A stretch of DNA of 64,000 bases, from the IMG/VR virus record IMGVR_UViG_3300011008_000003. One strand, written 5' to 3'. Shown here in pieces: positions 1-64,000 of this stretch (the first letter of the stretch is position 1; each line of letters starts with the position of its first letter). The notes under the pieces are model-generated. The model searched no databases. It had not been told where the DNA came from and worked only from the letters and a program-made list of their open reading frames with translations. Source of the DNA: a virus. Its lineage: Duplodnaviria > Heunggongvirae > Uroviricota > Caudoviricetes. The position numbers and the translations under genes are program-made.

Positions 1-2
1 AA

Positions 3-602
3 TTCGTATATCTTACAGCCAGATTGTCCTATCTCAAAAAACAACGGGAACTTACATTAACCATTGTCCCCGATCTGATTTCACGAGATGCCGATAAGTA
101 TGTCGGAGAGTATTCTGAAATATGGCATCATGATATGTTCGGTACGTTTTTCCGTGGAATTACGGACATTCTCGACGAACAGCTGGAAAAGTATCGAACA
201 AAGTTCATGGATTACCTTACACAGCTTAAGAACTTGGACACCGAGTTTATTATCGATTCCACAGAGTATATAGCTAAGCTGACCGATAAATATCCTGGTT
301 TAAAAATTACAACAGAAAAGGAAAACGGCGGTATCGGATATATAGTATCTGTAGCAACTAAGGAAGACGACGGAGCTTATGTGGAATTCAGCACGTCTCC
401 GTTTAGGATTGAAGACTACGGTGGCTTCTTTCAAGATTTCATCCAGCATGCTTGTCTTGACTTCGACGGTTTCGTTGGGTCTACTAAGGACTTCTATGAT
501 GCGGTAGAAACGTTAGTTGATGGTGCGCTCGAATATAAGAAGGTGTTAGATTCTACCTACGCGAAGTACACCAAGATCGTGCAGTCAAGAGACGACGACT
601 AA
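3..602 (+). CDS. Hypothetical protein, 5'-truncated by window edge; probable paralog of next three genes
   Basis: Frame open to window start; weak shared motifs with 688/1750/2770. Confidence 0.75.
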   Translation, partial: FVYLTARLSYLKKQRELTLTIVPDLISRDADKYVGEYSEIWHHDMFGTFFRGITDILDEQLEKYRTKFMDYLTQLKNLDTEFIIDSTEYIAKLTDKYPGLKITTEKENGGIGYIVSVATKEDDGAYVEFSTSPFRIEDYGGFFQDFIQHACLDFDGFVGSTKDFYDAVETLVDGALEYKKVLDSTYAKYTKIVQSRDDD

Positions 603-687
603 GCAATTCCGGTAATAATCCTCAAAGACTATTCATTTACGAATAGTCTTCTTTTTTCTATATTAAAAGTATAAACAAGAGGTACTT

Positions 688-1668
688 ATGGCATGTATTA
701 CGATTACTAATCAGTTTGACCCGTCGCTTCAGATGCGGATTGACGATAAAAAGGAATTCGATCTCGGTTCTACGGCAGACTTCACCGACAATAAGATGCT
801 CCCCGTTATCAAGAAGACGATCGCCGATATGGTGCCGGAAGCACAGTTAAGAGTATCGACTAACTATGAAGCTTGGACGCGGTTTTTCTGTTATACCATG
901 GAATTCAAGGTATTCTATAAAGGTGTCAACGACAACGAGGATGGCTTTAAGATTAAGGTGGAATTCACTAAGGGTCAGAACTGCGACAAGTACAAGATTG
1001 GGTTCGAAGTACCAGTTGTAAACCGTGGTTGGAGAGATGCTCTGCTTCCGAACAAGGCTAAGGCATACCGTACTAAGGCTAACTATGCCTCGAGCTCTGA
1101 TCAGCGTCTGATGTTCTATGATCCGTCTGAGGAAACTATTAAGGGATTCCTCAATGCGATGATTACCCCGAACCGCCGCAAGGCTCTCCAGGAATTCATC
1201 AAAACTGCCAAAAAAGATGCGATGGAGAGTGCCAACACAAAGAACCTGTTGGATATTGAGACCATGGACGTCATTCCGGAACTTGAAACAATCTGCCGTA
1301 AGTATTCCATGGGTAAACCGGACATCGTGGAGGAAGCCTATTGCCGTAAGGTAGTCTTTATTAGCGGCGAATACGGTACCAAGTTCTATCTGAACCTGTT
1401 CAAGGAATACATGGCGTTTGATATGACAAAGGGCGCTGAGTATGTATGCAACAAGTTCGATACCAACTTTATCAGGTTGCTGAAAGGCTTCTTTGCAAAT
1501 TCCAATTTCGACATTGCCACTCATATCCCGTACGACAAGAAAGAACAGGTATTCGATATATTAACGCGTATCGGGAATATCTACCAGAAGACCCTTTTCC
1601 TTGTGAACTACGAAGCCTGGTATAACGTCGATCCGATGTGGAAGCGTAATCCGAAAAACGAGGAGTAA
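688..1668 (+). CDS. Hypothetical protein (326 aa)
   Basis: Pe + AAGAGGT RBS. Confidence 0.85.
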   Translation: MACITITNQFDPSLQMRIDDKKEFDLGSTADFTDNKMLPVIKKTIADMVPEAQLRVSTNYEAWTRFFCYTMEFKVFYKGVNDNEDGFKIKVEFTKGQNCDKYKIGFEVPVVNRGWRDALLPNKAKAYRTKANYASSSDQRLMFYDPSEETIKGFLNAMITPNRRKALQEFIKTAKKDAMESANTKNLLDIETMDVIPELETICRKYSMGKPDIVEEAYCRKVVFISGEYGTKFYLNLFKEYMAFDMTKGAEYVCNKFDTNFIRLLKGFFANSNFDIATHIPYDKKEQVFDILTRIGNIYQKTLFLVNYEAWYNVDPMWKRNPKNEE

Positions 1669-1749
1669 TTCCGATAGAAATCTAATTAAGCGACTTGTTG
1701 ACAAGACAAGTCGTTTTTTCTATATTAAGAGTATAAAAGAGAGGCTATT

Positions 1750-2706
1750 ATGCGAAAGATAAAAATTGCTGGTGTTCTGTCGGAAGTCAACGACTACAGT
1801 CCGTTTGTTCAGAGCATTCTGAGAATTAAAATTGACGAAATGGTGGATTACCTTAAGGGACGGTATGGCTCGCTTTATTATGTGAGAACCAACAGTTCTG
1901 TCGGTAAGGATTCTCTGTCGTTCAGCATCCGTAAAGATCTTAACGACGTATTCGGGTTGAACTATCACAAGCCGGATATTGCACATGACTGCCAGCATCA
2001 TTTTACGATGTGGACTGAATTCGAATTCGGTAAAGGTAAAAAGCACGAGGGAAAGAACACCTTTGAATTGCATACCGATGTCAGCGTACCGAGACCGCCT
2101 GAGAGATATGCCATTGAAAAGAATCCGTATTATGTGCTGTACCCGAAAGTCGGTGAAGGTTGTATTGTAAAATTCACTCAAGGGTTTTCCACAGATGAAT
2201 TCATTGCCGATCCGATTAAGTTCGCCAAGCAGATTGAATCGGCGATCGACACGACCATTCAGAGAACCAAGGATGCATGGGTAGAACTGCACGACGAACA
2301 GACCAGCCGAGACATCGACCTTATGGAAGTGCCCGACAGCATTAAGTCTGCATTCGAAAACCATGGTGTTCCGGTAAAGTGCGAATTCAACAATACACTT
2401 ACGAATACGATGATCGAAGTGACGACTGAATATAATCCGGAGCATGTCGGATATATGGAACTCCATTATATGCCGGATAAGGGTGAATGGGAATTCGATA
2501 CAGTTCGCGGCGAATTTGAATTCATCGGCCACATGTTTGATTTGACCAACAGCAAATACGACAGGCGAAAGAAGGCTATCAGGAACGAGAAGTTCGGCGA
2601 ACTGATGGGGTTTATCGCTGACCAATATCTTGCACAGCTGAAGATCAAGCTTGACTTCGAGGCGAAACTTAATGACTTTATGGATTGCTGGACAAAAGAT
2701 GATTAA
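1750..2706 (+). CDS. Hypothetical protein (318 aa)
   Basis: Pe + GAGG RBS. Confidence 0.85.
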   Translation: MRKIKIAGVLSEVNDYSPFVQSILRIKIDEMVDYLKGRYGSLYYVRTNSSVGKDSLSFSIRKDLNDVFGLNYHKPDIAHDCQHHFTMWTEFEFGKGKKHEGKNTFELHTDVSVPRPPERYAIEKNPYYVLYPKVGEGCIVKFTQGFSTDEFIADPIKFAKQIESAIDTTIQRTKDAWVELHDEQTSRDIDLMEVPDSIKSAFENHGVPVKCEFNNTLTNTMIEVTTEYNPEHVGYMELHYMPDKGEWEFDTVRGEFEFIGHMFDLTNSKYDRRKKAIRNEKFGELMGFIADQYLAQLKIKLDFEAKLNDFMDCWTKDD

Positions 2707-2769
2707 GATTTTTGTTTAGTAGAATTATTAAAAATTCTATATTAAATAAAAACAAACGAGGTATTAAAT

Positions 2770-3639
2770 ATGGCTTGGAAAGAAATCTATTCGGAAAAAG
2801 GCAATTATATTGCGAAAGTTCCGTCGAACTCGATTTACTACAGTAATCCTGACTTGCTGAGATCGATGTACAATGAATGCCGAAACGAACAACAGGAAAA
2901 CGGGCTGATGTTCGGTAACGGGTACTTGAGCTATAAAAATACTGGTTCCCATGAAACGTTGGAAATCTGTCTATACCTGATAGAAAAAGTTTTTCCGTCG
3001 TATAACAGTTCTCGGTGTACCCTTCACTTCGACTACAACAAGAATACGAAGATGTTTGATTACTATCTGGTTCCCAGTATGAGTTGTGAGGCGATGACGA
3101 ACTATGTCTTGGAACATATTAAGTTCAATAAGGACAACGTACAACACGTTTACGCTTCTGAAATCATGGATAATCCGTGGAATTACATTAAGAAACTCCT
3201 TTTTGAAGTTCAGCAAGTCTCGTATGATTACATAAAGATTTACAAAAACAATACGCTGGAATTCGAAATTGAATATGTGGAAGACCTTGAAAATGTTAAG
3301 GAACTGGCGACCAGTCTCGGGTATACGTTCTACCTCGGTGATCACGATACCTGTGGAAAAGAGATCGCCATTTTGGACGATAAGAGTCTGAACGGATATG
3401 ATAATAAAATCGAATTCGTAAGTTCTCCGTGTGGATTAGAGAGGACTGGGGGCGATTTTGAGTACGTCGCCAGTATCATGGGGTATAAAGTCGATTACGG
3501 AGATCATAGGCTTAAGTTTAAGTCTCCGAAGGACATGTTTAGTTTCATTAAGGATATGTTAATCCAGTATCACGAAGTGAAAACCAAACTGTTAAGTGTC
3601 CGACCTCAGTTTGAGGAGCACTTTTTACCCAAAGTTTAA
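2770..3639 (+). CDS. Hypothetical protein (289 aa)
   Basis: Pe-like -10 + GAGGT RBS. Confidence 0.85.
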   Translation: MAWKEIYSEKGNYIAKVPSNSIYYSNPDLLRSMYNECRNEQQENGLMFGNGYLSYKNTGSHETLEICLYLIEKVFPSYNSSRCTLHFDYNKNTKMFDYYLVPSMSCEAMTNYVLEHIKFNKDNVQHVYASEIMDNPWNYIKKLLFEVQQVSYDYIKIYKNNTLEFEIEYVEDLENVKELATSLGYTFYLGDHDTCGKEIAILDDKSLNGYDNKIEFVSSPCGLERTGGDFEYVASIMGYKVDYGDHRLKFKSPKDMFSFIKDMLIQYHEVKTKLLSVRPQFEEHFLPKV

Positions 3640-3744
3640 GATACCATAATACCTCGAAGTAGACGGTTTGGCTTAGGCCATTCCGTCTTTTTTGTTTTAA
3701 ACGTTTTTATTTACAAAACATTTGGAATTTTCTATATTAAGAAT

Positions 3745-4083
3745 ATGAACAGATACTTACCTATTAAGATTGATACTTGCAGCCATGAGTATATGATAGA
3801 CCTGTGCGGCAATACCTGGACAGACAGCGGATTGCCTGTAAGTAATATAACCAAATGGAAACTGAATGACAAACCGGTAGTGTTTCGCCTGCATATCTGC
3901 GAGTTAATGAAAGCCGGCGACAAAGATATTCGGATTTTATCGGAATATGCCTTCTGCACAGGTAAGAAGGTTACTGTAGACTTTATGGGTAAAACGTATC
4001 ATCCGGGTGACAGTGACTTTGAACTGATAAAGCTGCATGATGCATTAGAAACCGAAATTGCCCTGGCAAGACTGGAGTTATAA
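3745..4083 (+). CDS. CT-tag protein, leaderless
   Basis: ATG 7 nt after -10; ends ETEIALARLEL. Confidence 0.8.
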   Translation: MNRYLPIKIDTCSHEYMIDLCGNTWTDSGLPVSNITKWKLNDKPVVFRLHICELMKAGDKDIRILSEYAFCTGKKVTVDFMGKTYHPGDSDFELIKLHDALETEIALARLEL

Positions 4084-4361
4084 TGACAATATCAACGAAA
4101 AGCGGCATCTTTGGCGACTGGTATGACTATGAAGTAATACTGCCGTCCAACTTTATTATCTTTAAAGACCATTTTGGTTATGAGGGATTCAATATTGCGG
4201 TGAAAGCCGATGACGGATATAACTATGCGTTACGTATCATCCAGGCAAATCTGATGCAGGTAAAATATAAAGACCAAACTTATGACATGAGGAAACCGAA
4301 AGAATATATGACGCTGAAGAGCATCCTTGAAGCCGATATTGTCCTGGCAAGTCTGGACTAA
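4083..4361 (+). CDS. CT-tag protein, paralog of 3745
   Basis: TAATG coupling; ends EADIVLASLD. Confidence 0.8.
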   Translation: MTISTKSGIFGDWYDYEVILPSNFIIFKDHFGYEGFNIAVKADDGYNYALRIIQANLMQVKYKDQTYDMRKPKEYMTLKSILEADIVLASLD

Positions 4362-4424
4362 AATCAAAATCAAAATTGATTTAAATTAAATTCGGTTTTT
4401 TCTATATTTGAGTTAGAGGTAATT

Positions 4425-5081
4425 ATGACTAAGATTAGACCATGTGACAAACTGACAATCACCGACATCCAGACTTCCATTAAGCAGAAGGCCGTTGCGT
4501 TCGATGCGCTTGCCGAGCTTATTAAGACTTTCCCGGCTCAAGATATGCTGACATGCAAGTTGTCACATATGGACGATCCGACAAAGGAACTTATGGCGAA
4601 CTGCAAGTACCGCATTCCGTTCCATATGAGGGAATCCCAGTTTATGGAAAGCAAGGGACTCGGCATGGGTTACAGGTTACTCGACACCATTCCGGCTGCA
4701 ATTGACCCGGAAAGCCACTATACCATTAACATTGAGATCGTCTGTAAGAAAGCTGGCGGTTATTCCGTTAAGTTAAAGAATGTCTGCGACTATATCTATT
4801 CGCGAATCCGTCGTAAAGAAGGCAATACTGAATTTAAGAATTATCTTAATACGGCAACCTATGAACAGGTTGGACAGGATTCTGTTTCCGCCATTATCCA
4901 CCGTGAAATAAAGGGCTGTGCCAGAAAGGCATCGGCTGTCAAGCATGCGACGAGGAACGTCGAATGGCTCAGGGCTGGTCTGGCTGAACTGATTCCTGCA
5001 ATGTTGGAAGACAGTCTGTATAAGACCGAACAGGCCATGTACAATATGTCGACCGATAAGGTCTTGGGTGTTCTGAAATAA
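4425..5081 (+). CDS. CT-tag protein (218 aa)
   Basis: Pe + RBS; ends NMSTDKVLGVLK. Confidence 0.85.
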   Translation: MTKIRPCDKLTITDIQTSIKQKAVAFDALAELIKTFPAQDMLTCKLSHMDDPTKELMANCKYRIPFHMRESQFMESKGLGMGYRLLDTIPAAIDPESHYTINIEIVCKKAGGYSVKLKNVCDYIYSRIRRKEGNTEFKNYLNTATYEQVGQDSVSAIIHREIKGCARKASAVKHATRNVEWLRAGLAELIPAMLEDSLYKTEQAMYNMSTDKVLGVLK

Positions 5082-5149
5082 AAATTAAGAATAAATCGGG
5101 CTTATATTAAGCCCGGTTTTTCTATATTGTATTAAAACAAGAGGATATT

Positions 5150-5779
5150 ATGATAAATTCAAGTTTAACGCTCGATGAAGCATTCCGAATTCACAAGAAA
5201 CAGCTGGATCACCTTGATGCGGCTCTGGCAAAGATTAAGGAATTTCCGTTAAGCCAGTATCTGCACGTAGGTTTCGACTCAGGGCTCGCCAAGGCCACCA
5301 CGTTCGTCTATAACCTTGAATACTGTTTGCCGTTCAATTTGAACGATACCAGATTCTACGGTTATTCGAAGGATTCCAAGGTCAACATCGACGTGCCGAC
5401 GAGTTGGGTTAAGGATCACCTGTTCTGCAAGCATCCGGTGATAACGATGGCATTTAAGCTCACATACCGTTCCGATAAGGATCAGTGGAGCATTAAGTGT
5501 TCGCACGTCTATGCGACGACAACCTGCAAAGACAAATATAACGACTATTCCGTTGCCGTTAATCATGAATATTCGACGGTCGCTGAAGCAAACCGAGTGA
5601 TTGGCTGGGGTGGCGACGCGAGAAATAAGAGTGCTGTGAACAGGAAATCCGACGATGTGGGTTTTTATATTAAGCTGTTCCAGATGCTGCTGCCGTTCCT
5701 GATGAATGACAATCTTATGGGTGTACGAAGCATTCTGTCCGACGCAGCGAACACCAAAGCATTAAATTCATTAAGGTAA
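5150..5779 (+). CDS. CT-tag protein (209 aa), paralog of 4425
   Basis: Shares LT..IKxFP..YxxPF with 4425; ends DAANTKALNSLR. Confidence 0.85.
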   Translation: MINSSLTLDEAFRIHKKQLDHLDAALAKIKEFPLSQYLHVGFDSGLAKATTFVYNLEYCLPFNLNDTRFYGYSKDSKVNIDVPTSWVKDHLFCKHPVITMAFKLTYRSDKDQWSIKCSHVYATTTCKDKYNDYSVAVNHEYSTVAEANRVIGWGGDARNKSAVNRKSDDVGFYIKLFQMLLPFLMNDNLMGVRSILSDAANTKALNSLR

Positions 5780-5830
5780 TAGTTTACAAGTCAAAACCGA
5801 TTTTCTATATTTAAGCCAGAGGTATTTAAT

Positions 5831-6241
5831 ATGCAAATGAAGCGACTGAAAGAATTGCACGCCGATTACCGCGGCGAGGAATGGATAGAGAACAGCATTA
5901 CCGAAGAGTATAACGATGCTCTGATGTGCGTGGCGACCGAAAAGACGGTCAATGAAGTCATGGACATTATGGAAACCCTTATCGAATTCAATAACGGGGA
6001 ACGTCCGGACGAGGAAGACGACTGGATCGTGTACGATCCGGAAAAGTTCAATAAGGTAATCAAAGACGCGAACGCTGTAGTCTTTGCTAAGAGAGATAAG
6101 GCGACCATGGAGATTCTGGACGTGCTCGAGGGTGATCCCGAGGAACCGACGGAAGAGGAAAAGGAACTGGCCGCCTTGGACGTCCTCGACGGTATTGACT
6201 CGCCGTTCTACGATCCTAATGCAAAGGACGACGATAATTAA
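5831..6241 (+). CDS. Acidic hypothetical protein
   Basis: Pe + RBS. Confidence 0.8.
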   Translation: MQMKRLKELHADYRGEEWIENSITEEYNDALMCVATEKTVNEVMDIMETLIEFNNGERPDEEDDWIVYDPEKFNKVIKDANAVVFAKRDKATMEILDVLEGDPEEPTEEEKELAALDVLDGIDSPFYDPNAKDDDN

Positions 6242-6354
6242 ATATGGCTGTTCCGATGAAAATTTGATTATGAATACTATTTACAATTCAATATCGATTT
6301 TCTATATTTAGAGCATAAACAAAACCAATCAACTTTTTCAAAGAGGTAATTCCT

Positions 6355-7365
6355 ATGGCAAACCAAATGTTCACTCCGATGTCTGATAACGAAGCAGACG
6401 CCTTCCTCGACGATCTCTTCGGCACGTCCGAAGCCGTCGAAACCGAAACCGCACCGGTTGATACCGCTGCAGAACCGACCGTTGAACCGGTTGCTGAAAT
6501 GCCGACCGAAGCGGAAGCTAAGGCAACCGACGTCGAACTTGAAGTGGTCGACGAACTTCCGGAAGTCACTAAGTCTGTGGTTGCCGGCACTCGCCACCTC
6601 AGCAAGCCGCGTGTGGTCGTCAACAAGTTCAACGGTATTGACGGTCTGAGCGCCGCCGAGAGTAACGAATTCAACTCGTGGCTCGCCGCTCACGGTCTGT
6701 GCAAGACCATCGGTGCTTTCGCATCCACTAAGCGTATGCGAATCTACCGTAACCTGGGTACCAAGAACGGTAAGCAGCTCCATTCTCGTGACTGCATCTA
6801 CGTCGTGTCTTCGGACGACTGGCGTAAGAACAAGGAAGCCGTTTATCGTACCATCCTCCGCCTCTCCAAGAAGCAGATGGATGCGGAAATGGTTGTTAAG
6901 GTCGCCGAATACCGTCAGAAGATGAACCAAATCGAGGAAGATTTGCTTCTCCAGCACGACATCGTGATGAACTGGTACAACGGCAAGTCCGCAACCTTCA
7001 AGAAGATCCAGCACAAGATCATGGCACCCGATGTGCTCGCCATGCTTGACGAAGCTGTCAAGCATAACGACAAGTATAACGTTCAGGATATGTACCTGCA
7101 GCGTTTCCGCATGGGTGCCCAGATTGAAGAGCTCGGTATCGCCCCTGAGTACGACTGGCGTAACTTCGACGTCATCGTTAAGGGTGGCAAGGTTGTCTGT
7201 GCTTACAGTTACCGCGACATGGTTCCGCTGTACTCCGAAACCTTTAAGACTGGTTTCTTCAACAAGTTCGGTTACAACACCGAAATCGTGGACTCCGAAA
7301 CCATCGAGAAGGTCAAGGCCATGGGTGCCAAGTACACCTGTGCCGAAGCCGAAAAGAAGGCTTAG
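6355..7365 (+). CDS. Hypothetical protein, acidic disordered N-terminus, strong codon bias
   Basis: Pe + RBS; terminator at 7385-7406. Confidence 0.85.
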   Translation: MANQMFTPMSDNEADAFLDDLFGTSEAVETETAPVDTAAEPTVEPVAEMPTEAEAKATDVELEVVDELPEVTKSVVAGTRHLSKPRVVVNKFNGIDGLSAAESNEFNSWLAAHGLCKTIGAFASTKRMRIYRNLGTKNGKQLHSRDCIYVVSSDDWRKNKEAVYRTILRLSKKQMDAEMVVKVAEYRQKMNQIEEDLLLQHDIVMNWYNGKSATFKKIQHKIMAPDVLAMLDEAVKHNDKYNVQDMYLQRFRMGAQIEELGIAPEYDWRNFDVIVKGGKVVCAYSYRDMVPLYSETFKTGFFNKFGYNTEIVDSETIEKVKAMGAKYTCAEAEKKA

Positions 7366-7384
7366 TCCGATTCGTTCAACGGGA

Positions 7385-7406
7385 GTCCGGCTTCGGCCGG
7401 GCTTTT
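7385..7406 (+). terminator. Intrinsic terminator
   Basis: GTCCGG-CTTCGG-CCGGGC + TTTT. Confidence 0.75.
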
Positions 7407-7514
7407 CCGTTATTTTTTTCTCTATTGTTTTTATTTACGTTTTAGCTCAGATTTTCTATATTTTAATTGAGCATGGTGCTCATTAAATAAAAGTTCAAAC
7501 AAGAGGCAATTCCA

Positions 7515-8885
7515 ATGATTACATACAATCTGTCCACCGAAGAGAAATTCGAAAAGATGCAGCAACAAATGTATCTGATTTACCCCTCGCTCGGTTCGTT
7601 CTACAACATGTGCAACAAGCGTGCACTTCCGAAAGAATCTAAGGTGACGCTCCGACTCAACGTCTGCGAAGGTTCCGCTCCGATCATTGAGTATACCGAA
7701 GACTTCATGAAGACTCTGAGCGTCGAAACCTTTACGATTCTGATGAGCATCGAGCTCTTCCGTTTGCTCTTGCATCATCCGACGACTCGTATGCAGATTA
7801 GCCGTTCCCTCACGGTTCAGGCTTCCAACTTCATCTGCAGTGACTCCAAAATTCGTAACTTCATCATGCCGGCACACCTTAAGGATGCTTTCCCGGACAT
7901 CGCTGAAATTCAGGCTATGGAGCCCAGCTTCAACGTCAATGACGACCTTTATCTTGAAAAAGTCTACCGAATTCTTGAAAAGAATTCCCAAGACCAGAAT
8001 CAGAATGGCCAGGGTCAAGGTCAAGGACAAGGCCAAGGTCAAAGCCAGGGTAACGGAGACGGTGACGGTGACGGCCAAGGTCAAGGTCAGAATGACCCGA
8101 ACGGTGACAACCAAGATCAGGATGGTGACGGCGATGGTGACGGCAAGTCCGACGAACAGAAGGAAAACGACAGCCTCAAGCGTCACTTCTCTAGCCAGCA
8201 GTCTGAAAAGAACTCTGAAGGCTGGGGTGAAAACGAACTGGTTGACGCTCAGGTTTCTGGCGAAGTCAACAAGCGTCAGTTGTCTGATTGGTCCGACGTC
8301 GGTAACGGCATGACCAAGATGATCCTGAAGGCCAACGAACTTCAGTTTGACCCCTGGTCCGTCATTAAGCGTTTCGCAACTTCCGTGTTCTCCGACTTCA
8401 TCTCGTTCACTCGCATGCGTCCTAACCGCCGTCTTCCGGATTGGACTGGTGTTCTTCCGGGTAAGCGTCATGCCATGAAGGCTAAGGTACTCTTTGCGAT
8501 TGACTGCAGTGGTTCCATGGCTGAGAGCGAAATCGAACGAGCCTGCGGAGTCGTCAACTCGGCCCTCAAGCATGCTGAAACGTGGTATTGCTTCTGGGAC
8601 TGCAAGTGTTCTGACTTCACTCAGAAGCGTTCCAAGACTTCGGACTTCGACGGTCTCGGTGGTGGCGGCACCAACCCTGACTGCGTAATCAAGAAGCTCG
8701 AGGAATCCAAGGAACACTTCGACGGCCTCGTGTTCATCACGGACTGCTACTTCGACTGGCAGCAGCCGAAAGGAAAGCACAAGATTTTCATCCTGCACAC
8801 CAAGGATGCGGGTGATCCTCCGGCTTGGTGCAAGTGGCATCTGGGCATGGATGACATCGAAAAGATTCAGAAGTCTCGCTCTTAA
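7515..8885 (+). CDS. vWA-domain protein with N-terminal metallopeptidase-like domain (DUF2201-like), probable MoxR partner
   Basis: MIDAS DCSGS...GGGGT...ITD; G/Q/D-rich linker; HExxH position reads IELFRLLLHH. Confidence 0.8.
   Translation: MITYNLSTEEKFEKMQQQMYLIYPSLGSFYNMCNKRALPKESKVTLRLNVCEGSAPIIEYTEDFMKTLSVETFTILMSIELFRLLLHHPTTRMQISRSLTVQASNFICSDSKIRNFIMPAHLKDAFPDIAEIQAMEPSFNVNDDLYLEKVYRILEKNSQDQNQNGQGQGQGQGQGQSQGNGDGDGDGQGQGQNDPNGDNQDQDGDGDGDGKSDEQKENDSLKRHFSSQQSEKNSEGWGENELVDAQVSGEVNKRQLSDWSDVGNGMTKMILKANELQFDPWSVIKRFATSVFSDFISFTRMRPNRRLPDWTGVLPGKRHAMKAKVLFAIDCSGSMAESEIERACGVVNSALKHAETWYCFWDCKCSDFTQKRSKTSDFDGLGGGGTNPDCVIKKLEESKEHFDGLVFITDCYFDWQQPKGKHKIFILHTKDAGDPPAWCKWHLGMDDIEKIQKSRS
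7995..8160 (+). repeat. Coding low-complexity repeat (GQ/GD linker)
   Basis: GGTCAA/GGTGAC hexamer repeats. Confidence 0.8.
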
Positions 8886-9008
8886 GCGATGGCTTCCGGG
8901 CCTTTGCCTCATGAACAAAGGGTGGCCGATTAAGTTCGGCTGCCCTTCTTTAATTTTTTGACTATTAAACTTATTTACAAAGATTTTCAGATTTACTATA
9001 TTAAGGAT

Positions 9009-9344
9009 ATGCTTAAAGAAAAACGTTATAAAATCGAAATTGACACAGCATCTCCGGCCGTGAGCGTGCTGAAAGACGTCCCGTATCACAGGCTGTGGGA
9101 ATTCCTGCGGGCGCACCCAGAGTACAAGAAGTACGCGGATGTTAACTGCAGCCGTCCGATCTATGTGTACAAGAAGTGCAAAGTCGGAACAACAGCATTG
9201 TGGAAACTCGTAGATGCACTGACATATTCGATGAGCGGTTGCCCGACTAACATCCGCCGCGATGCCAAAGACCTTAAGCGTAATTACGGTGTCAACATAG
9301 CCACCGACATGTACAAGTATCTGAGCCTGGAAGTTCTGAAGTAA
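9009..9344 (+). CDS. CT-tag protein, leaderless, between vWA and AAA genes
   Basis: ATG 7 nt after -10 (8997); ends DMYKYLSLEVLK. Confidence 0.75.
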   Translation: MLKEKRYKIEIDTASPAVSVLKDVPYHRLWEFLRAHPEYKKYADVNCSRPIYVYKKCKVGTTALWKLVDALTYSMSGCPTNIRRDAKDLKRNYGVNIATDMYKYLSLEVLK

Positions 9345-9576
9345 ACGTTTAATAAAATTTAATTGACAACATTTAAAAATTTTTCTATCTTATAAGGCAT
9401 GTTGAATATGGAATATATGAAAATTGACTTTTTTGCGAGCGATTCCAACAAGCCGAGCGCTTCCGACGAAAATCACTCAAAGATAATTGTTTACAAGTCA
9501 ATTCGAAATTTCTATATTTAACCACGTAGCAAGTCGCTACATCGTTCAACAACTCAGAAAACCTAAGAGGTATCTA

Positions 9577-10731
9577 ATGAATATCAAGCAGCTCACCAAC
9601 GCAATCAAGTTCATCCCCGCCCGCAAGTCCATCATGCTCAAGGGCACCCACGGTATCGGCAAGACCGAATGGGTCACTCAGCTCGCCAAGGACCTCGGCC
9701 TCAAGCTCGTCATCTGGCACGCCAGCCATGCCGCCGACGCCGGCGACATCACAGGTCTTCCTTTCAAGGTCACGGAAACTGACACCGAAACTGGTGAAAC
9801 CCGCGAAGTGACCAAGTTCGCCAAGCCGCAGTGGATGATCCAGAACAAGCCGGTTCTCCTCTTGCTCGACGAAATCAACCGTGGCCTCAGCATTGCATTG
9901 AATGCAATCATGCAGCTCACCAACAACGGAACGTACGACGACATTACCCTTCCTGAGGGTAGCCGAATCTTCGCCTGTATCAACCCGGAAGAGGACGGCA
10001 AGTACGACGTCGGTACGATGGACGCCGCACAGCTCGACCGCTTCGCCATCTACGAATTCAAGCCGACCGTCGAGGAATGGGTCGACTGGGCAATCAAGGC
10101 TGGTCTGGATTCTCGTGTTGTCCAGTACATCAACACGCACCACACCATGTTGGACCCGTACTCCAACAACGAACTTGTGAAGTCCGTTCAGGGTAAGGAT
10201 TGCGGTGTTCTTCCGTCTCGCCGTGCTTGGGAATGCGTTTCCAAGACCATTCAGAACGGCGACAAGGAACGTGCCTGGGAAGGTCAGGAAGGTATCAACC
10301 TGCTCACCGAAATCATGAACGGTATTGTCGGTACCGGTGCAACTCTGGACTTCATCGCTTACTTCAAGTCCGCTGGTAACAGCCTCAACCCGAAGACTCT
10401 GATGGAACTCCCGGAAATCACCGACAAGGAACGCAAGGCAATCGCAAAGCTCTGCAAGACCGACTTCCCGAACGCTACCAAGCTCGTGGGTGGCTGTGTC
10501 CTCTTCCTCAAGGAACACAACGACGAACTTGCGACTTCCGTCGGTGCTCAGTGGTCCCACAACTTCTACGACATTCTGGCGGCTATGACCAAGGACGCCC
10601 AGATTGCCTCCGTGAAGGACTGTGTGATTGGGGCTGTCAAGGCTCACGAACCGTGGGCTCTGAACCTCAGCAAGCACGAACATCGCTTGAAGGAACTCTA
10701 CAAGGCCGCTCTGGTTGTCCGCGACCTTTAA
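9577..10731 (+). CDS. MoxR/AAA_5-type AAA+ ATPase
   Basis: Walker A GTHGIGKT, Walker B LLLLDEINR, ACINP sensor, AQLDRF arginine finger, PSRRAWE; AAGAGGT RBS before 9577. Confidence 0.9.
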   Translation: MNIKQLTNAIKFIPARKSIMLKGTHGIGKTEWVTQLAKDLGLKLVIWHASHAADAGDITGLPFKVTETDTETGETREVTKFAKPQWMIQNKPVLLLLDEINRGLSIALNAIMQLTNNGTYDDITLPEGSRIFACINPEEDGKYDVGTMDAAQLDRFAIYEFKPTVEEWVDWAIKAGLDSRVVQYINTHHTMLDPYSNNELVKSVQGKDCGVLPSRRAWECVSKTIQNGDKERAWEGQEGINLLTEIMNGIVGTGATLDFIAYFKSAGNSLNPKTLMELPEITDKERKAIAKLCKTDFPNATKLVGGCVLFLKEHNDELATSVGAQWSHNFYDILAAMTKDAQIASVKDCVIGAVKAHEPWALNLSKHEHRLKELYKAALVVRDL

Positions 10732-10764
10732 TGGAAACTGGCCTCCGGGCCGTTGTTGAACGAA

Positions 10765-10796
10765 GAGGCGGGTATCCTTTCGGATGCCCGTCTTTT
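10765..10796 (+). terminator. Intrinsic terminator
   Basis: AGGCGGGTATCC-TTTC-GGATGCCCGTCT + TTT. Confidence 0.8.
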
Positions 10797-10852
10797 CGTT
10801 ATTTATACACCGCTCCTATCCGGTACGCCGCAATAGAAACTCGTTCATATTT

Positions 10853-10945
10853 AAGGGAGTCTGCGCTAAATTGATTATAAGAGCTTATTTTTTAAGGCCT
10901 ATAATTAGTACTAAAAATAAAATTAAAGTCCATATAATTAAAATA
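10853..10945 (-). repeat. ~100-bp dispersed intergenic element, copy 1 (inverted, diverged)
   Basis: Reverse complement aligns to 38118-38217 (TGGACTT.AATTTTAT...TAG.C.TTAAAAA...TTTA.CGC.GA.T.CCT). Confidence 0.6.
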
Positions 10946-11090
10946 TGTGCGATTAAATTAGTGTTTATTGTATTATATAATAGTTGATTTAAATAGACCC
11001 CTAAGCACTTCCGACGAAATTTTTTATAATGTTTTTGTTGACAGTATTATATAATTTTTCTATATTTTAGGAAAATCTAAGAGGTATAAA

Positions 11091-11804
11091 ATGAGTGTAG
11101 TAATTTCCAGTGGTTTCCAAGACATCAAGCTCGCCGATGACTCTCAGTGGTCTGTCGGTCGTAAGCGGTTCTTTGAAGACATTATGACCGAACTCCAGCG
11201 GGCGGACGAGGAATGGTGCGCAAGTCTGGTTATCGGACGTAAGTTGGACAAAGCCGCGGCTTACTTCACCGCAGCTGACTGTCTGATTACGATTGTGATG
11301 CCGGAAGGAACCGCAACTTACGACGAGAACACCAAGGAAATCAGGTTCGCCGATGAAGACAAGTGGGTCTGTTTCGTCCACGAGGCAAGCCACTTTATGC
11401 ACATGGTGGTTGACGGCGGTAAGTTCATCAGTCCGAGCTTCGAGCATCTGGAACCGATGGTACATGCGGCGTTCGACGGACACCGTAGGTCCAACACCAA
11501 GTATCTGGAATTCGAAGCAGGCTATCGCAGTCTGTATTACAACGAGATTTACGAAATGGGTCCTAAGGAACTCTATTTCGAAAGGAATCTGAAAAATATG
11601 ATGAACTACGTCAGGGTCGAAGGACTCGAGGGGTTTGTCAAGGCTCTCCAGGCTTGCAAGTCGGAAGACGAAGCCAAGGCTGTAATCGAAAACCGTAAGG
11701 AAGACTTCGAAAAGGCCCGCCAGCAGATCCAAAAGTGGTCGGACCTCGACAAGTTCACAATCACGGTTCCTGACAGCACCGTGGCTGCTCCGGCTGAAAA
11801 CTAA
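11091..11804 (+). CDS. Putative zinc metallopeptidase (HExxH)
   Basis: FVHEASHFMH with downstream LEFEA third-ligand-like motif. Confidence 0.6.
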   Translation: MSVVISSGFQDIKLADDSQWSVGRKRFFEDIMTELQRADEEWCASLVIGRKLDKAAAYFTAADCLITIVMPEGTATYDENTKEIRFADEDKWVCFVHEASHFMHMVVDGGKFISPSFEHLEPMVHAAFDGHRRSNTKYLEFEAGYRSLYYNEIYEMGPKELYFERNLKNMMNYVRVEGLEGFVKALQACKSEDEAKAVIENRKEDFEKARQQIQKWSDLDKFTITVPDSTVAAPAEN

Positions 11805-11866
11805 ATTAAAAATCGACTTACAAGATAAGTCGGTTTTTCTATATTTAGTAAAAACAAGAGGATATT

Positions 11867-12589
11867 ATGAAGTATTATTTGAACAAGGAAACCGTTCCGT
11901 GGCGCACCATCATCAATGAACATCGCCGTTGGTATCAGTGGTATAACAGCCACACAATTCGCTGCGACATCAAGGGAATGGAAAACCTTTGGTTTAAGGA
12001 TAACTCTCAGGGCGACTGGGGCGTAGAAATCCAAGAACAGTGCAATATGGCATGGCTGCAGGGTAACCATACGGCATACTTCACTAAGCATCAGGCTGTG
12101 CTGAACCTCAAGCATGTTCCGAAGGCTATCAAGGAAGCGGATTACAAGGACTTCTATGACTGGATGTCTGCTGTCTGGAAACATATCTCGGCTGCCCGTG
12201 CTAAGGCAAAATTCAAGGCGAATGCGAAAGAATCCAACCGTAAAACCGAACAGGCCTTGGAATTCATGAACTTCAAGGACGAAATGGAACCGATGGCGAA
12301 GAGGCTGGGATTCGAACCGACCTCGAACGTTCCGGAAAGTTGTAAGAAGATCAAGCTGGCAAACGGCAAGGTTGGACTGTTCACCTGGAATGACGTCTGG
12401 GCACAGCATCCTGATAAGGGCTGGAGAAAGGATTCCGTTCAGTTCAAAAAGAAGAGACTGAAGGTGACGGCTGACATCCAGCGTTCGGGTAACAAGCTTA
12501 CCATTCAGGGTATTCCGTCGGAAAGAATGCGTGACGCTCTGTTGGTGGTCTGTAAGTTACTAGAACGTGACGGCAACACCGGCAAATAA
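11867..12589 (+). CDS. Hypothetical protein (Trp-rich, basic)
   Basis: Pe + RBS. Confidence 0.8.
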   Translation: MKYYLNKETVPWRTIINEHRRWYQWYNSHTIRCDIKGMENLWFKDNSQGDWGVEIQEQCNMAWLQGNHTAYFTKHQAVLNLKHVPKAIKEADYKDFYDWMSAVWKHISAARAKAKFKANAKESNRKTEQALEFMNFKDEMEPMAKRLGFEPTSNVPESCKKIKLANGKVGLFTWNDVWAQHPDKGWRKDSVQFKKKRLKVTADIQRSGNKLTIQGIPSERMRDALLVVCKLLERDGNTGK

Positions 12590-12665
12590 TCTTTAGACGT
12601 TTTGCTTTACAAAGTCTATTGAAATTCCTAAATTTAAATCAAACAACAACGAAAAGGAACCCAAA

Positions 12666-12725
12666 ATGAAAGAAATAGAGCTCGCCAAACGTATTCAGAA
12701 AATCCTCGAAGACCTTTGGTGCTAA
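12666..12725 (+). CDS. 19-aa peptide MKEIELAKRIQKILEDLWC
   Basis: Own Pe (-35 at 12606) and AAGGA RBS; not in ORF track. Confidence 0.6.
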   Translation: MKEIELAKRIQKILEDLWC

Positions 12726-12806
12726 TCCGACGATAAATCGACTAAGAAAAAAGTTGACAAAATCTTCAGATTATTCTATATTTAAATCAAACAATGGAGG
12801 CTATAA

Positions 12807-13199
12807 ATGAAAGAATCTGATATGGAAATCGTTAAGAACATGACGGACGCCAAGCTCATCGTCGCAATCCGTGATGCTGTTCCGGACGCCAAGGACACGA
12901 TGCGTGCCCAGGACATCTGTAACAAGAAGCGTTACGCCGAAGACCGTTCGATGCTTGCCAACAAGCAGTTGAAGGCGATTACCGACACTTCGAAGTTCTA
13001 CCGTCGAGCCAAGGCGTTTCTGTTAAAGGAAATCGACATCAAGCTCAACGACACCATCTTCTACAAGTGCAATACCATCAACGCAAAGAACTTCATCAGT
13101 TCAATGAAGCAGATGGTCAAAGCCAACCGTGAAACCATGGAGGCTCTGGACGCGTTGAATTGCCGCGTTCAGAGGTCAAAGAATACGGTAGCAATATGA
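12807..13199 (+). CDS. Hypothetical protein
   Basis: Pe + GGAGG. Confidence 0.8.
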   Translation: MKESDMEIVKNMTDAKLIVAIRDAVPDAKDTMRAQDICNKKRYAEDRSMLANKQLKAITDTSKFYRRAKAFLLKEIDIKLNDTIFYKCNTINAKNFISSMKQMVKANRETMEALDALNCRVQRSKNTVAI

Positions 13200-13534
13200 A
13201 AAGCAAAGAGTACAAGGCAAAACGGAAAGAAGTCGCGGACTTGCTCGAGACCTTCGGTCACGAGTATACCCACGACGAATTCCAGCGAATAGTATATAAG
13301 CTGACCGGTGCTCTTGTAGTCGCAGACAAGCCGAACAATAAAATTCGAATACACAAGACCTTCCGCATGGTCGAATGCGCTCCGAAAGAACGTAACGGGA
13401 ACTGGTGGGGTCTTAACGGGACATACATCAAACCCCCGAAGGCCACCATCAACTCTCGCTGTCACTACAACTGGGCATTGGTAAAACGTGTTTTAAAATC
13501 TATTTCATCTTTAAAGGAGAACCAACAGCTATGA
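13196..13534 (+). CDS. Hypothetical protein
   Basis: ATGA overlap with upstream gene. Confidence 0.75.
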   Translation: MKSKEYKAKRKEVADLLETFGHEYTHDEFQRIVYKLTGALVVADKPNNKIRIHKTFRMVECAPKERNGNWWGLNGTYIKPPKATINSRCHYNWALVKRVLKSISSLKENQQL

Positions 13535-13665
13535 ACAAGAAGGACCGTGAGGAATACGAACGGCAGCTTGACATCGTAGAGAAACGAATCATTGCTGGCA
13601 AGCAGAGATTCGGCGATCCGGGCCTACGTAAGTATTATCTGAACAAGCTCAGGGAAGCCAAGTAA
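13531..13665 (+). CDS. Small basic protein (44 aa)
   Basis: AAGGAG RBS, ATGA overlap. Confidence 0.7.
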   Translation: MNKKDREEYERQLDIVEKRIIAGKQRFGDPGLRKYYLNKLREAK

Positions 13666-13754
13666 AAAACACTTAAAAGATTTTATTTACGAGGCTTTTG
13701 AAATTTTCTATATTTAAATCAAACGGTTAAACAATTAACAACAAGAGGTAAAAA

Positions 13755-13943
13755 ATGAAGGTTTCCGTTCTCACCCGCACTGAAGAATCCGGTCGTCGTA
13801 TCATCCACGGCATCTACGTGGACGACGAAAAGGGCACGTCCGTCGAAAAGGCCCGCAAGGCCAAGGCAGATATGCTCAAGTTCTACCACGCTCCGAGTCG
13901 TCTCTGCATGGACACCGAAATCGACACGAGGGAGGCAGAATAA
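13755..13943 (+). CDS. Hypothetical protein
   Basis: Pe + RBS. Confidence 0.8.
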   Translation: MKVSVLTRTEESGRRIIHGIYVDDEKGTSVEKARKAKADMLKFYHAPSRLCMDTEIDTREAE

Positions 13944-14278
13944 TGGCTACCAAGAAAACAGCTAAGCCGGTTGAAAAGCCGGCTGGCACTTACCTCGTAG
14001 TCGTGGCTGAATACGACGAATGCGGTTCTGACGGACTCGCAATCGACAATGCTCTAGGATTCGACACGCCGGAAGACGCAGCGAAGTTCATCGCGGAAGA
14101 TTTCAATGACACGATCAGCAGCATGGTCGAAAGCGGAGACATCGACGAAGACAAGATGCTCGACGAAGCCAGAGTTCTCACGAAGATTAAGAAGTTGGGT
14201 GTCGAAGAGAACGCGGAATGGGACACGCCTGTAGAAACTCTGACACAGGTCAAGTGGAAAGTCTTCCGTAAGGGCTAA
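13943..14278 (+). CDS. Hypothetical protein
   Basis: GGAGG + TAATG coupling. Confidence 0.8.
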   Translation: MATKKTAKPVEKPAGTYLVVVAEYDECGSDGLAIDNALGFDTPEDAAKFIAEDFNDTISSMVESGDIDEDKMLDEARVLTKIKKLGVEENAEWDTPVETLTQVKWKVFRKG

Positions 14279-14384
14279 ACCGTCGAAAAACTTCTAAAAT
14301 ATAACGTTTACGACTTGAGTATAAATTACTATATTTAAGTCGTTAACGAAACAAACAAACCATCATCAAAAAGGAAAAACCAAT

Positions 14385-14666
14385 ATGAAGTCCAATCTCT
14401 CCAATGTCAAGTCTGAAACCAAGCGCGGCCGTCTGAAGCAGGGTTCCCTCGAATACGTGCTCAAGCACGCTGTCCAGCCGAACCGCGACCGTAAGCTTCT
14501 CCAGCCGAACTGTGCTGAACGTGCACTGATGGCTGGTCACGGTGTCGACGGCTACAAGGCAATCTGGTATCGCAAGGGCGACGGAAAGAAGTTCGGCTGC
14601 AAGACCGATCAGTATTTCCACCAGACTTGCCAGAAGCTCGGGTATACCGTTATTCAAATTCAGTAG
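14385..14666 (+). CDS. Basic hypothetical protein
   Basis: Pe + AAGGA. Confidence 0.8.
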   Translation: MKSNLSNVKSETKRGRLKQGSLEYVLKHAVQPNRDRKLLQPNCAERALMAGHGVDGYKAIWYRKGDGKKFGCKTDQYFHQTCQKLGYTVIQIQ

Positions 14667-14727
14667 TCTTTTTCTCCTGATGGGTGGTGGAACGTTCCCT
14701 AGTAGGACTTCCGAACGGGAACAGCAC

Positions 14728-14811
14728 GGCCTTGTGGCGGAATAGGTAGACGCTGCAGACTTAAAATCTGTTGGGAGATTTCCCGTGTCGGTTCGAGTCC
14801 GACCTTGGTCA
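14728..14811 (+). tRNA. tRNA-Leu(TAA), no encoded CCA
   Basis: D arm GCG/CGC, anticodon arm GCAGA-CTTAAAA-TCTGT, long variable arm, T arm GTCGG-TTCGAGT-CCGAC; two U:U mismatches in acceptor stem. Confidence 0.85.
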
Positions 14812-14931
14812 TTTCTGTATTAGCCTCCTTCTTTGGGTTGAAGGGAACCGGTGGATCCGTAAGGGTCTGCCGGTTTTTTATTCTTAATTATTTTTATTTA
14901 CAAGATATTCAGAATTTACTATATTATAGTC

Positions 14932-15234
14932 ATGATGGAAATGAATAAGAAAATAAAAATTGTCTACAAGGATAGCTTGTCTGGTGAAACCAACGAACGC
15001 GAGATAAAGCTCCGGAACATCCTGGACCTTATGAAACATACGGGATTCAGTGAACTATACTTCTGGAACAATTATGTTGGCAGACTGGCCAAGATAATGA
15101 TCTTCGATGATAAACTGGTTAAATGGTTTGACAAGGAAGGTGTTGAACATACCGACTACGAGAAGCTGGTAGATACGTTGTCGGTTTACGCCGAACAGAC
15201 GAAACTAAAAGATGCCCTGGCAAGTCTGAATTAA
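14932..15234 (+). CDS. CT-tag protein, leaderless
   Basis: ATG 7 nt after -10; ends QTKLKDALASLN. Confidence 0.8.
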   Translation: MMEMNKKIKIVYKDSLSGETNEREIKLRNILDLMKHTGFSELYFWNNYVGRLAKIMIFDDKLVKWFDKEGVEHTDYEKLVDTLSVYAEQTKLKDALASLN

Positions 15235-15304
15235 AACTCAATTAGATTTTGATTTACAAGACTTTTAGAATTTTCTATATTATAGTCATGCAAGAGAGGT
15301 TAAA

Positions 15305-15631
15305 ATGGTAATTCACGGTACTAATAGTGATGACATGCCGATACTGTTCGATACGACGAAGATCGATGCAACATACTGTTGCCAGAATGATCATGGTTTA
15401 TGGAAAGTTGTGTTGACCCTTAGTAACGGTCTGGAATTCTGGTTGCCGCGATATAACACTATCAAAATCAACGGCGTCAACATTATGCATGAGGGCGATA
15501 TGGCTAAGTGTAAGAAGATGGCTGAGATTATCAATACCATTATCGAACTCGAACGTCAGGACCCTCCGGTAGATATGGACAAGTTCTCGAAACTCGGTAA
15601 GGACGAGCCGAAGAGAAAAAAGTCAAAATAA
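15305..15631 (+). CDS. Hypothetical protein
   Basis: Pe + RBS. Confidence 0.8.
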   Translation: MVIHGTNSDDMPILFDTTKIDATYCCQNDHGLWKVVLTLSNGLEFWLPRYNTIKINGVNIMHEGDMAKCKKMAEIINTIIELERQDPPVDMDKFSKLGKDEPKRKKSK

Positions 15632-15687
15632 ATCGTTTACAACATTTGAATATTTTTCTATATTTAAATCAAACAAAAGAGGTTAAT

Positions 15688-15972
15688 ATGTATCTTACTC
15701 GTTCCAAGAATCCCCGCAAGTTCGTCAAGCTCTCCGAAAAGGAATACTTGGCTGAATGTCAAAAGTCTGTCCGTCCGTCCCCGGATATTCACGTCGACTT
15801 GTTCGTGAACGCCAAAGACGAAATCCGTCTGGTGATTACGTCGATGAATCCGGAACGTCGCTACACGACCGATGAAGTTCTCCCGGTAACCTGGTATCGC
15901 GAAGAGCTCGCCGGCAAGAAGGATCGCATCCGTCACGCCGTGGCTCACTTCAAGAACCATATCAGGTTCTAG
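15688..15972 (+). CDS. Hypothetical protein
   Basis: Pe + RBS; start corrected. Confidence 0.8.
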   Translation: MYLTRSKNPRKFVKLSEKEYLAECQKSVRPSPDIHVDLFVNAKDEIRLVITSMNPERRYTTDEVLPVTWYREELAGKKDRIRHAVAHFKNHIRF

Positions 15973-15975
15973 TCT

Positions 15976-16296
15976 ATGGCTGGTTATCCGATGAGTAACA
16001 TTACCATGAAGATGGATGAGATTAACAAACATCTTTATGATACTTGTTACATGATGGATGCTGTCTGGAGCGACTTCTATGGGATAAATCACAACAAGAA
16101 TGGAAAGGTTCATATCAGGTTACTGACTGGGCCTGCACCCGGATGGTTCGATGCTGTCACGTGGACAATAGACATCGACGACATCACCGCAGGGAGACTC
16201 GACCTGAAACTGCAGGAAATAGTCAAATTCGGCGATAACTGGAAACAGCGTCTGATAGGACTCGACACGGAATATGCGATAGAAAACTTGCAATAA
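15976..16296 (+). CDS. CT-tag protein
   Basis: Ends GLDTEYAIENLQ. Confidence 0.75.
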   Translation: MAGYPMSNITMKMDEINKHLYDTCYMMDAVWSDFYGINHNKNGKVHIRLLTGPAPGWFDAVTWTIDIDDITAGRLDLKLQEIVKFGDNWKQRLIGLDTEYAIENLQ

Positions 16297-16346
16297 AAAC
16301 TCCACCCAGGGGTTGACAAGAGCGAAATAAAATGGTATATTATTGA

Positions 16347-16479
16347 GGTAGCGCATGCCATAGCGCTTTCCTCAGGGGCGACCTTGTTTGGCCGCGAGTT
16401 GCCATTTTTATCGCGGAGTTTGTTGGTCGTCCCAGCCATGACAGGGTTTTTCGTTGTTATTACCTGTCATGGCTTTTTT
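16347..16479 (+). ncRNA. Candidate ~130-nt three-hairpin small RNA
   Basis: TTGACA(16313)-17-TATATT(16336); stems AGCGC/GCGCT, GGGCGACC/GGTCGTCC with CCGCGA/TCGCGG, and perfect 12-bp AGCCATGACAGG/CCTGTCATGGCT + T run; no convincing ORF. Confidence 0.65.
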
Positions 16480-16489
16480 GTTTTATTAT

Positions 16490-16595
16490 ATCGTATTTGA
16501 TTTATACGGCTTTAAAATATAATAGGCCTATAGATTATACTCTTTTTTAAAACAAGTCTTTAAAACACGTTTACCACAGACCGCCTCGGTCAAAA
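16490..16595 (+). repeat. ~100-bp dispersed intergenic element, copy 2
   Basis: ...AAAACAAGTCTTTAAAACACGTTTACCACAGACCGCCTCGGTCAA. Confidence 0.8.
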
Positions 16596-16664
16596 AATAG
16601 TCAAAAATAATAGTTTACAACCTTGTCGAATTTTTCTATATTATCAGATGTAAGAGAGGTAATT

Positions 16665-16874
16665 ATGAACGTAATTGTCGAAATCGAAAGCGCACATGCG
16701 GAAGAAATCGCCCGACGGTTCAACCAGTGCGAACCTGAAGGCAAGAAGAACTGGATTCTCAAGAACAAGGGCATCCTTGTCGGGAAGCAGGTATATATCC
16801 AGTTGCTCAGTTCGGTTGTTTGTTTGATTTTGAGAACAGACGAAAACGCCGTAATCCGTATCGTGAAGCAGTAA
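16665..16874 (+). CDS. Hypothetical protein
   Basis: Pe + RBS; start corrected. Confidence 0.75.
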   Translation: MNVIVEIESAHAEEIARRFNQCEPEGKKNWILKNKGILVGKQVYIQLLSSVVCLILRTDENAVIRIVKQ

Positions 16875-16976
16875 TCCGCAACAAAAAAATTACAAAATTC
16901 TATATTTACAAAGAGGTTCAAATTACTATATTTGAAAATACGAAAATAAACAGAACAAATCACAAGGAGATACACC

Positions 16977-17507
16977 ATGGCAATTTCAGCCGAAGATACA
17001 ATCAAGGGCATCATCGCAGAAGCGAAGAAGGGCAACGTGACGGACCATCAGTCTGACGGCACTCTCGAATCCTGGAAGATTCCCTTCAGTGGAAGCACCT
17101 ACCGCGTCGTCGTGACGGACAAGAAGGCGAAGACCGGGAAGGCGTTCAACAAGAACGATTTGCTCGTCGTGGGCGAAGACGGCAGCGAAAAGGTCGTGAA
17201 CCTGGGCGAATGGAAGAAGAAGCTCTTCTACACGCTCGTCTATGCACTTCGCAAGGGAAAGGTCTTTCACAAGATTGACCAGGACCCGGCCAAGGTGAAG
17301 GCCATCAAGGCCGATATGGTCGCGAACCCGGGAAACTACGTGAAGGGCGAAGACGAAATCACCGGTACCTTTAACGGCACGAGCATCAAGGTGACTCGCA
17401 CGAAGAAGGCCTACAAGTCGGGCAAGACCCTCTGCCGCATCACGTTGGCAGAAAGTGGCGTCGTGACTTTGAAGGGTTCTCAGCTCCAGCCGTTGTTCAA
17501 GGCTTAA
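16977..17507 (+). CDS. Basic hypothetical protein
   Basis: AAGGAG RBS, strong codon bias. Confidence 0.85.
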   Translation: MAISAEDTIKGIIAEAKKGNVTDHQSDGTLESWKIPFSGSTYRVVVTDKKAKTGKAFNKNDLLVVGEDGSEKVVNLGEWKKKLFYTLVYALRKGKVFHKIDQDPAKVKAIKADMVANPGNYVKGEDEITGTFNGTSIKVTRTKKAYKSGKTLCRITLAESGVVTLKGSQLQPLFKA

Positions 17508-17587
17508 CCGGCGAAAATGAAACAAGATTATTCGTTTACGCCTTGTCCATAGTTTTCTATATTTCAATATGTAAATAAGAGGTTATT

Positions 17588-17749
17588 ATGGACAAGGCTA
17601 AAGAAACGAAAAGGATGCGTGATGAAAGGATCAAAGAATCCGAAAACGGACGAAAGCTCCGCGAACGAAAAATCCGTGACCGAACAAAGTACACCCGAAA
17701 AGGGCGGACACGTCCTGACGATAACGAAGAGAGATACGTACAGCGGTAA
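17588..17749 (+). CDS. 53-aa basic protein, possibly ArfA-like
   Basis: Pe + AAGAGGT RBS; RERKIRDRTKYTRKGR; not in ORF track. Confidence 0.6.
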   Translation: MDKAKETKRMRDERIKESENGRKLRERKIRDRTKYTRKGRTRPDDNEERYVQR

Positions 17750-17984
17750 CACCAGCTTCAGTGTCAACCTTTATATCCAGGATGTGGAACAGGTCGAACC
17801 GTACGAATGGGACCATACCCAGCTCGTCGTGCACTACAGATCCATCGGCGGCGTATTCGGCGAAATCCGTATTACGGACGAAGACGATTACAAGGTCGAC
17901 GGCAGGACCGCAACGTATGAAATCGCTCAACTGTTCCTCGAGAACCGTTTGACCGAAGTTCAAATCGATGCGCTTCCGGGATAA
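17622..17984 (+). CDS. CT-tag protein overlapping 17588 in another frame
   Basis: AAGGA at 17611; ends ENRLTEVQIDALPG. Confidence 0.7.
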   Translation: MKGSKNPKTDESSANEKSVTEQSTPEKGGHVLTITKRDTYSGNTSFSVNLYIQDVEQVEPYEWDHTQLVVHYRSIGGVFGEIRITDEDDYKVDGRTATYEIAQLFLENRLTEVQIDALPG

Positions 17985-18065
17985 AACAAAAAATTATTCG
18001 TGCTTACGAACTACGGAAAATTTCCTATATTATAAGCATGAAACAACAACTCAGAGGATTAACCA

Positions 18066-18581
18066 ATGTCTCAAGAAAAGAAAGTCAAAGAATACAAGTA
18101 CCTTAAGGCTCTTCCCCTCACCGAAGGCCAGCAAAGGGTAATCATCGCGAAGTCGAACAAGCTCCGTAAGCTCCGCAAGAAGGTGCATCTTGAAAAGAAG
18201 GCTGCACAGATCGTATGGGACAATATCTGCGACCACGGCAGCATCAGCCTTACGAACATCGAAGCCGTCAAGGACCTGCTCGACAATTACAAGCAGTCTC
18301 TTGAAATCCTTCAGGAATTGAAGGCAGAAATCTACTCCATCCGCAACGAAATCAAGCAAATCGTCGTGGAAGCGAAGAAGAATGCACCGGCGAAGGCACC
18401 TGAACCCGAACCGGCCAAGGAAGCACCTGCACCTCAGCCGAAGCAGGAACAGAAGATGGTGAAGTTCATTTTCACTGTGCCGGAAGCAATTTCCCTGCAG
18501 ACGCATCTCGATACGTTCCTCAAGAACCGACCGAATGCGACAAAGGTCACGCTTGAACTGGCCGTTGACCACATGCACTAG
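18066..18581 (+). CDS. Coiled-coil protein with PA-rich linker
   Basis: Pe + RBS; terminator at 18604-18636. Confidence 0.8.
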   Translation: MSQEKKVKEYKYLKALPLTEGQQRVIIAKSNKLRKLRKKVHLEKKAAQIVWDNICDHGSISLTNIEAVKDLLDNYKQSLEILQELKAEIYSIRNEIKQIVVEAKKNAPAKAPEPEPAKEAPAPQPKQEQKMVKFIFTVPEAISLQTHLDTFLKNRPNATKVTLELAVDHMH

Positions 18582-18698
18582 AATTTAACCTCTAGTTGTA
18601 GGCGGGCGATCCTTCGGGGTCGTCCGTTCTTTTTTATTCTAAATTTGGTATTTACAAAATTCCCAGAATATTCTATCTTTATATCAAGAGGTTAAAAC

Positions 18699-19085
18699 AT
18701 GATTAGAGAAGACATTGATATTGAAAATATCGCGAATACCCTGGGATTACCGTTCTACGAGGACAAGGACTGGAAATGTATCGTAATCGGGGAAGCCGAC
18801 TGGGATAACACCGGGAACGATATGGAATTGGTCCTGAAATACCGTCACGGACCGTACAACAACGAATGGAAACGTACAGGGATTACTGAAGACGAACTCT
18901 TTGTTATGATTAAACAGACCGTTGCTGGAGCGTTGTCCTTGTCAGGTATTATGACCAACGAAAAGGCTTTCACCTTCATCGTGGGACTGTTGCTTGTCAA
19001 GAAAGATATTAAGGCATGGCGGGCCAACTACATGGCTGCGGAATACAACCGTGAACTTGAAAAGACCCTGGCAGCTCTGAAATAA
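18699..19085 (+). CDS. CT-tag protein
   Basis: Pe + RBS; ends NRELEKTLAALK. Confidence 0.8.
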   Translation: MIREDIDIENIANTLGLPFYEDKDWKCIVIGEADWDNTGNDMELVLKYRHGPYNNEWKRTGITEDELFVMIKQTVAGALSLSGIMTNEKAFTFIVGLLLVKKDIKAWRANYMAAEYNRELEKTLAALK

Positions 19086-19153
19086 AATCTTAAATAGGTT
19101 TTATTTACAACATTTGAATATTTTTCTATATTTAAATCAAACAAGAGGTTAAT

Positions 19154-19252
19154 ATGAAAGTAGAACAATTTGCCACCGTTATCCCGCTTCTTCCGTTCGA
19201 CACTCATCACATTAAACTGGCGAAATACTGTTGTGCGACGCTAGGCCGATAA
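19154..19252 (+). CDS. 32-aa peptide
   Basis: Pe + AAGAGGT; not in ORF track. Confidence 0.55.
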   Translation: MKVEQFATVIPLLPFDTHHIKLAKYCCATLGR

Positions 19253-19326
19253 AAAACTCAATAAGGTTTTTGTTTATAACATTTGAATATTTTTCTATAT
19301 TTAGAATACAAACAGGAGACAATAAA

Positions 19327-19482
19327 ATGGTATACGTGAAGTTCAAGTATCGTGACGAATACAGCAATGGCAAGTGGAACGAACAGGAATGTCATGTGCG
19401 TTCGGTGGCCGAATGCATCAAAATCTACGGCCTCGACCAGTGCGAACATCAAATCCTCGAAGTGAAGGGTACTGAAGAATAA
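19327..19482 (+). CDS. Small hypothetical protein
   Basis: Pe + AGGAG; start corrected. Confidence 0.75.
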   Translation: MVYVKFKYRDEYSNGKWNEQECHVRSVAECIKIYGLDQCEHQILEVKGTEE

Positions 19483-19537
19483 ACACAAAAACAAAAGGGT
19501 TTACACAATGAAGAAGTAATTCTATATTTGAAACAAC

Positions 19538-19611
19538 GGACAGGTAGCTCAATAGGTTAGAGCAGCGGACTCATAACCCGCCGGTTCTCGGTTCAAGTCC
19601 GAGCCTGTCCA
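19538..19611 (+). tRNA. tRNA with CAT anticodon (elongator Met or Ile2), no encoded CCA
   Basis: GGACAGG/CCTGTCC acceptor, GCTC/GAGC D stem, CTCATAA loop, CTCGG-TTCAAGT-CCGAG; own Pe (-10 at 19523). Confidence 0.9.
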
Positions 19612-19721
19612 TTTCATGCATCAAGTATGTCCTCGGGTAATTCCGAGGATTTTTCTTTTATGAGAAATATTTACAACATTTGAATATTTTTCTATATTAT
19701 AATCATCAACGAGAGATTAAA

Positions 19722-19904
19722 ATGGAATTTACGAAAGACGAATTGAAGTTGCTTGAAATCTATCTTTTAAGTGAACTGGACACGCAAAGATATGAACCTG
19801 ACGGCATTGATGAAGAGCTCGAGAAACTTTATTACAAAGTAAAGGCACAAACAAATCTTGAATTTGAAGTTCACTCCATTATGGAGCATCTAAAAACCAT
19901 TTAA
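19722..19904 (+). CDS. Small CT-tag-like protein
   Basis: Pe; ends EFEVHSIMEHLKTI. Confidence 0.7.
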   Translation: MEFTKDELKLLEIYLLSELDTQRYEPDGIDEELEKLYYKVKAQTNLEFEVHSIMEHLKTI

Positions 19905-20008
19905 GATGTTAAAGGAAGCGAGAGCCTCCGAGGATTTTTATTTAACGAGAAGTATTTACAACATTCGATTATTTTTCTATATTTAGAATATAATGGAGGT
20001 TTTACTCA

Positions 20009-20440
20009 ATGAGTAAACGACACAATTTACCGGAATTATTACCAGAAATTTGTGACATTCCGGCCGATGTTGAAGACATGTTCAAGGAATCGTTTCCAGA
20101 CGCGGTGATTACTCGAACGGACATGACTAATGACGGTGTAAAGTATGGTGAAACGGTTGTTGTTACTATCCAGCCGAATTTCCTGGAATACGCCTACAAT
20201 GTATATGACCATCCAGATGGCACCAAGTCTATCTACAGCGTGGAAATGAAACATTATCGACAGGAAGATGAAGATCCGTCTTTATACCCTGTGTATATTG
20301 AAAGAAGTTTCACCCATATGGTCGACTTTCAAGAAAGCTTTAAAGTTGCAATGAAGATGCTTGAACTTCAACGATATTTGTCTCTAAGAGAATGGTATAA
20401 CATTCGTTGGGGCAAGCCGTTAAATACGCCACTTCCATAA
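20009..20440 (+). CDS. Hypothetical protein
   Basis: Pe + GGAGG. Confidence 0.8.
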   Translation: MSKRHNLPELLPEICDIPADVEDMFKESFPDAVITRTDMTNDGVKYGETVVVTIQPNFLEYAYNVYDHPDGTKSIYSVEMKHYRQEDEDPSLYPVYIERSFTHMVDFQESFKVAMKMLELQRYLSLREWYNIRWGKPLNTPLP

Positions 20441-20516
20441 TAGAAAAATTACATCTAATTCTATTTACAAAAAGATTGGATTTTTCTATATTTAGAGTAC
20501 AAACAAGAGGTAATAA

Positions 20517-21527
20517 ATGAGCGAAAATAAAGCAGAAACCGTAATCAAGAATCTTCCGAACATCAAGAATGCAAAGAAATACTGGCCAAAGGAACTTAAA
20601 CAGGCGATTTACGATACAGTCGTCGACATCGAGAAGGATAAAGATGGACGCACGGTATATGTCGCGTCTGAAGACGCAGCCAAACACATAAGTGAAAATT
20701 TTATCGGGTACGGTCGTGATGGTGGCGTATCTACTGTAATGAAAACATCGATAACCGCCGATAATCACCCGTGGACTTGTGTTGACCATTTCGGCCCGAA
20801 AGGTAAACATCAATTCAATCTCTTTGACAATTCTTACGTACTTAGTGCACGTCATAACGATGCAATGAAAACGGGAGTTATCGCCAAATACGACCAAGAG
20901 CCGGCTTTTGAAATATCGAATACCGTTGGTGACGATTCGGCGAACACTGCACCGGAAATTAAAGTACGCGACATCAAGGGACGACTTATCCTCAGTCAGA
21001 ATAAAAAGGGCGACTATACGACCTACACGTATTTGCAGGACACATGCGCCGTGACGGATTATGCAAACACTGAGGTTAATGTCAGACTTTGCAAGGACAA
21101 TAAAAAGGTTCAAATCTACGATATGGTTCAGACCGCTGTCCATTACGAATATAAGGAACATGACAATCGTTATTGTAACGACATCGTGCCGAAATATGCA
21201 TGTGAAACGGAAAACGGGGTTCTTGTCAAGGAATATTTCTTTGAAATGGATTCAATCGGCTCGTTTGTGCATGTCATTGACTACAAGAACAACGAAGAAT
21301 ACTGGCGTGAACGAAACCTGACGCAAAAATATCCCGAACAGGGAAATGCTCATCCGTCTAACTTCTTTACCATGGGTGGGTTGAAATTCAACAACAAGGA
21401 CGAATACGAAGCCTACAGAAACAATAAAGTCGACGAAATGAAGGCGGAGGAAAAGGCACGAGAAATGATGAAGAGCCATCCCATGAAAATGTGCGGTCCT
21501 ATGATGTGCGGCCCTTGGTTCGGTTAA
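20517..21527 (+). CDS. Hypothetical protein (336 aa)
   Basis: Pe + RBS. Confidence 0.85.
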   Translation: MSENKAETVIKNLPNIKNAKKYWPKELKQAIYDTVVDIEKDKDGRTVYVASEDAAKHISENFIGYGRDGGVSTVMKTSITADNHPWTCVDHFGPKGKHQFNLFDNSYVLSARHNDAMKTGVIAKYDQEPAFEISNTVGDDSANTAPEIKVRDIKGRLILSQNKKGDYTTYTYLQDTCAVTDYANTEVNVRLCKDNKKVQIYDMVQTAVHYEYKEHDNRYCNDIVPKYACETENGVLVKEYFFEMDSIGSFVHVIDYKNNEEYWRERNLTQKYPEQGNAHPSNFFTMGGLKFNNKDEYEAYRNNKVDEMKAEEKAREMMKSHPMKMCGPMMCGPWFG

Positions 21528-21614
21528 GATTCACCGATAAAAAAGATTAAAGACTAGAAGTTTACAACTTCTGGTCTTTTTTCTATATTTAGAATATAAA
21601 CAAGAGGTTATAAA

Positions 21615-21977
21615 ATGGCTGAAAGAAAAATTTTCCTTTCCGACAAACAGTTGAAAATCACCAACATGGACAAGTTCTATGAATACGGCCAGGAAGTCGT
21701 CCTGAAGCGTAAGGAATTCTACGACAAGACGAACAAAATTAAAAGTACGGTCATTCTCGAAGACATCTGTAAAGGCAATCTGTACCATGCCCGCTGGATC
21801 GATAGCAAGGACATTGGTTACGGGTACGAGGTGCTTACTTCCGGATATATCGTCTCGTATGTAATCGAGGACGAGAAGAATGAAACGATGACCGAAAAGA
21901 TTGAATACTTCGACGAGAGCCAGCAGTTCCTGGCGTTCGACCTCGTAATCAAAATTTGCCAGATGCTTTCGGCATAA
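21615..21977 (+). CDS. Hypothetical protein
   Basis: Pe + RBS. Confidence 0.8.
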   Translation: MAERKIFLSDKQLKITNMDKFYEYGQEVVLKRKEFYDKTNKIKSTVILEDICKGNLYHARWIDSKDIGYGYEVLTSGYIVSYVIEDEKNETMTEKIEYFDESQQFLAFDLVIKICQMLSA

Positions 21978-22066
21978 GGTGAATCCGGTAGAAATATTCG
22001 ATATGTTTTAATTACAAGATATATCGAATTTTCTATATTTTGAATATCAACAAGAGGTAATAAAAA

Positions 22067-22813
22067 ATGATTAACGAAGAAACTATCACTCTGGTCAACG
22101 AACAGTATAACGACGCCCTCCGCATGACGAAGGAAATGAACCACGTCTGTAAAAGTGCCGACAATGCGATGTGCACAATGAACACTCTTCGCCGCGAATT
22201 CGAAGAAGCCCGAGACATCATTAAGGAACTTGCTCTGAAACGTGCGAAGAACAACCTGAAACTCGCCGAAATGAAGACTCTTCTCGCGAAGTTCCTTGAA
22301 GGCTCGGTAGAAGACCGCATCCATGCCCTTGCCGAAGAATACAATTCGACTTCCGGCCCGAAGTATTCGCTTCTGCATGCGTCGACCTATGTGGACATTG
22401 AAAATGAACTGGCTGCGATTAAGAAAGAAATCGACAAGTACGAAACAGCCGTGAACAATAAAGCAATGCTCATTGGGGGTTGTCACTTCGCAATCAGGGA
22501 CTTGTACGTAAAGTTCCAAAACGCTCTCGTCGAAGCAAAACAGCAGAAAGAAGCTGTGGCGAAGAAACAGGCCGAAGCCAAGCCTAAGACCATTACAATC
22601 ATGGTCGACACCAGCTGGCCGTTGAGTCCTCGTGAAATTCAACATGCAATCGACGTTCTCAAGGCGTTTAAGCCCGAAGGTGAAGACGGACTCGGCTTGA
22701 AGTCTGCAGCTGAAGCACTTGAATCGTTCAAGAAGAGTGTCGAAAACCGCATCGAAAAACATACTAAAGTAGTGCAGGACGGTTTGTACTTCAAGTTGAG
22801 CGAAGCCGAATAA
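22067..22813 (+). CDS. Coiled-coil protein
   Basis: Pe + RBS. Confidence 0.8.
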   Translation: MINEETITLVNEQYNDALRMTKEMNHVCKSADNAMCTMNTLRREFEEARDIIKELALKRAKNNLKLAEMKTLLAKFLEGSVEDRIHALAEEYNSTSGPKYSLLHASTYVDIENELAAIKKEIDKYETAVNNKAMLIGGCHFAIRDLYVKFQNALVEAKQQKEAVAKKQAEAKPKTITIMVDTSWPLSPREIQHAIDVLKAFKPEGEDGLGLKSAAEALESFKKSVENRIEKHTKVVQDGLYFKLSEAE

Positions 22814-22884
22814 AAACTTCTAAAACTTCTCACTTACGATATAGATTTAAATTTCTATATTGTAAGTATAAATGAGAGGTTAAT

Positions 22885-23253
22885 ATGATTGAACAACATC
22901 ACCCAGCAGATCTTGACTACTCCAACATCGATAACATCAAGGCACAACAGTTTTTTACGGCGGTACGTGCATTCTGCCCTGGCTGTGACTTTATCCCCCA
23001 ATACGCGGTTGTAGGTATTGACAAGCACAAGGTAAGCGGGTATCTCGCGGTTCATAACCCGCATAACGTAATGGACTTTGGCTTTAGCGATTCGCTGATG
23101 GTAGAATACAACAAAGTCTATGAACATGAATGGTATAATATCTACGGAGGTTTGGTAGACGGAAAATGGCATCGGGCTACAAAGGTTGACACTCTTGACG
23201 AATTGAATAAATTCCTGAAAAGAGTTAGCGTAAGTCCGAAGAAAATGTTCTAA
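22885..23253 (+). CDS. Hypothetical protein
   Basis: Pe + RBS. Confidence 0.8.
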   Translation: MIEQHHPADLDYSNIDNIKAQQFFTAVRAFCPGCDFIPQYAVVGIDKHKVSGYLAVHNPHNVMDFGFSDSLMVEYNKVYEHEWYNIYGGLVDGKWHRATKVDTLDELNKFLKRVSVSPKKMF

Positions 23254-23320
23254 AACAATTCACTTACAAAACAAGAAAAATCTTCTATATTTTAATCAAA
23301 CAATCAACAAGAGGTAAAAC

Positions 23321-23674
23321 ATGAAACTCATTCTCGGAATCATCATCGCAATCATTCTCGCTGTCGGCGGTTACACTGTCTATCGCGGACTCACGGGAGA
23401 CAACGACAACGCACAGAAAATCGCTGACAAGACGAGCGAACTCGTTACGTCTGTCGCGGACACGTTCTCTGACGGAGCCAAGGATATGGCAAAGGACGTA
23501 AAGGAAAAGGCATCGGAAGCTGCGGACTCAGTATTGTCTTCAGCTGACAGGGCAATCGATTCCGCCAAGTCTTCTGTCAAGTCCCGTATCGGTGACGTAA
23601 GGGAAGCGAACGCGAAGAAATTTGCCGAAGTCAAGAAGTCAGTCAGTGACAAAGTTGACTCGATAAAGAAGTGA
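23321..23674 (+). CDS. Membrane-anchored protein with A/D/K/S-rich amphipathic helix
   Basis: N-terminal TM LILGIIIAIILAVGG. Confidence 0.75.
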   Translation: MKLILGIIIAIILAVGGYTVYRGLTGDNDNAQKIADKTSELVTSVADTFSDGAKDMAKDVKEKASEAADSVLSSADRAIDSAKSSVKSRIGDVREANAKKFAEVKKSVSDKVDSIKK

Positions 23675-23783
23675 CGATGAATGGACGCACGGACAGTGCA
23701 GGAAAGACGAGAGTAAAATCTCGTCTTTTTCTATTTACATAACTTCTGGATTTTTCTATATTTAATAAAAACAAGAGGTTAAC

Positions 23784-24188
23784 ATGGGAAAATTCGTTCT
23801 TAAGGTTTATCGTGTATGGTATGACTGGTGGACAAAGGAATATAAAAAGCCAGACCTTGACTTTGCATGGCCGATTGTCGACAGCATCAAGCTCGAGAAC
23901 GTAGACTTCAATGACAGTTTTCATTTGAAATTCATAATGGACGACTGGGGTGATAAGGAAAAATACCTGGGCTTTCCTAACCACATGCCCTGTGAAAACA
24001 CGGGTATATATGACGGCGCAAACTGCAAACAGGTTATTTCTTTTCATGACGAAAGGAATAAGGTCTTGACCCAGTTAGTAATCGACGAACGCCCGGGAAA
24101 GGAAAAACTCATTGAAGAAGTCAGGCCCTGGATAGAGCTCTATCTTGCTCATTACAAGAAGATTGCATGCCTGGCAGATCTGGCGTAA
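23784..24188 (+). CDS. CT-tag-like protein
   Basis: Pe + RBS; ends HYKKIACLADLA. Confidence 0.8.
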   Translation: MGKFVLKVYRVWYDWWTKEYKKPDLDFAWPIVDSIKLENVDFNDSFHLKFIMDDWGDKEKYLGFPNHMPCENTGIYDGANCKQVISFHDERNKVLTQLVIDERPGKEKLIEEVRPWIELYLAHYKKIACLADLA

Positions 24189-24258
24189 AAATCTCAATTG
24201 TATCTATTTACAAGAAAGTTAGAATTTTCTATATTTAGAATATACAAGAGAGGTTAAT

Positions 24259-24576
24259 ATGACATTCGAACTCGTTCTCCAGAACTATCTCAAAGACGCT
24301 TACCGTTTCTCTAAAATTCGTAAAGACCGTAACTCTACCTTGGGTGAAGTTACCGAACTCTATGACCGACTCTGTTGCAACTGGGCCAAGGTCATTCCCG
24401 ATGCATGCCTCAACAAGATGCTCGACGAAAAGGGTGTTGGTTTTGAAATGAACGCAATCAATACTGTCGGTATCGAACAGGCCGGCGGTGGGATGATCGA
24501 AGTCGCAGTCGATGGCTTGGTCAAACTTGCCGAGACTTCGAAGAGCGAAAAGGAATTTTACCAGGTGTTCATGTAA
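24259..24576 (+). CDS. Hypothetical protein
   Basis: Pe + RBS. Confidence 0.8.
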   Translation: MTFELVLQNYLKDAYRFSKIRKDRNSTLGEVTELYDRLCCNWAKVIPDACLNKMLDEKGVGFEMNAINTVGIEQAGGGMIEVAVDGLVKLAETSKSEKEFYQVFM

Positions 24577-24655
24577 CTCCGAGAATAAAATTTATTTTGT
24601 TCTTGTTTACGAAAAGTTCAGAATTTTCTATCTTTAGAATACAAGAGAGGTTAAT

Positions 24656-24934
24656 ATGAAAGTCAGCATCAACACCATCGAACACGATATTGTCAAGGTT
24701 CATCCGCTCCGTATGAACTCCAAGGGCGATACAGTCTTTAACGTCACCTATAAGAACAAGTATAACGGAAGAGAATTTCGTATGCAGGTCAACGAAGGTG
24801 ATTCGGTTAAGATCATCGGCGAAGACATGCCTTGGTGGTTGCGTTCGAAGGATGAAGTAGAAAAGGTTCATGAACTCATGCAGGAAAAACTCCTCGGTCC
24901 TGAATACGTAAAGCTCAGGGATGGACTGAAATAA
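24656..24934 (+). CDS. Hypothetical protein
   Basis: Pe + RBS. Confidence 0.8.
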   Translation: MKVSINTIEHDIVKVHPLRMNSKGDTVFNVTYKNKYNGREFRMQVNEGDSVKIIGEDMPWWLRSKDEVEKVHELMQEKLLGPEYVKLRDGLK

Positions 24935-25002
24935 AATTCATTTCGATTTGACTTTACGAAAAGTTCAGAATTTTCTATATTATAATCAAACAAGAGGTTA
25001 TT

Positions 25003-25332
25003 ATGCACGTAATTTATTCTGACAGCAAAGACAATCGCAACGTGGCTCGCCTTAAGGGCATTGACTGGGTGGACGGCGAAGCCTATCTTCATCTCTCTTC
25101 AGGAACGACTCTTGTTCTCGGGGAAAAGACCGGCGAATTCAATCTTAAGACTGTGAGCGGACATCGCCGTATCATTACGCTCGAATTCAAAAACACCGAC
25201 GTGAACGGGGATTTGATCCTGTCTGGTTCGAACCCGCAGTACGTAGACCTTCACTCGACTGAAATGAACTTTCGCCGAATGTACGACGTTATCGAGCTCT
25301 ACTATACGGAGGAACTGACAGAAACGAATTAA
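25003..25332 (+). CDS. Hypothetical protein
   Basis: Pe + RBS. Confidence 0.8.
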   Translation: MHVIYSDSKDNRNVARLKGIDWVDGEAYLHLSSGTTLVLGEKTGEFNLKTVSGHRRIITLEFKNTDVNGDLILSGSNPQYVDLHSTEMNFRRMYDVIELYYTEELTETN

Positions 25333-25376
25333 AAATACTTGCTTACAAAACTCCCGGAATTAACTATCTTTATAAC

Positions 25377-25709
25377 ATGAGTGTTTTACGAGTATTTTTT
25401 GAACCTGACCCGAACCTTCCGGACGATATTCTGTTCGAAGTGAAATACATGTACGTTGACCGTTCTGACCCCAGTCGAGTCATGCTCAAGTCTGCATGGG
25501 CGGGTCTAACCGATAGTTCTAACCTGAACATGAAGGGGGTCAATGCGATTCGTTACGGTTTCGCGAAGACTAAAGACGAAGCCTATGCAGAAAAGTTCTA
25601 CATCGAAAAGGAATTGAAAACAGACGAAGACTTTGCTGAGTTCTACCGTACCTATGAATACGAACGTCACAACGACGAAGTTGAACGAACCCTGAAGACA
25701 CTGGATTAA
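25377..25709 (+). CDS. CT-tag protein, leaderless
   Basis: ATG 7 nt after TATCTT; ends NDEVERTLKTLD. Confidence 0.8.
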   Translation: MSVLRVFFEPDPNLPDDILFEVKYMYVDRSDPSRVMLKSAWAGLTDSSNLNMKGVNAIRYGFAKTKDEAYAEKFYIEKELKTDEDFAEFYRTYEYERHNDEVERTLKTLD

Positions 25710-25780
25710 AAATTTTAAATTGATTTCATTTACGTTTGGTTCTTAAATTTCTATATTTAAATCAAACAAAAGAGGTTAAT

Positions 25781-26224
25781 ATGAAAAAAGTCTATCGCAT
25801 CGCAAGCCTTTCCACTGACGTCCACGAAGACGATTACAAAGAAGGTGAACTCGAATTCGTCAACAGCTGGACCGGACCTGACGTCTTGCATGCGGCTATG
25901 TATCGCGAATTCGAATCTATCGACACCATCCTCAAGTTGCTCAACGACAAGTACCTCTACATCTGGAAGGATGCAGACAATATCAAGAACTGGGCTATCT
26001 TCGAAGACCCAGACTTGAAGGACGAAATTCGTTTCGACTGTGACACGATGGTTGATGTAGATAACAACGTCGCTGACGAATCAGACCTTGAAGCATGGAA
26101 GAACGGCAGGAAGAAACTGTTCAACGCCCATTCCGTTCTCTACGTGAAGTGCGAATACATCGAATACGCGTCCAACAACGAACTTACGGAAGAGGCTAAG
26201 AAGCTAGGTCTCGAAATGATATAA
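25781..26224 (+). CDS. Hypothetical protein
   Basis: Pe + RBS; start corrected. Confidence 0.8.
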   Translation: MKKVYRIASLSTDVHEDDYKEGELEFVNSWTGPDVLHAAMYREFESIDTILKLLNDKYLYIWKDADNIKNWAIFEDPDLKDEIRFDCDTMVDVDNNVADESDLEAWKNGRKKLFNAHSVLYVKCEYIEYASNNELTEEAKKLGLEMI

Positions 26225-26231
26225 ATACTTT

Positions 26232-26432
26232 ATGGAAATGGAGCCGGAAGAATTCAAGGACTTTATGGCCGCACAGACCGAGGCCATCGAGATCGCCAAG
26301 TGGTTGCTTGGCGAAAAGCTCGGTCGTGATCCTGGTCCTGAATTCGTTCTAAAGTGGATAAAAGAAAACGCTGAAGAGTTTCGAAAGAACTGGCCCATTT
26401 ACTATAAGGAATGGAAAGAACGACACAAGTAA
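26232..26432 (+). CDS. Small late protein, DUF4032-like
   Basis: TATAAATA at 26220; EAIEIAKWLLGEKLGRDPG...W pattern. Confidence 0.6.
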   Translation: MEMEPEEFKDFMAAQTEAIEIAKWLLGEKLGRDPGPEFVLKWIKENAEEFRKNWPIYYKEWKERHK

Positions 26433-26559
26433 CGGGTTTGACCTCTTGGGGGAAAGCTGGGAATAAATTCCTGGCTTTTTCTCTTTACAAAACTTTTGAA
26501 TATTTCTATATTTACTATGTAATCGATAATAACGTCGATTATTTAAAAAGAGGTTATCC

Positions 26560-26796
26560 ATGAAAGTTTTCGTTCTCGCTCACATCAACTCTTACGACGA
26601 CGGAATTCCGTGCTACGGCAGAATCAATCTGTTCACTGATCGACAGAAGGCGATTGACTGGCTGATGAAGGAATACGGCGACGAATATACCAGCCTCGAT
26701 GATCTTCTCGTCACTGACGAAGACATTAACAATGCTGAAAACAACTGTACTTCCGGTCCGTACGGCTGGCAACTCTGGGAAGACGAAATCATGTAA
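26560..26796 (+). CDS. Hypothetical protein
   Basis: Pe + RBS. Confidence 0.8.
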   Translation: MKVFVLAHINSYDDGIPCYGRINLFTDRQKAIDWLMKEYGDEYTSLDDLLVTDEDINNAENNCTSGPYGWQLWEDEIM

Positions 26797-26898
26797 GTCT
26801 TGAACAGTATCGGGATAGACCGGGAATAAAATCTCGGTCTTTTTTCTTTACAAAACATTTGATTATTTCTATATTTGAAATATACAAGAGAGGTTAAT

Positions 26899-27288
26899 AT
26901 GTTTCTTCAAATGAATCGCGAAACATTGTTTATCACGGTCAAGGCTTTCTTCCCCAGTGCAGAAATTCAACGAGACGCAATGGGCGAGGGTGGACACATC
27001 TGGCTCAGAAACAACCGTTCGATTGCATTCGACGAAATGGAAAACGGACTTTGCGACCTTCGTGTTTGCCTTTGGGAACAGGATGCAAGAGACATCTATA
27101 AGCATAAGAACCTGGTCGCGACTCAAGACTTTTTCAAGGAAGAGGAACTCATTGGCTGGCTCGCGATGAAACAACGTCAGTGGAAACAATGGCACGGACG
27201 CGACTGGGACATTCTCTCGGCGAAAATCGAAAAGGGTGAAATCACCGCAGACACTATCCTTCACGAACTGGAAAAAGGAGCTAACTAA
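26899..27288 (+). CDS. Hypothetical protein
   Basis: Pe + RBS; start corrected. Confidence 0.8.
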   Translation: MFLQMNRETLFITVKAFFPSAEIQRDAMGEGGHIWLRNNRSIAFDEMENGLCDLRVCLWEQDARDIYKHKNLVATQDFFKEEELIGWLAMKQRQWKQWHGRDWDILSAKIEKGEITADTILHELEKGAN

Positions 27289-27506
27289 TGGATTTGAGAA
27301 CGATGCGTGAATATGTCGAATCCCATCCTGAAACGAAGTCTAACTGGCCTACGTACGAAGAGGTGAAGAAGTCTTCGAAGATTCGCCACAGGATTATATT
27401 CAAACTGTTCAAGGGCCATGTAAAGAACTGCAAGGGCTACAAGGACAGTGGAGACATCGTGGGCTTGCCTACGTTTTTGCGAAACAATAAACACATAGGA
27501 GGTTAG
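27288..27506 (+). CDS. Hypothetical protein
   Basis: AGGAG + TAATG coupling. Confidence 0.75.
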   Translation: MDLRTMREYVESHPETKSNWPTYEEVKKSSKIRHRIIFKLFKGHVKNCKGYKDSGDIVGLPTFLRNNKHIGG

Positions 27507-27654
27507 AATGTTCGCTTTGATTCCCGTGATTTCATTCCTTACATGCGTTGCGGCTTCGATTGTGTCGCAGTAACACCGAGGAAAAAACTTCAAAAACAAT
27601 CGTTTACAAACCTTTCGAAAATTCCTATATTATGGATATAATCAAGAGGTTAAT

Positions 27655-28266
27655 ATGATAAAGTACGAAACTCGAATCGGCCCGTCGCTTCTCATTGCAT
27701 TCGCCCTTGTGCTCATATTCGGGGCACACCTGGCTTTCGCAGAGAAGGTGGATCGTCACTGGGAGGCTGCTCCTTACGTAGACTTTACGGGTACGGTCCA
27801 CGGCGGATTCGGGAAACATTACGACGGGCTCTCGGCTGGGATGGGTGTTGGGGCCGAAGCCTTGCTCGTAATGTCAGACCGTTTCGCAGTCGGTGCAAAT
27901 GCGAAGACTGTCGCGGTCTATGATGTCTATACCACGTTCGATAACGAAACAATCGTTGACGAATACGGGGTATGGTTCGCCTCGCTGGGACCTATCGTCT
28001 ACATCGGCGATATGTTCTACGTGACGGCGATGATTCAATACAACCTCGACGTGTTCTATGAAAATACCTACAGGCACGAGGGAACGAATGACGAGGACAT
28101 TGACAAACTCGATTATTCGATAGACGATATTGATTGGTGGTTCGAAACCGGATTCAGGGTTGATTACCATGCATCGATTTACCTGGCTGCGAATACCCAC
28201 CTAATCGAGACAGCAGTGAATAATGCACGATACCACCTATATTGCGGATTAAAATTCTTTTTCTAA
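27655..28266 (+). CDS. Putative outer-membrane beta-barrel protein
   Basis: Signal peptide ending AFA; alternating G/aromatic strands; C-terminal HLYCGLKFFF (beta-signal-like). Confidence 0.6.
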   Translation: MIKYETRIGPSLLIAFALVLIFGAHLAFAEKVDRHWEAAPYVDFTGTVHGGFGKHYDGLSAGMGVGAEALLVMSDRFAVGANAKTVAVYDVYTTFDNETIVDEYGVWFASLGPIVYIGDMFYVTAMIQYNLDVFYENTYRHEGTNDEDIDKLDYSIDDIDWWFETGFRVDYHASIYLAANTHLIETAVNNARYHLYCGLKFFF

Positions 28267-28285
28267 AACGACTTTGACCTCTAAG

Positions 28286-28324
28286 AACGACTCGCGGACC
28301 GGACCTCCTGCGGGTCGTTTCTTT
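28286..28324 (+). terminator. Terminator with anti-SD loop
   Basis: AACGACTCGCGG/CTGCGGGTCGTT; loop contains GGACCTC. Confidence 0.7.
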
Positions 28325-28361
28325 ATATTATATCCACATGTTTTATACTATTCCATTCGTC

Positions 28362-28463
28362 CATAATTGAGTTGTGGTCTTGTTTTTATATTAAAGAGTA
28401 TAGTTAATAGTCTTTTTAAAATAAGTCTTTAAAATGAGTTTTGCACGGCATGCATCGGTCAAA
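28362..28463 (+). repeat. ~100-bp dispersed intergenic element, copy 3
   Basis: ATAATTGAGTTGTGG...TAGTCTTTTTAAAATAAGTCTTTAAAATGAGTTT...GCATCGGTCAA. Confidence 0.8.
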
Positions 28464-28536
28464 AAATATTCAAATGTTTTTATTTACAAGAAGTTCAAAT
28501 GTTTCTATATTTAGAACATAAACAAGAGGTTAACAA

Positions 28537-28689
28537 ATGTCTGACTTAGAACGACATATCAAAGAAAATTGGTCGCAAATGAGTCCTAGCGAAAGAATGT
28601 TCGCCATGATGGATTTAAGTGAAGAAAACGGTGTTAAACCGATTACTATTGATGAATGGAAAGAATGGATGATACAACCAAAGGGTTAA
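28537..28689 (+). CDS. Small hypothetical protein (50 aa)
   Basis: Pe + AAGAGGT; not in ORF track. Confidence 0.7.
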   Translation: MSDLERHIKENWSQMSPSERMFAMMDLSEENGVKPITIDEWKEWMIQPKG

Positions 28690-28691
28690 CA

Positions 28692-28988
28692 ATGTCTCAA
28701 CGTAATTGCTTTATTGACTGGCCGACGATTCAACGAAATAACAAGGAAGCGCTGGAAAAAATCCGTCCGTATGTCGGCGATAAATTGATTGAGAAGTTCA
28801 AGGAGATTCTGCCTGAACCGTCTGACTTCGATGTACTCGAACCGTGCGAAGACGATACAGCACAGTACCAGAAGACGAACTTCATTCCTCCGACATGGGC
28901 AAGTGAGATGAACAAGGACAAACCTGTCATGATTCTTATGGACGAATATAGAATCGAAAACGGGAAGGAGTGGCATAACGGGAAGTAG
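28692..28988 (+). CDS. Small protein ending in a MoxR AAA-like Walker B fragment
   Basis: TNFIPPTWASEMNKDKPVMILMDEY vs TKFAKPQWMIQNKPVLLLLDEI of the 9577 ATPase. Confidence 0.6.
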   Translation: MSQRNCFIDWPTIQRNNKEALEKIRPYVGDKLIEKFKEILPEPSDFDVLEPCEDDTAQYQKTNFIPPTWASEMNKDKPVMILMDEYRIENGKEWHNGK

Positions 28989-29072
28989 CAGTTCCAACGA
29001 AAAAATTTAAATAGATTTAGTTTACAAGATTCTCGGATTTTTCTATATTTAATTCAAACAACGGAGGTTTAA

Positions 29073-29696
29073 ATGATTGCATCTGAACTGACTAATCCGA
29101 GCATCGTCAAAGTATCTAAGTCTGACGCAAATTACTTCTGGTACGGAAAGGAAAAGTTCCAGTTCACTGGTAGGTTTTCTACTAACGATGCCGAAATACG
29201 ACACATCGAATCGGGAGTTGAATCCTATATCCTGCGTGAGTCTGCTGTCTACAAAGAAATTAGTACTCAATGGGAAACAATCGGTGCAGAAAAGTCTGCA
29301 AAGTCCAGGGCGAAGCGTGAAGCAAAGAAAAAGATGCTTCTCGAACTCGCGAAAGATTCTAACATGACTGCAATCGAATGGAGGATTAAGCTTCTCAAGG
29401 AACATAGCCTGCTCCTCACCTCGAGACCGTACGGACACGATTACGAAGTCTACAAGTGCAATGTCAAGTGGAACGATTCGTTCCTGGTCACTTTGTCGAC
29501 AGGCAAGCAGAACCTCGATGTAAAGAGGATTAAGAAGTTTTGCGACTCGAAGAAGATTACTAACGCCGACCCGTATCACAGATTCAACGATATAACCATT
29601 AAGGAGGTACTGGACAAGGTTATTCGAATTCAAAGAAAGGAAATGGACCAGAGAGAGAACGAAACCATTAAGGCTATCGAGTCTCTCGCGGGATAA
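29073..29696 (+). CDS. CT-tag protein (207 aa)
   Basis: Pe + GGAGG; ends ENETIKAIESLAG. Confidence 0.8.
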   Translation: MIASELTNPSIVKVSKSDANYFWYGKEKFQFTGRFSTNDAEIRHIESGVESYILRESAVYKEISTQWETIGAEKSAKSRAKREAKKKMLLELAKDSNMTAIEWRIKLLKEHSLLLTSRPYGHDYEVYKCNVKWNDSFLVTLSTGKQNLDVKRIKKFCDSKKITNADPYHRFNDITIKEVLDKVIRIQRKEMDQRENETIKAIESLAG

Positions 29697-29773
29697 TCCG
29701 TTAAGATTTATTAAATCGATTTAGTTGACAAAAAGTTCAGAATTTTCTATCTTATAATCAACAAGAGGTTACG

Positions 29774-30049
29774 ATGAAGAATTTCGAAATCAAAAACAAT
29801 CTGATTTACTTCGCGGACAGCATCCCTCGTGAAGCTGTCGATTATATCCTGAACCGATTCGACAACTATTACGATGCCAACGGCCTGGTCGATGTCTGGG
29901 TTAGAACAACTAATCGTATTATCGATATTGTCTGGAACCGGTCTGAGAAACAACCGACGCTGGAAGAAATCGTGAAACAGTTCGAAACCTGGTACGAAAT
30001 CTGGAAAGGTGGTGTTCAACGTGCAATCGAGGCAGCAAATGAATCGTAA
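29774..30049 (+). CDS. Hypothetical protein
   Basis: Pe + RBS. Confidence 0.8.
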   Translation: MKNFEIKNNLIYFADSIPREAVDYILNRFDNYYDANGLVDVWVRTTNRIIDIVWNRSEKQPTLEEIVKQFETWYEIWKGGVQRAIEAANES

Positions 30050-30179
30050 GTTCAAAGTCTACAAGAAAGAAAACGGAAAGGCGAATCCTGTACTTGAAAC
30101 AGTCGATTACGAAGAAGCATGCAGAAAGGAGAAGGAATTAAAGGATAAAGGGTTCGAATCATTCGTCTGGCAAGTCTGA
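30039..30179 (+). CDS. Small hypothetical protein (46 aa)
   Basis: GAGG RBS overlapping upstream gene. Confidence 0.6.
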   Translation: MNRKFKVYKKENGKANPVLETVDYEEACRKEKELKDKGFESFVWQV

Positions 30180-30281
30180 TGAAAAATAATCAAATGTTTT
30201 AGTTTACAAGTCTATTGGATTTTTCTATATTTTAATCGTTCGCTAGAACATTTAGTTTAACTTAAACCGAAGAGGTCCAAT

Positions 30282-30608
30282 ATGAAGCTTGTCAAGATTT
30301 ACCACCAGAACTTCCACGACATGGATCAATGGTATAATTACCAGTTGCTCACCGACGAACAGGCCGAACATTACCGTGGCACTCTGCTTACATACCCGAG
30401 CGACCTGAAGATCACTTACTATGACGACGACAACCAGCCGACCGATGAAGTCACTGTGACCGATTGCGTCAACATGCTCGAGAATGCTCGAGAAGTAACC
30501 GAAGAAGAAGCAGCGACACTAGAAAAACTCGTGCCCGAAGTAATCAAGAAGGTTAATCCGGATAACGACATCGCCTGTTACATTGAACAATTCAATGATA
30601 TGGTTTAA
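30282..30608 (+). CDS. Hypothetical protein
   Basis: Pe + AGAGGTCCA. Confidence 0.8.
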   Translation: MKLVKIYHQNFHDMDQWYNYQLLTDEQAEHYRGTLLTYPSDLKITYYDDDNQPTDEVTVTDCVNMLENAREVTEEEAATLEKLVPEVIKKVNPDNDIACYIEQFNDMV

Positions 30609-30751
30609 CTGTTAACCTCCGGCGGCGGATCTGTCCGCTTAGGCTCTTCCGCCGCTTTTTCTTTTAAGTTTGTTGTTTACGATTTAATTTGAATTTTCTA
30701 TATTTGATAAAGCTCGAATGTCTCGAGTATAAATCAATAAAGAGGTCTGAT

Positions 30752-31267
30752 ATGGCTAACACTTCCGGAATCAACGAAACTATCAACTGTCCGAACGGCT
30801 TTTACTTCGGCGATCCTTGCTACGCCCTCAAGGAAGACTTGTATCAGGAATGGATTAACTGGGGTGACGAACGAGAAAAGAAGGAAGGTCGTTGGTGTAA
30901 CGACGGCAAGTTTGTCCACGACGGGAAAGAAATTATGTTGGTTGATTCGACTGCATACGGTGACGGTTGTTATGGTGGCAATCATGCTTCGTATGGTGTC
31001 GATGCGGGCTGTCTCGCTGTGATTCCTCTCGAATTCTGCGACGAATCGAAAAACTTCCGTGACGATATGGGATGGGTCTGTGAAGAACCTCATGAAGTCA
31101 AGCTCGTAACGGACGATACGGGTACGTTTAGGGTTTACGTCGACGACGATAACATCATGGTTGGTGAGGAAATCGTCGAGACGGGTGACGAAGGAGAGGA
31201 AGAAGAGGAAGACAATTCCTGTTGGGATGATTCCTTGGATGATACTCCTGAATTCGAAGAAGAATAA
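30752..31267 (+). CDS. Conserved phage protein (GDPCY...TAYGDG.Y...VDAG motif) with acidic tail
   Basis: Motif set recalled from phage hypothetical proteins; start corrected. Confidence 0.7.
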   Translation: MANTSGINETINCPNGFYFGDPCYALKEDLYQEWINWGDEREKKEGRWCNDGKFVHDGKEIMLVDSTAYGDGCYGGNHASYGVDAGCLAVIPLEFCDESKNFRDDMGWVCEEPHEVKLVTDDTGTFRVYVDDDNIMVGEEIVETGDEGEEEEEDNSCWDDSLDDTPEFEEE

Positions 31268-31394
31268 AGTTTGACCTCTAAAGAGCGGGTCGTCCTAAGG
31301 CGAGGGCGATTCCGCTGCTTTTTTCTTAATTGTTTTTATTTACATAAATATTGGATTTTTCTATATTTAGGTTAGAAACAATAAGAGGTAAAAC

Positions 31395-31751
31395 ATGGAA
31401 AATTACAAGTTCACCAAAGCAACTCTGAAGCTCACCAACGGCAAAACCATTCATCTCGATGTCGAGTTTGAAGACGATGACGATTTTGACGAACGTGTCC
31501 GTAACATCTGTCTGAGCTCTGATTTCTGCATGGATGCCAAAGTCGTCGATCAGATTATCGAGCACATGAGATGCACCGTCAACAGTACGGACTCCTGGGA
31601 ACAGTGGCCTGAGCCGTCTGAACCTGACTATACTGACATCTACTGGGCTTTCGACAAATCATGTGACGAAACCATGATGAACGAAACTCTCTGGGATTTC
31701 ATTCAGATGCTGCATGTCTTTTTTGAAGGCAAACTCGAAATTGACATGTAA
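31395..31751 (+). CDS. Acidic hypothetical protein
   Basis: Pe + RBS. Confidence 0.8.
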   Translation: MENYKFTKATLKLTNGKTIHLDVEFEDDDDFDERVRNICLSSDFCMDAKVVDQIIEHMRCTVNSTDSWEQWPEPSEPDYTDIYWAFDKSCDETMMNETLWDFIQMLHVFFEGKLEIDM

Positions 31752-31934
31752 CTGAACAGCCTGAAGCCTGCCTGACGAACCCGGGCAGTCCGAAGGCGGC
31801 CATTTCCCAAAATTCGCGAACATGTTGAGCAATTCTGACGATTTTTCTCTTATTGTTTCTACTTACAAGAACTTCAGAATTTACTATATTTGAATCGAAC
31901 AGTTCGTTCATTAACATTCATCAGAGAGGTCCAA

Positions 31935-32195
31935 ATGGCTAACTACACTTATAACTACACCGGTTACATGTCTTTCAAGGCAGATCCGAACAAGCAGACA
32001 TGGGAATTGATTGACAAAGCGCTCGACGAAGCGAAGATCAGTCATACGAGAGCGTTTTGCAACGGCAATCTCGAGATTTGCTGTGATCAACGTTACGAAG
32101 TCGATAAGCTGTTGCGACACATCGAAATCACTCTCCAGAAGAACTATAACGGCTATGTTCTCGATACTACTATCCTGAGAACACGAAAGCTGTAG
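31935..32195 (+). CDS. Hypothetical protein
   Basis: Pe + AGAGGTCCA; start corrected. Confidence 0.8.
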   Translation: MANYTYNYTGYMSFKADPNKQTWELIDKALDEAKISHTRAFCNGNLEICCDQRYEVDKLLRHIEITLQKNYNGYVLDTTILRTRKL

Positions 32196-32307
32196 TTCTT
32201 CCGTTAGAAAAATTCGAATTATACTTGTTTACAAGTTCTTTCGAATTTTCTATATTTAAATCGTTCGGTACGAACATTCAGTTTAACTTAATTCAAAGAG
32301 GTCCAAA

Positions 32308-32637
32308 ATGGCACATTCCGATATCGCAAACACCAGCCTTCCGGTTCATGACGCAAAGACCGGTACTGCCGGTTTCGTTAACAACAAAGACTTTGCTCTC
32401 GTTCTGCAGGGCTTTTTCACGCCGAAAGACGACAAGATTCTTGAAGAAAAGGGTTTTGCCGAACCGAGCATCAAGGAACAGGCTCTGTGGTCTGCTTACG
32501 GTCTGTTTAACGAACTCGATGTTCTCGTCAGCGGGGACAAGTCGAACGAAATGACCGTGAAGTTCGTTAAACTTCTCGACCGCTTCATCAGCGAGAACGG
32601 CGGTTGGGAATATTTCGACAAAGACGAAAACAAGTAG
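32308..32637 (+). CDS. Hypothetical protein
   Basis: Pe + AGAGGTCCA. Confidence 0.8.
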   Translation: MAHSDIANTSLPVHDAKTGTAGFVNNKDFALVLQGFFTPKDDKILEEKGFAEPSIKEQALWSAYGLFNELDVLVSGDKSNEMTVKFVKLLDRFISENGGWEYFDKDENK

Positions 32638-32723
32638 CTCTTCCGTTGAAAAAACTCGATTTGAACTAGTTTACAAGACTAGTTCATTTTTCTATATTTT
32701 TGTCAAACAAACAAGAGGTTAAT

Positions 32724-33188
32724 ATGAACAATTCCGAAATTCTTTCTCTTCTCCGCAGCAAAACCGTTCTTTTCGTCAAGCTCCAGTCCAGCTATGACTC
32801 AAGCAAGCTTATTTATCCGATTCAGGTGTTCGACGATCTTGAATCTTGCGAAAAGTTTATCAACCGAAAAACGACTGGTGGCAAACTCGTCGAAGACTTC
32901 ACTGTCGATATTCCGTACTACTTGACCGAAGAGAATATCGAAACGAAATACGGCAAGGACGATCACTACATCAGTGGCGAATTTGTTGTTCTGCATAACG
33001 GTGAATACATGGATATTCGTCAAAGCTGGGATTCGGATAAGCATCCTACCGCAATCCAGCAGTTCCATGCCGCCCATCCGGATTACGCGAAGGCCGATGT
33101 CAAATTCCGTGAACTCCGCCGTTTCGTGAAGGACGGGGTAAGGACCGGCGACTGGTTCGATACGACTGAAGACAAACGTCTCAAGTAA
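32724..33188 (+). CDS. Hypothetical protein
   Basis: Pe + RBS; start corrected. Confidence 0.8.
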   Translation: MNNSEILSLLRSKTVLFVKLQSSYDSSKLIYPIQVFDDLESCEKFINRKTTGGKLVEDFTVDIPYYLTEENIETKYGKDDHYISGEFVVLHNGEYMDIRQSWDSDKHPTAIQQFHAAHPDYAKADVKFRELRRFVKDGVRTGDWFDTTEDKRLK

Positions 33189-33290
33189 GCGAAACATCGT
33201 CGGGAGCAATCCCGGCGAAAAAATCTTCAATTTTTATGTTTACGATTCATATTGATTTTTCTATATTTTAGTCAAACAAAAGAGGTTAAT

Positions 33291-33500
33291 ATGAATTACA
33301 GACAGCTCGCCGCAAGCATGATGAACCAGCTCGCCCTTCACCCGGAACTCGGGGACATGAAAGTAAACATCTGCGTCGGGAAAGACGATTATCGCGACAT
33401 CTCGAAGCTCGAAACTATCTACAAGTTCGGTATCGAGAACGGACAAGCGAAAATGACTGGCGTAGAGCTTGCATTCTATCCGGAGGGTGTATGCGGGTAG
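33291..33500 (+). CDS. Hypothetical protein
   Basis: Pe + RBS; start corrected. Confidence 0.75.
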   Translation: MNYRQLAASMMNQLALHPELGDMKVNICVGKDDYRDISKLETIYKFGIENGQAKMTGVELAFYPEGVCG

Positions 33501-33766
33501 TTCTTCTACTTCTGTTCTGTTCGGTCGTTTCGTTCGCGGGAACGTTTCAGTTCAAGAACGACACGATACCGAACAAGCGTTATTACATCGACAAAGAGGA
33601 TTCGATCCGGGCGAATTCTTACAAACCCGAAAAAGAAGCACGAGACCAGCTCAATAATACGTGCGCCTGGACAGTGAAATGTCGCTCGGCTCGAGCATAC
33701 GAGAAAACAGAGCCGAAACATGTTCACAGGACTGGACCCAGGTGGTTGAAACCTAAAGAGGAATAA
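33491..33766 (+). CDS. Secreted protein (signal peptide)
   Basis: GGAGG; MRVVLLLLFCSVVSFA. Confidence 0.7.
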   Translation: MRVVLLLLFCSVVSFAGTFQFKNDTIPNKRYYIDKEDSIRANSYKPEKEARDQLNNTCAWTVKCRSARAYEKTEPKHVHRTGPRWLKPKEE

Positions 33767-33895
33767 ATGTCTAATACCGACAAGAAAGAAAAGAAAAACG
33801 AACCTGAACTTTTCAGTGGCAAAAATCTCACGTGGGACGAATTGAAGGATATGTGGGCGAAGGCTCAAAGGGGAATGACCGATAACAAATCTTAG
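33767..33895 (+). CDS. Small hypothetical protein (42 aa)
   Basis: GAGG RBS, abuts upstream stop. Confidence 0.6.
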   Translation: MSNTDKKEKKNEPELFSGKNLTWDELKDMWAKAQRGMTDNKS

Positions 33896-33957
33896 TTGTT
33901 TTTTGTTGACAAATCTTTTGAATTTTTCTATATTTGAAATATACAAGAGAGGTTAAT

Positions 33958-34296
33958 ATGAAACACGAAGTCATCGCATACCAACTCATCCGCGTCGAAT
34001 CTGGTGATTGCTGTACTAGCGCAACAACCGATTTAATCGCAGTAAAACAAGATCCTCAAGACCTTGCCGAAATCCTCCGTCAGGATTATAACAGTACGTT
34101 GGTCGGCGATCATCAGGAACCGAACATTAGAAAGGGAAAGAAAATCGAAATCAAAGACGGAAATCTTTGGACAAGAACTTCTGAATCAGGAGATTTGGTC
34201 TATACTTGGCAGGTAATGAGACTTAAACTGAACATCGAAGTGACATTCCCGTTACATCACCGACACGAAGACGGTGTTGAACTCGAATTGAAGTAA
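33958..34296 (+). CDS. Hypothetical protein
   Basis: Pe + RBS; start corrected. Confidence 0.8.
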   Translation: MKHEVIAYQLIRVESGDCCTSATTDLIAVKQDPQDLAEILRQDYNSTLVGDHQEPNIRKGKKIEIKDGNLWTRTSESGDLVYTWQVMRLKLNIEVTFPLHHRHEDGVELELK

Positions 34297-34384
34297 ATCC
34301 GTTGAAAAAACTCGAATTGAACTAGTTTAAAAGACTAGTTCATTTTTCTATATTATAATCAAACAAAACAACAAGAGGTTAATA

Positions 34385-34747
34385 ATGAAGAAAATCATCG
34401 CTGCAATCCTTCTCGTCGCTCTTACCGTGTTCGCCCAGCAGGCAGAAAACGGGATTGTGAACGTGACAAAGAACAAGTACGGAACGGAAATGACGTTCTA
34501 CCCGAACACGAGCATCGAAGCCGGTCATGTCTATTCCGTGGTCATGAACGATTGTGACGGATTCAAGTCCATCGAAATCAAGTTCATGGACGGAACAATT
34601 CAATACTATTCATTCGACGAAGAGAAGATGCCGTCCGTAACGACGAAACATGAAGACAGGGTGTTGTCCTGGGAATCGCTCACGAAGCCGAAGTTCATGA
34701 AGGCATGGAACGAATACTTCAAATACTTCAAGGATTATATCGGGTAA
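34385..34747 (+). CDS. Secreted/periplasmic protein
   Basis: Signal peptide MKKIIAAILLVALTVFA. Confidence 0.75.
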   Translation: MKKIIAAILLVALTVFAQQAENGIVNVTKNKYGTEMTFYPNTSIEAGHVYSVVMNDCDGFKSIEIKFMDGTIQYYSFDEEKMPSVTTKHEDRVLSWESLTKPKFMKAWNEYFKYFKDYIG

Positions 34748-34823
34748 TACCGGTCAAAAATTCAAACACGAACTAGTTTAAAAGACTAGTTCTTTTTTCT
34801 ATATTTTAATTAGAGGTTAGAAT

Positions 34824-34979
34824 ATGAAAAAACTCATCAAGAACATCATCGTTTCCGTCATGGTCAAGGACATCAAGTTTCTCATGAGCATTCGCCACGA
34901 GACAATGAAAGGAAGCGTATCACGGGCAATCAAGCTTGACATCTGGTTCACGAGGATGGTTCAGCGAGTGCTTTCATAA
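34824..34979 (+). CDS. Small hypothetical protein (51 aa)
   Basis: Pe + AGAGGT. Confidence 0.6.
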   Translation: MKKLIKNIIVSVMVKDIKFLMSIRHETMKGSVSRAIKLDIWFTRMVQRVLS

Positions 34980-34986
34980 ATAATGT

Positions 34987-35565
34987 ATGGAACTCGCGCA
35001 GAAGATAATCGATTACTTTGGTGACGACCTCTACACGGAACTGGACGTGAACGAGGTCGATTATGAAACTTTGCCTGCTTACGAATTTTACGAGAAGGTG
35101 GTAAAATCGTGCGAGGAGCTACATCCCGAAGTGGTCGATTCGTTACGCGAACAGGACCAGCCCGTGCCCGAGCCGTGGAAGGTTTTCGAAAACGCGAACG
35201 ATGCGCAAGCTTTCCTTTCCCAATACGCGAAGAGTCATTTCTACCTTTGCGTTGATATACTGGAAGACATATTCTATCATGATCATGACTACAGGATTTT
35301 CCCGACTCAATCATTTCGTGACATGCGTGAGATATGGCTGAATCGCGCGAAGGAGGAAGGGAGGGAATCATTCCTCGAACGAGTGAAGAGAGGGAAAGAT
35401 ACGAAGAAATGGGGAGCGTACTCGTTGAATTCATTTCGTGCGCTGGCAAGGAGGATTACGCCCCCTAAATGCGCCCGTTACTGCTGGCTCCATAAGATAA
35501 TGACTCATGAAGGGGATTCGTACGTCATATGGGATGAATCATTATTGAATACGAAACGTTCCTAA
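34987..35565 (+). CDS. Hypothetical protein, probable late gene
   Basis: CATAAATA ends 5 nt before ATG. Confidence 0.75.
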   Translation: MELAQKIIDYFGDDLYTELDVNEVDYETLPAYEFYEKVVKSCEELHPEVVDSLREQDQPVPEPWKVFENANDAQAFLSQYAKSHFYLCVDILEDIFYHDHDYRIFPTQSFRDMREIWLNRAKEEGRESFLERVKRGKDTKKWGAYSLNSFRALARRITPPKCARYCWLHKIMTHEGDSYVIWDESLLNTKRS

Positions 35566-35594
35566 CCTTTCATTTCATTCTATTACCAATCGTT

Positions 35595-35687
35595 CATAAA
35601 TGAGTTATGAACGAGTTTTTTATTTCATGAGTATAAACACTAGTCTTTAAAAATCATGACTTTAAATGAGATTTATCACAGTCTGCT
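35595..35687 (+). repeat. ~100-bp dispersed intergenic element, copy 4
   Basis: CATAAATGAGTTATG...TAGTCTTTAAAAATCATGACTTTAAATGAGATTT. Confidence 0.75.
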
Positions 35688-35723
35688 ATTTACAAATCTG
35701 CAGGTTTTTGCTATATTCACCTC

Positions 35724-35915
35724 ATGAGATATAAGATTTACGCTAATTTCGAAGGACAGGAACTCATTTTCAAACGTTACGGTGAGAATGAAGAGCAGGT
35801 GAAAAACGAATTTGATACGTTCGTGAAAGAAAAAATGACAGGGTGGAATCCTGTCATCGAGAAAATCGAGGTGGATAAGACTAAATCAGTTACTGTGCCC
35901 GAGAAGATTGTGTAG
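35724..35915 (+). CDS. Small protein, leaderless
   Basis: ATG 7 nt after -10 (35712). Confidence 0.7.
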   Translation: MRYKIYANFEGQELIFKRYGENEEQVKNEFDTFVKEKMTGWNPVIEKIEVDKTKSVTVPEKIV

Positions 35916-36332
35916 CTTGTTCTTTATCGCTTCAAGCTTCTGCTTTAATGCGCCTTTAATATCAGACGGAACTTTCTGGTTCTTTTCACGAGCTGTATTC
36001 ACGTCAGGATTTTCTTGGTCGTAATCGAGCCCGATCTGGTCACGTTTCTTGAAGGATTTTAACCTTTTCTTCTGGTAGAGAGGGTTTTTGCGTTTGTTCT
36101 TAGCTTTTTGCTGGGCGAGCTTACGATTCTTTTCTTCTGTGGCGGATATTTTAACTTCGCGAGGGATATGGTTCTTGTCGAATTCTACTCGCCAACCGAC
36201 CTTAGTCGAAATCCACTTCTTTACACGTTGCTTGTCGCGAACGATTACTTTCTGCACGAGCTTTTCATCGAGGGGAAGGTGTTCGTCCTCGATGATTTCG
36301 TTCGCATTTTCAAGATATTCTGCCCAGTTCAT
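35886..36332 (-). CDS. Basic late protein
   Basis: TATAAATA (-) ends 5 nt before ATG. Confidence 0.75.
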   Translation of the reverse strand: MNWAEYLENANEIIEDEHLPLDEKLVQKVIVRDKQRVKKWISTKVGWRVEFDKNHIPREVKISATEEKNRKLAQQKAKNKRKNPLYQKKRLKSFKKRDQIGLDYDQENPDVNTAREKNQKVPSDIKGALKQKLEAIKNKLHNLLGHSN

Positions 36333-36339
36333 GCATTAT

Positions 36340-36510
36340 TTATAACATTTCCACTACTCCATCCACGTAAGGCGTGTAAAGATACAAGCCCATGAAAATG
36401 GCGAGGAACATGCAGGCGAAGCCCGTGCCGGGTCCATAGCCGGACATCGCCTTCATGAGTCCACAAAGGAAAAGGATAATGGCAACGACTGTGCAGATAA
36501 TGACCATCAT
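36340..36510 (-). CDS. Small two-TM membrane protein (56 aa)
   Basis: MMVIICTVVAIILFLCG...FACMFLAIFMGLYL; ATGA overlap. Confidence 0.6.
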   Translation of the reverse strand: MMVIICTVVAIILFLCGLMKAMSGYGPGTGFACMFLAIFMGLYLYTPYVDGVVEML

Positions 36511-36665
36511 GCAATTCTCTCGAGAAGTACGACATCATCCATCATAACGTCGAGTTCATGCAATTTGTAAACCAGATCCGCAAACCAATTGTCCTTGTTC
36601 GCGAGTTCCAGGGTAATGTCTGACGTGCAAAGTCCGTTTTTCGCGACGATATGGTATTTTCTCAT
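36507..36665 (-). CDS. Small CT-tag-like protein (52 aa)
   Basis: Inverted Pe + AAGAGGT; ends MMDDVVLLERIA. Confidence 0.65.
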   Translation of the reverse strand: MRKYHIVAKNGLCTSDITLELANKDNWFADLVYKLHELDVMMDDVVLLERIA

Positions 36666-36757
36666 GTCTAACCTCTTTTACGTCTGATAATATAGAAAAT
36701 TGTAATTACGATACCAAGTAAAATCAATCGAAAAAATGTATCGGACATGTTTCCTCC

Positions 36758-37162
36758 TTATGCGCTCTTCCTCCATTCTTCACAGTAGATTTTGTAATCT
36801 TCTTCCTGTTCCTCTTCGGTCAAGAGACGTTCGTAGAGCGTATGACCGAACGCAACGACATGACACATGTCTTCGTACCACTGGAGTTCTTCCGGTTTGA
36901 CAAATTCGTTACAGTCGAAATCGAGGAACTTGTCGTACGGACGGTCATTGTGTTTTTCCTTCCACCACGACATGTTCTCGTCGAAGTGCGGATTGAGAAT
37001 ATATCCCTTCGCTTCCATCTCACGACGATAGTTAAAAGTTTCGAGATAGTATTCGTCTCTCGCCAGGTCGTTCTGATTGCCCCACATCGTGAAATCTTCA
37101 TCAATCATGTTCATGATGTCAAGTTCTTCGGAAATGCTGGTAGTCTTGAAATTAGTAATCAT
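36758..37162 (-). CDS. Acidic hypothetical protein
   Basis: Inverted Pe + RBS. Confidence 0.8.
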   Translation of the reverse strand: MITNFKTTSISEELDIMNMIDEDFTMWGNQNDLARDEYYLETFNYRREMEAKGYILNPHFDENMSWWKEKHNDRPYDKFLDFDCNEFVKPEELQWYEDMCHVVAFGHTLYERLLTEEEQEEDYKIYCEEWRKSA

Positions 37163-37342
37163 AATGACCTCTTCTATTTGACTTAAATATAGAAAATTCC
37201 AACTCTTTAGTAAATAAATATATTTGAATATTTTCTATCGGAACTACATTGTTTGAGGCATGTCCGATGAAAAATCTCATTTGATAATTGTTTACAATCG
37301 TTCGTGATTTTTCTATATTTTGAACATCAACAAGAGGTTAAT

Positions 37343-37654
37343 ATGAATCGCCATCAGATGTTTAACCCGGCCAACTACCAAGCCGATCCGACCAAGAACA
37401 TGTGGTTGCTTTCCACGAGGAACGAAGTTCTTGACTATTATGAAGCGGAAATGATCAAGCCCAAATACTTGCCTGGTGACGACAATACCATGCTTACGAT
37501 GCTTGGGAAACATATCAAGGAGTTAAAGAAGAATCAGGCCAAGATGCCATGGGAGGCTCTCGTTCGTGAAGTCGCAGAAGGACTACTCGAAATCGATGAA
37601 TGGAGTACGGACCATTATGACATCGAGGAAATTCTGATGGAAAAATCAAAATAA
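37343..37654 (+). CDS. Hypothetical protein
   Basis: Pe + RBS; start corrected. Confidence 0.8.
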   Translation: MNRHQMFNPANYQADPTKNMWLLSTRNEVLDYYEAEMIKPKYLPGDDNTMLTMLGKHIKELKKNQAKMPWEALVREVAEGLLEIDEWSTDHYDIEEILMEKSK

Positions 37655-37714
37655 TTCTTGTTTACAAGTCTTTATGATTTTTCTATATTTTGAATATCAA
37701 CAAGAGGTTTTAAT

Positions 37715-38020
37715 ATGTCTCGTTCTTACAAGAAGAATTACAAGTCGCCTGTCTGCTGCACCGGTCGTAACGGTATCAAGAAGTGGAAGCATGATACGAA
37801 GCAACAGCGCAGGGCTCGCGAACATGCCCAGTTGTTCAAGATTTACGAAGATGAAGAAGGTTTTGACGAAGAATCCTGTACGCCCATCAAGTACCAGAAG
37901 CAGAAGGACATGACCGACTGGTCCGGTCCTCATGACGGATGGAACCGTATGAGCGTTCGTGCCGCGGAAGAGATGTGGGACGAAATCGACGGCAAGTCGT
38001 ACAAGGGACATCGCAAGTAG
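37715..38020 (+). CDS. Small protein with basic MSRSYKK N-terminus
   Basis: Pe + RBS. Confidence 0.8.
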   Translation: MSRSYKKNYKSPVCCTGRNGIKKWKHDTKQQRRAREHAQLFKIYEDEEGFDEESCTPIKYQKQKDMTDWSGPHDGWNRMSVRAAEEMWDEIDGKSYKGHRK

Positions 38021-38039
38021 AGTTTGACCTCTAAACGAC

Positions 38040-38080
38040 AAGGGCTTGCGGCAACTGGACCTCGCCGTGGGCCCTTTTTT
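38040..38080 (+). terminator. Terminator with anti-SD loop
   Basis: AGGGCTTGCGGC-AACTGGACCTC-GCCGTGGGCCCT + T run. Confidence 0.75.
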
Positions 38081-38117
38081 ATATCCAAACCCAATTCAAA
38101 ATCCAACTTTTTTGACT

Positions 38118-38217
38118 TATAAATGAGTTGTGGACTTGAATTTTATAATATGAATATAAATACTAGTCTTTAAAAACGAGTCTTTAAAACACGTTTACCG
38201 CGGATTGCCTCGTTCAA
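38118..38217 (+). repeat. ~100-bp dispersed intergenic element, copy 5
   Basis: TATAAATGAGTTGTGGACTT...TAGTCTTTAAAAACGAGTCTTTAAAACACGTTTACCGCGGATTGCCTCGTTCAA. Confidence 0.8.
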
Positions 38218-38287
38218 TAAACTTTAGAATTTATTTGTTTACAAATCTCTATGGTTTTTCTATATTTGAAACAAACAAGAGGTTAAT

Positions 38288-38425
38288 ATGAACGAAACTT
38301 ACAGACCACATGAAATCAGACATTACCACGCACAGATCGAACCGGTACAGAAGAAGAAGTTTTCTACTCCGATGCTCGTGGTGAAGAACAACGAACTCGT
38401 CGTTGACCAGGCTGTCCGACAGTAA
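38288..38425 (+). CDS. Small hypothetical protein (45 aa)
   Basis: Pe + AAGAGGT. Confidence 0.65.
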   Translation: MNETYRPHEIRHYHAQIEPVQKKKFSTPMLVVKNNELVVDQAVRQ

Positions 38426-38494
38426 AAAACTTAACTTTTACTATTTACAAACCTTTACAGTTTTACTATATTGTAGACAACAAAAGAGGAATGA

Positions 38495-38764
38495 ATGAAT
38501 TACGATAAGAAACAATATATGGCGAAGGCTGTCGTTTACGTACGTGACGTAATCAACGGGATTGTTTCGCCTGTTGTCGTCACTGTGAAGGGTAATTTCA
38601 AGAACGATACCATCGCGAAGGTTCGACTGACCTGGCGTTATCAGGACAAGTTGAAGAAGGATTACAAGAAGACAGTCGTAGAAGAAAAGCCTTTGAAGTT
38701 CTACTACACATCGAATCCGCTTGGTTTCATGATTGACGACAAACTCGATCAGATGGAAATCTGA
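38495..38764 (+). CDS. Hypothetical protein
   Basis: Pe + AGAGGA. Confidence 0.8.
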   Translation: MNYDKKQYMAKAVVYVRDVINGIVSPVVVTVKGNFKNDTIAKVRLTWRYQDKLKKDYKKTVVEEKPLKFYYTSNPLGFMIDDKLDQMEI

Positions 38765-38822
38765 CGAAAAAATTCAAAATCTTCTTGCTTACGATACTTG
38801 AATATTTTTCTATATTATAAGC

Positions 38823-38942
38823 ATGAAGATGATGATTCTAGGAATTTTATCGGTCGTGGCGGTGATTACTGCCGCGATAGTCTCCACCCTCCCGACCGTG
38901 CTGATTTTCAGTGCGTGTTTCTTCGGGGTGAGAGGCGCATAA
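38823..38942 (+). CDS. 39-aa hydrophobic membrane peptide, leaderless
   Basis: ATG 7 nt after -10; MKMMILGILSVVAVITAAIVSTLPTVLIFSACFFGVRGA. Confidence 0.6.
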   Translation: MKMMILGILSVVAVITAAIVSTLPTVLIFSACFFGVRGA

Positions 38943-39098
38943 GGGTTTTGCGCACGGGATTAAACATTAACACCAATGCACCCCTTACACCTCCCGATGC
39001 GCAAGAAATTTGACCTCTACCGACCCAATTCGCTCATTACTGGACCTCTTGACCGGGTTGGGTCGGTTCTTTGGATTTTTAACCAAAAGGAAAGAAAC

Positions 39099-39392
39099 AT
39101 GAAGAAAATCCTATTTGTCCTTATCGCGTTTGCTACGTTGTTTGCCTTTACCGGCTGTAACTCGTGCACGCAAACCTTCAAAAACCTCGAATCCGATTTC
39201 TCGGAACTTGACCGTAACATCACGGTCATAAACGCGATTCGAGGAGACACGCTCTTCACGTATTCCGGGCCGTGTTACATCAGTGACGGAGCGAATCCCG
39301 GGGACGTGACTCTCATCTACAAGGTGGGAAAGAAATCGAAGAAAGCAGACTTTCTCGGCGAACACGTCATATTCATCGCGACAGAAAAGTAA
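39099..39392 (+). CDS. Lipoprotein
   Basis: MKKILFVLIAFATLFAFTG-C lipobox; AAGGA RBS. Confidence 0.8.
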   Translation: MKKILFVLIAFATLFAFTGCNSCTQTFKNLESDFSELDRNITVINAIRGDTLFTYSGPCYISDGANPGDVTLIYKVGKKSKKADFLGEHVIFIATEK

Positions 39393-39491
39393 CTGGTCTG
39401 ATTCTGTGAAATCAACTGGCGGGATTACGAAAATCCCGTCTTTTTTATTTTCTTGTTTACGAACTTACGAAAGTTTGTTATATTTTACTGC

Positions 39492-40826
39492 ATGAATGAC
39501 GACTTAATTTCTATTGACGAAGGGATGGAAGACTGGTCTATGCTCCAGTCCCGTAACATTATCGGTTCTAAATCGTTTGAAGAGAAAAAGACAGAACGCT
39601 TTTACCGGTTCGATTCGGACCTGACAGACGAAGATTTTCTTTCCAAGTATTACGAGTACAGACAGGACAGGAATCATTTCAAGATTGATTTTAAACCTGA
39701 TGACGAGACCAGAGCAGGTAGAATCATGGAGGAATTGATAGAGGAAAAGGCGAAGAGGTTAGGAATCGACCTGGAAATAGCCAAGTCAGTCGTGGCTACA
39801 GCTATCGTGAAGAAACAGAATGAACTGTCTGGTAAATTCGCCCGTTCGATTCATATCGATCAGGTCGAGAATGAACTGTTCGAAAAGCTCGGTTCGTTAA
39901 CGCTGGTAGAACTTGACAGTATCATCTATAACGTTCTTTACGGTTGTTACCTGTCGAATAGGACGAAACATGAAATCCTGTTCGAATTTTACGAACTGAA
40001 TTCTACCACCTGTTACATCCTGTCAAAAAACGGTCTTAGACTCATGAATATAACTATGACCTGTAGTCCTGAACCATCGAAACGGTCAGGAACAATTACC
40101 TGTACAATCGGACCAGGAGCGACTCGTGAGCTGGCATTTAATCCTGCTACGGAAGATATTGACAGTAAGATAGAAGGTTTCGACCTCGAATCGATATTTG
40201 AACTGAGCGAGAACTGTATGGACCTGTCTGGCAAGCAGATACAGGATATATTCGTTTCTCACCTGTCCAGTGTAAAATATACCTGTCACGATATATTTGA
40301 CATTGAATCGTTCCTGACCAGTGAAGGAATAAACCTGGACGATTTCATAGTTCGACCCGTAAGCGAGGACCAGACTAATATGGAACAGAGCAAGGAAACG
40401 CTCTGTCTGGTTGCTGCCGAATCTTACATCCGTAACAAATGGTTCAGTAATAAATCGGGCTATGGAGTAGGCTGTGACCTCTCTACCTGTTACGATACAG
40501 GTGAAAACTCGTTCAATTACAGTGAATGGGGAAAACCTGACGGCGTGATTCGATTCGGCAAGGCGATTAAAATAGCTCCTTACAGACGTAAACATTATGC
40601 TGACCTCACCTATCCTGACATCGAATTTAACTTCGCGATAGTTGGGACTGTGTTCGAACTGTACGTTTCAGGTCTGACTATGAGAACTAACCCGACACAG
40701 GGACTGGAAGCGATTCTCAAAATCGATTACGATAAATTAGTCGACGAGGTTAGTGACGTATTGGGAAAGGTCTCGATGGACAGGAAAAACCTCGATAACC
40801 TGTTCGACCTCGAACTGTCCCTATAA
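39492..40826 (+). CDS. 444-aa protein, leaderless, CT-tag variant
   Basis: ATG 8 nt after -10; ends KNLDNLFDLELSL (compare 52199: SNLNTVIDLELNL). Confidence 0.8.
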   Translation: MNDDLISIDEGMEDWSMLQSRNIIGSKSFEEKKTERFYRFDSDLTDEDFLSKYYEYRQDRNHFKIDFKPDDETRAGRIMEELIEEKAKRLGIDLEIAKSVVATAIVKKQNELSGKFARSIHIDQVENELFEKLGSLTLVELDSIIYNVLYGCYLSNRTKHEILFEFYELNSTTCYILSKNGLRLMNITMTCSPEPSKRSGTITCTIGPGATRELAFNPATEDIDSKIEGFDLESIFELSENCMDLSGKQIQDIFVSHLSSVKYTCHDIFDIESFLTSEGINLDDFIVRPVSEDQTNMEQSKETLCLVAAESYIRNKWFSNKSGYGVGCDLSTCYDTGENSFNYSEWGKPDGVIRFGKAIKIAPYRRKHYADLTYPDIEFNFAIVGTVFELYVSGLTMRTNPTQGLEAILKIDYDKLVDEVSDVLGKVSMDRKNLDNLFDLELSL

Positions 40827-40833
40827 ATAGTAC

Positions 40834-41289
40834 ATGAACAAGATAATAGTCAATCCCGAATCTAACCCCGAACTGGCAAAATACCTGGACGGGGTTTTGT
40901 CTGATTTCGAATCAAGTTACGACTGTACACGTGATAACTGTGGTCGAATCAATCGTGAACTTCGTACCTTACTCGTACAGGAAGGTGAAATACCTGAACA
41001 GGTTCAAGGACTGTATAAGGTCGATACCTGGAGGGGTTGGTTGGACGAAGGGGATTTTACAGACGAGGAACTTGACCTGATTACGAAACGGTACGGAGGA
41101 AACAACCGTTACAGTCTCGAGGAATATGTCGAGTCGTTACCGGAACGTGAACAGGAAAAATACCTGTATATTCCTCACGTGTTTTTAATCCTCGACGATT
41201 TAATCCTCGATGCTGCGTCTGATATGTTCGACTGTAAGAACTCGCCCGATCGATACTACGACTGGGACGAGAACCCAATCATAGACTAA
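40834..41289 (+). CDS. Late protein, possible Cys-His-Asp (transglutaminase/papain-like) fold
   Basis: TATAAATA; DNCG...PHVFLILDDLILDAASDMF. Confidence 0.5.
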   Translation: MNKIIVNPESNPELAKYLDGVLSDFESSYDCTRDNCGRINRELRTLLVQEGEIPEQVQGLYKVDTWRGWLDEGDFTDEELDLITKRYGGNNRYSLEEYVESLPEREQEKYLYIPHVFLILDDLILDAASDMFDCKNSPDRYYDWDENPIID

Positions 41290-41640
41290 CTATTTCAGGA
41301 AGTCGGCATGCTTCTTGAATTCTTCAACAAGCTGTTCGTCACTATAGTACGGAACAAGTTCTTCTTTACGCCCGCCCAAGTAGTAATCGTCGTAGTGTAC
41401 GAACAGGATTCGGCAGTTGTCGACGATTCGTGCATAGCACTTATCAAACTGTAACGTTACAGACCAGTGTCTACCCCACTTCTCGATGTCAGCCATGTCC
41501 AGGAATACGAGCGGTTTCATCTCGTTGATTTCAGGAATGGCGATGACAACTTCGCCCTTGTGTTTCAAACGATCCATCTCTGCCTGAAGTGAAAGAATCG
41601 TGTTTTCCATGGAATGACAGTCAAGTTTAATTTCGTTCAT
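41290..41640 (-). CDS. Hypothetical protein
   Basis: Inverted Pe + RBS. Confidence 0.8.
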   Translation of the reverse strand: MNEIKLDCHSMENTILSLQAEMDRLKHKGEVVIAIPEINEMKPLVFLDMADIEKWGRHWSVTLQFDKCYARIVDNCRILFVHYDDYYLGGRKEELVPYYSDEQLVEEFKKHADFLK

Positions 41641-41703
41641 AATAACCTCTTGATTAAAATATAGAAATTTCCAAGAGATTTGTAAATACGAAAGTTTTAG
41701 AAT

Positions 41704-41940
41704 TTATTTTTGGTAAGACTCGTACTTCTCGATGTTCTTGCACGATTTTTCGAACAGTTGAATATCCTTCATGTCATATCTTGCAACGACATCGAGTCTG
41801 TCCGCAAGGCGTTGAATCTTACGTCTCGGGTATTTCTCTTCGAACATCTCGTTGTAGTTACGAATATATCTCTTACGGAGCTTACGGTATACGATCGTGC
41901 CCGTGATGCTCAATACAATCCAAGCGATAATCCATCCCAT
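41704..41940 (-). CDS. Single-TM membrane protein
   Basis: MGWIIAWIVLSITGTIVY followed by basic residues. Confidence 0.7.
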   Translation of the reverse strand: MGWIIAWIVLSITGTIVYRKLRKRYIRNYNEMFEEKYPRRKIQRLADRLDVVARYDMKDIQLFEKSCKNIEKYESYQK

Positions 41941-41943
41941 GGC

Positions 41944-42138
41944 CTACCCCACGAGATTGCCGATAGAACCGACAATCCACGTCGCACCGTGAGCGATGTT
42001 AGATACGATTCCCGTTGCCAGAGCCACGATAGAATTGACCGAACCACAGAAGGAATTGGTCACGTGACTGTTTGTCGTAAATGCGCCGATAAGGAACAGC
42101 ACCAGGACGACGATGAGGATTACTTTGAATTTTGTCAT
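41944..42138 (-). CDS. Small membrane protein
   Basis: Inverted Pe + GGAGG; hydrophobic. Confidence 0.7.
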   Translation of the reverse strand: MTKFKVILIVVLVLFLIGAFTTNSHVTNSFCGSVNSIVALATGIVSNIAHGATWIVGSIGNLVG

Positions 42139-42239
42139 ATCTGACCTCCGTTGTTTAATTTAAATATAGAAAATTCTGAAGAATTCGTAATTTAAACAAT
42201 TAAAAGAAAATGGTTGGAGGTCTTGCGACCCCCGGATCA

Positions 42240-42503
42240 TCACTTGTAGATTTCAACGGTTTTACGGTCGATGATCGTGTCCGTTCCCAAACCTTCGACA
42301 ATGAACCGTTGTTCGATTTGTTCGATGATGTCCTCGGCGTGTTCTTTCGTATCGGTTTCGATAACGATTACATTTCCGAGTTTCGGTCGTTTGACCGTTT
42401 CGTACGGACACATTTGACTGAGGACGTAATCCACCAAATTGTTCATTTGGGAGTTTCTACGGATGTCGTAGTCGATGGAAACCAGTGCGAGAAATTTTTT
42501 CAT
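42240..42503 (-). CDS. Hypothetical protein
   Basis: Inverted Pe + RBS; start corrected. Confidence 0.75.
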   Translation of the reverse strand: MKKFLALVSIDYDIRRNSQMNNLVDYVLSQMCPYETVKRPKLGNVIVIETDTKEHAEDIIEQIEQRFIVEGLGTDTIIDRKTVEIYK

Positions 42504-42576
42504 TTTAGACCTCTTTTGTTTATTATAATATAGAAAATTCCAAAGAATTTGTAAATAAGGAAAAATCCAGTTTTTA

Positions 42577-42729
42577 TTACTGGATTCCCGTGATTTTGAT
42601 GAATTTGATTTGTTTACGAGCACACGGAACGCAGAGAATCAAGTTGGCGAACAGCCAAACCCTGGAGTTGTTGTATTTGATGGTGTTGGTCTTGCACTGC
42701 GGGCAACGGTAAGCCTTAGAGATTTTCAT
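42577..42729 (-). CDS. Small zinc-ribbon protein (50 aa)
   Basis: CPQC...CVPC; inverted Pe + AAGGA. Confidence 0.6.
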   Translation of the reverse strand: MKISKAYRCPQCKTNTIKYNNSRVWLFANLILCVPCARKQIKFIKITGIQ

Positions 42730-42867
42730 TCGGATTTCCTTAGTTAAATTAAACGACGATTAAGTTCGATTTAAATATAGAAAATTCTGAATATTTTGTA
42801 AAGACTATTAAATATAAAAAAATAACCGGAAGTCTTTCAACTCCCGGTTTTCATTAAGTAATAAGAA

Positions 42868-43347
42868 TTAACACCACGGAGATTCGAACTTGGTGTTGTT
42901 GTTGATGTTCTTGAAGATACCCTCACGGAACTTGAAACAGTGGTCGAAGTATTCGTCCGGGAACATTCCGGAAGGCCAGTTAGTCGGATCTTCGTCGTGA
43001 TACGGTTCGTCTTCCAAAGTGATTACGTTGACAATCTCGTTGACAACCTGGAATACGTCGGTGGTCGTGTAGTCAACCTGGTCCCAAGTCGTAGTTTCAC
43101 CGTCGTCGGTCTGTTCACTGTGTCTCTTGATGGAGTATTCGTATTTCTTCTTGGAATCGTCGATACCGATTTCGAGATAACCCTCGGGACAGGACGGTTC
43201 GTCCTGACAATAAGTATGGACGATGATTTTCTTACTGTCGACCTTGACATCGACCGACGGGAATCCCCTGGCGATGAAGACGAGATTACCGAAGTCGTTG
43301 TTGATACGACCGATGATGTCAAAGACGTTGATGGTGTTCTTTTTCAT
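42868..43347 (-). CDS. Hypothetical protein
   Basis: Inverted Pe + AGAGGTCCA; start corrected. Confidence 0.8.
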   Translation of the reverse strand: MKKNTINVFDIIGRINNDFGNLVFIARGFPSVDVKVDSKKIIVHTYCQDEPSCPEGYLEIGIDDSKKKYEYSIKRHSEQTDDGETTTWDQVDYTTTDVFQVVNEIVNVITLEDEPYHDEDPTNWPSGMFPDEYFDHCFKFREGIFKNINNNTKFESPWC

Positions 43348-43605
43348 ATTTGGACCTCTATTAAGAAAGATTTCGGAAATCATTAAGTTATAAAGTTTAA
43401 ATAACTCTGATTTCTATTTAAATATAGAAAATTCTGATAATTTAGTAAACCATTATATTATATAATTATTTGTCGGAGTATCTATCATATCGGAATTGCC
43501 GCTTGCGCTAGTACATGGTGCTGGTATTCCGATGAAAAAATATCAAATGTTTTAGTTTACAACTGCTTCGGTTTTTTCTATATTTAAGTCAACAAGAGGT
43601 CTGAT

Positions 43606-43962
43606 ATGAATAAAATTTACTGGAACACTGACACGGACGTGCTCGTAGACATCAACAACGTAATCGACAAGAGCAAGATTCCGGACAATTGCGACATTTA
43701 TCTTAACTTCGGGATTACAGTTGTCGACTGTTGCAAATCTCATAGCGTGATTCCAGATTTGATTGACGTGGAAGATACGGAAATAATCAAATGTCTGTAC
43801 AAGAGAGACGAAGAGGCTGAAGAATATAACGGCGAAGTCAATATGTCTTCGATTGTCATCGACATGAACGGTAACGAGATTCATAAGGATGTTCAGGCTG
43901 TAATGTACGCCGCGACGGCTACGGGAAGAATGTTAAGCAAGATGAATTCCGAAGAAAAATAA
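43606..43962 (+). CDS. Hypothetical protein
   Basis: Pe + RBS. Confidence 0.8.
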   Translation: MNKIYWNTDTDVLVDINNVIDKSKIPDNCDIYLNFGITVVDCCKSHSVIPDLIDVEDTEIIKCLYKRDEEAEEYNGEVNMSSIVIDMNGNEIHKDVQAVMYAATATGRMLSKMNSEEK

Positions 43963-44073
43963 TCAAATATTTTAGTTTACAACTTTGTCTAGATTTTCTA
44001 TATTTTAATCGTTGCAAGTCATAATCGAATGATTAACGACTGCAGCGAATCCGATAACAACAAGAGGTCCAAA

Positions 44074-44391
44074 ATGAAAATGACGAACGAAGAACTTCAG
44101 AACTACGCAAACCAGATTGAAGAAGCCGGTTTGAAGCGCGATACCAATCCGGACGTGGCCGGCCTGCATCATTACGTAGTCCAGACGACTTACAAGAAAG
44201 CCGACGAAGACGCCGTTCTTGACGGCATGCCGGAAGCATTCGAGGCTTGCTTCGATAACGAAAACGGCACGACCGGCGAATGCGAAGACGTCAGCATGTT
44301 CTACCTGGAAGACTGTTCGGTCACGGACGCAGCGACTATCGTCAGCTGGCTCAAGGCCAACAAGAACTGGAAAACGTACATTGCTGACTAA
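44074..44391 (+). CDS. Acidic hypothetical protein
   Basis: Pe + leader hairpin + RBS. Confidence 0.8.
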   Translation: MKMTNEELQNYANQIEEAGLKRDTNPDVAGLHHYVVQTTYKKADEDAVLDGMPEAFEACFDNENGTTGECEDVSMFYLEDCSVTDAATIVSWLKANKNWKTYIAD

Positions 44392-44555
44392 TCCAAGTTG
44401 AAGAAATCCGGAATGTCGTGAGATATACCGATGATTTTTTTAATAATGTTTTAGTTTACAACTTAATTAGAATTTTCTATATTTAAATCGTTGCAAGTTA
44501 TAATTGAATGATTATTCAACTTGCTGCAATTCCAAACTAAACCAAAGAGGTCCAA

Positions 44556-44837
44556 ATGATCAAGAGCTTTACCTACACGAACATGAAATCCGAAACTTCC
44601 ACCAGAATCGTCAACATCGTGCACGAATCCGAAAGCATGATTCAGGGTTTCGATTACAAGTACCTGAACTCTGATGAACAAGCGCTGGTCAACGGTGTCT
44701 ACGGGAACGACCACAAGCCCACGCCGTTTCCGACCGTCCGTGTGAAGATGACTGACGAAGACTACAAGCAGCTCGGAATCAGCAAGGAACTGTTCAAGAA
44801 GGCATTCCGTACCTTCAAGAAGTCTTCCATGAAGTAA
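44556..44837 (+). CDS. Small protein, possibly WYL/SH3-like
   Basis: FTYTNMKSETSTRIV...GFD...FRTFK pattern. Confidence 0.45.
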   Translation: MIKSFTYTNMKSETSTRIVNIVHESESMIQGFDYKYLNSDEQALVNGVYGNDHKPTPFPTVRVKMTDEDYKQLGISKELFKKAFRTFKKSSMK

Positions 44838-45104
44838 GGGACTTCTGTCCTACCTGCGGGGTTCGGTGACCTTCGGGAGATCCGAATCTTTCAGTCGGGC
44901 CAATCTGGGTTGCAGGCCAGTCCGACGACAGTCCCAAGACGGACCGGGAGTACCCTAGGGGAAACCGGTTCTTTATTGCTTTTCCGATAGATTTTTTTAT
45001 AATGTTTATATTTACGACTTTGATTAGATTTTCTATATTTTAGTTGTGCGAGTGATAATTGATTGATTAGTCACTCGCGGAAATTCCAAATCAAAGAGGT
45101 CCAA

Positions 45105-45452
45105 ATGGTTACTTTCAAGTCTATCAACGAAATCCAGTCTGCAATTCGTGCCAAGATCACGAGCAATTCCGAAGCAGCTATCAAGGCGATGATGAAAATC
45201 TACGCGAACCAGACGGAAGATGAACAGGATGCCGAAGCCACAAGGCACCGTAACAATGTCGGTTTCAACGGCACGGACGCCGAAATTCTGAGCAGCTTCT
45301 CGAAGCAGTACCAGAAGCGTGGCTTCCTGAGCCCGAAGCAGAACGCCATCCTGATGAAGAAAATCGGGAAGTATGCAGGTCAGCTGACCAAGCAGGCGAT
45401 CGCCAACAAGATGTACGTGAAGACCGGCGACGTCTGGATCGTCAACAAATAG
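45105..45452 (+). CDS. Conserved phage protein (QT.DEQ...N.VGF...DA...LSPKQ...KY..QL)
   Basis: Motif set recalled from large-phage hypothetical proteins; start corrected. Confidence 0.7.
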   Translation: MVTFKSINEIQSAIRAKITSNSEAAIKAMMKIYANQTEDEQDAEATRHRNNVGFNGTDAEILSSFSKQYQKRGFLSPKQNAILMKKIGKYAGQLTKQAIANKMYVKTGDVWIVNK

Positions 45453-45622
45453 GTTTCTGGACCTCCTGCGGGTCGCTCCGGTATCGGGGCGATTCCGCTT
45501 ATTTTTTTATATTTTATCTTGTTTACAAGTTTATTATAATTTTTTATATTTTAATTGAACAAGTGATAATTAAATAATTATTTACTTGCTGAAACTCCAA
45601 ACAAAATCAAAGAGGTCCAATT

Positions 45623-46000
45623 ATGATGAAAGCCAACAAGATTGAAGACATCCGCCGCATCTACACCAAGTACGAAGGCGTTCCGTGCAAGATCGAAGCA
45701 GACCGTACGAAGCAGGTCGTTTCTGTCGAATACAACTGGACTGGCGACGATAATGCTCGCCGTTGCTTCGTCGCCTACGCTTGTGTGAATGGTGATCCAG
45801 ATCGTTTCTGCATGTCTGAATACGCGAATTCCGACCACGATGAAAACTGGAACTGCGATGTAACCGTTAGCTTCTACGGGAATCTGAACAACGACCAGGA
45901 GATTCTGGATTTGGTCGAAAGCTTGCTGATGAACTTCTTCAAGGCTGAACGAGCAATGAAGGTCTTCAGTAAGCTTGAGAAAGCTGGACTCGTCAAGTAG
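45623..46000 (+). CDS. Hypothetical protein
   Basis: Pe + leader hairpin + RBS. Confidence 0.8.
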   Translation: MMKANKIEDIRRIYTKYEGVPCKIEADRTKQVVSVEYNWTGDDNARRCFVAYACVNGDPDRFCMSEYANSDHDENWNCDVTVSFYGNLNNDQEILDLVESLLMNFFKAERAMKVFSKLEKAGLVK

Positions 46001-46500
46001 TTCCGACATACCAGCTGACAGTCCGTTTGACACGTCAGATGTCAGATAGGCTGTCAGTTTGCTGCGTTTTATGACGGCTTTTACGACGTTATTTGGGCAT
46101 AACGTCAGCTTTCGCGACGTGCCAAATGACGCCCCGGTAGGCCTATTTTAGGCTGGTATGCCGACGCCCCAGTGCGTGAAAAAACGGGCAGGCGGGCTCC
46201 AAAAAAATGTGCTAAGGCGAGCCTATAGGGTTAACCCCCCGGCCCGGGGGCCCAGGTCTCCTATGGGCGGGCTTTTTGCGTGCGTGTCTTTCTCTTAAAA
46301 AAAATTTTTTCCGGGAAATTTTTTCTGGGCTATCTACTGGCGGGCAGATATGGCGGGCGGCAATCGGGACATATATCGGGACACAATGTCTTGATTATTA
46401 TATAGTTTTTTCGTATCGAGACATTTCTACCCCCGCCCGGGCTTATTTTTGAAAAAGGCTCATTTTGAAAAATTTTTTATAGAAAAATTTTAATCCTATA
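46001..46500. other. Non-coding GC-rich palindromic/repeat junction (candidate terminus, pac or origin region)
   Basis: Nested inverted repeats, C6/G5 runs, A/T tracts, paired direct repeats; gene organisation changes across it. Confidence 0.5.
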
Positions 46501-46539
46501 TATGAAAACGGGCTTACGTTCCTTTCTTATTTTACTATA

Positions 46540-46854
46540 TTGCGAAATAAGATAAGTAGAGAAGAGTTAGATAGCTTACAGCAGTATCTGAAACATAATG
46601 CCGTGGCTGATTTATACAGTTCGGACTGGTATTCAATAAATGGCTTGGAAATAAGTATCGACCTTGATTGCGTATATGTATACCTGATGCGTGACAAATG
46701 GCTGATAGCGTGTACCAAGGCCGGGTGTGGTCTGAGCAGTGATAACCCGCATAAGGTTATTGTACTTGATTTCGACAGATTGATGCGGTTAATCGACGGC
46801 GGCGAGATGGCTTATAATAATATGGAGACCGAGTGGATCCTGAATGAGCTGTGA
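46540..46854 (+). CDS. CT-tag island protein (start codon uncertain)
   Basis: Pe -10 at 46536; AAG where a leaderless ATG is expected (46549); ends NMETEWILNEL. Confidence 0.6.
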   Translation: MRNKISREELDSLQQYLKHNAVADLYSSDWYSINGLEISIDLDCVYVYLMRDKWLIACTKAGCGLSSDNPHKVIVLDFDRLMRLIDGGEMAYNNMETEWILNEL

Positions 46855-46855
46855 T

Positions 46856-47329
46856 TTACGGCAATTCATCTATGTATTCTTCTATCATACGGTTTTCCAT
46901 AGCCAGTTTTTCTTTTAATATATCCCTGTATGTATCGGAAGACAAGAAGTTCTTTCTGAGTTCGTTCATGAATATTACGAGTTTTTCCGGGTTATCGTTC
47001 GGGTGTTTGAGGCGTAATACGGAGAGCGGAATGCCGTCGGACGGCTGGGAAGTATTATTTACATAGATTTTTATCAGGTATATGGTATCGTTTTTACGTA
47101 ATAACGACTGTCCTTTTACCATGAAGCATAGGATTTTGCTGTTTAGCGGGCTGACGACGCCGAGGCACGCTATGAGGCATTCACCGTCTACTGGGGATAT
47201 GCGGGAGCTGTACTGGTGGAAATTGTCGCCTATACTGTTTCCGAATATTTTAACGGCCTGGTTGTCCGCCAGGTCCAGTTCGTGTTTATATTTTTCCTGT
47301 TTCAGCTTATATTTCTTTTCGTAGTTCAT
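46856..47329 (-). CDS. CT-tag island protein, family A
   Basis: DNFH / MNELRKNF; ends NRMIEEYIDELP. Confidence 0.8.
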   Translation of the reverse strand: MNYEKKYKLKQEKYKHELDLADNQAVKIFGNSIGDNFHQYSSRISPVDGECLIACLGVVSPLNSKILCFMVKGQSLLRKNDTIYLIKIYVNNTSQPSDGIPLSVLRLKHPNDNPEKLVIFMNELRKNFLSSDTYRDILKEKLAMENRMIEEYIDELP

Positions 47330-47835
47330 GGCAGGGAATCCAGGAGTTTCTTGGTCTTGTAGTTCTGTCTCTGCAGTATTTTCTTTTTCAGCTTTACGAA
47401 CCCGGTATTCATGTATTCACTTCTGTATTTTTCCATTTTATTCAGGAGTTCCGTTACGGAACCTGCCTGGTCTATATACTGGTAATCCGGATCGTAGCCG
47501 ACGGAAGAGCAGAGGCCGTTCGAGCCGATCGGGCCGTATGTCATGTGCGGGTGTTCTTTCTGAGGATCCCTGATTCTGTAGATTCTGTTTGTTGTATATT
47601 CTTCCAGCAGGATTTCGCCTATGACACGCCAGCACAGATTGGCTGGTTTAGTCGGGTGGGCTATGCCAAGCGATATTTCTATGCCTTTTTCTTTATTTGA
47701 CGAGACATAGGATGAGAATATATGGAAATCGTCATGGAATTTGTCTCCATACAGTTTATGCGCAATATGTTCGGCTACGGCGAGGTCGGGCATCAGTTCT
47801 TTAACTTTTTTGGTATATTCCAGGTATTTACTCAT
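47326..47835 (-). CDS. CT-tag island protein, family A
   Basis: DDFH / CWRVIGE / KMEKYRSEY; ends NYKTKKLLDSLP. Confidence 0.8.
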   Translation of the reverse strand: MSKYLEYTKKVKELMPDLAVAEHIAHKLYGDKFHDDFHIFSSYVSSNKEKGIEISLGIAHPTKPANLCWRVIGEILLEEYTTNRIYRIRDPQKEHPHMTYGPIGSNGLCSSVGYDPDYQYIDQAGSVTELLNKMEKYRSEYMNTGFVKLKKKILQRQNYKTKKLLDSLP

Positions 47836-48119
47836 TCTAGGATCTCCAGTGCGGTCTTGGTGAGTTCATTGTTCAGTTCCAGCATGAATTTATGTTCGTT
47901 TTTCTTTATTTCCTCGTAGTTGTATTGTTTTTCGCCGAGCTGGATATAGCAATACCTGCGTGTCGCACTCTGGTCGAACCAGATAACGTCTTTTTTGCTG
48001 CCGTCGAACCAGAACTCAATCCTATATTTCAGTACATCAAATACGGTAACTCTACTGAATAATATGTCGGTAATATTCCTGTAGGTTGTGCCGTAGAGGT
48101 TGTCATATATGATAATCAT
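47832..48119 (-). CDS. CT-tag island protein
   Basis: Ends NELTKTALEILE. Confidence 0.8.
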   Translation of the reverse strand: MIIIYDNLYGTTYRNITDILFSRVTVFDVLKYRIEFWFDGSKKDVIWFDQSATRRYCYIQLGEKQYNYEEIKKNEHKFMLELNNELTKTALEILE

Positions 48120-48503
48120 TATAGAACCTCCAGAATTTCTTTGAGTTCCTGTTTCTTGGCTTTCTTGAACTGGCGTCTTACGAATTCTTGTCTTTTTTCT
48201 TCCATTTTATCAAGGAGCTTGTCTACCGTAGAGAAATATACGGGTTTTCTATTAAGACAGGTTTTCGATAGGGTCTTGTCGAATACGATTAACATTTCAT
48301 GTGGTTCTTTATCTCCGTCGTAGAAAGTCAGGCGTGCTTCCCAAAGGACATTGTACATTTTATCGTACCCATGCGGTCGAGTGGTCATAATTGGACCAGT
48401 GTTCAAGTGTAAAAGTATAGTCGTCGAACTCGCACCAACGGGAACACTTCTCCAGTCGTGCTTTCATTTTCTTGTTGACTGCTGCGTAATTGTTATTGTT
48501 CAT
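48119..48503 (-). pseudogene. Family A CT-tag gene with apparent frameshift
   Basis: Coupled ATG at 48503 opens a 47-aa frame stopping at 48360; family A C-half (KMEEKRQEF...KEILEVL) is in another frame. Confidence 0.55.
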
Positions 48504-48919
48504 GGTAGGGAATCGATAATCTGTTCTATTGCGGTATTACAAAGCTTTAAATAGTCACCTTTGATAAATTCAAGGCGGTATTCTTCCATTTTGCGCATCA
48601 TGCCGGCCAATGTCTGAGCACATGGGTAATATTCTTCCGTATTTGATTTATTGCTTAAAGGTAATCTTATTCTATAGGTTTTATTACCGTGCTCGTCGAC
48701 GAAGACTTCACCATAGACTTTCCAGCAGGCGAACCTGGTTCTTCCGGGTCTAGGGTCCGTAACGTCTATCCAGACAACGTATTTTCGGTCTTGCCAGTTT
48801 TTATATTGGCAAAAATCGTGGAGATCGTCGTCGAGGTTATAGTCATACATTTTCATGGCGATGCTGAGAGCATTCTTTTCGAGATTCTCAAATATTTTTG
48901 AAATGTCTATATATTTCAT
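48500..48919 (-). CDS. CT-tag island protein, family A
   Basis: DDLH / CWKVYGE / KMEEYRLEF; ends NTAIEQIIDSLP. Confidence 0.8.
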   Translation of the reverse strand: MKYIDISKIFENLEKNALSIAMKMYDYNLDDDLHDFCQYKNWQDRKYVVWIDVTDPRPGRTRFACWKVYGEVFVDEHGNKTYRIRLPLSNKSNTEEYYPCAQTLAGMMRKMEEYRLEFIKGDYLKLCNTAIEQIIDSLP

Positions 48920-49314
48920 TTCAATACCTCGATAGCCATTGTTGTCGCTGCATTTTCAAAATGCATACTGTGTGCCTTGACGAATTCCTTTCGTTCGTAT
49001 TCCATCGCAGAAATAAGAGACTTTAAATCTGGAAATTCATTCCAGCCTAAATCTTCATAAACCCTGTTAAAATGGTCATACTTAACTTTATATAGATATT
49101 TGTCTATGTCGCAGTAAATTCTGGATTCGGCTGACCAGACATCAACACGTTCACAATATTCCTTGAACGGTGCCGGTACATAAAGAAAAAACGACACATA
49201 GTCATTGCTATCGAAATGTGTTGCATAGTCATATAAATCATATTTACAGAGCGGTTTATAATTAGTATAACGCTCTATTAAAATATCGCAAAGTTCTGTC
49301 ATTATATCTTTCAT
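48916..49314 (-). CDS. CT-tag island protein, family A, leaderless
   Basis: AMEYERKEF; ends NAATTMAIEVLK. Confidence 0.8.
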   Translation of the reverse strand: MKDIMTELCDILIERYTNYKPLCKYDLYDYATHFDSNDYVSFFLYVPAPFKEYCERVDVWSAESRIYCDIDKYLYKVKYDHFNRVYEDLGWNEFPDLKSLISAMEYERKEFVKAHSMHFENAATTMAIEVLK

Positions 49315-49389
49315 GACCATAATATAGTAAAACATTTCCTAACCGTAAACGGGTTGACAGACATAAAATATATTACTATATTGCATACC

Positions 49390-49839
49390 ATGAAGACTCT
49401 CAATGAATGTATCGCAGAAGGATTCGAGCCTACGAGAAAGTACGGCTGGTTCGACTATAAGCGTGACTATGTACGCAAGATATGGAAACTTGCGGAAGAG
49501 ATGGGTTTTGAAAAGAGTTTCGGATATAACAGGTGGTGTTATTATTATAACATAGAATTACCAGAAATTCCAGGTAGGCCTTGGGCTAAACATACCCGAG
49601 GATATTATTTTATGTTTTTTGATTGCGACGGTCAATGTCTGCCTGAAATGAGAATGTTCATAAGTAATCCGCAGGCTTTGGACACGGCATTGTTGACTAC
49701 ATATCCAGTAAAAGAATTTAAATACGCGATAGTACCGGAAAAGGTTATTTTGGATATGTTTACCAAATTTGACCATCCGGATAAATTTTTACTGTATCTC
49801 GAAAACTGGAATAACAACAATATACTGGATGCATTATAA
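49390..49839 (+). CDS. CT-tag island protein, family B, leaderless
   Basis: TTGACA(49354)/TATATT(49377); ends NWNNNNILDAL. Confidence 0.8.
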   Translation: MKTLNECIAEGFEPTRKYGWFDYKRDYVRKIWKLAEEMGFEKSFGYNRWCYYYNIELPEIPGRPWAKHTRGYYFMFFDCDGQCLPEMRMFISNPQALDTALLTTYPVKEFKYAIVPEKVILDMFTKFDHPDKFLLYLENWNNNNILDAL

Positions 49840-49841
49840 AA

Positions 49842-50183
49842 ATGAAAAGAAATGATTTCAATATTACATGGACACCGATGTATTTAACGAGTATTCTTAC
49901 CGATGCTGGATGGCGTCAGCATTATGGATATGAATTGACATACTGTAAAGGAAACTATGTAATTCGTGGGCTTGCTAGTGATAACAAAATATATGAATTA
50001 AAGCTCTGGTCTATGGACAAGTATATCGCGACAACCAGTAGTCCATATCGTGGCTGTCAGCATTATGAACATTTTAATGTTCCGATTGAAGAAATAATTG
50101 CTGGCGCGGAAGGCGACTTAAATACGCTTGAAATGCGTATGAACTATTACGAGACTCGCAGGGCAGTCGAGGAATTGGATTAG
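49842..50183 (+). CDS. CT-tag island protein, family B
   Basis: Ends NYYETRRAVEELD. Confidence 0.8.
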   Translation: MKRNDFNITWTPMYLTSILTDAGWRQHYGYELTYCKGNYVIRGLASDNKIYELKLWSMDKYIATTSSPYRGCQHYEHFNVPIEEIIAGAEGDLNTLEMRMNYYETRRAVEELD

Positions 50184-50184
50184 T

Positions 50185-50559
50185 ATGGAAAAGTATATGT
50201 TTTCGCTTAAATATGTAGACCGTATTTTACAAAAACACGGTTATACTAAGTTATCTGAAGATAAGACCTCTGATACTAATCAATGTAAGATTTATTTTAA
50301 AGCGAATTTAATTGTACAGGTATATTTTAATGCAGACTTGATTGGGCATGAAGTAACTAATATTGCCATTGTCGATAATAACTTTAGTCTGCCTGACATG
50401 TATAAACGGTTTGTCGCTACTACTCAATCTGAAAGCGTTATATTTAAATATGATAGCATACCGATAGAAAAAATATTAGATTTGGCAATCGGCAATACTG
50501 CAACGCTTAATATGCGAATCGAGAATAGCATTACAGAAGAAGCTCTGGAGCAACTATGA
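50185..50559 (+). CDS. CT-tag island protein, family B
   Basis: Ends NSITEEALEQL. Confidence 0.8.
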   Translation: MEKYMFSLKYVDRILQKHGYTKLSEDKTSDTNQCKIYFKANLIVQVYFNADLIGHEVTNIAIVDNNFSLPDMYKRFVATTQSESVIFKYDSIPIEKILDLAIGNTATLNMRIENSITEEALEQL

Positions 50560-50999
50560 TAGGAACGGTTAATTTAAAGGCAGCACATCAAGGAAATAAG
50601 TACGAGATAATGGAAATCGAAGATTATGCACGTAGTCTTGGTTTTTCTGATGTTCCTGGTTTTAAATCCAAGCTTGAAAGTCTTACAGCTAAACTAATAA
50701 AGACTACTAAAGACGGATTTTTTATTCTTGAACTTTGTGATGGTACATGCGGCGGAATATACGGTATCAATGCCTGGCTGTCATGGGAAGATAAATTCCC
50801 GTCTGGTAATCGTGGCACAGTGAAAGGTCAACTATTAGTTTCCGCTTTTAGTTCAGCATATAATATTTGCGATGTCGGCGTAAAAACATTTAAAGAAATG
50901 CTTCGCACATTGGATATGATTGAAGGTAAATGTGGTAATTATGGTTCCGAATATTATATCAATAATTGGTATCATGCTGCCTTGATGGAGACATTATGA
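50556..50999 (+). CDS. CT-tag island protein
   Basis: Ends NWYHAALMETL. Confidence 0.8.
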   Translation: MIGTVNLKAAHQGNKYEIMEIEDYARSLGFSDVPGFKSKLESLTAKLIKTTKDGFFILELCDGTCGGIYGINAWLSWEDKFPSGNRGTVKGQLLVSAFSSAYNICDVGVKTFKEMLRTLDMIEGKCGNYGSEYYINNWYHAALMETL

Positions 51000-51367
51000 G
51001 CAGTCATAGCCTATATCATTTTTTAACTAAGAAATGCGGTTTTAAGGAAGTATCGATTGGTAATCGTAAGCATGTGTCATGGGAAATGGACTGGCGCGGG
51101 TGTGTAAAGAACGATATTTTTGTCTTAAAGCTTGGAAGCTGCTATGAAGGGTTTACGTATGCCTGCGGTGAACTTGTAGTAAATGCCCTTGGGTATCATG
51201 ATATGAAAACGATTTTAATTTCTACAGACCCAAAGGAAAAAGAAGCAGCACATATCATAAAGAAAGATTTATTTAAGGATATGCTTTTGAATTCTGATAA
51301 CTATTACGAGTTGCTTCGGCGAGTAACTAATTATAGTAATCGGAAAGCTTTGGAAGTTTTGGAGTAA
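50996..51367 (+). CDS. CT-tag island protein, family B
   Basis: ATGA overlap; ends NYSNRKALEVLE. Confidence 0.8.
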   Translation: MSSHSLYHFLTKKCGFKEVSIGNRKHVSWEMDWRGCVKNDIFVLKLGSCYEGFTYACGELVVNALGYHDMKTILISTDPKEKEAAHIIKKDLFKDMLLNSDNYYELLRRVTNYSNRKALEVLE

Positions 51368-51439
51368 CGTAAAATTTTTACATTTGTGTGACATTTATGA
51401 TTAGAAAACGTATATTTAATATGAATAGGGAGGTTCGAT

Positions 51440-51856
51440 ATGCATGTACAGAAATTTGACATAAACGGACTTACTCCGGATCATGAAAAGGAATTATTCG
51501 AAGGTAATTCCTTGATATTGATATACACAGGAAATATTCTTGGTGGCGGAGATTTAAAGTATATCGTCATGCGACCAGAAAATGACGGTAGCGATAAATC
51601 TATAATCGAACAGGCTTTTATCAAATTCTCCGGTTGGGGAAAGAAAGCAATCCTGTACAGTACGGTTATTACGGCGTGCCTTAATCCAAGCCTTGTATTG
51701 TCACAGACAGATATTTCTGCGAGAATCTATTACGTAGATAACAATACGCCGATGTACGGGAATATAAACATTTCTGAATACTTTTCTAACATAAGAATGA
51801 AACTTGAAAATGCAATACTTGAGGATATAATAGATGGATTGCCATGCCTTGAATGA
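51440..51856 (+). CDS. CT-tag island protein
   Basis: GGAGG; ends NAILEDIIDGLPCLE. Confidence 0.8.
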   Translation: MHVQKFDINGLTPDHEKELFEGNSLILIYTGNILGGGDLKYIVMRPENDGSDKSIIEQAFIKFSGWGKKAILYSTVITACLNPSLVLSQTDISARIYYVDNNTPMYGNINISEYFSNIRMKLENAILEDIIDGLPCLE

Positions 51857-52202
51857 AATCGAATTGTTAAGATACGGAAGATTAGAAAAAATCGATAAAG
51901 AAGATTGGTTTTTTGAACGGTTAAGTCTTGACGAAGCGCCAAATAAAATAGATGAACTTTCAGTTTATACTGATATTAAAAGACATCCTCAATTAAAGGA
52001 ATGTTATATTTACATATTATGCATGACAAAAGACGGTTGTACAATCGGTGATTATGATTATACGGAATATGAATATTTTAAGTCAAAAGAAGACTTTAAT
52101 AAGGCATGCGATGAATATAAAGGAAGTGCCGAAAAATGTCATAATCGGTATATAGAATACATGAACAATTATCACAAACATTTATTAGATGAAACAATAT
52201 GA
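51834..52202 (+). CDS. CT-tag island protein
   Basis: Ends NYHKHLLDETI. Confidence 0.75.
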   Translation: MDCHALNEIELLRYGRLEKIDKEDWFFERLSLDEAPNKIDELSVYTDIKRHPQLKECYIYILCMTKDGCTIGDYDYTEYEYFKSKEDFNKACDEYKGSAEKCHNRYIEYMNNYHKHLLDETI

Positions 52203-52744
52203 GTAATATCAAAGATAATCTTACAGTAGCAACAGCATCAAACGGTACTAAATCAGTAGTATCTTTACCAACATTAGTAGGTGATTCTTCAGCCTCGTCC
52301 ATAACGATAGATTCATCGTCCGTCATTTCATTAGACGATGGAACACCGGTAAAGCTATATGTAGACAGGTTTCAAAAAGCACATCATGAAGCATTGGAAA
52401 AGATTACAGACTGGCTTGTAGAAACACAGAAGGCAGAACTTGCAAAAGGTTATATGTGTAGCTGGTCAAGGATTGTCTGTGGATTTGAAATCCGTATAAG
52501 CTTTATGGATTCAGGTATGATAAACAGTGCATATGATTTGTATATAGAGATTAAGTCTGTTACAGAGTCAGGAAGAACACCGGTATCGAAACATATCTTT
52601 TTCTCGACGGACAATGCAGTATATGACTGGTTTAAACAACATGATATTAATAAGCTTATAGATAGACTTGAAGAAAGCGTTAAAGAATATTTTAAGGCAT
52701 ACAGTAACTTGAATACCGTAATTGACCTGGAATTAAATCTATGA
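52199..52744 (+). CDS. CT-tag island protein (DLELxL variant)
   Basis: Ends SNLNTVIDLELNL. Confidence 0.8.
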   Translation: MSNIKDNLTVATASNGTKSVVSLPTLVGDSSASSITIDSSSVISLDDGTPVKLYVDRFQKAHHEALEKITDWLVETQKAELAKGYMCSWSRIVCGFEIRISFMDSGMINSAYDLYIEIKSVTESGRTPVSKHIFFSTDNAVYDWFKQHDINKLIDRLEESVKEYFKAYSNLNTVIDLELNL

Positions 52745-53031
52745 CATATAATAACAAGTCATTAGATATAACGATAGCACAGTTGGCTTTCGGTGATGCA
52801 GAGCCTACGGATTTGCATATATTTTATAATTTGGATAAACATAATTTTAGAATATTTTCATACGATCAGGATAGGTTTGCATGTAAGAACGGAATATTTT
52901 CGGTAGAATATCCATTGCCTGAAAATATGTCGCCGGTAACGTTTATTGAGAATATGACAAAGAATAAAAAAGATGTCTATATATTCTTTGTAAACATGTA
53001 TCATACAAAATTATTGGAAACATTAGAATGA
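52741..53031 (+). CDS. CT-tag island protein
   Basis: Ends NMYHTKLLETLE. Confidence 0.8.
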   Translation: MTYNNKSLDITIAQLAFGDAEPTDLHIFYNLDKHNFRIFSYDQDRFACKNGIFSVEYPLPENMSPVTFIENMTKNKKDVYIFFVNMYHTKLLETLE

Positions 53032-53453
53032 CCTGGGAAGAATGCGAAAAGTATTTGATTGAACATGATTTTAAACTGGTAGATTCGCGTGAAGAAAACC
53101 AATTCTATCAAGGCTCGACGGCAGGTAGAACTTTAAGAAAAGACCGATATGAAGTTGAAATTGTATATAAAGAAGATCTTGAACCTATATTGATTTGTCG
53201 GGTAATTTTTAAAGAAAAAGAACCTGATGTATTTTATTTTGAAGAATGTTCTGAAACTTTAATGTGTACAGATAAAAGATTACTGAATGAATTAATAAAT
53301 ACGCATTTAGGTGAAGAACTTTATGTACGTGAAACTAAACGCGGCGGGATGTCAATCGAAGTATTCTTGAAGGTCGTTACCGGTGATATGGATAAGTATT
53401 GGCTGAAAGTAGATAACCTTAATAATTATGAAGCAATAAATGCATTAAGTTAA
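53028..53453 (+). CDS. CT-tag island protein, family B
   Basis: Ends NLNNYEAINALS. Confidence 0.8.
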   Translation: MTWEECEKYLIEHDFKLVDSREENQFYQGSTAGRTLRKDRYEVEIVYKEDLEPILICRVIFKEKEPDVFYFEECSETLMCTDKRLLNELINTHLGEELYVRETKRGGMSIEVFLKVVTGDMDKYWLKVDNLNNYEAINALS

Positions 53454-53455
53454 TT

Positions 53456-53776
53456 ATGGAACGTAAAGAGTTAAATGTGTTATTAGACTATGGTTTTAAA
53501 ATAGATAAATATGAACATGTCTATAGAAAAGAAAATTATTATGTAGCATGGGCACCTGGTGCAAAAGCACCATTACTTATTGATGACTCTGTAAAAGCTT
53601 TATCTTCAGATCGATATTTAATGACTACTGCGGGAAATCTTCTTGGTTATAAGTATTGTAATGTACCTAAAAAATTATTTTTTAAATTTTTATCAGGTGA
53701 TTTACGGAATCTTAGAGTATTGTTATGGAATTATGAATTGGAAAAAACATTGGAGAACTTAAATGGCTGCGCTTAA
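53456..53776 (+). CDS. CT-tag island protein, family B
   Basis: Ends NYELEKTLENLNGCA. Confidence 0.8.
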   Translation: MERKELNVLLDYGFKIDKYEHVYRKENYYVAWAPGAKAPLLIDDSVKALSSDRYLMTTAGNLLGYKYCNVPKKLFFKFLSGDLRNLRVLLWNYELEKTLENLNGCA

Positions 53777-54134
53777 TGAAGTAATACAATGGTCTCCTGA
53801 AATAGAACAGAAAATAGATTCAAAATTATTATCTGCTGGGTTTGAATCATCATTAACACCTGATACACTTTATTATCATAAAGATAATTGCGAGTTTAAG
53901 ATTTGGAAAGTACGAACTGGTTGTTTTTGTTTTGTTAAGTTATTATCTTGGAATGATGTTAATGATGATATTTTCCTTATAGCAAGCAATAATAATAGTT
54001 ATTATAGATACAGAAATCTTTCACTGGATGAAATACTAAATATATTGACTACATGTAAAGATATTAGTAAATTGGAGATGTATATGGCAAACAGAGATAA
54101 CTTAAAAGCACTGGAGGTTCTTGCATGCCGTTAG
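53763..54134 (+). CDS. CT-tag island protein, family B
   Basis: Ends NRDNLKALEVLACR. Confidence 0.8.
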   Translation: MAALNEVIQWSPEIEQKIDSKLLSAGFESSLTPDTLYYHKDNCEFKIWKVRTGCFCFVKLLSWNDVNDDIFLIASNNNSYYRYRNLSLDEILNILTTCKDISKLEMYMANRDNLKALEVLACR

Positions 54135-54610
54135 ACGAACCGGTACGTTTTGGTGAATTTAAAAACGAATTACTTAAATTATTTAAGACATGTAAAGCTA
54201 CGCCTGATATTAACACTAATTTACAGGTATATCATCCGTATTCAATCGCTGTTACGTATAAGTTGAACCATTCTACATGGAAATTGGAAATGGACCCGGG
54301 TAGTCCGATTGCAAGTATATTTAATAGTGAATATACACAAGATTTTATAGTAAATTCAACTATTACATTTGAATTTTATTATATGACAAGCACAATGGAC
54401 GCAACTGATGTTTATGCGGTAAGAATTAAAATATCGCATTTATATAATGTTAAAGAAAAAACATTTATGTATAATAGCCTTAAAGAATTTATGAAAACAT
54501 TTACAGAAATATTTAACCTATTTAAATCATGTATTGAGTCTAAGAGTACAGAAAATATCGATTTAGTAATCAAGAATTACGAAAATTATTGTGCGATTTC
54601 TCAATTATAA
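54125..54610 (+). CDS. CT-tag island protein
   Basis: Ends NYENYCAISQL. Confidence 0.8.
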   Translation: MPLDEPVRFGEFKNELLKLFKTCKATPDINTNLQVYHPYSIAVTYKLNHSTWKLEMDPGSPIASIFNSEYTQDFIVNSTITFEFYYMTSTMDATDVYAVRIKISHLYNVKEKTFMYNSLKEFMKTFTEIFNLFKSCIESKSTENIDLVIKNYENYCAISQL

Positions 54611-54614
54611 AAAA

Positions 54615-54638
54615 TAATCCTGACGAATGTCAGGATTA
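54615..54638. terminator. Hairpin between convergent genes
   Basis: TAATCCTGAC-GAAT-GTCAGGATTA. Confidence 0.65.
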
Positions 54639-54665
54639 ATGATATATAAAGGAATCTGGACTTAA

Positions 54666-55604
54666 TTACTTAATGACAGGCTTAGTCTGACGTGCCTTGA
54701 TTGCTTCCATCTTGATCTGCTTCTTAGCAGCTTCAATCTTCTGGCGAATCTTAGCATTGATGCACTTGAGAATGTCTTCTTCAAGCAAGTCATAACGAGA
54801 GTTATAGACTTTACCCATCAAGTAATCGGACTTATCGCTGAGCGGCTTGCCCTTACGAGCATAGAAGTTGAAAGCTTCGGTCTTGGTTTCGTCAGCAGGA
54901 GCTTCTTCCTCTTCAGAACCACCTTCTTCACCTTCGCTAGATTCTTCCGAGGAACTTCCTTCAGAAGATTCACCGCCTTCTTCTCCGCCTTCTTCAGATC
55001 CAGATTCTTCACCACCTTCTTCGGAACCGGATTCTTCTCCACCTTCTTCCGAACCGAAGTCATCCATGGAATCTTCTCCACCTTCTTCGCCGCCGAAGTC
55101 TTCAGCCGGTTCTTCGCCGCCGATGTCTCCACCAACGTCACCGCCTTCTTCGCCGCCTTCAGGTTCCTTATTGAGGTTATCAACCTTGTCAGTAAGGGTC
55201 TGGATAGCTGTGGTTAATGTTGCAAGAATATCTTTAAGTTCGCTTGTACCTTCAGTTTCATCCGGAGTACCGTCGTCTTCTTTTTCTTCAGAAGATTCAC
55301 CGCCGAAGTCTTCGAGGTTATCCTTTTCTTCTTCTTCAGAATCGTCAGATTCGTCACCAGACAAAGAAGCATCGTCACCGGCAGTTTCTTCAGAACCCTC
55401 TTCGCCAGTCGGTTCTTCGGAAATATCGACATCATCGCTCGGTTCTTCTACGGAACCATCGGTGGGTTCTTTATTCTGTTCTTCACCAGTAGAATCATCC
55501 GGGGAAACAGTATCTTCTTCAGAACCGTCGAGGAAATCCTCGTTGAGGCCCTTGGCCTTCTTCCAGTTCTTGAACTTAATATCTTCGTAGTTATGAGTTT
55601 TCAT
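54666..55604 (-). CDS. Highly acidic late protein (scaffold/core-like)
   Basis: TATAAATA; E/G/S/D low-complexity repeats; short coiled coil; LNE near N-terminus. Confidence 0.6.
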   Translation of the reverse strand: MKTHNYEDIKFKNWKKAKGLNEDFLDGSEEDTVSPDDSTGEEQNKEPTDGSVEEPSDDVDISEEPTGEEGSEETAGDDASLSGDESDDSEEEEKDNLEDFGGESSEEKEDDGTPDETEGTSELKDILATLTTAIQTLTDKVDNLNKEPEGGEEGGDVGGDIGGEEPAEDFGGEEGGEDSMDDFGSEEGGEESGSEEGGEESGSEEGGEEGGESSEGSSSEESSEGEEGGSEEEEAPADETKTEAFNFYARKGKPLSDKSDYLMGKVYNSRYDLLEEDILKCINAKIRQKIEAAKKQIKMEAIKARQTKPVIK

Positions 55605-55659
55605 TTAAAATTCCTTTATATATTCTTTATTATTTATAAAAGTTTTTTCGGGTCCCTTT

Positions 55660-56073
55660 TTAGAGCGTGTTTTTATATAATTGGTATTCCGGGGAATTGT
55701 AAAGTTCATTGAATTTCTTATCAAGTTCGAGAGCTTTCGTAAAACTTTTGACCTCGTTACATACGATTGTCTTAAATTCCTGGAAAAACTTAGAGAATGA
55801 ATCCTTGAAGTTCTTGGAATATTTAAATACGTCCATAACGGTATATGGCTTATAGGCAAGGTTCAATTCCTTGATTGCGCTTGCGCTAATATTGTCCTTG
55901 ATGAACTTTTCGGTAATATCGATTGCGGCCTTGAGCTGTTCATCTTTCTTCACGACGTCGAGATCTGCACCGGTAAGGACTTTCGGTACAATCAGCGTAT
56001 AAATCATAGGATTATTTTCCATTTTGCTGAATTCGACAGATTCATTCATTATATATTCTTTAAGTTTAGCCAT
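55660..56073 (-). CDS. Late hypothetical protein
   Basis: Follows 56400 in operon; KLKEYIMNES N-terminus. Confidence 0.75.
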   Translation of the reverse strand: MAKLKEYIMNESVEFSKMENNPMIYTLIVPKVLTGADLDVVKKDEQLKAAIDITEKFIKDNISASAIKELNLAYKPYTVMDVFKYSKNFKDSFSKFFQEFKTIVCNEVKSFTKALELDKKFNELYNSPEYQLYKNTL

Positions 56074-56076
56074 AAA

Positions 56077-56400
56077 TTACCTTTTATGAGATTCCTTGAA
56101 TGACTTGTACTGTGCGGCAATTTCTGCAAGAGAGATAGCAATCTGGTTAAGTGTACCCTTGATTTCCTTAATATCTTCCTTTATGCCAGAATTTTCATTC
56201 ATAAGGTATTCAATATCTTTTTGCTTAAGTTCAACATCCTTTTCAAGCGAAGCTATGCGGTCCTGTAATTTCTTATTTGTATCATCACGGGAAACCGCTG
56301 TATTCTTACGCTGTAAAAACACGATAACATAAACAATCACACCGGTAAATATCGCAGTGGCGTTACCAGATTGAAATGCAGTTGTCAGTAAATCTTCCAT
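56077..56400 (-). CDS. TM + coiled-coil late protein (holin-like candidate)
   Basis: TM AIFTGVIVYVIVFL then heptad repeat; TATAAATA. Confidence 0.5.
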   Translation of the reverse strand: MEDLLTTAFQSGNATAIFTGVIVYVIVFLQRKNTAVSRDDTNKKLQDRIASLEKDVELKQKDIEYLMNENSGIKEDIKEIKGTLNQIAISLAEIAAQYKSFKESHKR

Positions 56401-56451
56401 TTTAAATTATTCCTTATAACATTATTTATAATATGTTACACTAATACCTTT

Positions 56452-57345
56452 TTAACAATAGTAGAATTTCTCCGGGTTTGATTCGGATAACGCAATAATC
56501 GTTTCTGGAGTTGCCTTGACGAATTCTGTAGTAGGTAAACCGGCCAGGTTATTTGCGAGAAGCTTGATGTCTTCAATACACTGGGCAATATCGGCCTTGT
56601 TAGACCTAATTCTGACCATGTTCTCTTCGACACTCTTTTTAACTTTATCGAGGTCGTCCTGGCTTACAAGACCGCCAGCACTTATGGTACTGTTAGCAGC
56701 CATAGCACCCATGACAATATCTTTACCTACACGGAGCGGCCTGTCAAGCGTACCGTCACCGACGATAGTCATGTCATGAGGAACTCTGTCACCGTAGTAA
56801 TAGTCCTTTAACGAGTCGGACCAAATCTTTAGGTCACCCTTACCTACAGTTCCGTCGTCATGAATACCAATATCACAGTAGGCAGAAATTGCACTGTAAT
56901 CGGCTTTTTCATTCATCCCGTCATATAAAGCCGAAAGGTTATCGTAAATGTTAGGAATGTATGCGGCAGAATTCCAGATAGCGGAATTTGCGGACACGGT
57001 ATAGTAACAATCACGAATCGCACTGTAATCGTCCATGTCTTGGACTTTTTCATAAATGGCAGAAAGCGCTTCCGGGTCGAATGCGGTCAATCCGCTAAGT
57101 CCGGAATAACTATTCCACAAAGCCATGTCTGCTGAAGTTACACAAAGACAATCAGATTCTCCAGGGTAACAACAGTCTACGGGATAAGGAACCACATGTG
57201 CTGGTTCAGTATCATTCCACCTACGGCTATAGCCATGAGGCCAGTCGGCATGGGGCGCATAAGGCCATTCAGGATAATGCGGGATATTATCCGGTGAATC
57301 CGGTCTCGGAGGTGGATATAGATGTGCGAATTTATTCGGTTTCAT
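56452..57345 (-). CDS. Late, probably virion-associated protein
   Basis: TATAAATA; GDGTLDRPL motif seen in fibre-type proteins; C-terminal coiled coil. Confidence 0.5.
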   Translation of the reverse strand: MKPNKFAHLYPPPRPDSPDNIPHYPEWPYAPHADWPHGYSRRWNDTEPAHVVPYPVDCCYPGESDCLCVTSADMALWNSYSGLSGLTAFDPEALSAIYEKVQDMDDYSAIRDCYYTVSANSAIWNSAAYIPNIYDNLSALYDGMNEKADYSAISAYCDIGIHDDGTVGKGDLKIWSDSLKDYYYGDRVPHDMTIVGDGTLDRPLRVGKDIVMGAMAANSTISAGGLVSQDDLDKVKKSVEENMVRIRSNKADIAQCIEDIKLLANNLAGLPTTEFVKATPETIIALSESNPEKFYYC

Positions 57346-57407
57346 ATATTATTTATAAATATTGAAAAACTCCCTTTTCAGGGAGTTCTATTTTTAAATA
57401 ATTTTAA

Positions 57408-57755
57408 TTAGAGATAGCTTGCTGCTGCCTGAAGATAGCGGTCGAAATTAATATCTTCCTGGGACTTCTTCTGTTCCGGAGCAGGTGTTGCCGATGTAGC
57501 CGGACGGTCATGCTTATGTCCTGGAGCAGGAGCAGGTGCTGGCTGATTCGGACGGCTTACAGTATATCCAGCCTTCGTAGCGATTTCAAGAGCGTTCGCA
57601 ATATCGCCCGGTTCCTGGACCTTGTAACCTGCAGCCTTCGCGATATTCTTTGCAATGTCGACCTTTGAATCAGGCAAAGACACATCGTAACCGTTACGAC
57701 GCGCAATTTCCTTCGCGATCATAATATCATTAACATCTACTTTTTCATTAATCAT
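57408..57755 (-). CDS. Late protein with three AxxIAxxxGY repeats
   Basis: AKEIARRNGY / AKNIAKAAGY / ALEIATKAGY; AAGGA RBS. Confidence 0.75.
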   Translation of the reverse strand: MINEKVDVNDIMIAKEIARRNGYDVSLPDSKVDIAKNIAKAAGYKVQEPGDIANALEIATKAGYTVSRPNQPAPAPAPGHKHDRPATSATPAPEQKKSQEDINFDRYLQAAASYL

Positions 57756-57806
57756 GGTTATTTTCCTTTTCACTAGTGATTGAACTTAAATATTTATAAA
57801 AATTTT

Positions 57807-59189
57807 TTATAAAAGTTGCTCGCCATAACGTTTAGCGGCGCCAGTATTACGTTGCCAGCTAACGACGAAATCGTGTAATTCTTTACATTCCTGAGAAAAA
57901 TCAGAGTCAGGATTTGTCTTAATTTCAAGTGCTGCTGCGCCGACAGTAACAATATTATGTCCATGCATCATAACACCCTTTGGAACATCGATTGTAGTAT
58001 AGACTTCAGTAATAGTTGGTTTTTCTGGATCTACCTTATCATACGGCAATTTAACCCAATTACATTTTGCCTTATACCAAACAGTTCCGTCCGGTTCGAT
58101 ACGAGTATTCTTGTCAATTTGATTATATGGAATATTATCAGGAAAGCCAGTCTCACCACCAGCTTTTGCTAGGCTAATTGCATCAAGCAATTTATCAGCA
58201 GTCATACTAAAATATTGACAAATCGGCGCAGAACTAAAATCACCACGAATCATCTTATTCCAGCCAATAGAACCGTCAGCATTACGCGGCAAGAGATTTT
58301 CAGATAAATTAAACGCCTTATTGGCTTTATCAAGCTTATTCGGGTCAATGCACATTTTAGAAGCTTTATCGATTTCCATCGTAAGATTCTTCAATCGTAT
58401 TGCCGCACCTTCAAGTTCACCATAAGTCGATTTCTTATATTCAGCAGATACAGTATAGCCATCACCGTCTTTCTGAAGTTTCAGTTTGGCCATTGTATCT
58501 TTATAGAAATTGGATGCAGTTGCAATTTCAGAACAGGATGCATCGTCAAAAATACAGGTAAAGAAACTGAGAAGTTTTTCAAGATAATCAAGAACACCCC
58601 AGTCAATAACTGTATTTAAATATCCTTCAAGGGCGAGCTTAAGAGATTTAATTTTTCGTTCAACCCAAGATAGATATGCTTCCATTTGTTCCTTACACCA
58701 ACCAAGAAGACTCTTGATATATGAAATACCAAATTCAACGGTAAAACCTGCAGAACAAATGATTTGTTGGAATTTTAAGAAATCAGAAATAATATCACGA
58801 ATATTATTTAATAGATTTCCTTGTGCCTCGCTAAAGCATTGGTTATTCCACCATTCAGACAGTTTTCTGAATAGATATGAATTCGGATCCAATAATTCAT
58901 TAAGTAATGCCAAGCATTTCCATAATCTGTTACACCAGAATGACTTATCAGTACCAAATATCCATTCATAGAGCATATCAAATAGCTCTTTTTCGTATTG
59001 TTTTACAAGCTTTATTGTCGTATCTATTGCAATATCAATGGTATAACGGCAAATAAACATTGCAGCCTGTGCAAGTTTATCGATTGCCTTTAAAAGATTC
59101 TTAGCCATCTTGGTATAACCTTCCAAGGCGGCGCGAACTATTGCAAGTGAACCATAAAGATATGTACAAATAAGGCTTGTTACTGTCAT
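57807..59189 (-). CDS. Late helical protein (460 aa)
   Basis: TATAAATA at 59197. Confidence 0.8.
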   Translation of the reverse strand: MTVTSLICTYLYGSLAIVRAALEGYTKMAKNLLKAIDKLAQAAMFICRYTIDIAIDTTIKLVKQYEKELFDMLYEWIFGTDKSFWCNRLWKCLALLNELLDPNSYLFRKLSEWWNNQCFSEAQGNLLNNIRDIISDFLKFQQIICSAGFTVEFGISYIKSLLGWCKEQMEAYLSWVERKIKSLKLALEGYLNTVIDWGVLDYLEKLLSFFTCIFDDASCSEIATASNFYKDTMAKLKLQKDGDGYTVSAEYKKSTYGELEGAAIRLKNLTMEIDKASKMCIDPNKLDKANKAFNLSENLLPRNADGSIGWNKMIRGDFSSAPICQYFSMTADKLLDAISLAKAGGETGFPDNIPYNQIDKNTRIEPDGTVWYKAKCNWVKLPYDKVDPEKPTITEVYTTIDVPKGVMMHGHNIVTVGAAALEIKTNPDSDFSQECKELHDFVVSWQRNTGAAKRYGEQLL

Positions 59190-59542
59190 CTTACATTATT
59201 TATAGTAGACTCTAAAGGCTTGGGTTCTCTGTAATCACCTTCGAAGTAATCAAAGAATATCGTACCGTCATATCTTTCGTATTCGATTGCATATACATCT
59301 CGTTGTGATGTCGGGTAAATATTATGAATCTGAAGTTTTGCCAGACCATTAATCGAATGATGTCCATGCTTACATTCCGGATGCCAGATTAAACGATGAT
59401 GTGTCGGACAATAAGAGAGAACTACATTACAATTTAGACGGTTTCCAAGTTCTTTCGGAATAATATGATGATATTCAATTTCGTCACGGTTTGTCGTTGT
59501 ATATTGGCAACCTGGCCAATGACAAGTATATTTAATTTCCAT
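59186..59542 (-). CDS. HNH endonuclease
   Basis: CHWPGC...EYHHIIP...NVVLSYCPTHH. Confidence 0.8.
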   Translation of the reverse strand: MEIKYTCHWPGCQYTTTNRDEIEYHHIIPKELGNRLNCNVVLSYCPTHHRLIWHPECKHGHHSINGLAKLQIHNIYPTSQRDVYAIEYERYDGTIFFDYFEGDYREPKPLESTINNVR

Positions 59543-59558
59543 GCATTATATATGAAAG

Positions 59559-59583
59559 AAACCGACCAAAATGGTCGGTTCTT
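59559..59583. terminator. Intrinsic terminator
   Basis: AACCGACCA-AAA-TGGTCGGTT flanked by A/T. Confidence 0.7.
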
Positions 59584-59603
59584 TAATCTTTAATTATTGT
59601 TGA

Positions 59604-60722
59604 TTAGACTTCTTCGCCAGCTTCACCCTTGTCAACCATAACTTCGATACCGATGTTCTTGATGGATTCAATAGCATCAGCGATCTTGTTCGGAGTACCG
59701 GTGAGAATGTAGCTCAAGTTGTCGCCTTCAGTGAAGGTAATATCCTTCTTCTTAGAAAGAACGTAGTCAGCAACGTCTGCGTAGTCGTCTTCAGAACCGT
59801 CGATATAAATCGTGGTAGAAGTCTTGGTAGAGACCGGACGACGTTCGCGTTCCTGCTTGCTAACAGACCAGCCACGGCGTTCAGCATTGCTAAGAATACC
59901 AGCAGCCTTGGTCGGAGTAGCAGAGAAGGTAACAGTGCCATCTTCGTTTTCAGTATACGGAATATTAGCGAGCTGGAGGTAACGGGTGATAGAAGTAACC
60001 GGCTTGCCGTTCGGGTCAACAACATAAGTGTCAGAGTTACGAGAACCACGAGAACCAGCAGTCAAACCGTTGATAGCGGAATCGAGAGCAGCGAGTTCAG
60101 TTTCGTAAGCTTCAGCACCGTCCATTTGCATGATAGTAGCGAGCTTATCCTTCATGGAAGCGATAGCACGTTCACCACCACCAGAACGACGAGAATTCTT
60201 AAGGCAATGGATTGCACGCTTGATGTCACCCTGAGCGACGGCAGTATTGAAATCGAGACCGTCCTTAGCACCGTGAGTACCAGCAGCAGCCTTGATCAAG
60301 GTAAGGTCGTCGTTTTCGACTGCATCGTAGTAACGCATCATGAGGTTGTAAGCTTCCTTATTATCAGGATCTTCATTACCTTCGTCTTCAATCAAGCTCT
60401 TGAGCTCTTCGAAGTCTTCAAAATATTCGGTAGTCTTACCCGGCTTGTCAGCGATGCTGGAGCTGGTCCTCTTACCGTTCTTATAGTTAGACTGGGCAGA
60501 GTCAATAGAGTCGATGTCCTTGATGACCTTCAATGCGATAGAGTCTTCGTCGCCGTATTTCTTACGGAAACCAGCAGCACGACCCATTTCGTTAAGCATG
60601 AGTTTTCCCGGAATACGAGCCATAACGGATTCGCAAATACGGTCGAACTTAGCCCATGCCGGATCTTCAGCGACAGTATAACCGACTGACTGAAGAAGTT
60701 TAGTAGCTTCAAATAGATTCAT
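59604..60722 (-). CDS. Late protein, candidate internal head protein
   Basis: TATAAATA + AGGAG; MNLFEATKLL..GY leader with ICE/LNE sites. Confidence 0.65.
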   Translation of the reverse strand: MNLFEATKLLQSVGYTVAEDPAWAKFDRICESVMARIPGKLMLNEMGRAAGFRKKYGDEDSIALKVIKDIDSIDSAQSNYKNGKRTSSSIADKPGKTTEYFEDFEELKSLIEDEGNEDPDNKEAYNLMMRYYDAVENDDLTLIKAAAGTHGAKDGLDFNTAVAQGDIKRAIHCLKNSRRSGGGERAIASMKDKLATIMQMDGAEAYETELAALDSAINGLTAGSRGSRNSDTYVVDPNGKPVTSITRYLQLANIPYTENEDGTVTFSATPTKAAGILSNAERRGWSVSKQERERRPVSTKTSTTIYIDGSEDDYADVADYVLSKKKDITFTEGDNLSYILTGTPNKIADAIESIKNIGIEVMVDKGEAGEEV

Positions 60723-60830
60723 TTGTAATTCTCCTATAATTTCTATTTTATATTTTATTTATAATTGTTTGATAATAAAGTTTGATTTTTCTAAATTATT
60801 TATAAATAATAAAAGAATTAGGAGATTTTT

Positions 60831-62147
60831 ATGCGTTTAAATGAATCAGAAAATGCAGAAGTAGTGGATATTAGTGAAATTCCACTTGATTATGACGCCA
60901 TTCAGTATGACGTTAAGGCTACGAAACCTGAAATTACACTTTATTTCGACAAGTCTGGTACAATTTCTGATGTCGATACCATTGAAATACAGGTTTTGGC
61001 ATCATCAGCACTTCCGAAAAAAGTCTATATCGGTGTCGAATACGACCCGGTAGAATATGATACCAAGTTTTCGCTTGATAGCCTTACAGACGATGTTTAT
61101 GAAGTTGAAGAAACAGATTCTGGATATTCTTTAACGACTGACAACCTTGACGGTCTTGTTGACCTCGGTTTCTCGGCTACTTTCGAACGCGGAATTATTT
61201 GGCCGTTCGATAATTCGAGTGTCCATGACCAGCTTAATAAGGCTCTTGGTCGTATCAAGTCTTTCGAAGGTAAGATTATCTATTATGTTACCGGTCAAAT
61301 TCCTGGTGCAATCCAAAAGAAGAATCCTATTCCTGGTATTGAACTTACCGACGGATTTAAGGCTGCACAGAAAGAATGGCTCAAGGATGCTAGTGCTAAG
61401 CAGGAAGTTCGCCGTGTCCGTCAGGGACGTAACGATTTCGAAATGCTTATCGATGCTATCAAGCAATATCCGAATGTTGAAAAAGTTCAGATGATTAACA
61501 AGAAAGCGGGTCGTGACTATACTAAGGAAGTCATGATTATCGCAACGGTCAATAAATGGAATGCCCGTCAGAAGAAGCGTGTTCCGGAACGTACAATTAT
61601 GATTCTTCGTAGTAATGACGCCGGTACGCACTTGTATGCCTATAACAAGGCTCAGGCATTTAACGGCTATGAAGCTCGTTCTTGGGAACTTATGAACAAG
61701 TGGCTTAAGAATGCTCTCCAGATTGCTTACGCTAAGGATGAAACCGAAGTCAATGACGACTGGGGCAAGGATATTGATTCTGCCGAAGCTGCATCTCTCG
61801 GTATTGAAGAATCAACAAAAAATAGGAAAAAGGGTATGAATCTTTACGAAGCAACAAATATTCTCAAGAAACAAGGACTGAAACTAAGAAAACTTAATGA
61901 AGTAAGTGATTCTGTAACTATTAAGTTTTCTGTGTTTTTAAAGGGTGAAGACTTTAAGGATGAACGTGTTGAATGTACTATTCGTCGTCCATATGAAGAA
62001 GCCAGCAAGATTGCATGGAATGGTGAAAACTATGACGATGATGCAAATGAACGCTTCTGCTACAAGGTTCCGGATATAGTATATAATCTTACTGGTGAAC
62101 ACTGTAGCCGTAACTGGTGTTTCGACGACGGTCCTGAAATTCAGTAA
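60831..62147 (+). CDS. Late protein, candidate internal head protein (possible two-gene fusion)
   Basis: TATAAATA + AGGAG; MRLNES start; internal MNLYEATNIL at 61836. Confidence 0.65.
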   Translation: MRLNESENAEVVDISEIPLDYDAIQYDVKATKPEITLYFDKSGTISDVDTIEIQVLASSALPKKVYIGVEYDPVEYDTKFSLDSLTDDVYEVEETDSGYSLTTDNLDGLVDLGFSATFERGIIWPFDNSSVHDQLNKALGRIKSFEGKIIYYVTGQIPGAIQKKNPIPGIELTDGFKAAQKEWLKDASAKQEVRRVRQGRNDFEMLIDAIKQYPNVEKVQMINKKAGRDYTKEVMIIATVNKWNARQKKRVPERTIMILRSNDAGTHLYAYNKAQAFNGYEARSWELMNKWLKNALQIAYAKDETEVNDDWGKDIDSAEAASLGIEESTKNRKKGMNLYEATNILKKQGLKLRKLNEVSDSVTIKFSVFLKGEDFKDERVECTIRRPYEEASKIAWNGENYDDDANERFCYKVPDIVYNLTGEHCSRNWCFDDGPEIQ

Positions 62148-62164
62148 TAATAATTAAAAATTAA

Positions 62165-62191
62165 AAAACCGGTCAAATGACCGGTTTCTTT
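62165..62191. terminator. Bidirectional terminator
   Basis: AAACCGGTCA-AA-TGACCGGTTT between convergent genes. Confidence 0.8.
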
Positions 62192-63207
62192 TATATCAGG
62201 AACTCATCCATCGGGTTTTCTTCAAGTACAAGATGTTGATTAGATTTTAACCAACCAGAAATCTTATACATTGACTCGAATAGGGCACAGAAAGATTTTC
62301 GGAACATTGTCTCATAATCGACAGTAAACATTTCGTTAAATTCTTTCGGCCAAGTTTCAAGGAATGCGACAAAGTTGACAGGCTGAAGACCAGGCTTGCC
62401 GACTTCTTTATACTTAAACTCGTTATTAGGCAATACGTAAATATATTTCATCTTCGTATTGTTACTAATTGGAGTAAGCTTAAGTCGTTTCTTGGCAAGA
62501 ATATAGTTATAAGTTAATGCAGCCTTTGCACCGAAAATAACAGCCGTATTCTCACCCTTATCAAATTCAAGACCATTCTTAAGATAATAGTCGATGTCAT
62601 TCGGGATATATTTCTTATAATTTGTAATACCGATAACTGCTGAAATTTCATCAATCGGTGTTCGGCAATACTGTTCATATATCTTGATAATTTCCTTATC
62701 GCAATAGTCTTTCTTTGCACCTGCACAAATTTCGAAAGCAAGCTTTTCAGCAGCGACTTTACAGAAGTCAGGCATCGTAGACTTCTTAATAGGCACGCCC
62801 ATGATTTTGTGCTTCGGCTTGTCGAACGGGTACTTATGACCTTCCTTATCGATAATATTTCCGATATAAAGCTTTCGAGCGAAGCAGAACATATTTTTAA
62901 ATATGTTTTCACGGTTGAACTTAATCTTGTTTGTCGTCTTGGTTTTCTGAGCACGAATCTGAAGAATTTTATCAAAAAATCTCTGGAATAAGTCTTCGCA
63001 CTTCTTATAGAAATCTCGATATTCTTCTTCGGTTTCAATCTTAATGCCAGCCTTTATAAGACGGTGCTTAAGTTCGACCAATGAAAAGTAAACTGAGTCA
63101 GTATCATTATGGACTGCACAAACGTCTCGTCCAACAACAGTCAACGGTTCTTTGTTTACTATTTCGAATTTTTCTTCTTTTACATCATCAACTTTTACAA
63201 ATTTCAT
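62191..63207 (-). CDS. DNA polymerase B (gp43-like), C-terminal subunit: motif C, palm and thumb
   Basis: HNDTDSVYF, RKLY, KIMGVPIKKS; own GGAG RBS. Confidence 0.9.
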   Translation of the reverse strand: MKFVKVDDVKEEKFEIVNKEPLTVVGRDVCAVHNDTDSVYFSLVELKHRLIKAGIKIETEEEYRDFYKKCEDLFQRFFDKILQIRAQKTKTTNKIKFNRENIFKNMFCFARKLYIGNIIDKEGHKYPFDKPKHKIMGVPIKKSTMPDFCKVAAEKLAFEICAGAKKDYCDKEIIKIYEQYCRTPIDEISAVIGITNYKKYIPNDIDYYLKNGLEFDKGENTAVIFGAKAALTYNYILAKKRLKLTPISNNTKMKYIYVLPNNEFKYKEVGKPGLQPVNFVAFLETWPKEFNEMFTVDYETMFRKSFCALFESMYKISGWLKSNQHLVLEENPMDEFLI

Positions 63208-64000
63208 CTTCTACTCCAAGCAAATCTGTTTCCTTATTGAATTCATATGCTCTGATAGTCATTTCTTTTCCATTACGCATAACCGTAATCTTGTCATAAT
63301 AGAAGAAAGTATGTTCCTTTCCACCAGCAGACAGAGTGACCTTATAATATTCCTTTTCTACGTCCTTAATAATAGCCTTAGAGACGTAATATTCATTGAG
63401 GTATCTAGTTAACCAGTCACGAAGAGTAACGCGTGCAGAGCGGCATATAACGCGAGCACAGTCAGGGTCATAGAGATGGAAGCCAGTTGCAAGACTTACA
63501 CCGTAAACAGAGTTAATAATAATCTTCTTAACACCTTGACGGTTGTCATACAGGTTTGCGAGTTCTGTATTTCCTGCATTTTCTGCTTCTTCCTGCAAGT
63601 CCTTATAATGCCTACGTTCATCAAACACTTTCTTAACGACATTCGGAAGGATTGCATCGTCGGTTCTTAAGAATCCTACTTCGTTAACGTCCGTAAGAAT
63701 AACCTTTCCGGATTCAACATCTTCCTTGCGAGGATGAATGACCTTACATTCTGGTGAGATATTAAACTGCATAATATGGTGCGGATATGAAGACGTAATA
63801 TCGAAAGACATATCGTCGTCATGTCGGCCAGGGTAGTCATAGCAATAACCTGCCTTAACCTGGAATTCCGGGAACGGATGAGGCCATTTCTTGAATTCCT
63901 TATAAGCAGCCTTGAACATATCCATCGATGTCTTCTGAACGCCTTTGATTTTCTTCGGCTTCCAGAGCTTTACAATTTCATCATTGAATGCAGTAAAATC
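63188..64000 (-). CDS. DNA polymerase B (gp43-like), N-terminal subunit, running off window edge
   Basis: Motif A SFDITSSYP, motif B KKIIINSVYG; frame open to 64000. Confidence 0.9.
   Translation of the reverse strand, partial: DFTAFNDEIVKLWKPKKIKGVQKTSMDMFKAAYKEFKKWPHPFPEFQVKAGYCYDYPGRHDDDMSFDITSSYPHHIMQFNISPECKVIHPRKEDVESGKVILTDVNEVGFLRTDDAILPNVVKKVFDERRHYKDLQEEAENAGNTELANLYDNRQGVKKIIINSVYGVSLATGFHLYDPDCARVICRSARVTLRDWLTRYLNEYYVSKAIIKDVEKEYYKVTLSAGGKEHTFFYYDKITVMRNGKEMTIRAYEFNKETDLLGVEDEICKS

Follow-up and report, generated by a model that had tools for sequence, protein, structure and literature searches.

A selected C-terminal helix shared by many small proteins of an uncultured T4-like jumbo phage

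The capsid-targeting sequence of phage T4 is N-terminal and is cleaved by the head protease, and the C-termini of T4 gp43, gp55 and gp33 bind the gp45 clamp. The internal proteins of T4 have diverse, hypervariable small bodies with a common targeting peptide (PMC3012670). Group 2.2 jumbo phages encode a MoxR AAA+ / metallopeptidase-vWA pair that Iyer et al. (2021, PMC7824862) propose to be a virion-assembly chaperone; their survey also describes ∼35 zinc ribbons in phage G as a jumbo-phage lineage-specific expansion of small domains. CbbQO and NorQD are MoxR-vWA machines that engage an acidic residue via the MIDAS and a protein C-terminus (PMC4660213, PMC13036017), and for CbbO the binding of an acidic residue by the MIDAS is established (PMC4660213).

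The DNA analyzed here (the window, 64 000 nucleotides) comes from an uncultured ∼425-kb T4-like jumbo phage of the ruminant gut; a relative, G002, carries T4-like genes of the gp23, gp32, gp44, gp45 and gp55 types. About a quarter of the proteins of the window share one selected 12-residue C-terminal helix, mostly on small, fast-evolving carriers. Literature searches found no description of such a tail, in agreement with the preliminary description of this DNA, which knew of no equivalent.

A protein-level motif and the genes that carry it

The strict pattern N-x5-[AILTV]-[LIM]-[EDN]-x-[LI]-x(0-4)-stop is found in 14 of 119 genes, all inside an array at 46.5-54.6 kb, against a background of 0.18 expected from internal pseudo-ends and at most 2 in 2000 shuffles. 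Asparagine stands 10 residues before a near-terminal Leu or Ile in 17 array genes and in genes 4425, 17622, 18699 and 25377, reproducing the 21 counted previously; two more genes off the earlier list have the same pattern, and about four are expected by chance. The preliminary description had assigned the tag to all 20 array genes and to ∼15 scattered ones. Using a leave-one-out PSSM calibrated such that 4 bits is reached by 1% of null ends, 19 of the 20 array genes score at least 4.2 bits, the failure being 52199. Of the 99 genes elsewhere in the window, 11 score at least 4 bits (1.0 expected), while 19722, 23784 and 36507 have background scores with no tagged homologue found, and 3745, 4083 and 39492, like 52199, have only a looser variant of the tag. 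The pattern was derived from the window's own genes, and the independent test is G002, scored with a profile derived from the 20 genes of the array. There 57 of 653 C-termini score at least 6 bits against 3.0 expected, so that the C-terminal enrichment proposed as a check is present; it is concentrated among proteins of 80-140 aa (44/241). By motif and profile scoring the tag is absent from large enzymes and from late genes, as had been stated.

The motif is not a DNA site, because where two tags share a residue their codons agree 567 times, and 561 agreements are expected by chance; the earlier assertion that conservation acts at the protein level is thus upheld. Across 26 orthologue families the key tag positions have an identity of 0.93 compared with 0.78 for the bodies (Wilcoxon p = 1.5e-5), and non-key tag positions are conserved equally to the body. 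The conserved face comprises positions 0, -2, -3, -4 and -10. As observed, the core is N-x5-[AIT]-[LI]-[ED]-x-L plus 0-2 residues, carried on early-promoter, lineage-specific small proteins. D takes the place of E in 29% of tags, 0-3 residues follow, no position is aromatic and the final one or two residues are free to vary (P, D, K, A, E). The stop lies within two residues in 81 of 88 tags, which weakens the previous argument against a degron, and extensions of 5 to 12 residues past the tag occasionally survive (12807; 372978 in G002). The helix had been called amphipathic; over the final 12 residues the hydrophobic moment is 0.33 in tagged and 0.32 in other C-termini, giving no excess. Taken together, the data support a real, protein-level, selected terminal helix that is found on more than one fold.

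The array contains a divergent pair of consensus sigma70-like early promoters at 49318-49389 (matches at 49349 on the minus and 49354 on the plus strand), which, judged by its consensus match, would drive both arms. The leftward operon, on the minus strand, begins with a tagged family-B gene (48916-49317), and continues with a second (48500-48919), for which the model is alpha-beta4-alpha and the tag closes helix 104-137. A third tagged family-B gene (48119-48503) is broken by an 8-nt deletion, its relatives having 128-130 aa; the gene is frameshifted and its true start is at 48503. Beyond it are a tagged family-C gene (47832-48119) with nine more members in the G002 array, and two further tagged family-B genes (47326-47835 and 46856-47329), the former with a terminal helix 7 residues longer than that of 48500. 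All others are on the plus strand. The tagged gene at 46540-46854, of uncertain start, ends WILNEL and has a sigma70-like promoter at 46513. Rightward from the promoter pair lie tagged genes of borderline family A (49390-49839) and of family A (49842-50183 and 50185-50559, the latter with an alpha/beta model in which the tag closes helix 105-123), four tagged genes with ungrouped bodies (50556, 50996, 51440 and 51834; 50556-52202), the gene that fails the profile, with the variant ending VIDLELNL (52199-52744), a tagged gene with an ungrouped body (52741-53031), three tagged family-A genes (53028, 53456 and 53763; 53028-54134) and the last tagged gene (54125-54610). Gene 53456 is missing in ten close relatives examined, and the junction lies inside the tag. 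The carriers are without late promoters and are placed behind sigma70-like early promoters; of the repeats listed for the window, the large families consist of promoter copies and are not gene-end sites. RNA runs gave scattered low-depth contigs over the array, insufficient as a sign of transcription.

Outside the array, all on the plus strand, two family-D genes with the looser tail (3745-4361) are homologous to a tagged array in the relative G005. These are followed by a pair of tagged paralogues (4425-5779), one of 218 aa and one of 209 aa. The tagged gene at 9009-9344, which lies between the vWA and MoxR genes, arose by in-frame deletion from a ∼180-aa gene and retains only the last six residues of the tag. 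Gene 12807 (12807-13199), overlooked at first, has lost its stop and gained 12 extra residues; the 13 relatives listed stop just after the tag, and the orthologous body has different ends in G005 and G006. Further tagged early genes are found at 14932-15234, 15976-16296, 17622-17984 and 18699-19085, with two at 25003-25709 (25003, borderline, and 25377), a tagged 207-aa gene at 29073-29696, and a 444-aa gene with the weak variant ending LFDLELSL at 39492-40826.

Carrier bodies and their folds

Tag-trimmed profiles divide the 33 carriers into ∼23 groups without detectable mutual similarity, a profile-level count behind which the alpha/beta families may be remotely homologous. Family A joins 49842, 50185, 53028, 53456 and 53763, with 49390 borderline; family B joins 46856, 47326, 48119, 48500 and 48916; and 4425 is joined to 5150, and 3745 to 4083. 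The earlier description of the carriers as otherwise dissimilar, with no visible mutual similarity, is therefore an overstatement. Half of the array consists of two expanded families that share an alpha/beta-meander/alpha layout and overlapping weak fold matches. Much of the carrier count therefore reflects paralogy, and more relations may hide behind shallow profiles.

Even so, at least two unrelated folds occur among the bodies. One carrier in G002 is a left-handed beta-helix protein (phrog_5070) with the ending ETMEALAKL; judged by eye, a similar ending is retained in its 11 closest homologues, while 2 of 110 more distant ones, a set including one of those 11, reach at least 4 bits. A widespread protein is thus tagged almost only in this clade, and one fold is no explanation. 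Together with the ∼23 groups, this carrier shows that the bodies are not one homologous superfamily outside the tail. A single fold for all carriers had been named as fatal to the original proposal, and this is not what is seen. Of that proposal, a universal helix on a variable library, the selected helix on more than one fold stands, with a library less heterogeneous than was claimed.

In both folded models (48500 and 50185) the tag terminates a long terminal helix, which in 48500 has 34 residues and a pLDDT of about 90. Most of the best-fitting structural matches to 48500 end at residues 114-120, and the tag occupies 127-138; the length difference within family B is exactly 7 residues, directly before the tag. 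The best structural match to 48500 has Z = 8.2 and rmsd = 3.0 over 90 aligned residues (1ylx, function unknown), and that to 50185 has Z = 5.4 and rmsd = 4.3 over 95, both being common arrangements. HicA-like and RWD-like alpha/beta folds were considered for the heads; the matches are weak and the arrangements common. Foldseek against viral structures gave no match at E ≤ 0.001, Pfam and PHROG, run on 134 carriers drawn from five genomes, put a name to almost none, and the ESM Atlas returned unnamed clusters only, under 0.9. A kinase match in G002 (77951) probably has a false tag, since its G005 orthologue is untagged. A G005 homologue is present for 3 of 55 tagged G002 proteins, compared with 140 of 312 untagged ones, and the gains and losses are of whole head-plus-tail genes with breakpoints in or beside the tag-coding DNA.

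Tails of related phages and a candidate reader

Other tails, KLxKIxxDF and IKxAAxxF, are found in related phages, and each lineage examined has its own. In G008 they extend to 31 of 157 genes and in G007 to roughly 9-12, and in Vibrio phage Va1, which is in culture, 54 of 331 ORFs bear that phage's own tail, of a YPE type. The ends EALDAL, KNLLDSI and KIQKAAQIF occur on one orthologous body across three lineages, this evidence for a tail switch coming from one gene family. A de novo motif finder overlooked the G005 array, which was found by eye, so calls of 'no tail' are limited by sensitivity. A scan of genomes with the promoter pattern gave five unrelated records and did not identify the host.

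The hub suggested in the preliminary description included the phage MoxR-vWA machine. Two candidate readers lie on the plus strand: a DUF2201-like/vWA protein (7515-8885) with an intact MIDAS (DCSGS..T..D) and IELFR replacing HExxH, and a MoxR-type AAA+ ATPase (9577-10731). The first is just below cut-off for DUF2201_N, with DCSGS..T..D conserved, and the second is above cut-off for AAA_5 and below it for AAA_3; a MoxR-type AAA+ is therefore encoded beside a MIDAS-bearing vWA protein. The module also contains a HEASH zincin-like protein (11091-11804, plus), found near MoxR-vWA in G002, G005, G006, G007 and G008, and a conserved 336-aa protein (6355-7365, plus) that is shared with G002, G005, G006 and G008. 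An active metallopeptidase HExxH fused to vWA is thus missing in the window, no HExxH match was obtained in G002, G005, G006, G007 or G008, and HExxH is present in the vWA proteins of AR9, TR2 and Va1.

The pair is insufficient for tails, since the complete AR9, TR2 and G009 have MoxR and vWA and no enriched tail. Among contigs selected by tail (5-56% complete), MoxR is found in one of seven with a DF array. For closeness to tagged genes the 20 kb around MoxR comes no higher than the top 10-36% of windows, and many other 20-kb windows do as well. Tail type seemed to co-vary with the vWA tree, but this was rejected, as a 14-gene core tree has the same topology; because tail type follows the core-genome tree, a match to the MoxR or vWA trees reflects kinship only. 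The RIQNEFK end of the G008 MoxR protein was tried as a tail and has a background score on the DF profile. Complex prediction with MoxR, the vWA domain, Mg and the last 37 residues of 50185 returned 'no answer' with a score of 0.00, which is neither for nor against. BRCT proteins of 270 aa are present in G002 and G005, with none found in the partial G006-G008; from their Zn finger, HhH and BRCT we take them for the C-terminal half of an NAD-dependent ligase. The module of MoxR, peptidase-dead vWA and zincin is the leading named candidate for a partner, at rather long odds.

Possible roles of the tag and comparison with known systems

What might the tag do? Our preferred reading, to which we give a probability of about 0.5, is that it serves as a C-terminal helix for docking or addressing, recognized by a single partner. 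The tag would stand at the tip of a long helix extending past a compact head domain, and would bind one groove on one partner common to all carriers. The fast-changing heads are probably host-directed effectors, decoys or adaptors, and would be treated as one class that is held, delivered or turned over together, with arrays evolving via duplication and loss of whole head-plus-tail genes. The change of tail from lineage to lineage makes a partner encoded by the phage somewhat more probable than a host one, and the acidic residue of the tag could be a MIDAS ligand. Tentatively, this may extend to an undescribed tag-and-reader system of large phages, in which the module of MoxR, peptidase-dead vWA and zincin or another single phage protein would read a lineage-specific helix on dozens of small interchangeable heads, a plug-in library of host-directed adaptors or effectors where tail and reader change together.

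It is doubtful that the helix is instead structural, serving self-association or core packing in carriers that di- or hetero-oligomerize with no hub, and spread by family duplication and recombination onto other heads. The real expansions of families A, B, C and D, the 7-residue step in the family-B helix, the conserved positions on one helical face and the whole-gene gains and losses that break at the tag are all consistent with this; but the tag is also on the beta-helix protein, almost only in this clade, the tails differ between lineages across many unrelated genes, and a near-fixed distance to the stop (81/88 within two residues) is unnecessary for a coiled coil. That last feature would suit a turnover signal, a C-terminal degron or unfolding handle by which a host or phage protease or ATPase clears early proteins together, as would the hydrophobic terminal residue, the sigma70-like early promoters and the zincin and AAA+ ATPase encoded in the same early region. 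We consider this unlikely, given the free variation at the final one or two positions, and given that the conserved Asn at -10 and the helical spacing suggest a folded contact. In ssrA-type degrons no such free variation is known.

Loading into the virion, by a C-terminal counterpart of the T4 capsid-targeting sequence that would pack variable counter-defence proteins into the head, seems improbable. The phage is T4-like by the gp23-, gp32-, gp44-, gp45- and gp55-type genes of G002, its carriers are small and hypervariable, and the internal proteins of T4 likewise have diverse bodies with nothing in common but a targeting peptide (PMC3012670). Against this, the carriers are without late promoters, and D for E in 29% of tags with only 0-3 trailing residues leaves no useful cleavage site. 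The signal of T4 is moreover N-terminal and removed by its head protease. A cassette or recombination site that acts at the DNA level and overlaps the ends of genes would account for breaks in or beside the tag-coding DNA, yet it is largely refuted by codon identity at chance (567 against 561) and by repeat families that are promoter copies, and has very little likelihood.

Most jumbo-phage genes are small, hypervariable and unannotated. If the tail is an address label, roughly a tenth (57/653 in G002) to a fifth (31/157 in G008) of the genes form one functional class whose common partner could be named from one pull-down; Va1 is cultured, and hence this is testable now.

The likeness to T4 capsid targeting lies in a short peptide common to hypervariable small proteins of a T4-like phage. 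In T4 this is an N-terminal peptide of ∼10 residues, whereas here it is C-terminal, helical and on dozens of genes. With the gp45 clamp tails it shares an extreme C-terminal peptide that would dock unrelated proteins on one phage hub. The polymerase piece of the window (62191) ends NPMDEFLI and the late sigma of G002 ends NTVDDFRGEED; these endings resemble the clamp motif rather than the tag, which both proteins lack, scoring as background. The tag itself lacks the acidic-aromatic SLDFL-like motif. The group 2.2 pair recurs at 7515-10731 with its MIDAS intact, but the vWA protein of the window has lost HExxH and a separate HEASH zincin follows; tagged clients are not described for the pair in the passages of its account considered here (PMC7824862). 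CbbQO and NorQD have single dedicated targets and no library of tagged small proteins, and binding here is a candidate only. Lastly, the diverged paralogue arrays of families A, B, C and D resemble jumbo-phage expansions such as that of phage G, and differ from them in that several families and unrelated folds here have only the tail in common.

The tag and its selection

The tag, a C-terminal helix of ~12 residues (N-x5-[AIT]-[LI]-[ED]-x-L plus 0–2 residues), is real, is selected at the protein level and marks a class of small early proteins that turn over quickly. The window (GC 42%) contains ~119 genes, and the strict pattern ends 14/119 of their proteins where 0.18 would be expected; a leave-one-out profile is passed by 19 of the 20 consecutive genes of the array at 46.5–54.6 kb. 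The pattern was derived from window genes, and therefore the real test is G002, a 411-kb relative whose MoxR is 74% identical to that of the window, and which encodes a T4-type major head protein, clamp, clamp loader, SSB, helicase and late sigma. There 57 of 653 C-terminal ends reach at least 6 bits with the tag profile against 3.0 expected. Its tagged arrays lie at 17–28, 340–350 and 365–407 kb, and their bodies mostly do not align to those of the window.

Counting back from the near-terminal Leu as position 0, the consensus of profile-selected carriers is N47/Q13 at −10, A48/I18/T12 at −4, L53/I37 at −3, E48/D29 at −2 and L94 at 0, and in 81 of 88 carriers at most two residues follow that Leu. 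The preliminary description held that conservation is at the protein level, and this is borne out: codon identity in the tag is at chance, while identity is 93% at the five key positions, 78% in the bodies and 79% at the other tag positions (26 orthologue families; p = 1.5e-5). Its roster of tagged genes scattered outside the array needs revision, as 19722, 23784 and 36507 are not supported and 12807 had been overlooked.

Genome setting and turnover

At 0–46 kb most genes come with a TTTACA..TCTATATT promoter of their own; ~60 near-identical sigma70-like copies followed by AAGAGGT lie between 600 and 46000, nearly one per gene. Because the array has a divergent pair of this type at ~49350 and the genes past 54.6 kb have none (several have TATAAATA late sites), we infer from sequence that the carriers are early proteins. 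The array is AT-rich (GC 31–37% at 48–54 kb), with TTA the most frequent codon for the terminal Leu. It is separated from the early region by a GC-rich, non-coding segment at 46000–46500 that carries several short repeats, inverted as well as direct, and within which two contigs of the sequencing run that is probably the source meet (46458–46484); this is possibly a genome end or origin. The early region includes tRNA-Leu(TAA) and tRNA-Met(CAT) at 14728–14811 and 19538–19611, and a gene at 35886–36332 whose homologue is conserved in G002, G005, G007 and G008.

The array also occurs in independent DNA from bovine gut metagenomes, and an identical MoxR protein occurs on contigs of 425–428 kb. 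Carriers turn over fast: the complete 424-kb genome G005 has a homologue for 3/55 G002 carriers as against 140/312 untagged small proteins. Whole tagged genes have been gained and lost among ten close relatives, one of which retains a 61-aa remnant that is largely helix and tag. In close relatives a DDE transposase gene adjoins the array region (L037:19121–20167), and an IS605 OrfB-like fragment lies within it (L042:7599–7937).

A family-B DNA polymerase at 62191–63925 is split into two ORFs (~750 + 338 aa). Relatives have an extra ORF of 322–346 aa at the break, and the G005 polymerase is one open frame of 1075 codons, suggesting a split gene or mobile insertion site; the loci compared with the window are L034:885–4134, L040:2096–3136 and L001:1404–2372. 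A stand-alone 270-aa protein in G002 (L011:11902–12717) and G005 (L096:9997–10809) looks like one half of an NAD-dependent DNA ligase, the half with the Zn finger, HhH and BRCT domains.

Lineage tails and candidate readers

The tail differs between lineages. In G005 some ten genes at 276–281 kb, homologous to window 3745 and 4083, carry the variant ~N-EV-x-FLL-[AD]-LE-[KN]-V, which was recognized by eye and missed by the de novo motif finder. In G008 the tail is [KR]-[LI]-x-K-[ILM]-x-x-D-F (31/157 genes), and in G007 I-[KR]-x-A-A-x-x-[YFW] (about 9–12 genes). More distant phages end in [YFH]-P-E-x-x-hydrophobic, as in the cultured Vibrio phage Va1 (54/331) and G010 (55/201); in the latter ~40 near-consecutive small genes around vWA and MoxR (L071:1–13600), one encoding 313 aa, almost all end YPE[YF]xL. 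The 12807 body, the single case of tail change on an orthologous body, ends EALDAL in the window, KNLLDSI in G005 and KIQKAAQIF in G006; the core tree places G006 with G007 and G008.

Most lineage tails place an acidic residue shortly ahead of the terminal hydrophobic residue. MoxR–vWA machines grip an acidic residue via the MIDAS metal site and act on C-termini (PMC4660213; PMC13036017; PMC7159879), and such a pair, presumed to be an assembly chaperone, is described for group 2.2 jumbo phages (PMC7824862). A conserved module in the window consists of 6355, vWA 7515, MoxR 9577 and zincin 11091, the last three found in G002 and G005–G008. MIDAS is intact in the vWA protein, its HExxH being replaced by IELFR, and MoxR is followed by a stand-alone HEASH zincin gene (7515–11804), an arrangement repeated in five related genomes. 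Tagged genes lie within 0.8–3.3 kb of MoxR in four genomes, but the 20 kb around MoxR is not exceptional. No enriched tail was found in the complete AR9, TR2 and G009 genomes, though all have the MoxR–vWA pair, and tail type fits the MoxR and vWA trees no further than kinship predicts; the genomes compared were all found through MoxR, a MoxR-independent sample being too fragmentary. The sliding clamp is an unlikely reader, because the polymerase and late sigma end differently.

Carrier bodies and the reading of the tag

The bodies had been described as mutually dissimilar, which holds in part: the class is partly paralogous and partly unrelated. Comparison of tag-trimmed profiles placed 33 carriers in 27 groups. 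When the profiles were deepened with 49 more representatives, drawn from a library of 1.84 billion proteins, five array genes on the plus strand joined as family A and five on the minus strand as family B, which lowers the number of groups to ~23. One member of each family was modelled, and both models consist of a helix, a four-stranded sheet and a long terminal helix. Their fold matches are weak and overlap in part, and the two families may be remote homologues.

In the confident model of 48500 (pLDDT 89.8) the last helix spans residues 104–137 and most of the best-fitting structural matches stop at 114–120, so it is likely that the tag extends beyond the head domain. Lengths in family B differ by exactly seven residues, directly before the tag. 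A single fold cannot account for all carriers, because a hexapeptide beta-helix protein of G002 ends ETMEALAKL, an ending that its closest homologues retain and its more distant ones mostly do not (2/110 reach 4 bits). The most likely reading is that the tag works as a docking or address label, to which we give a probability of about one half; a structural or oligomerization helix is rather unlikely, a degron is improbable, and a signal for loading into the virion slightly more so.

Our literature searches found no paper describing such a tail. This analysis adds the quantified selection on the tag, the fold evidence, the negative tests on MoxR–vWA, and the change of tail from one lineage to the next inside one clade. 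The tag would act much like known shared terminal peptides, namely the T4 capsid-targeting sequence and the clamp-binding tails, and is a member of neither.
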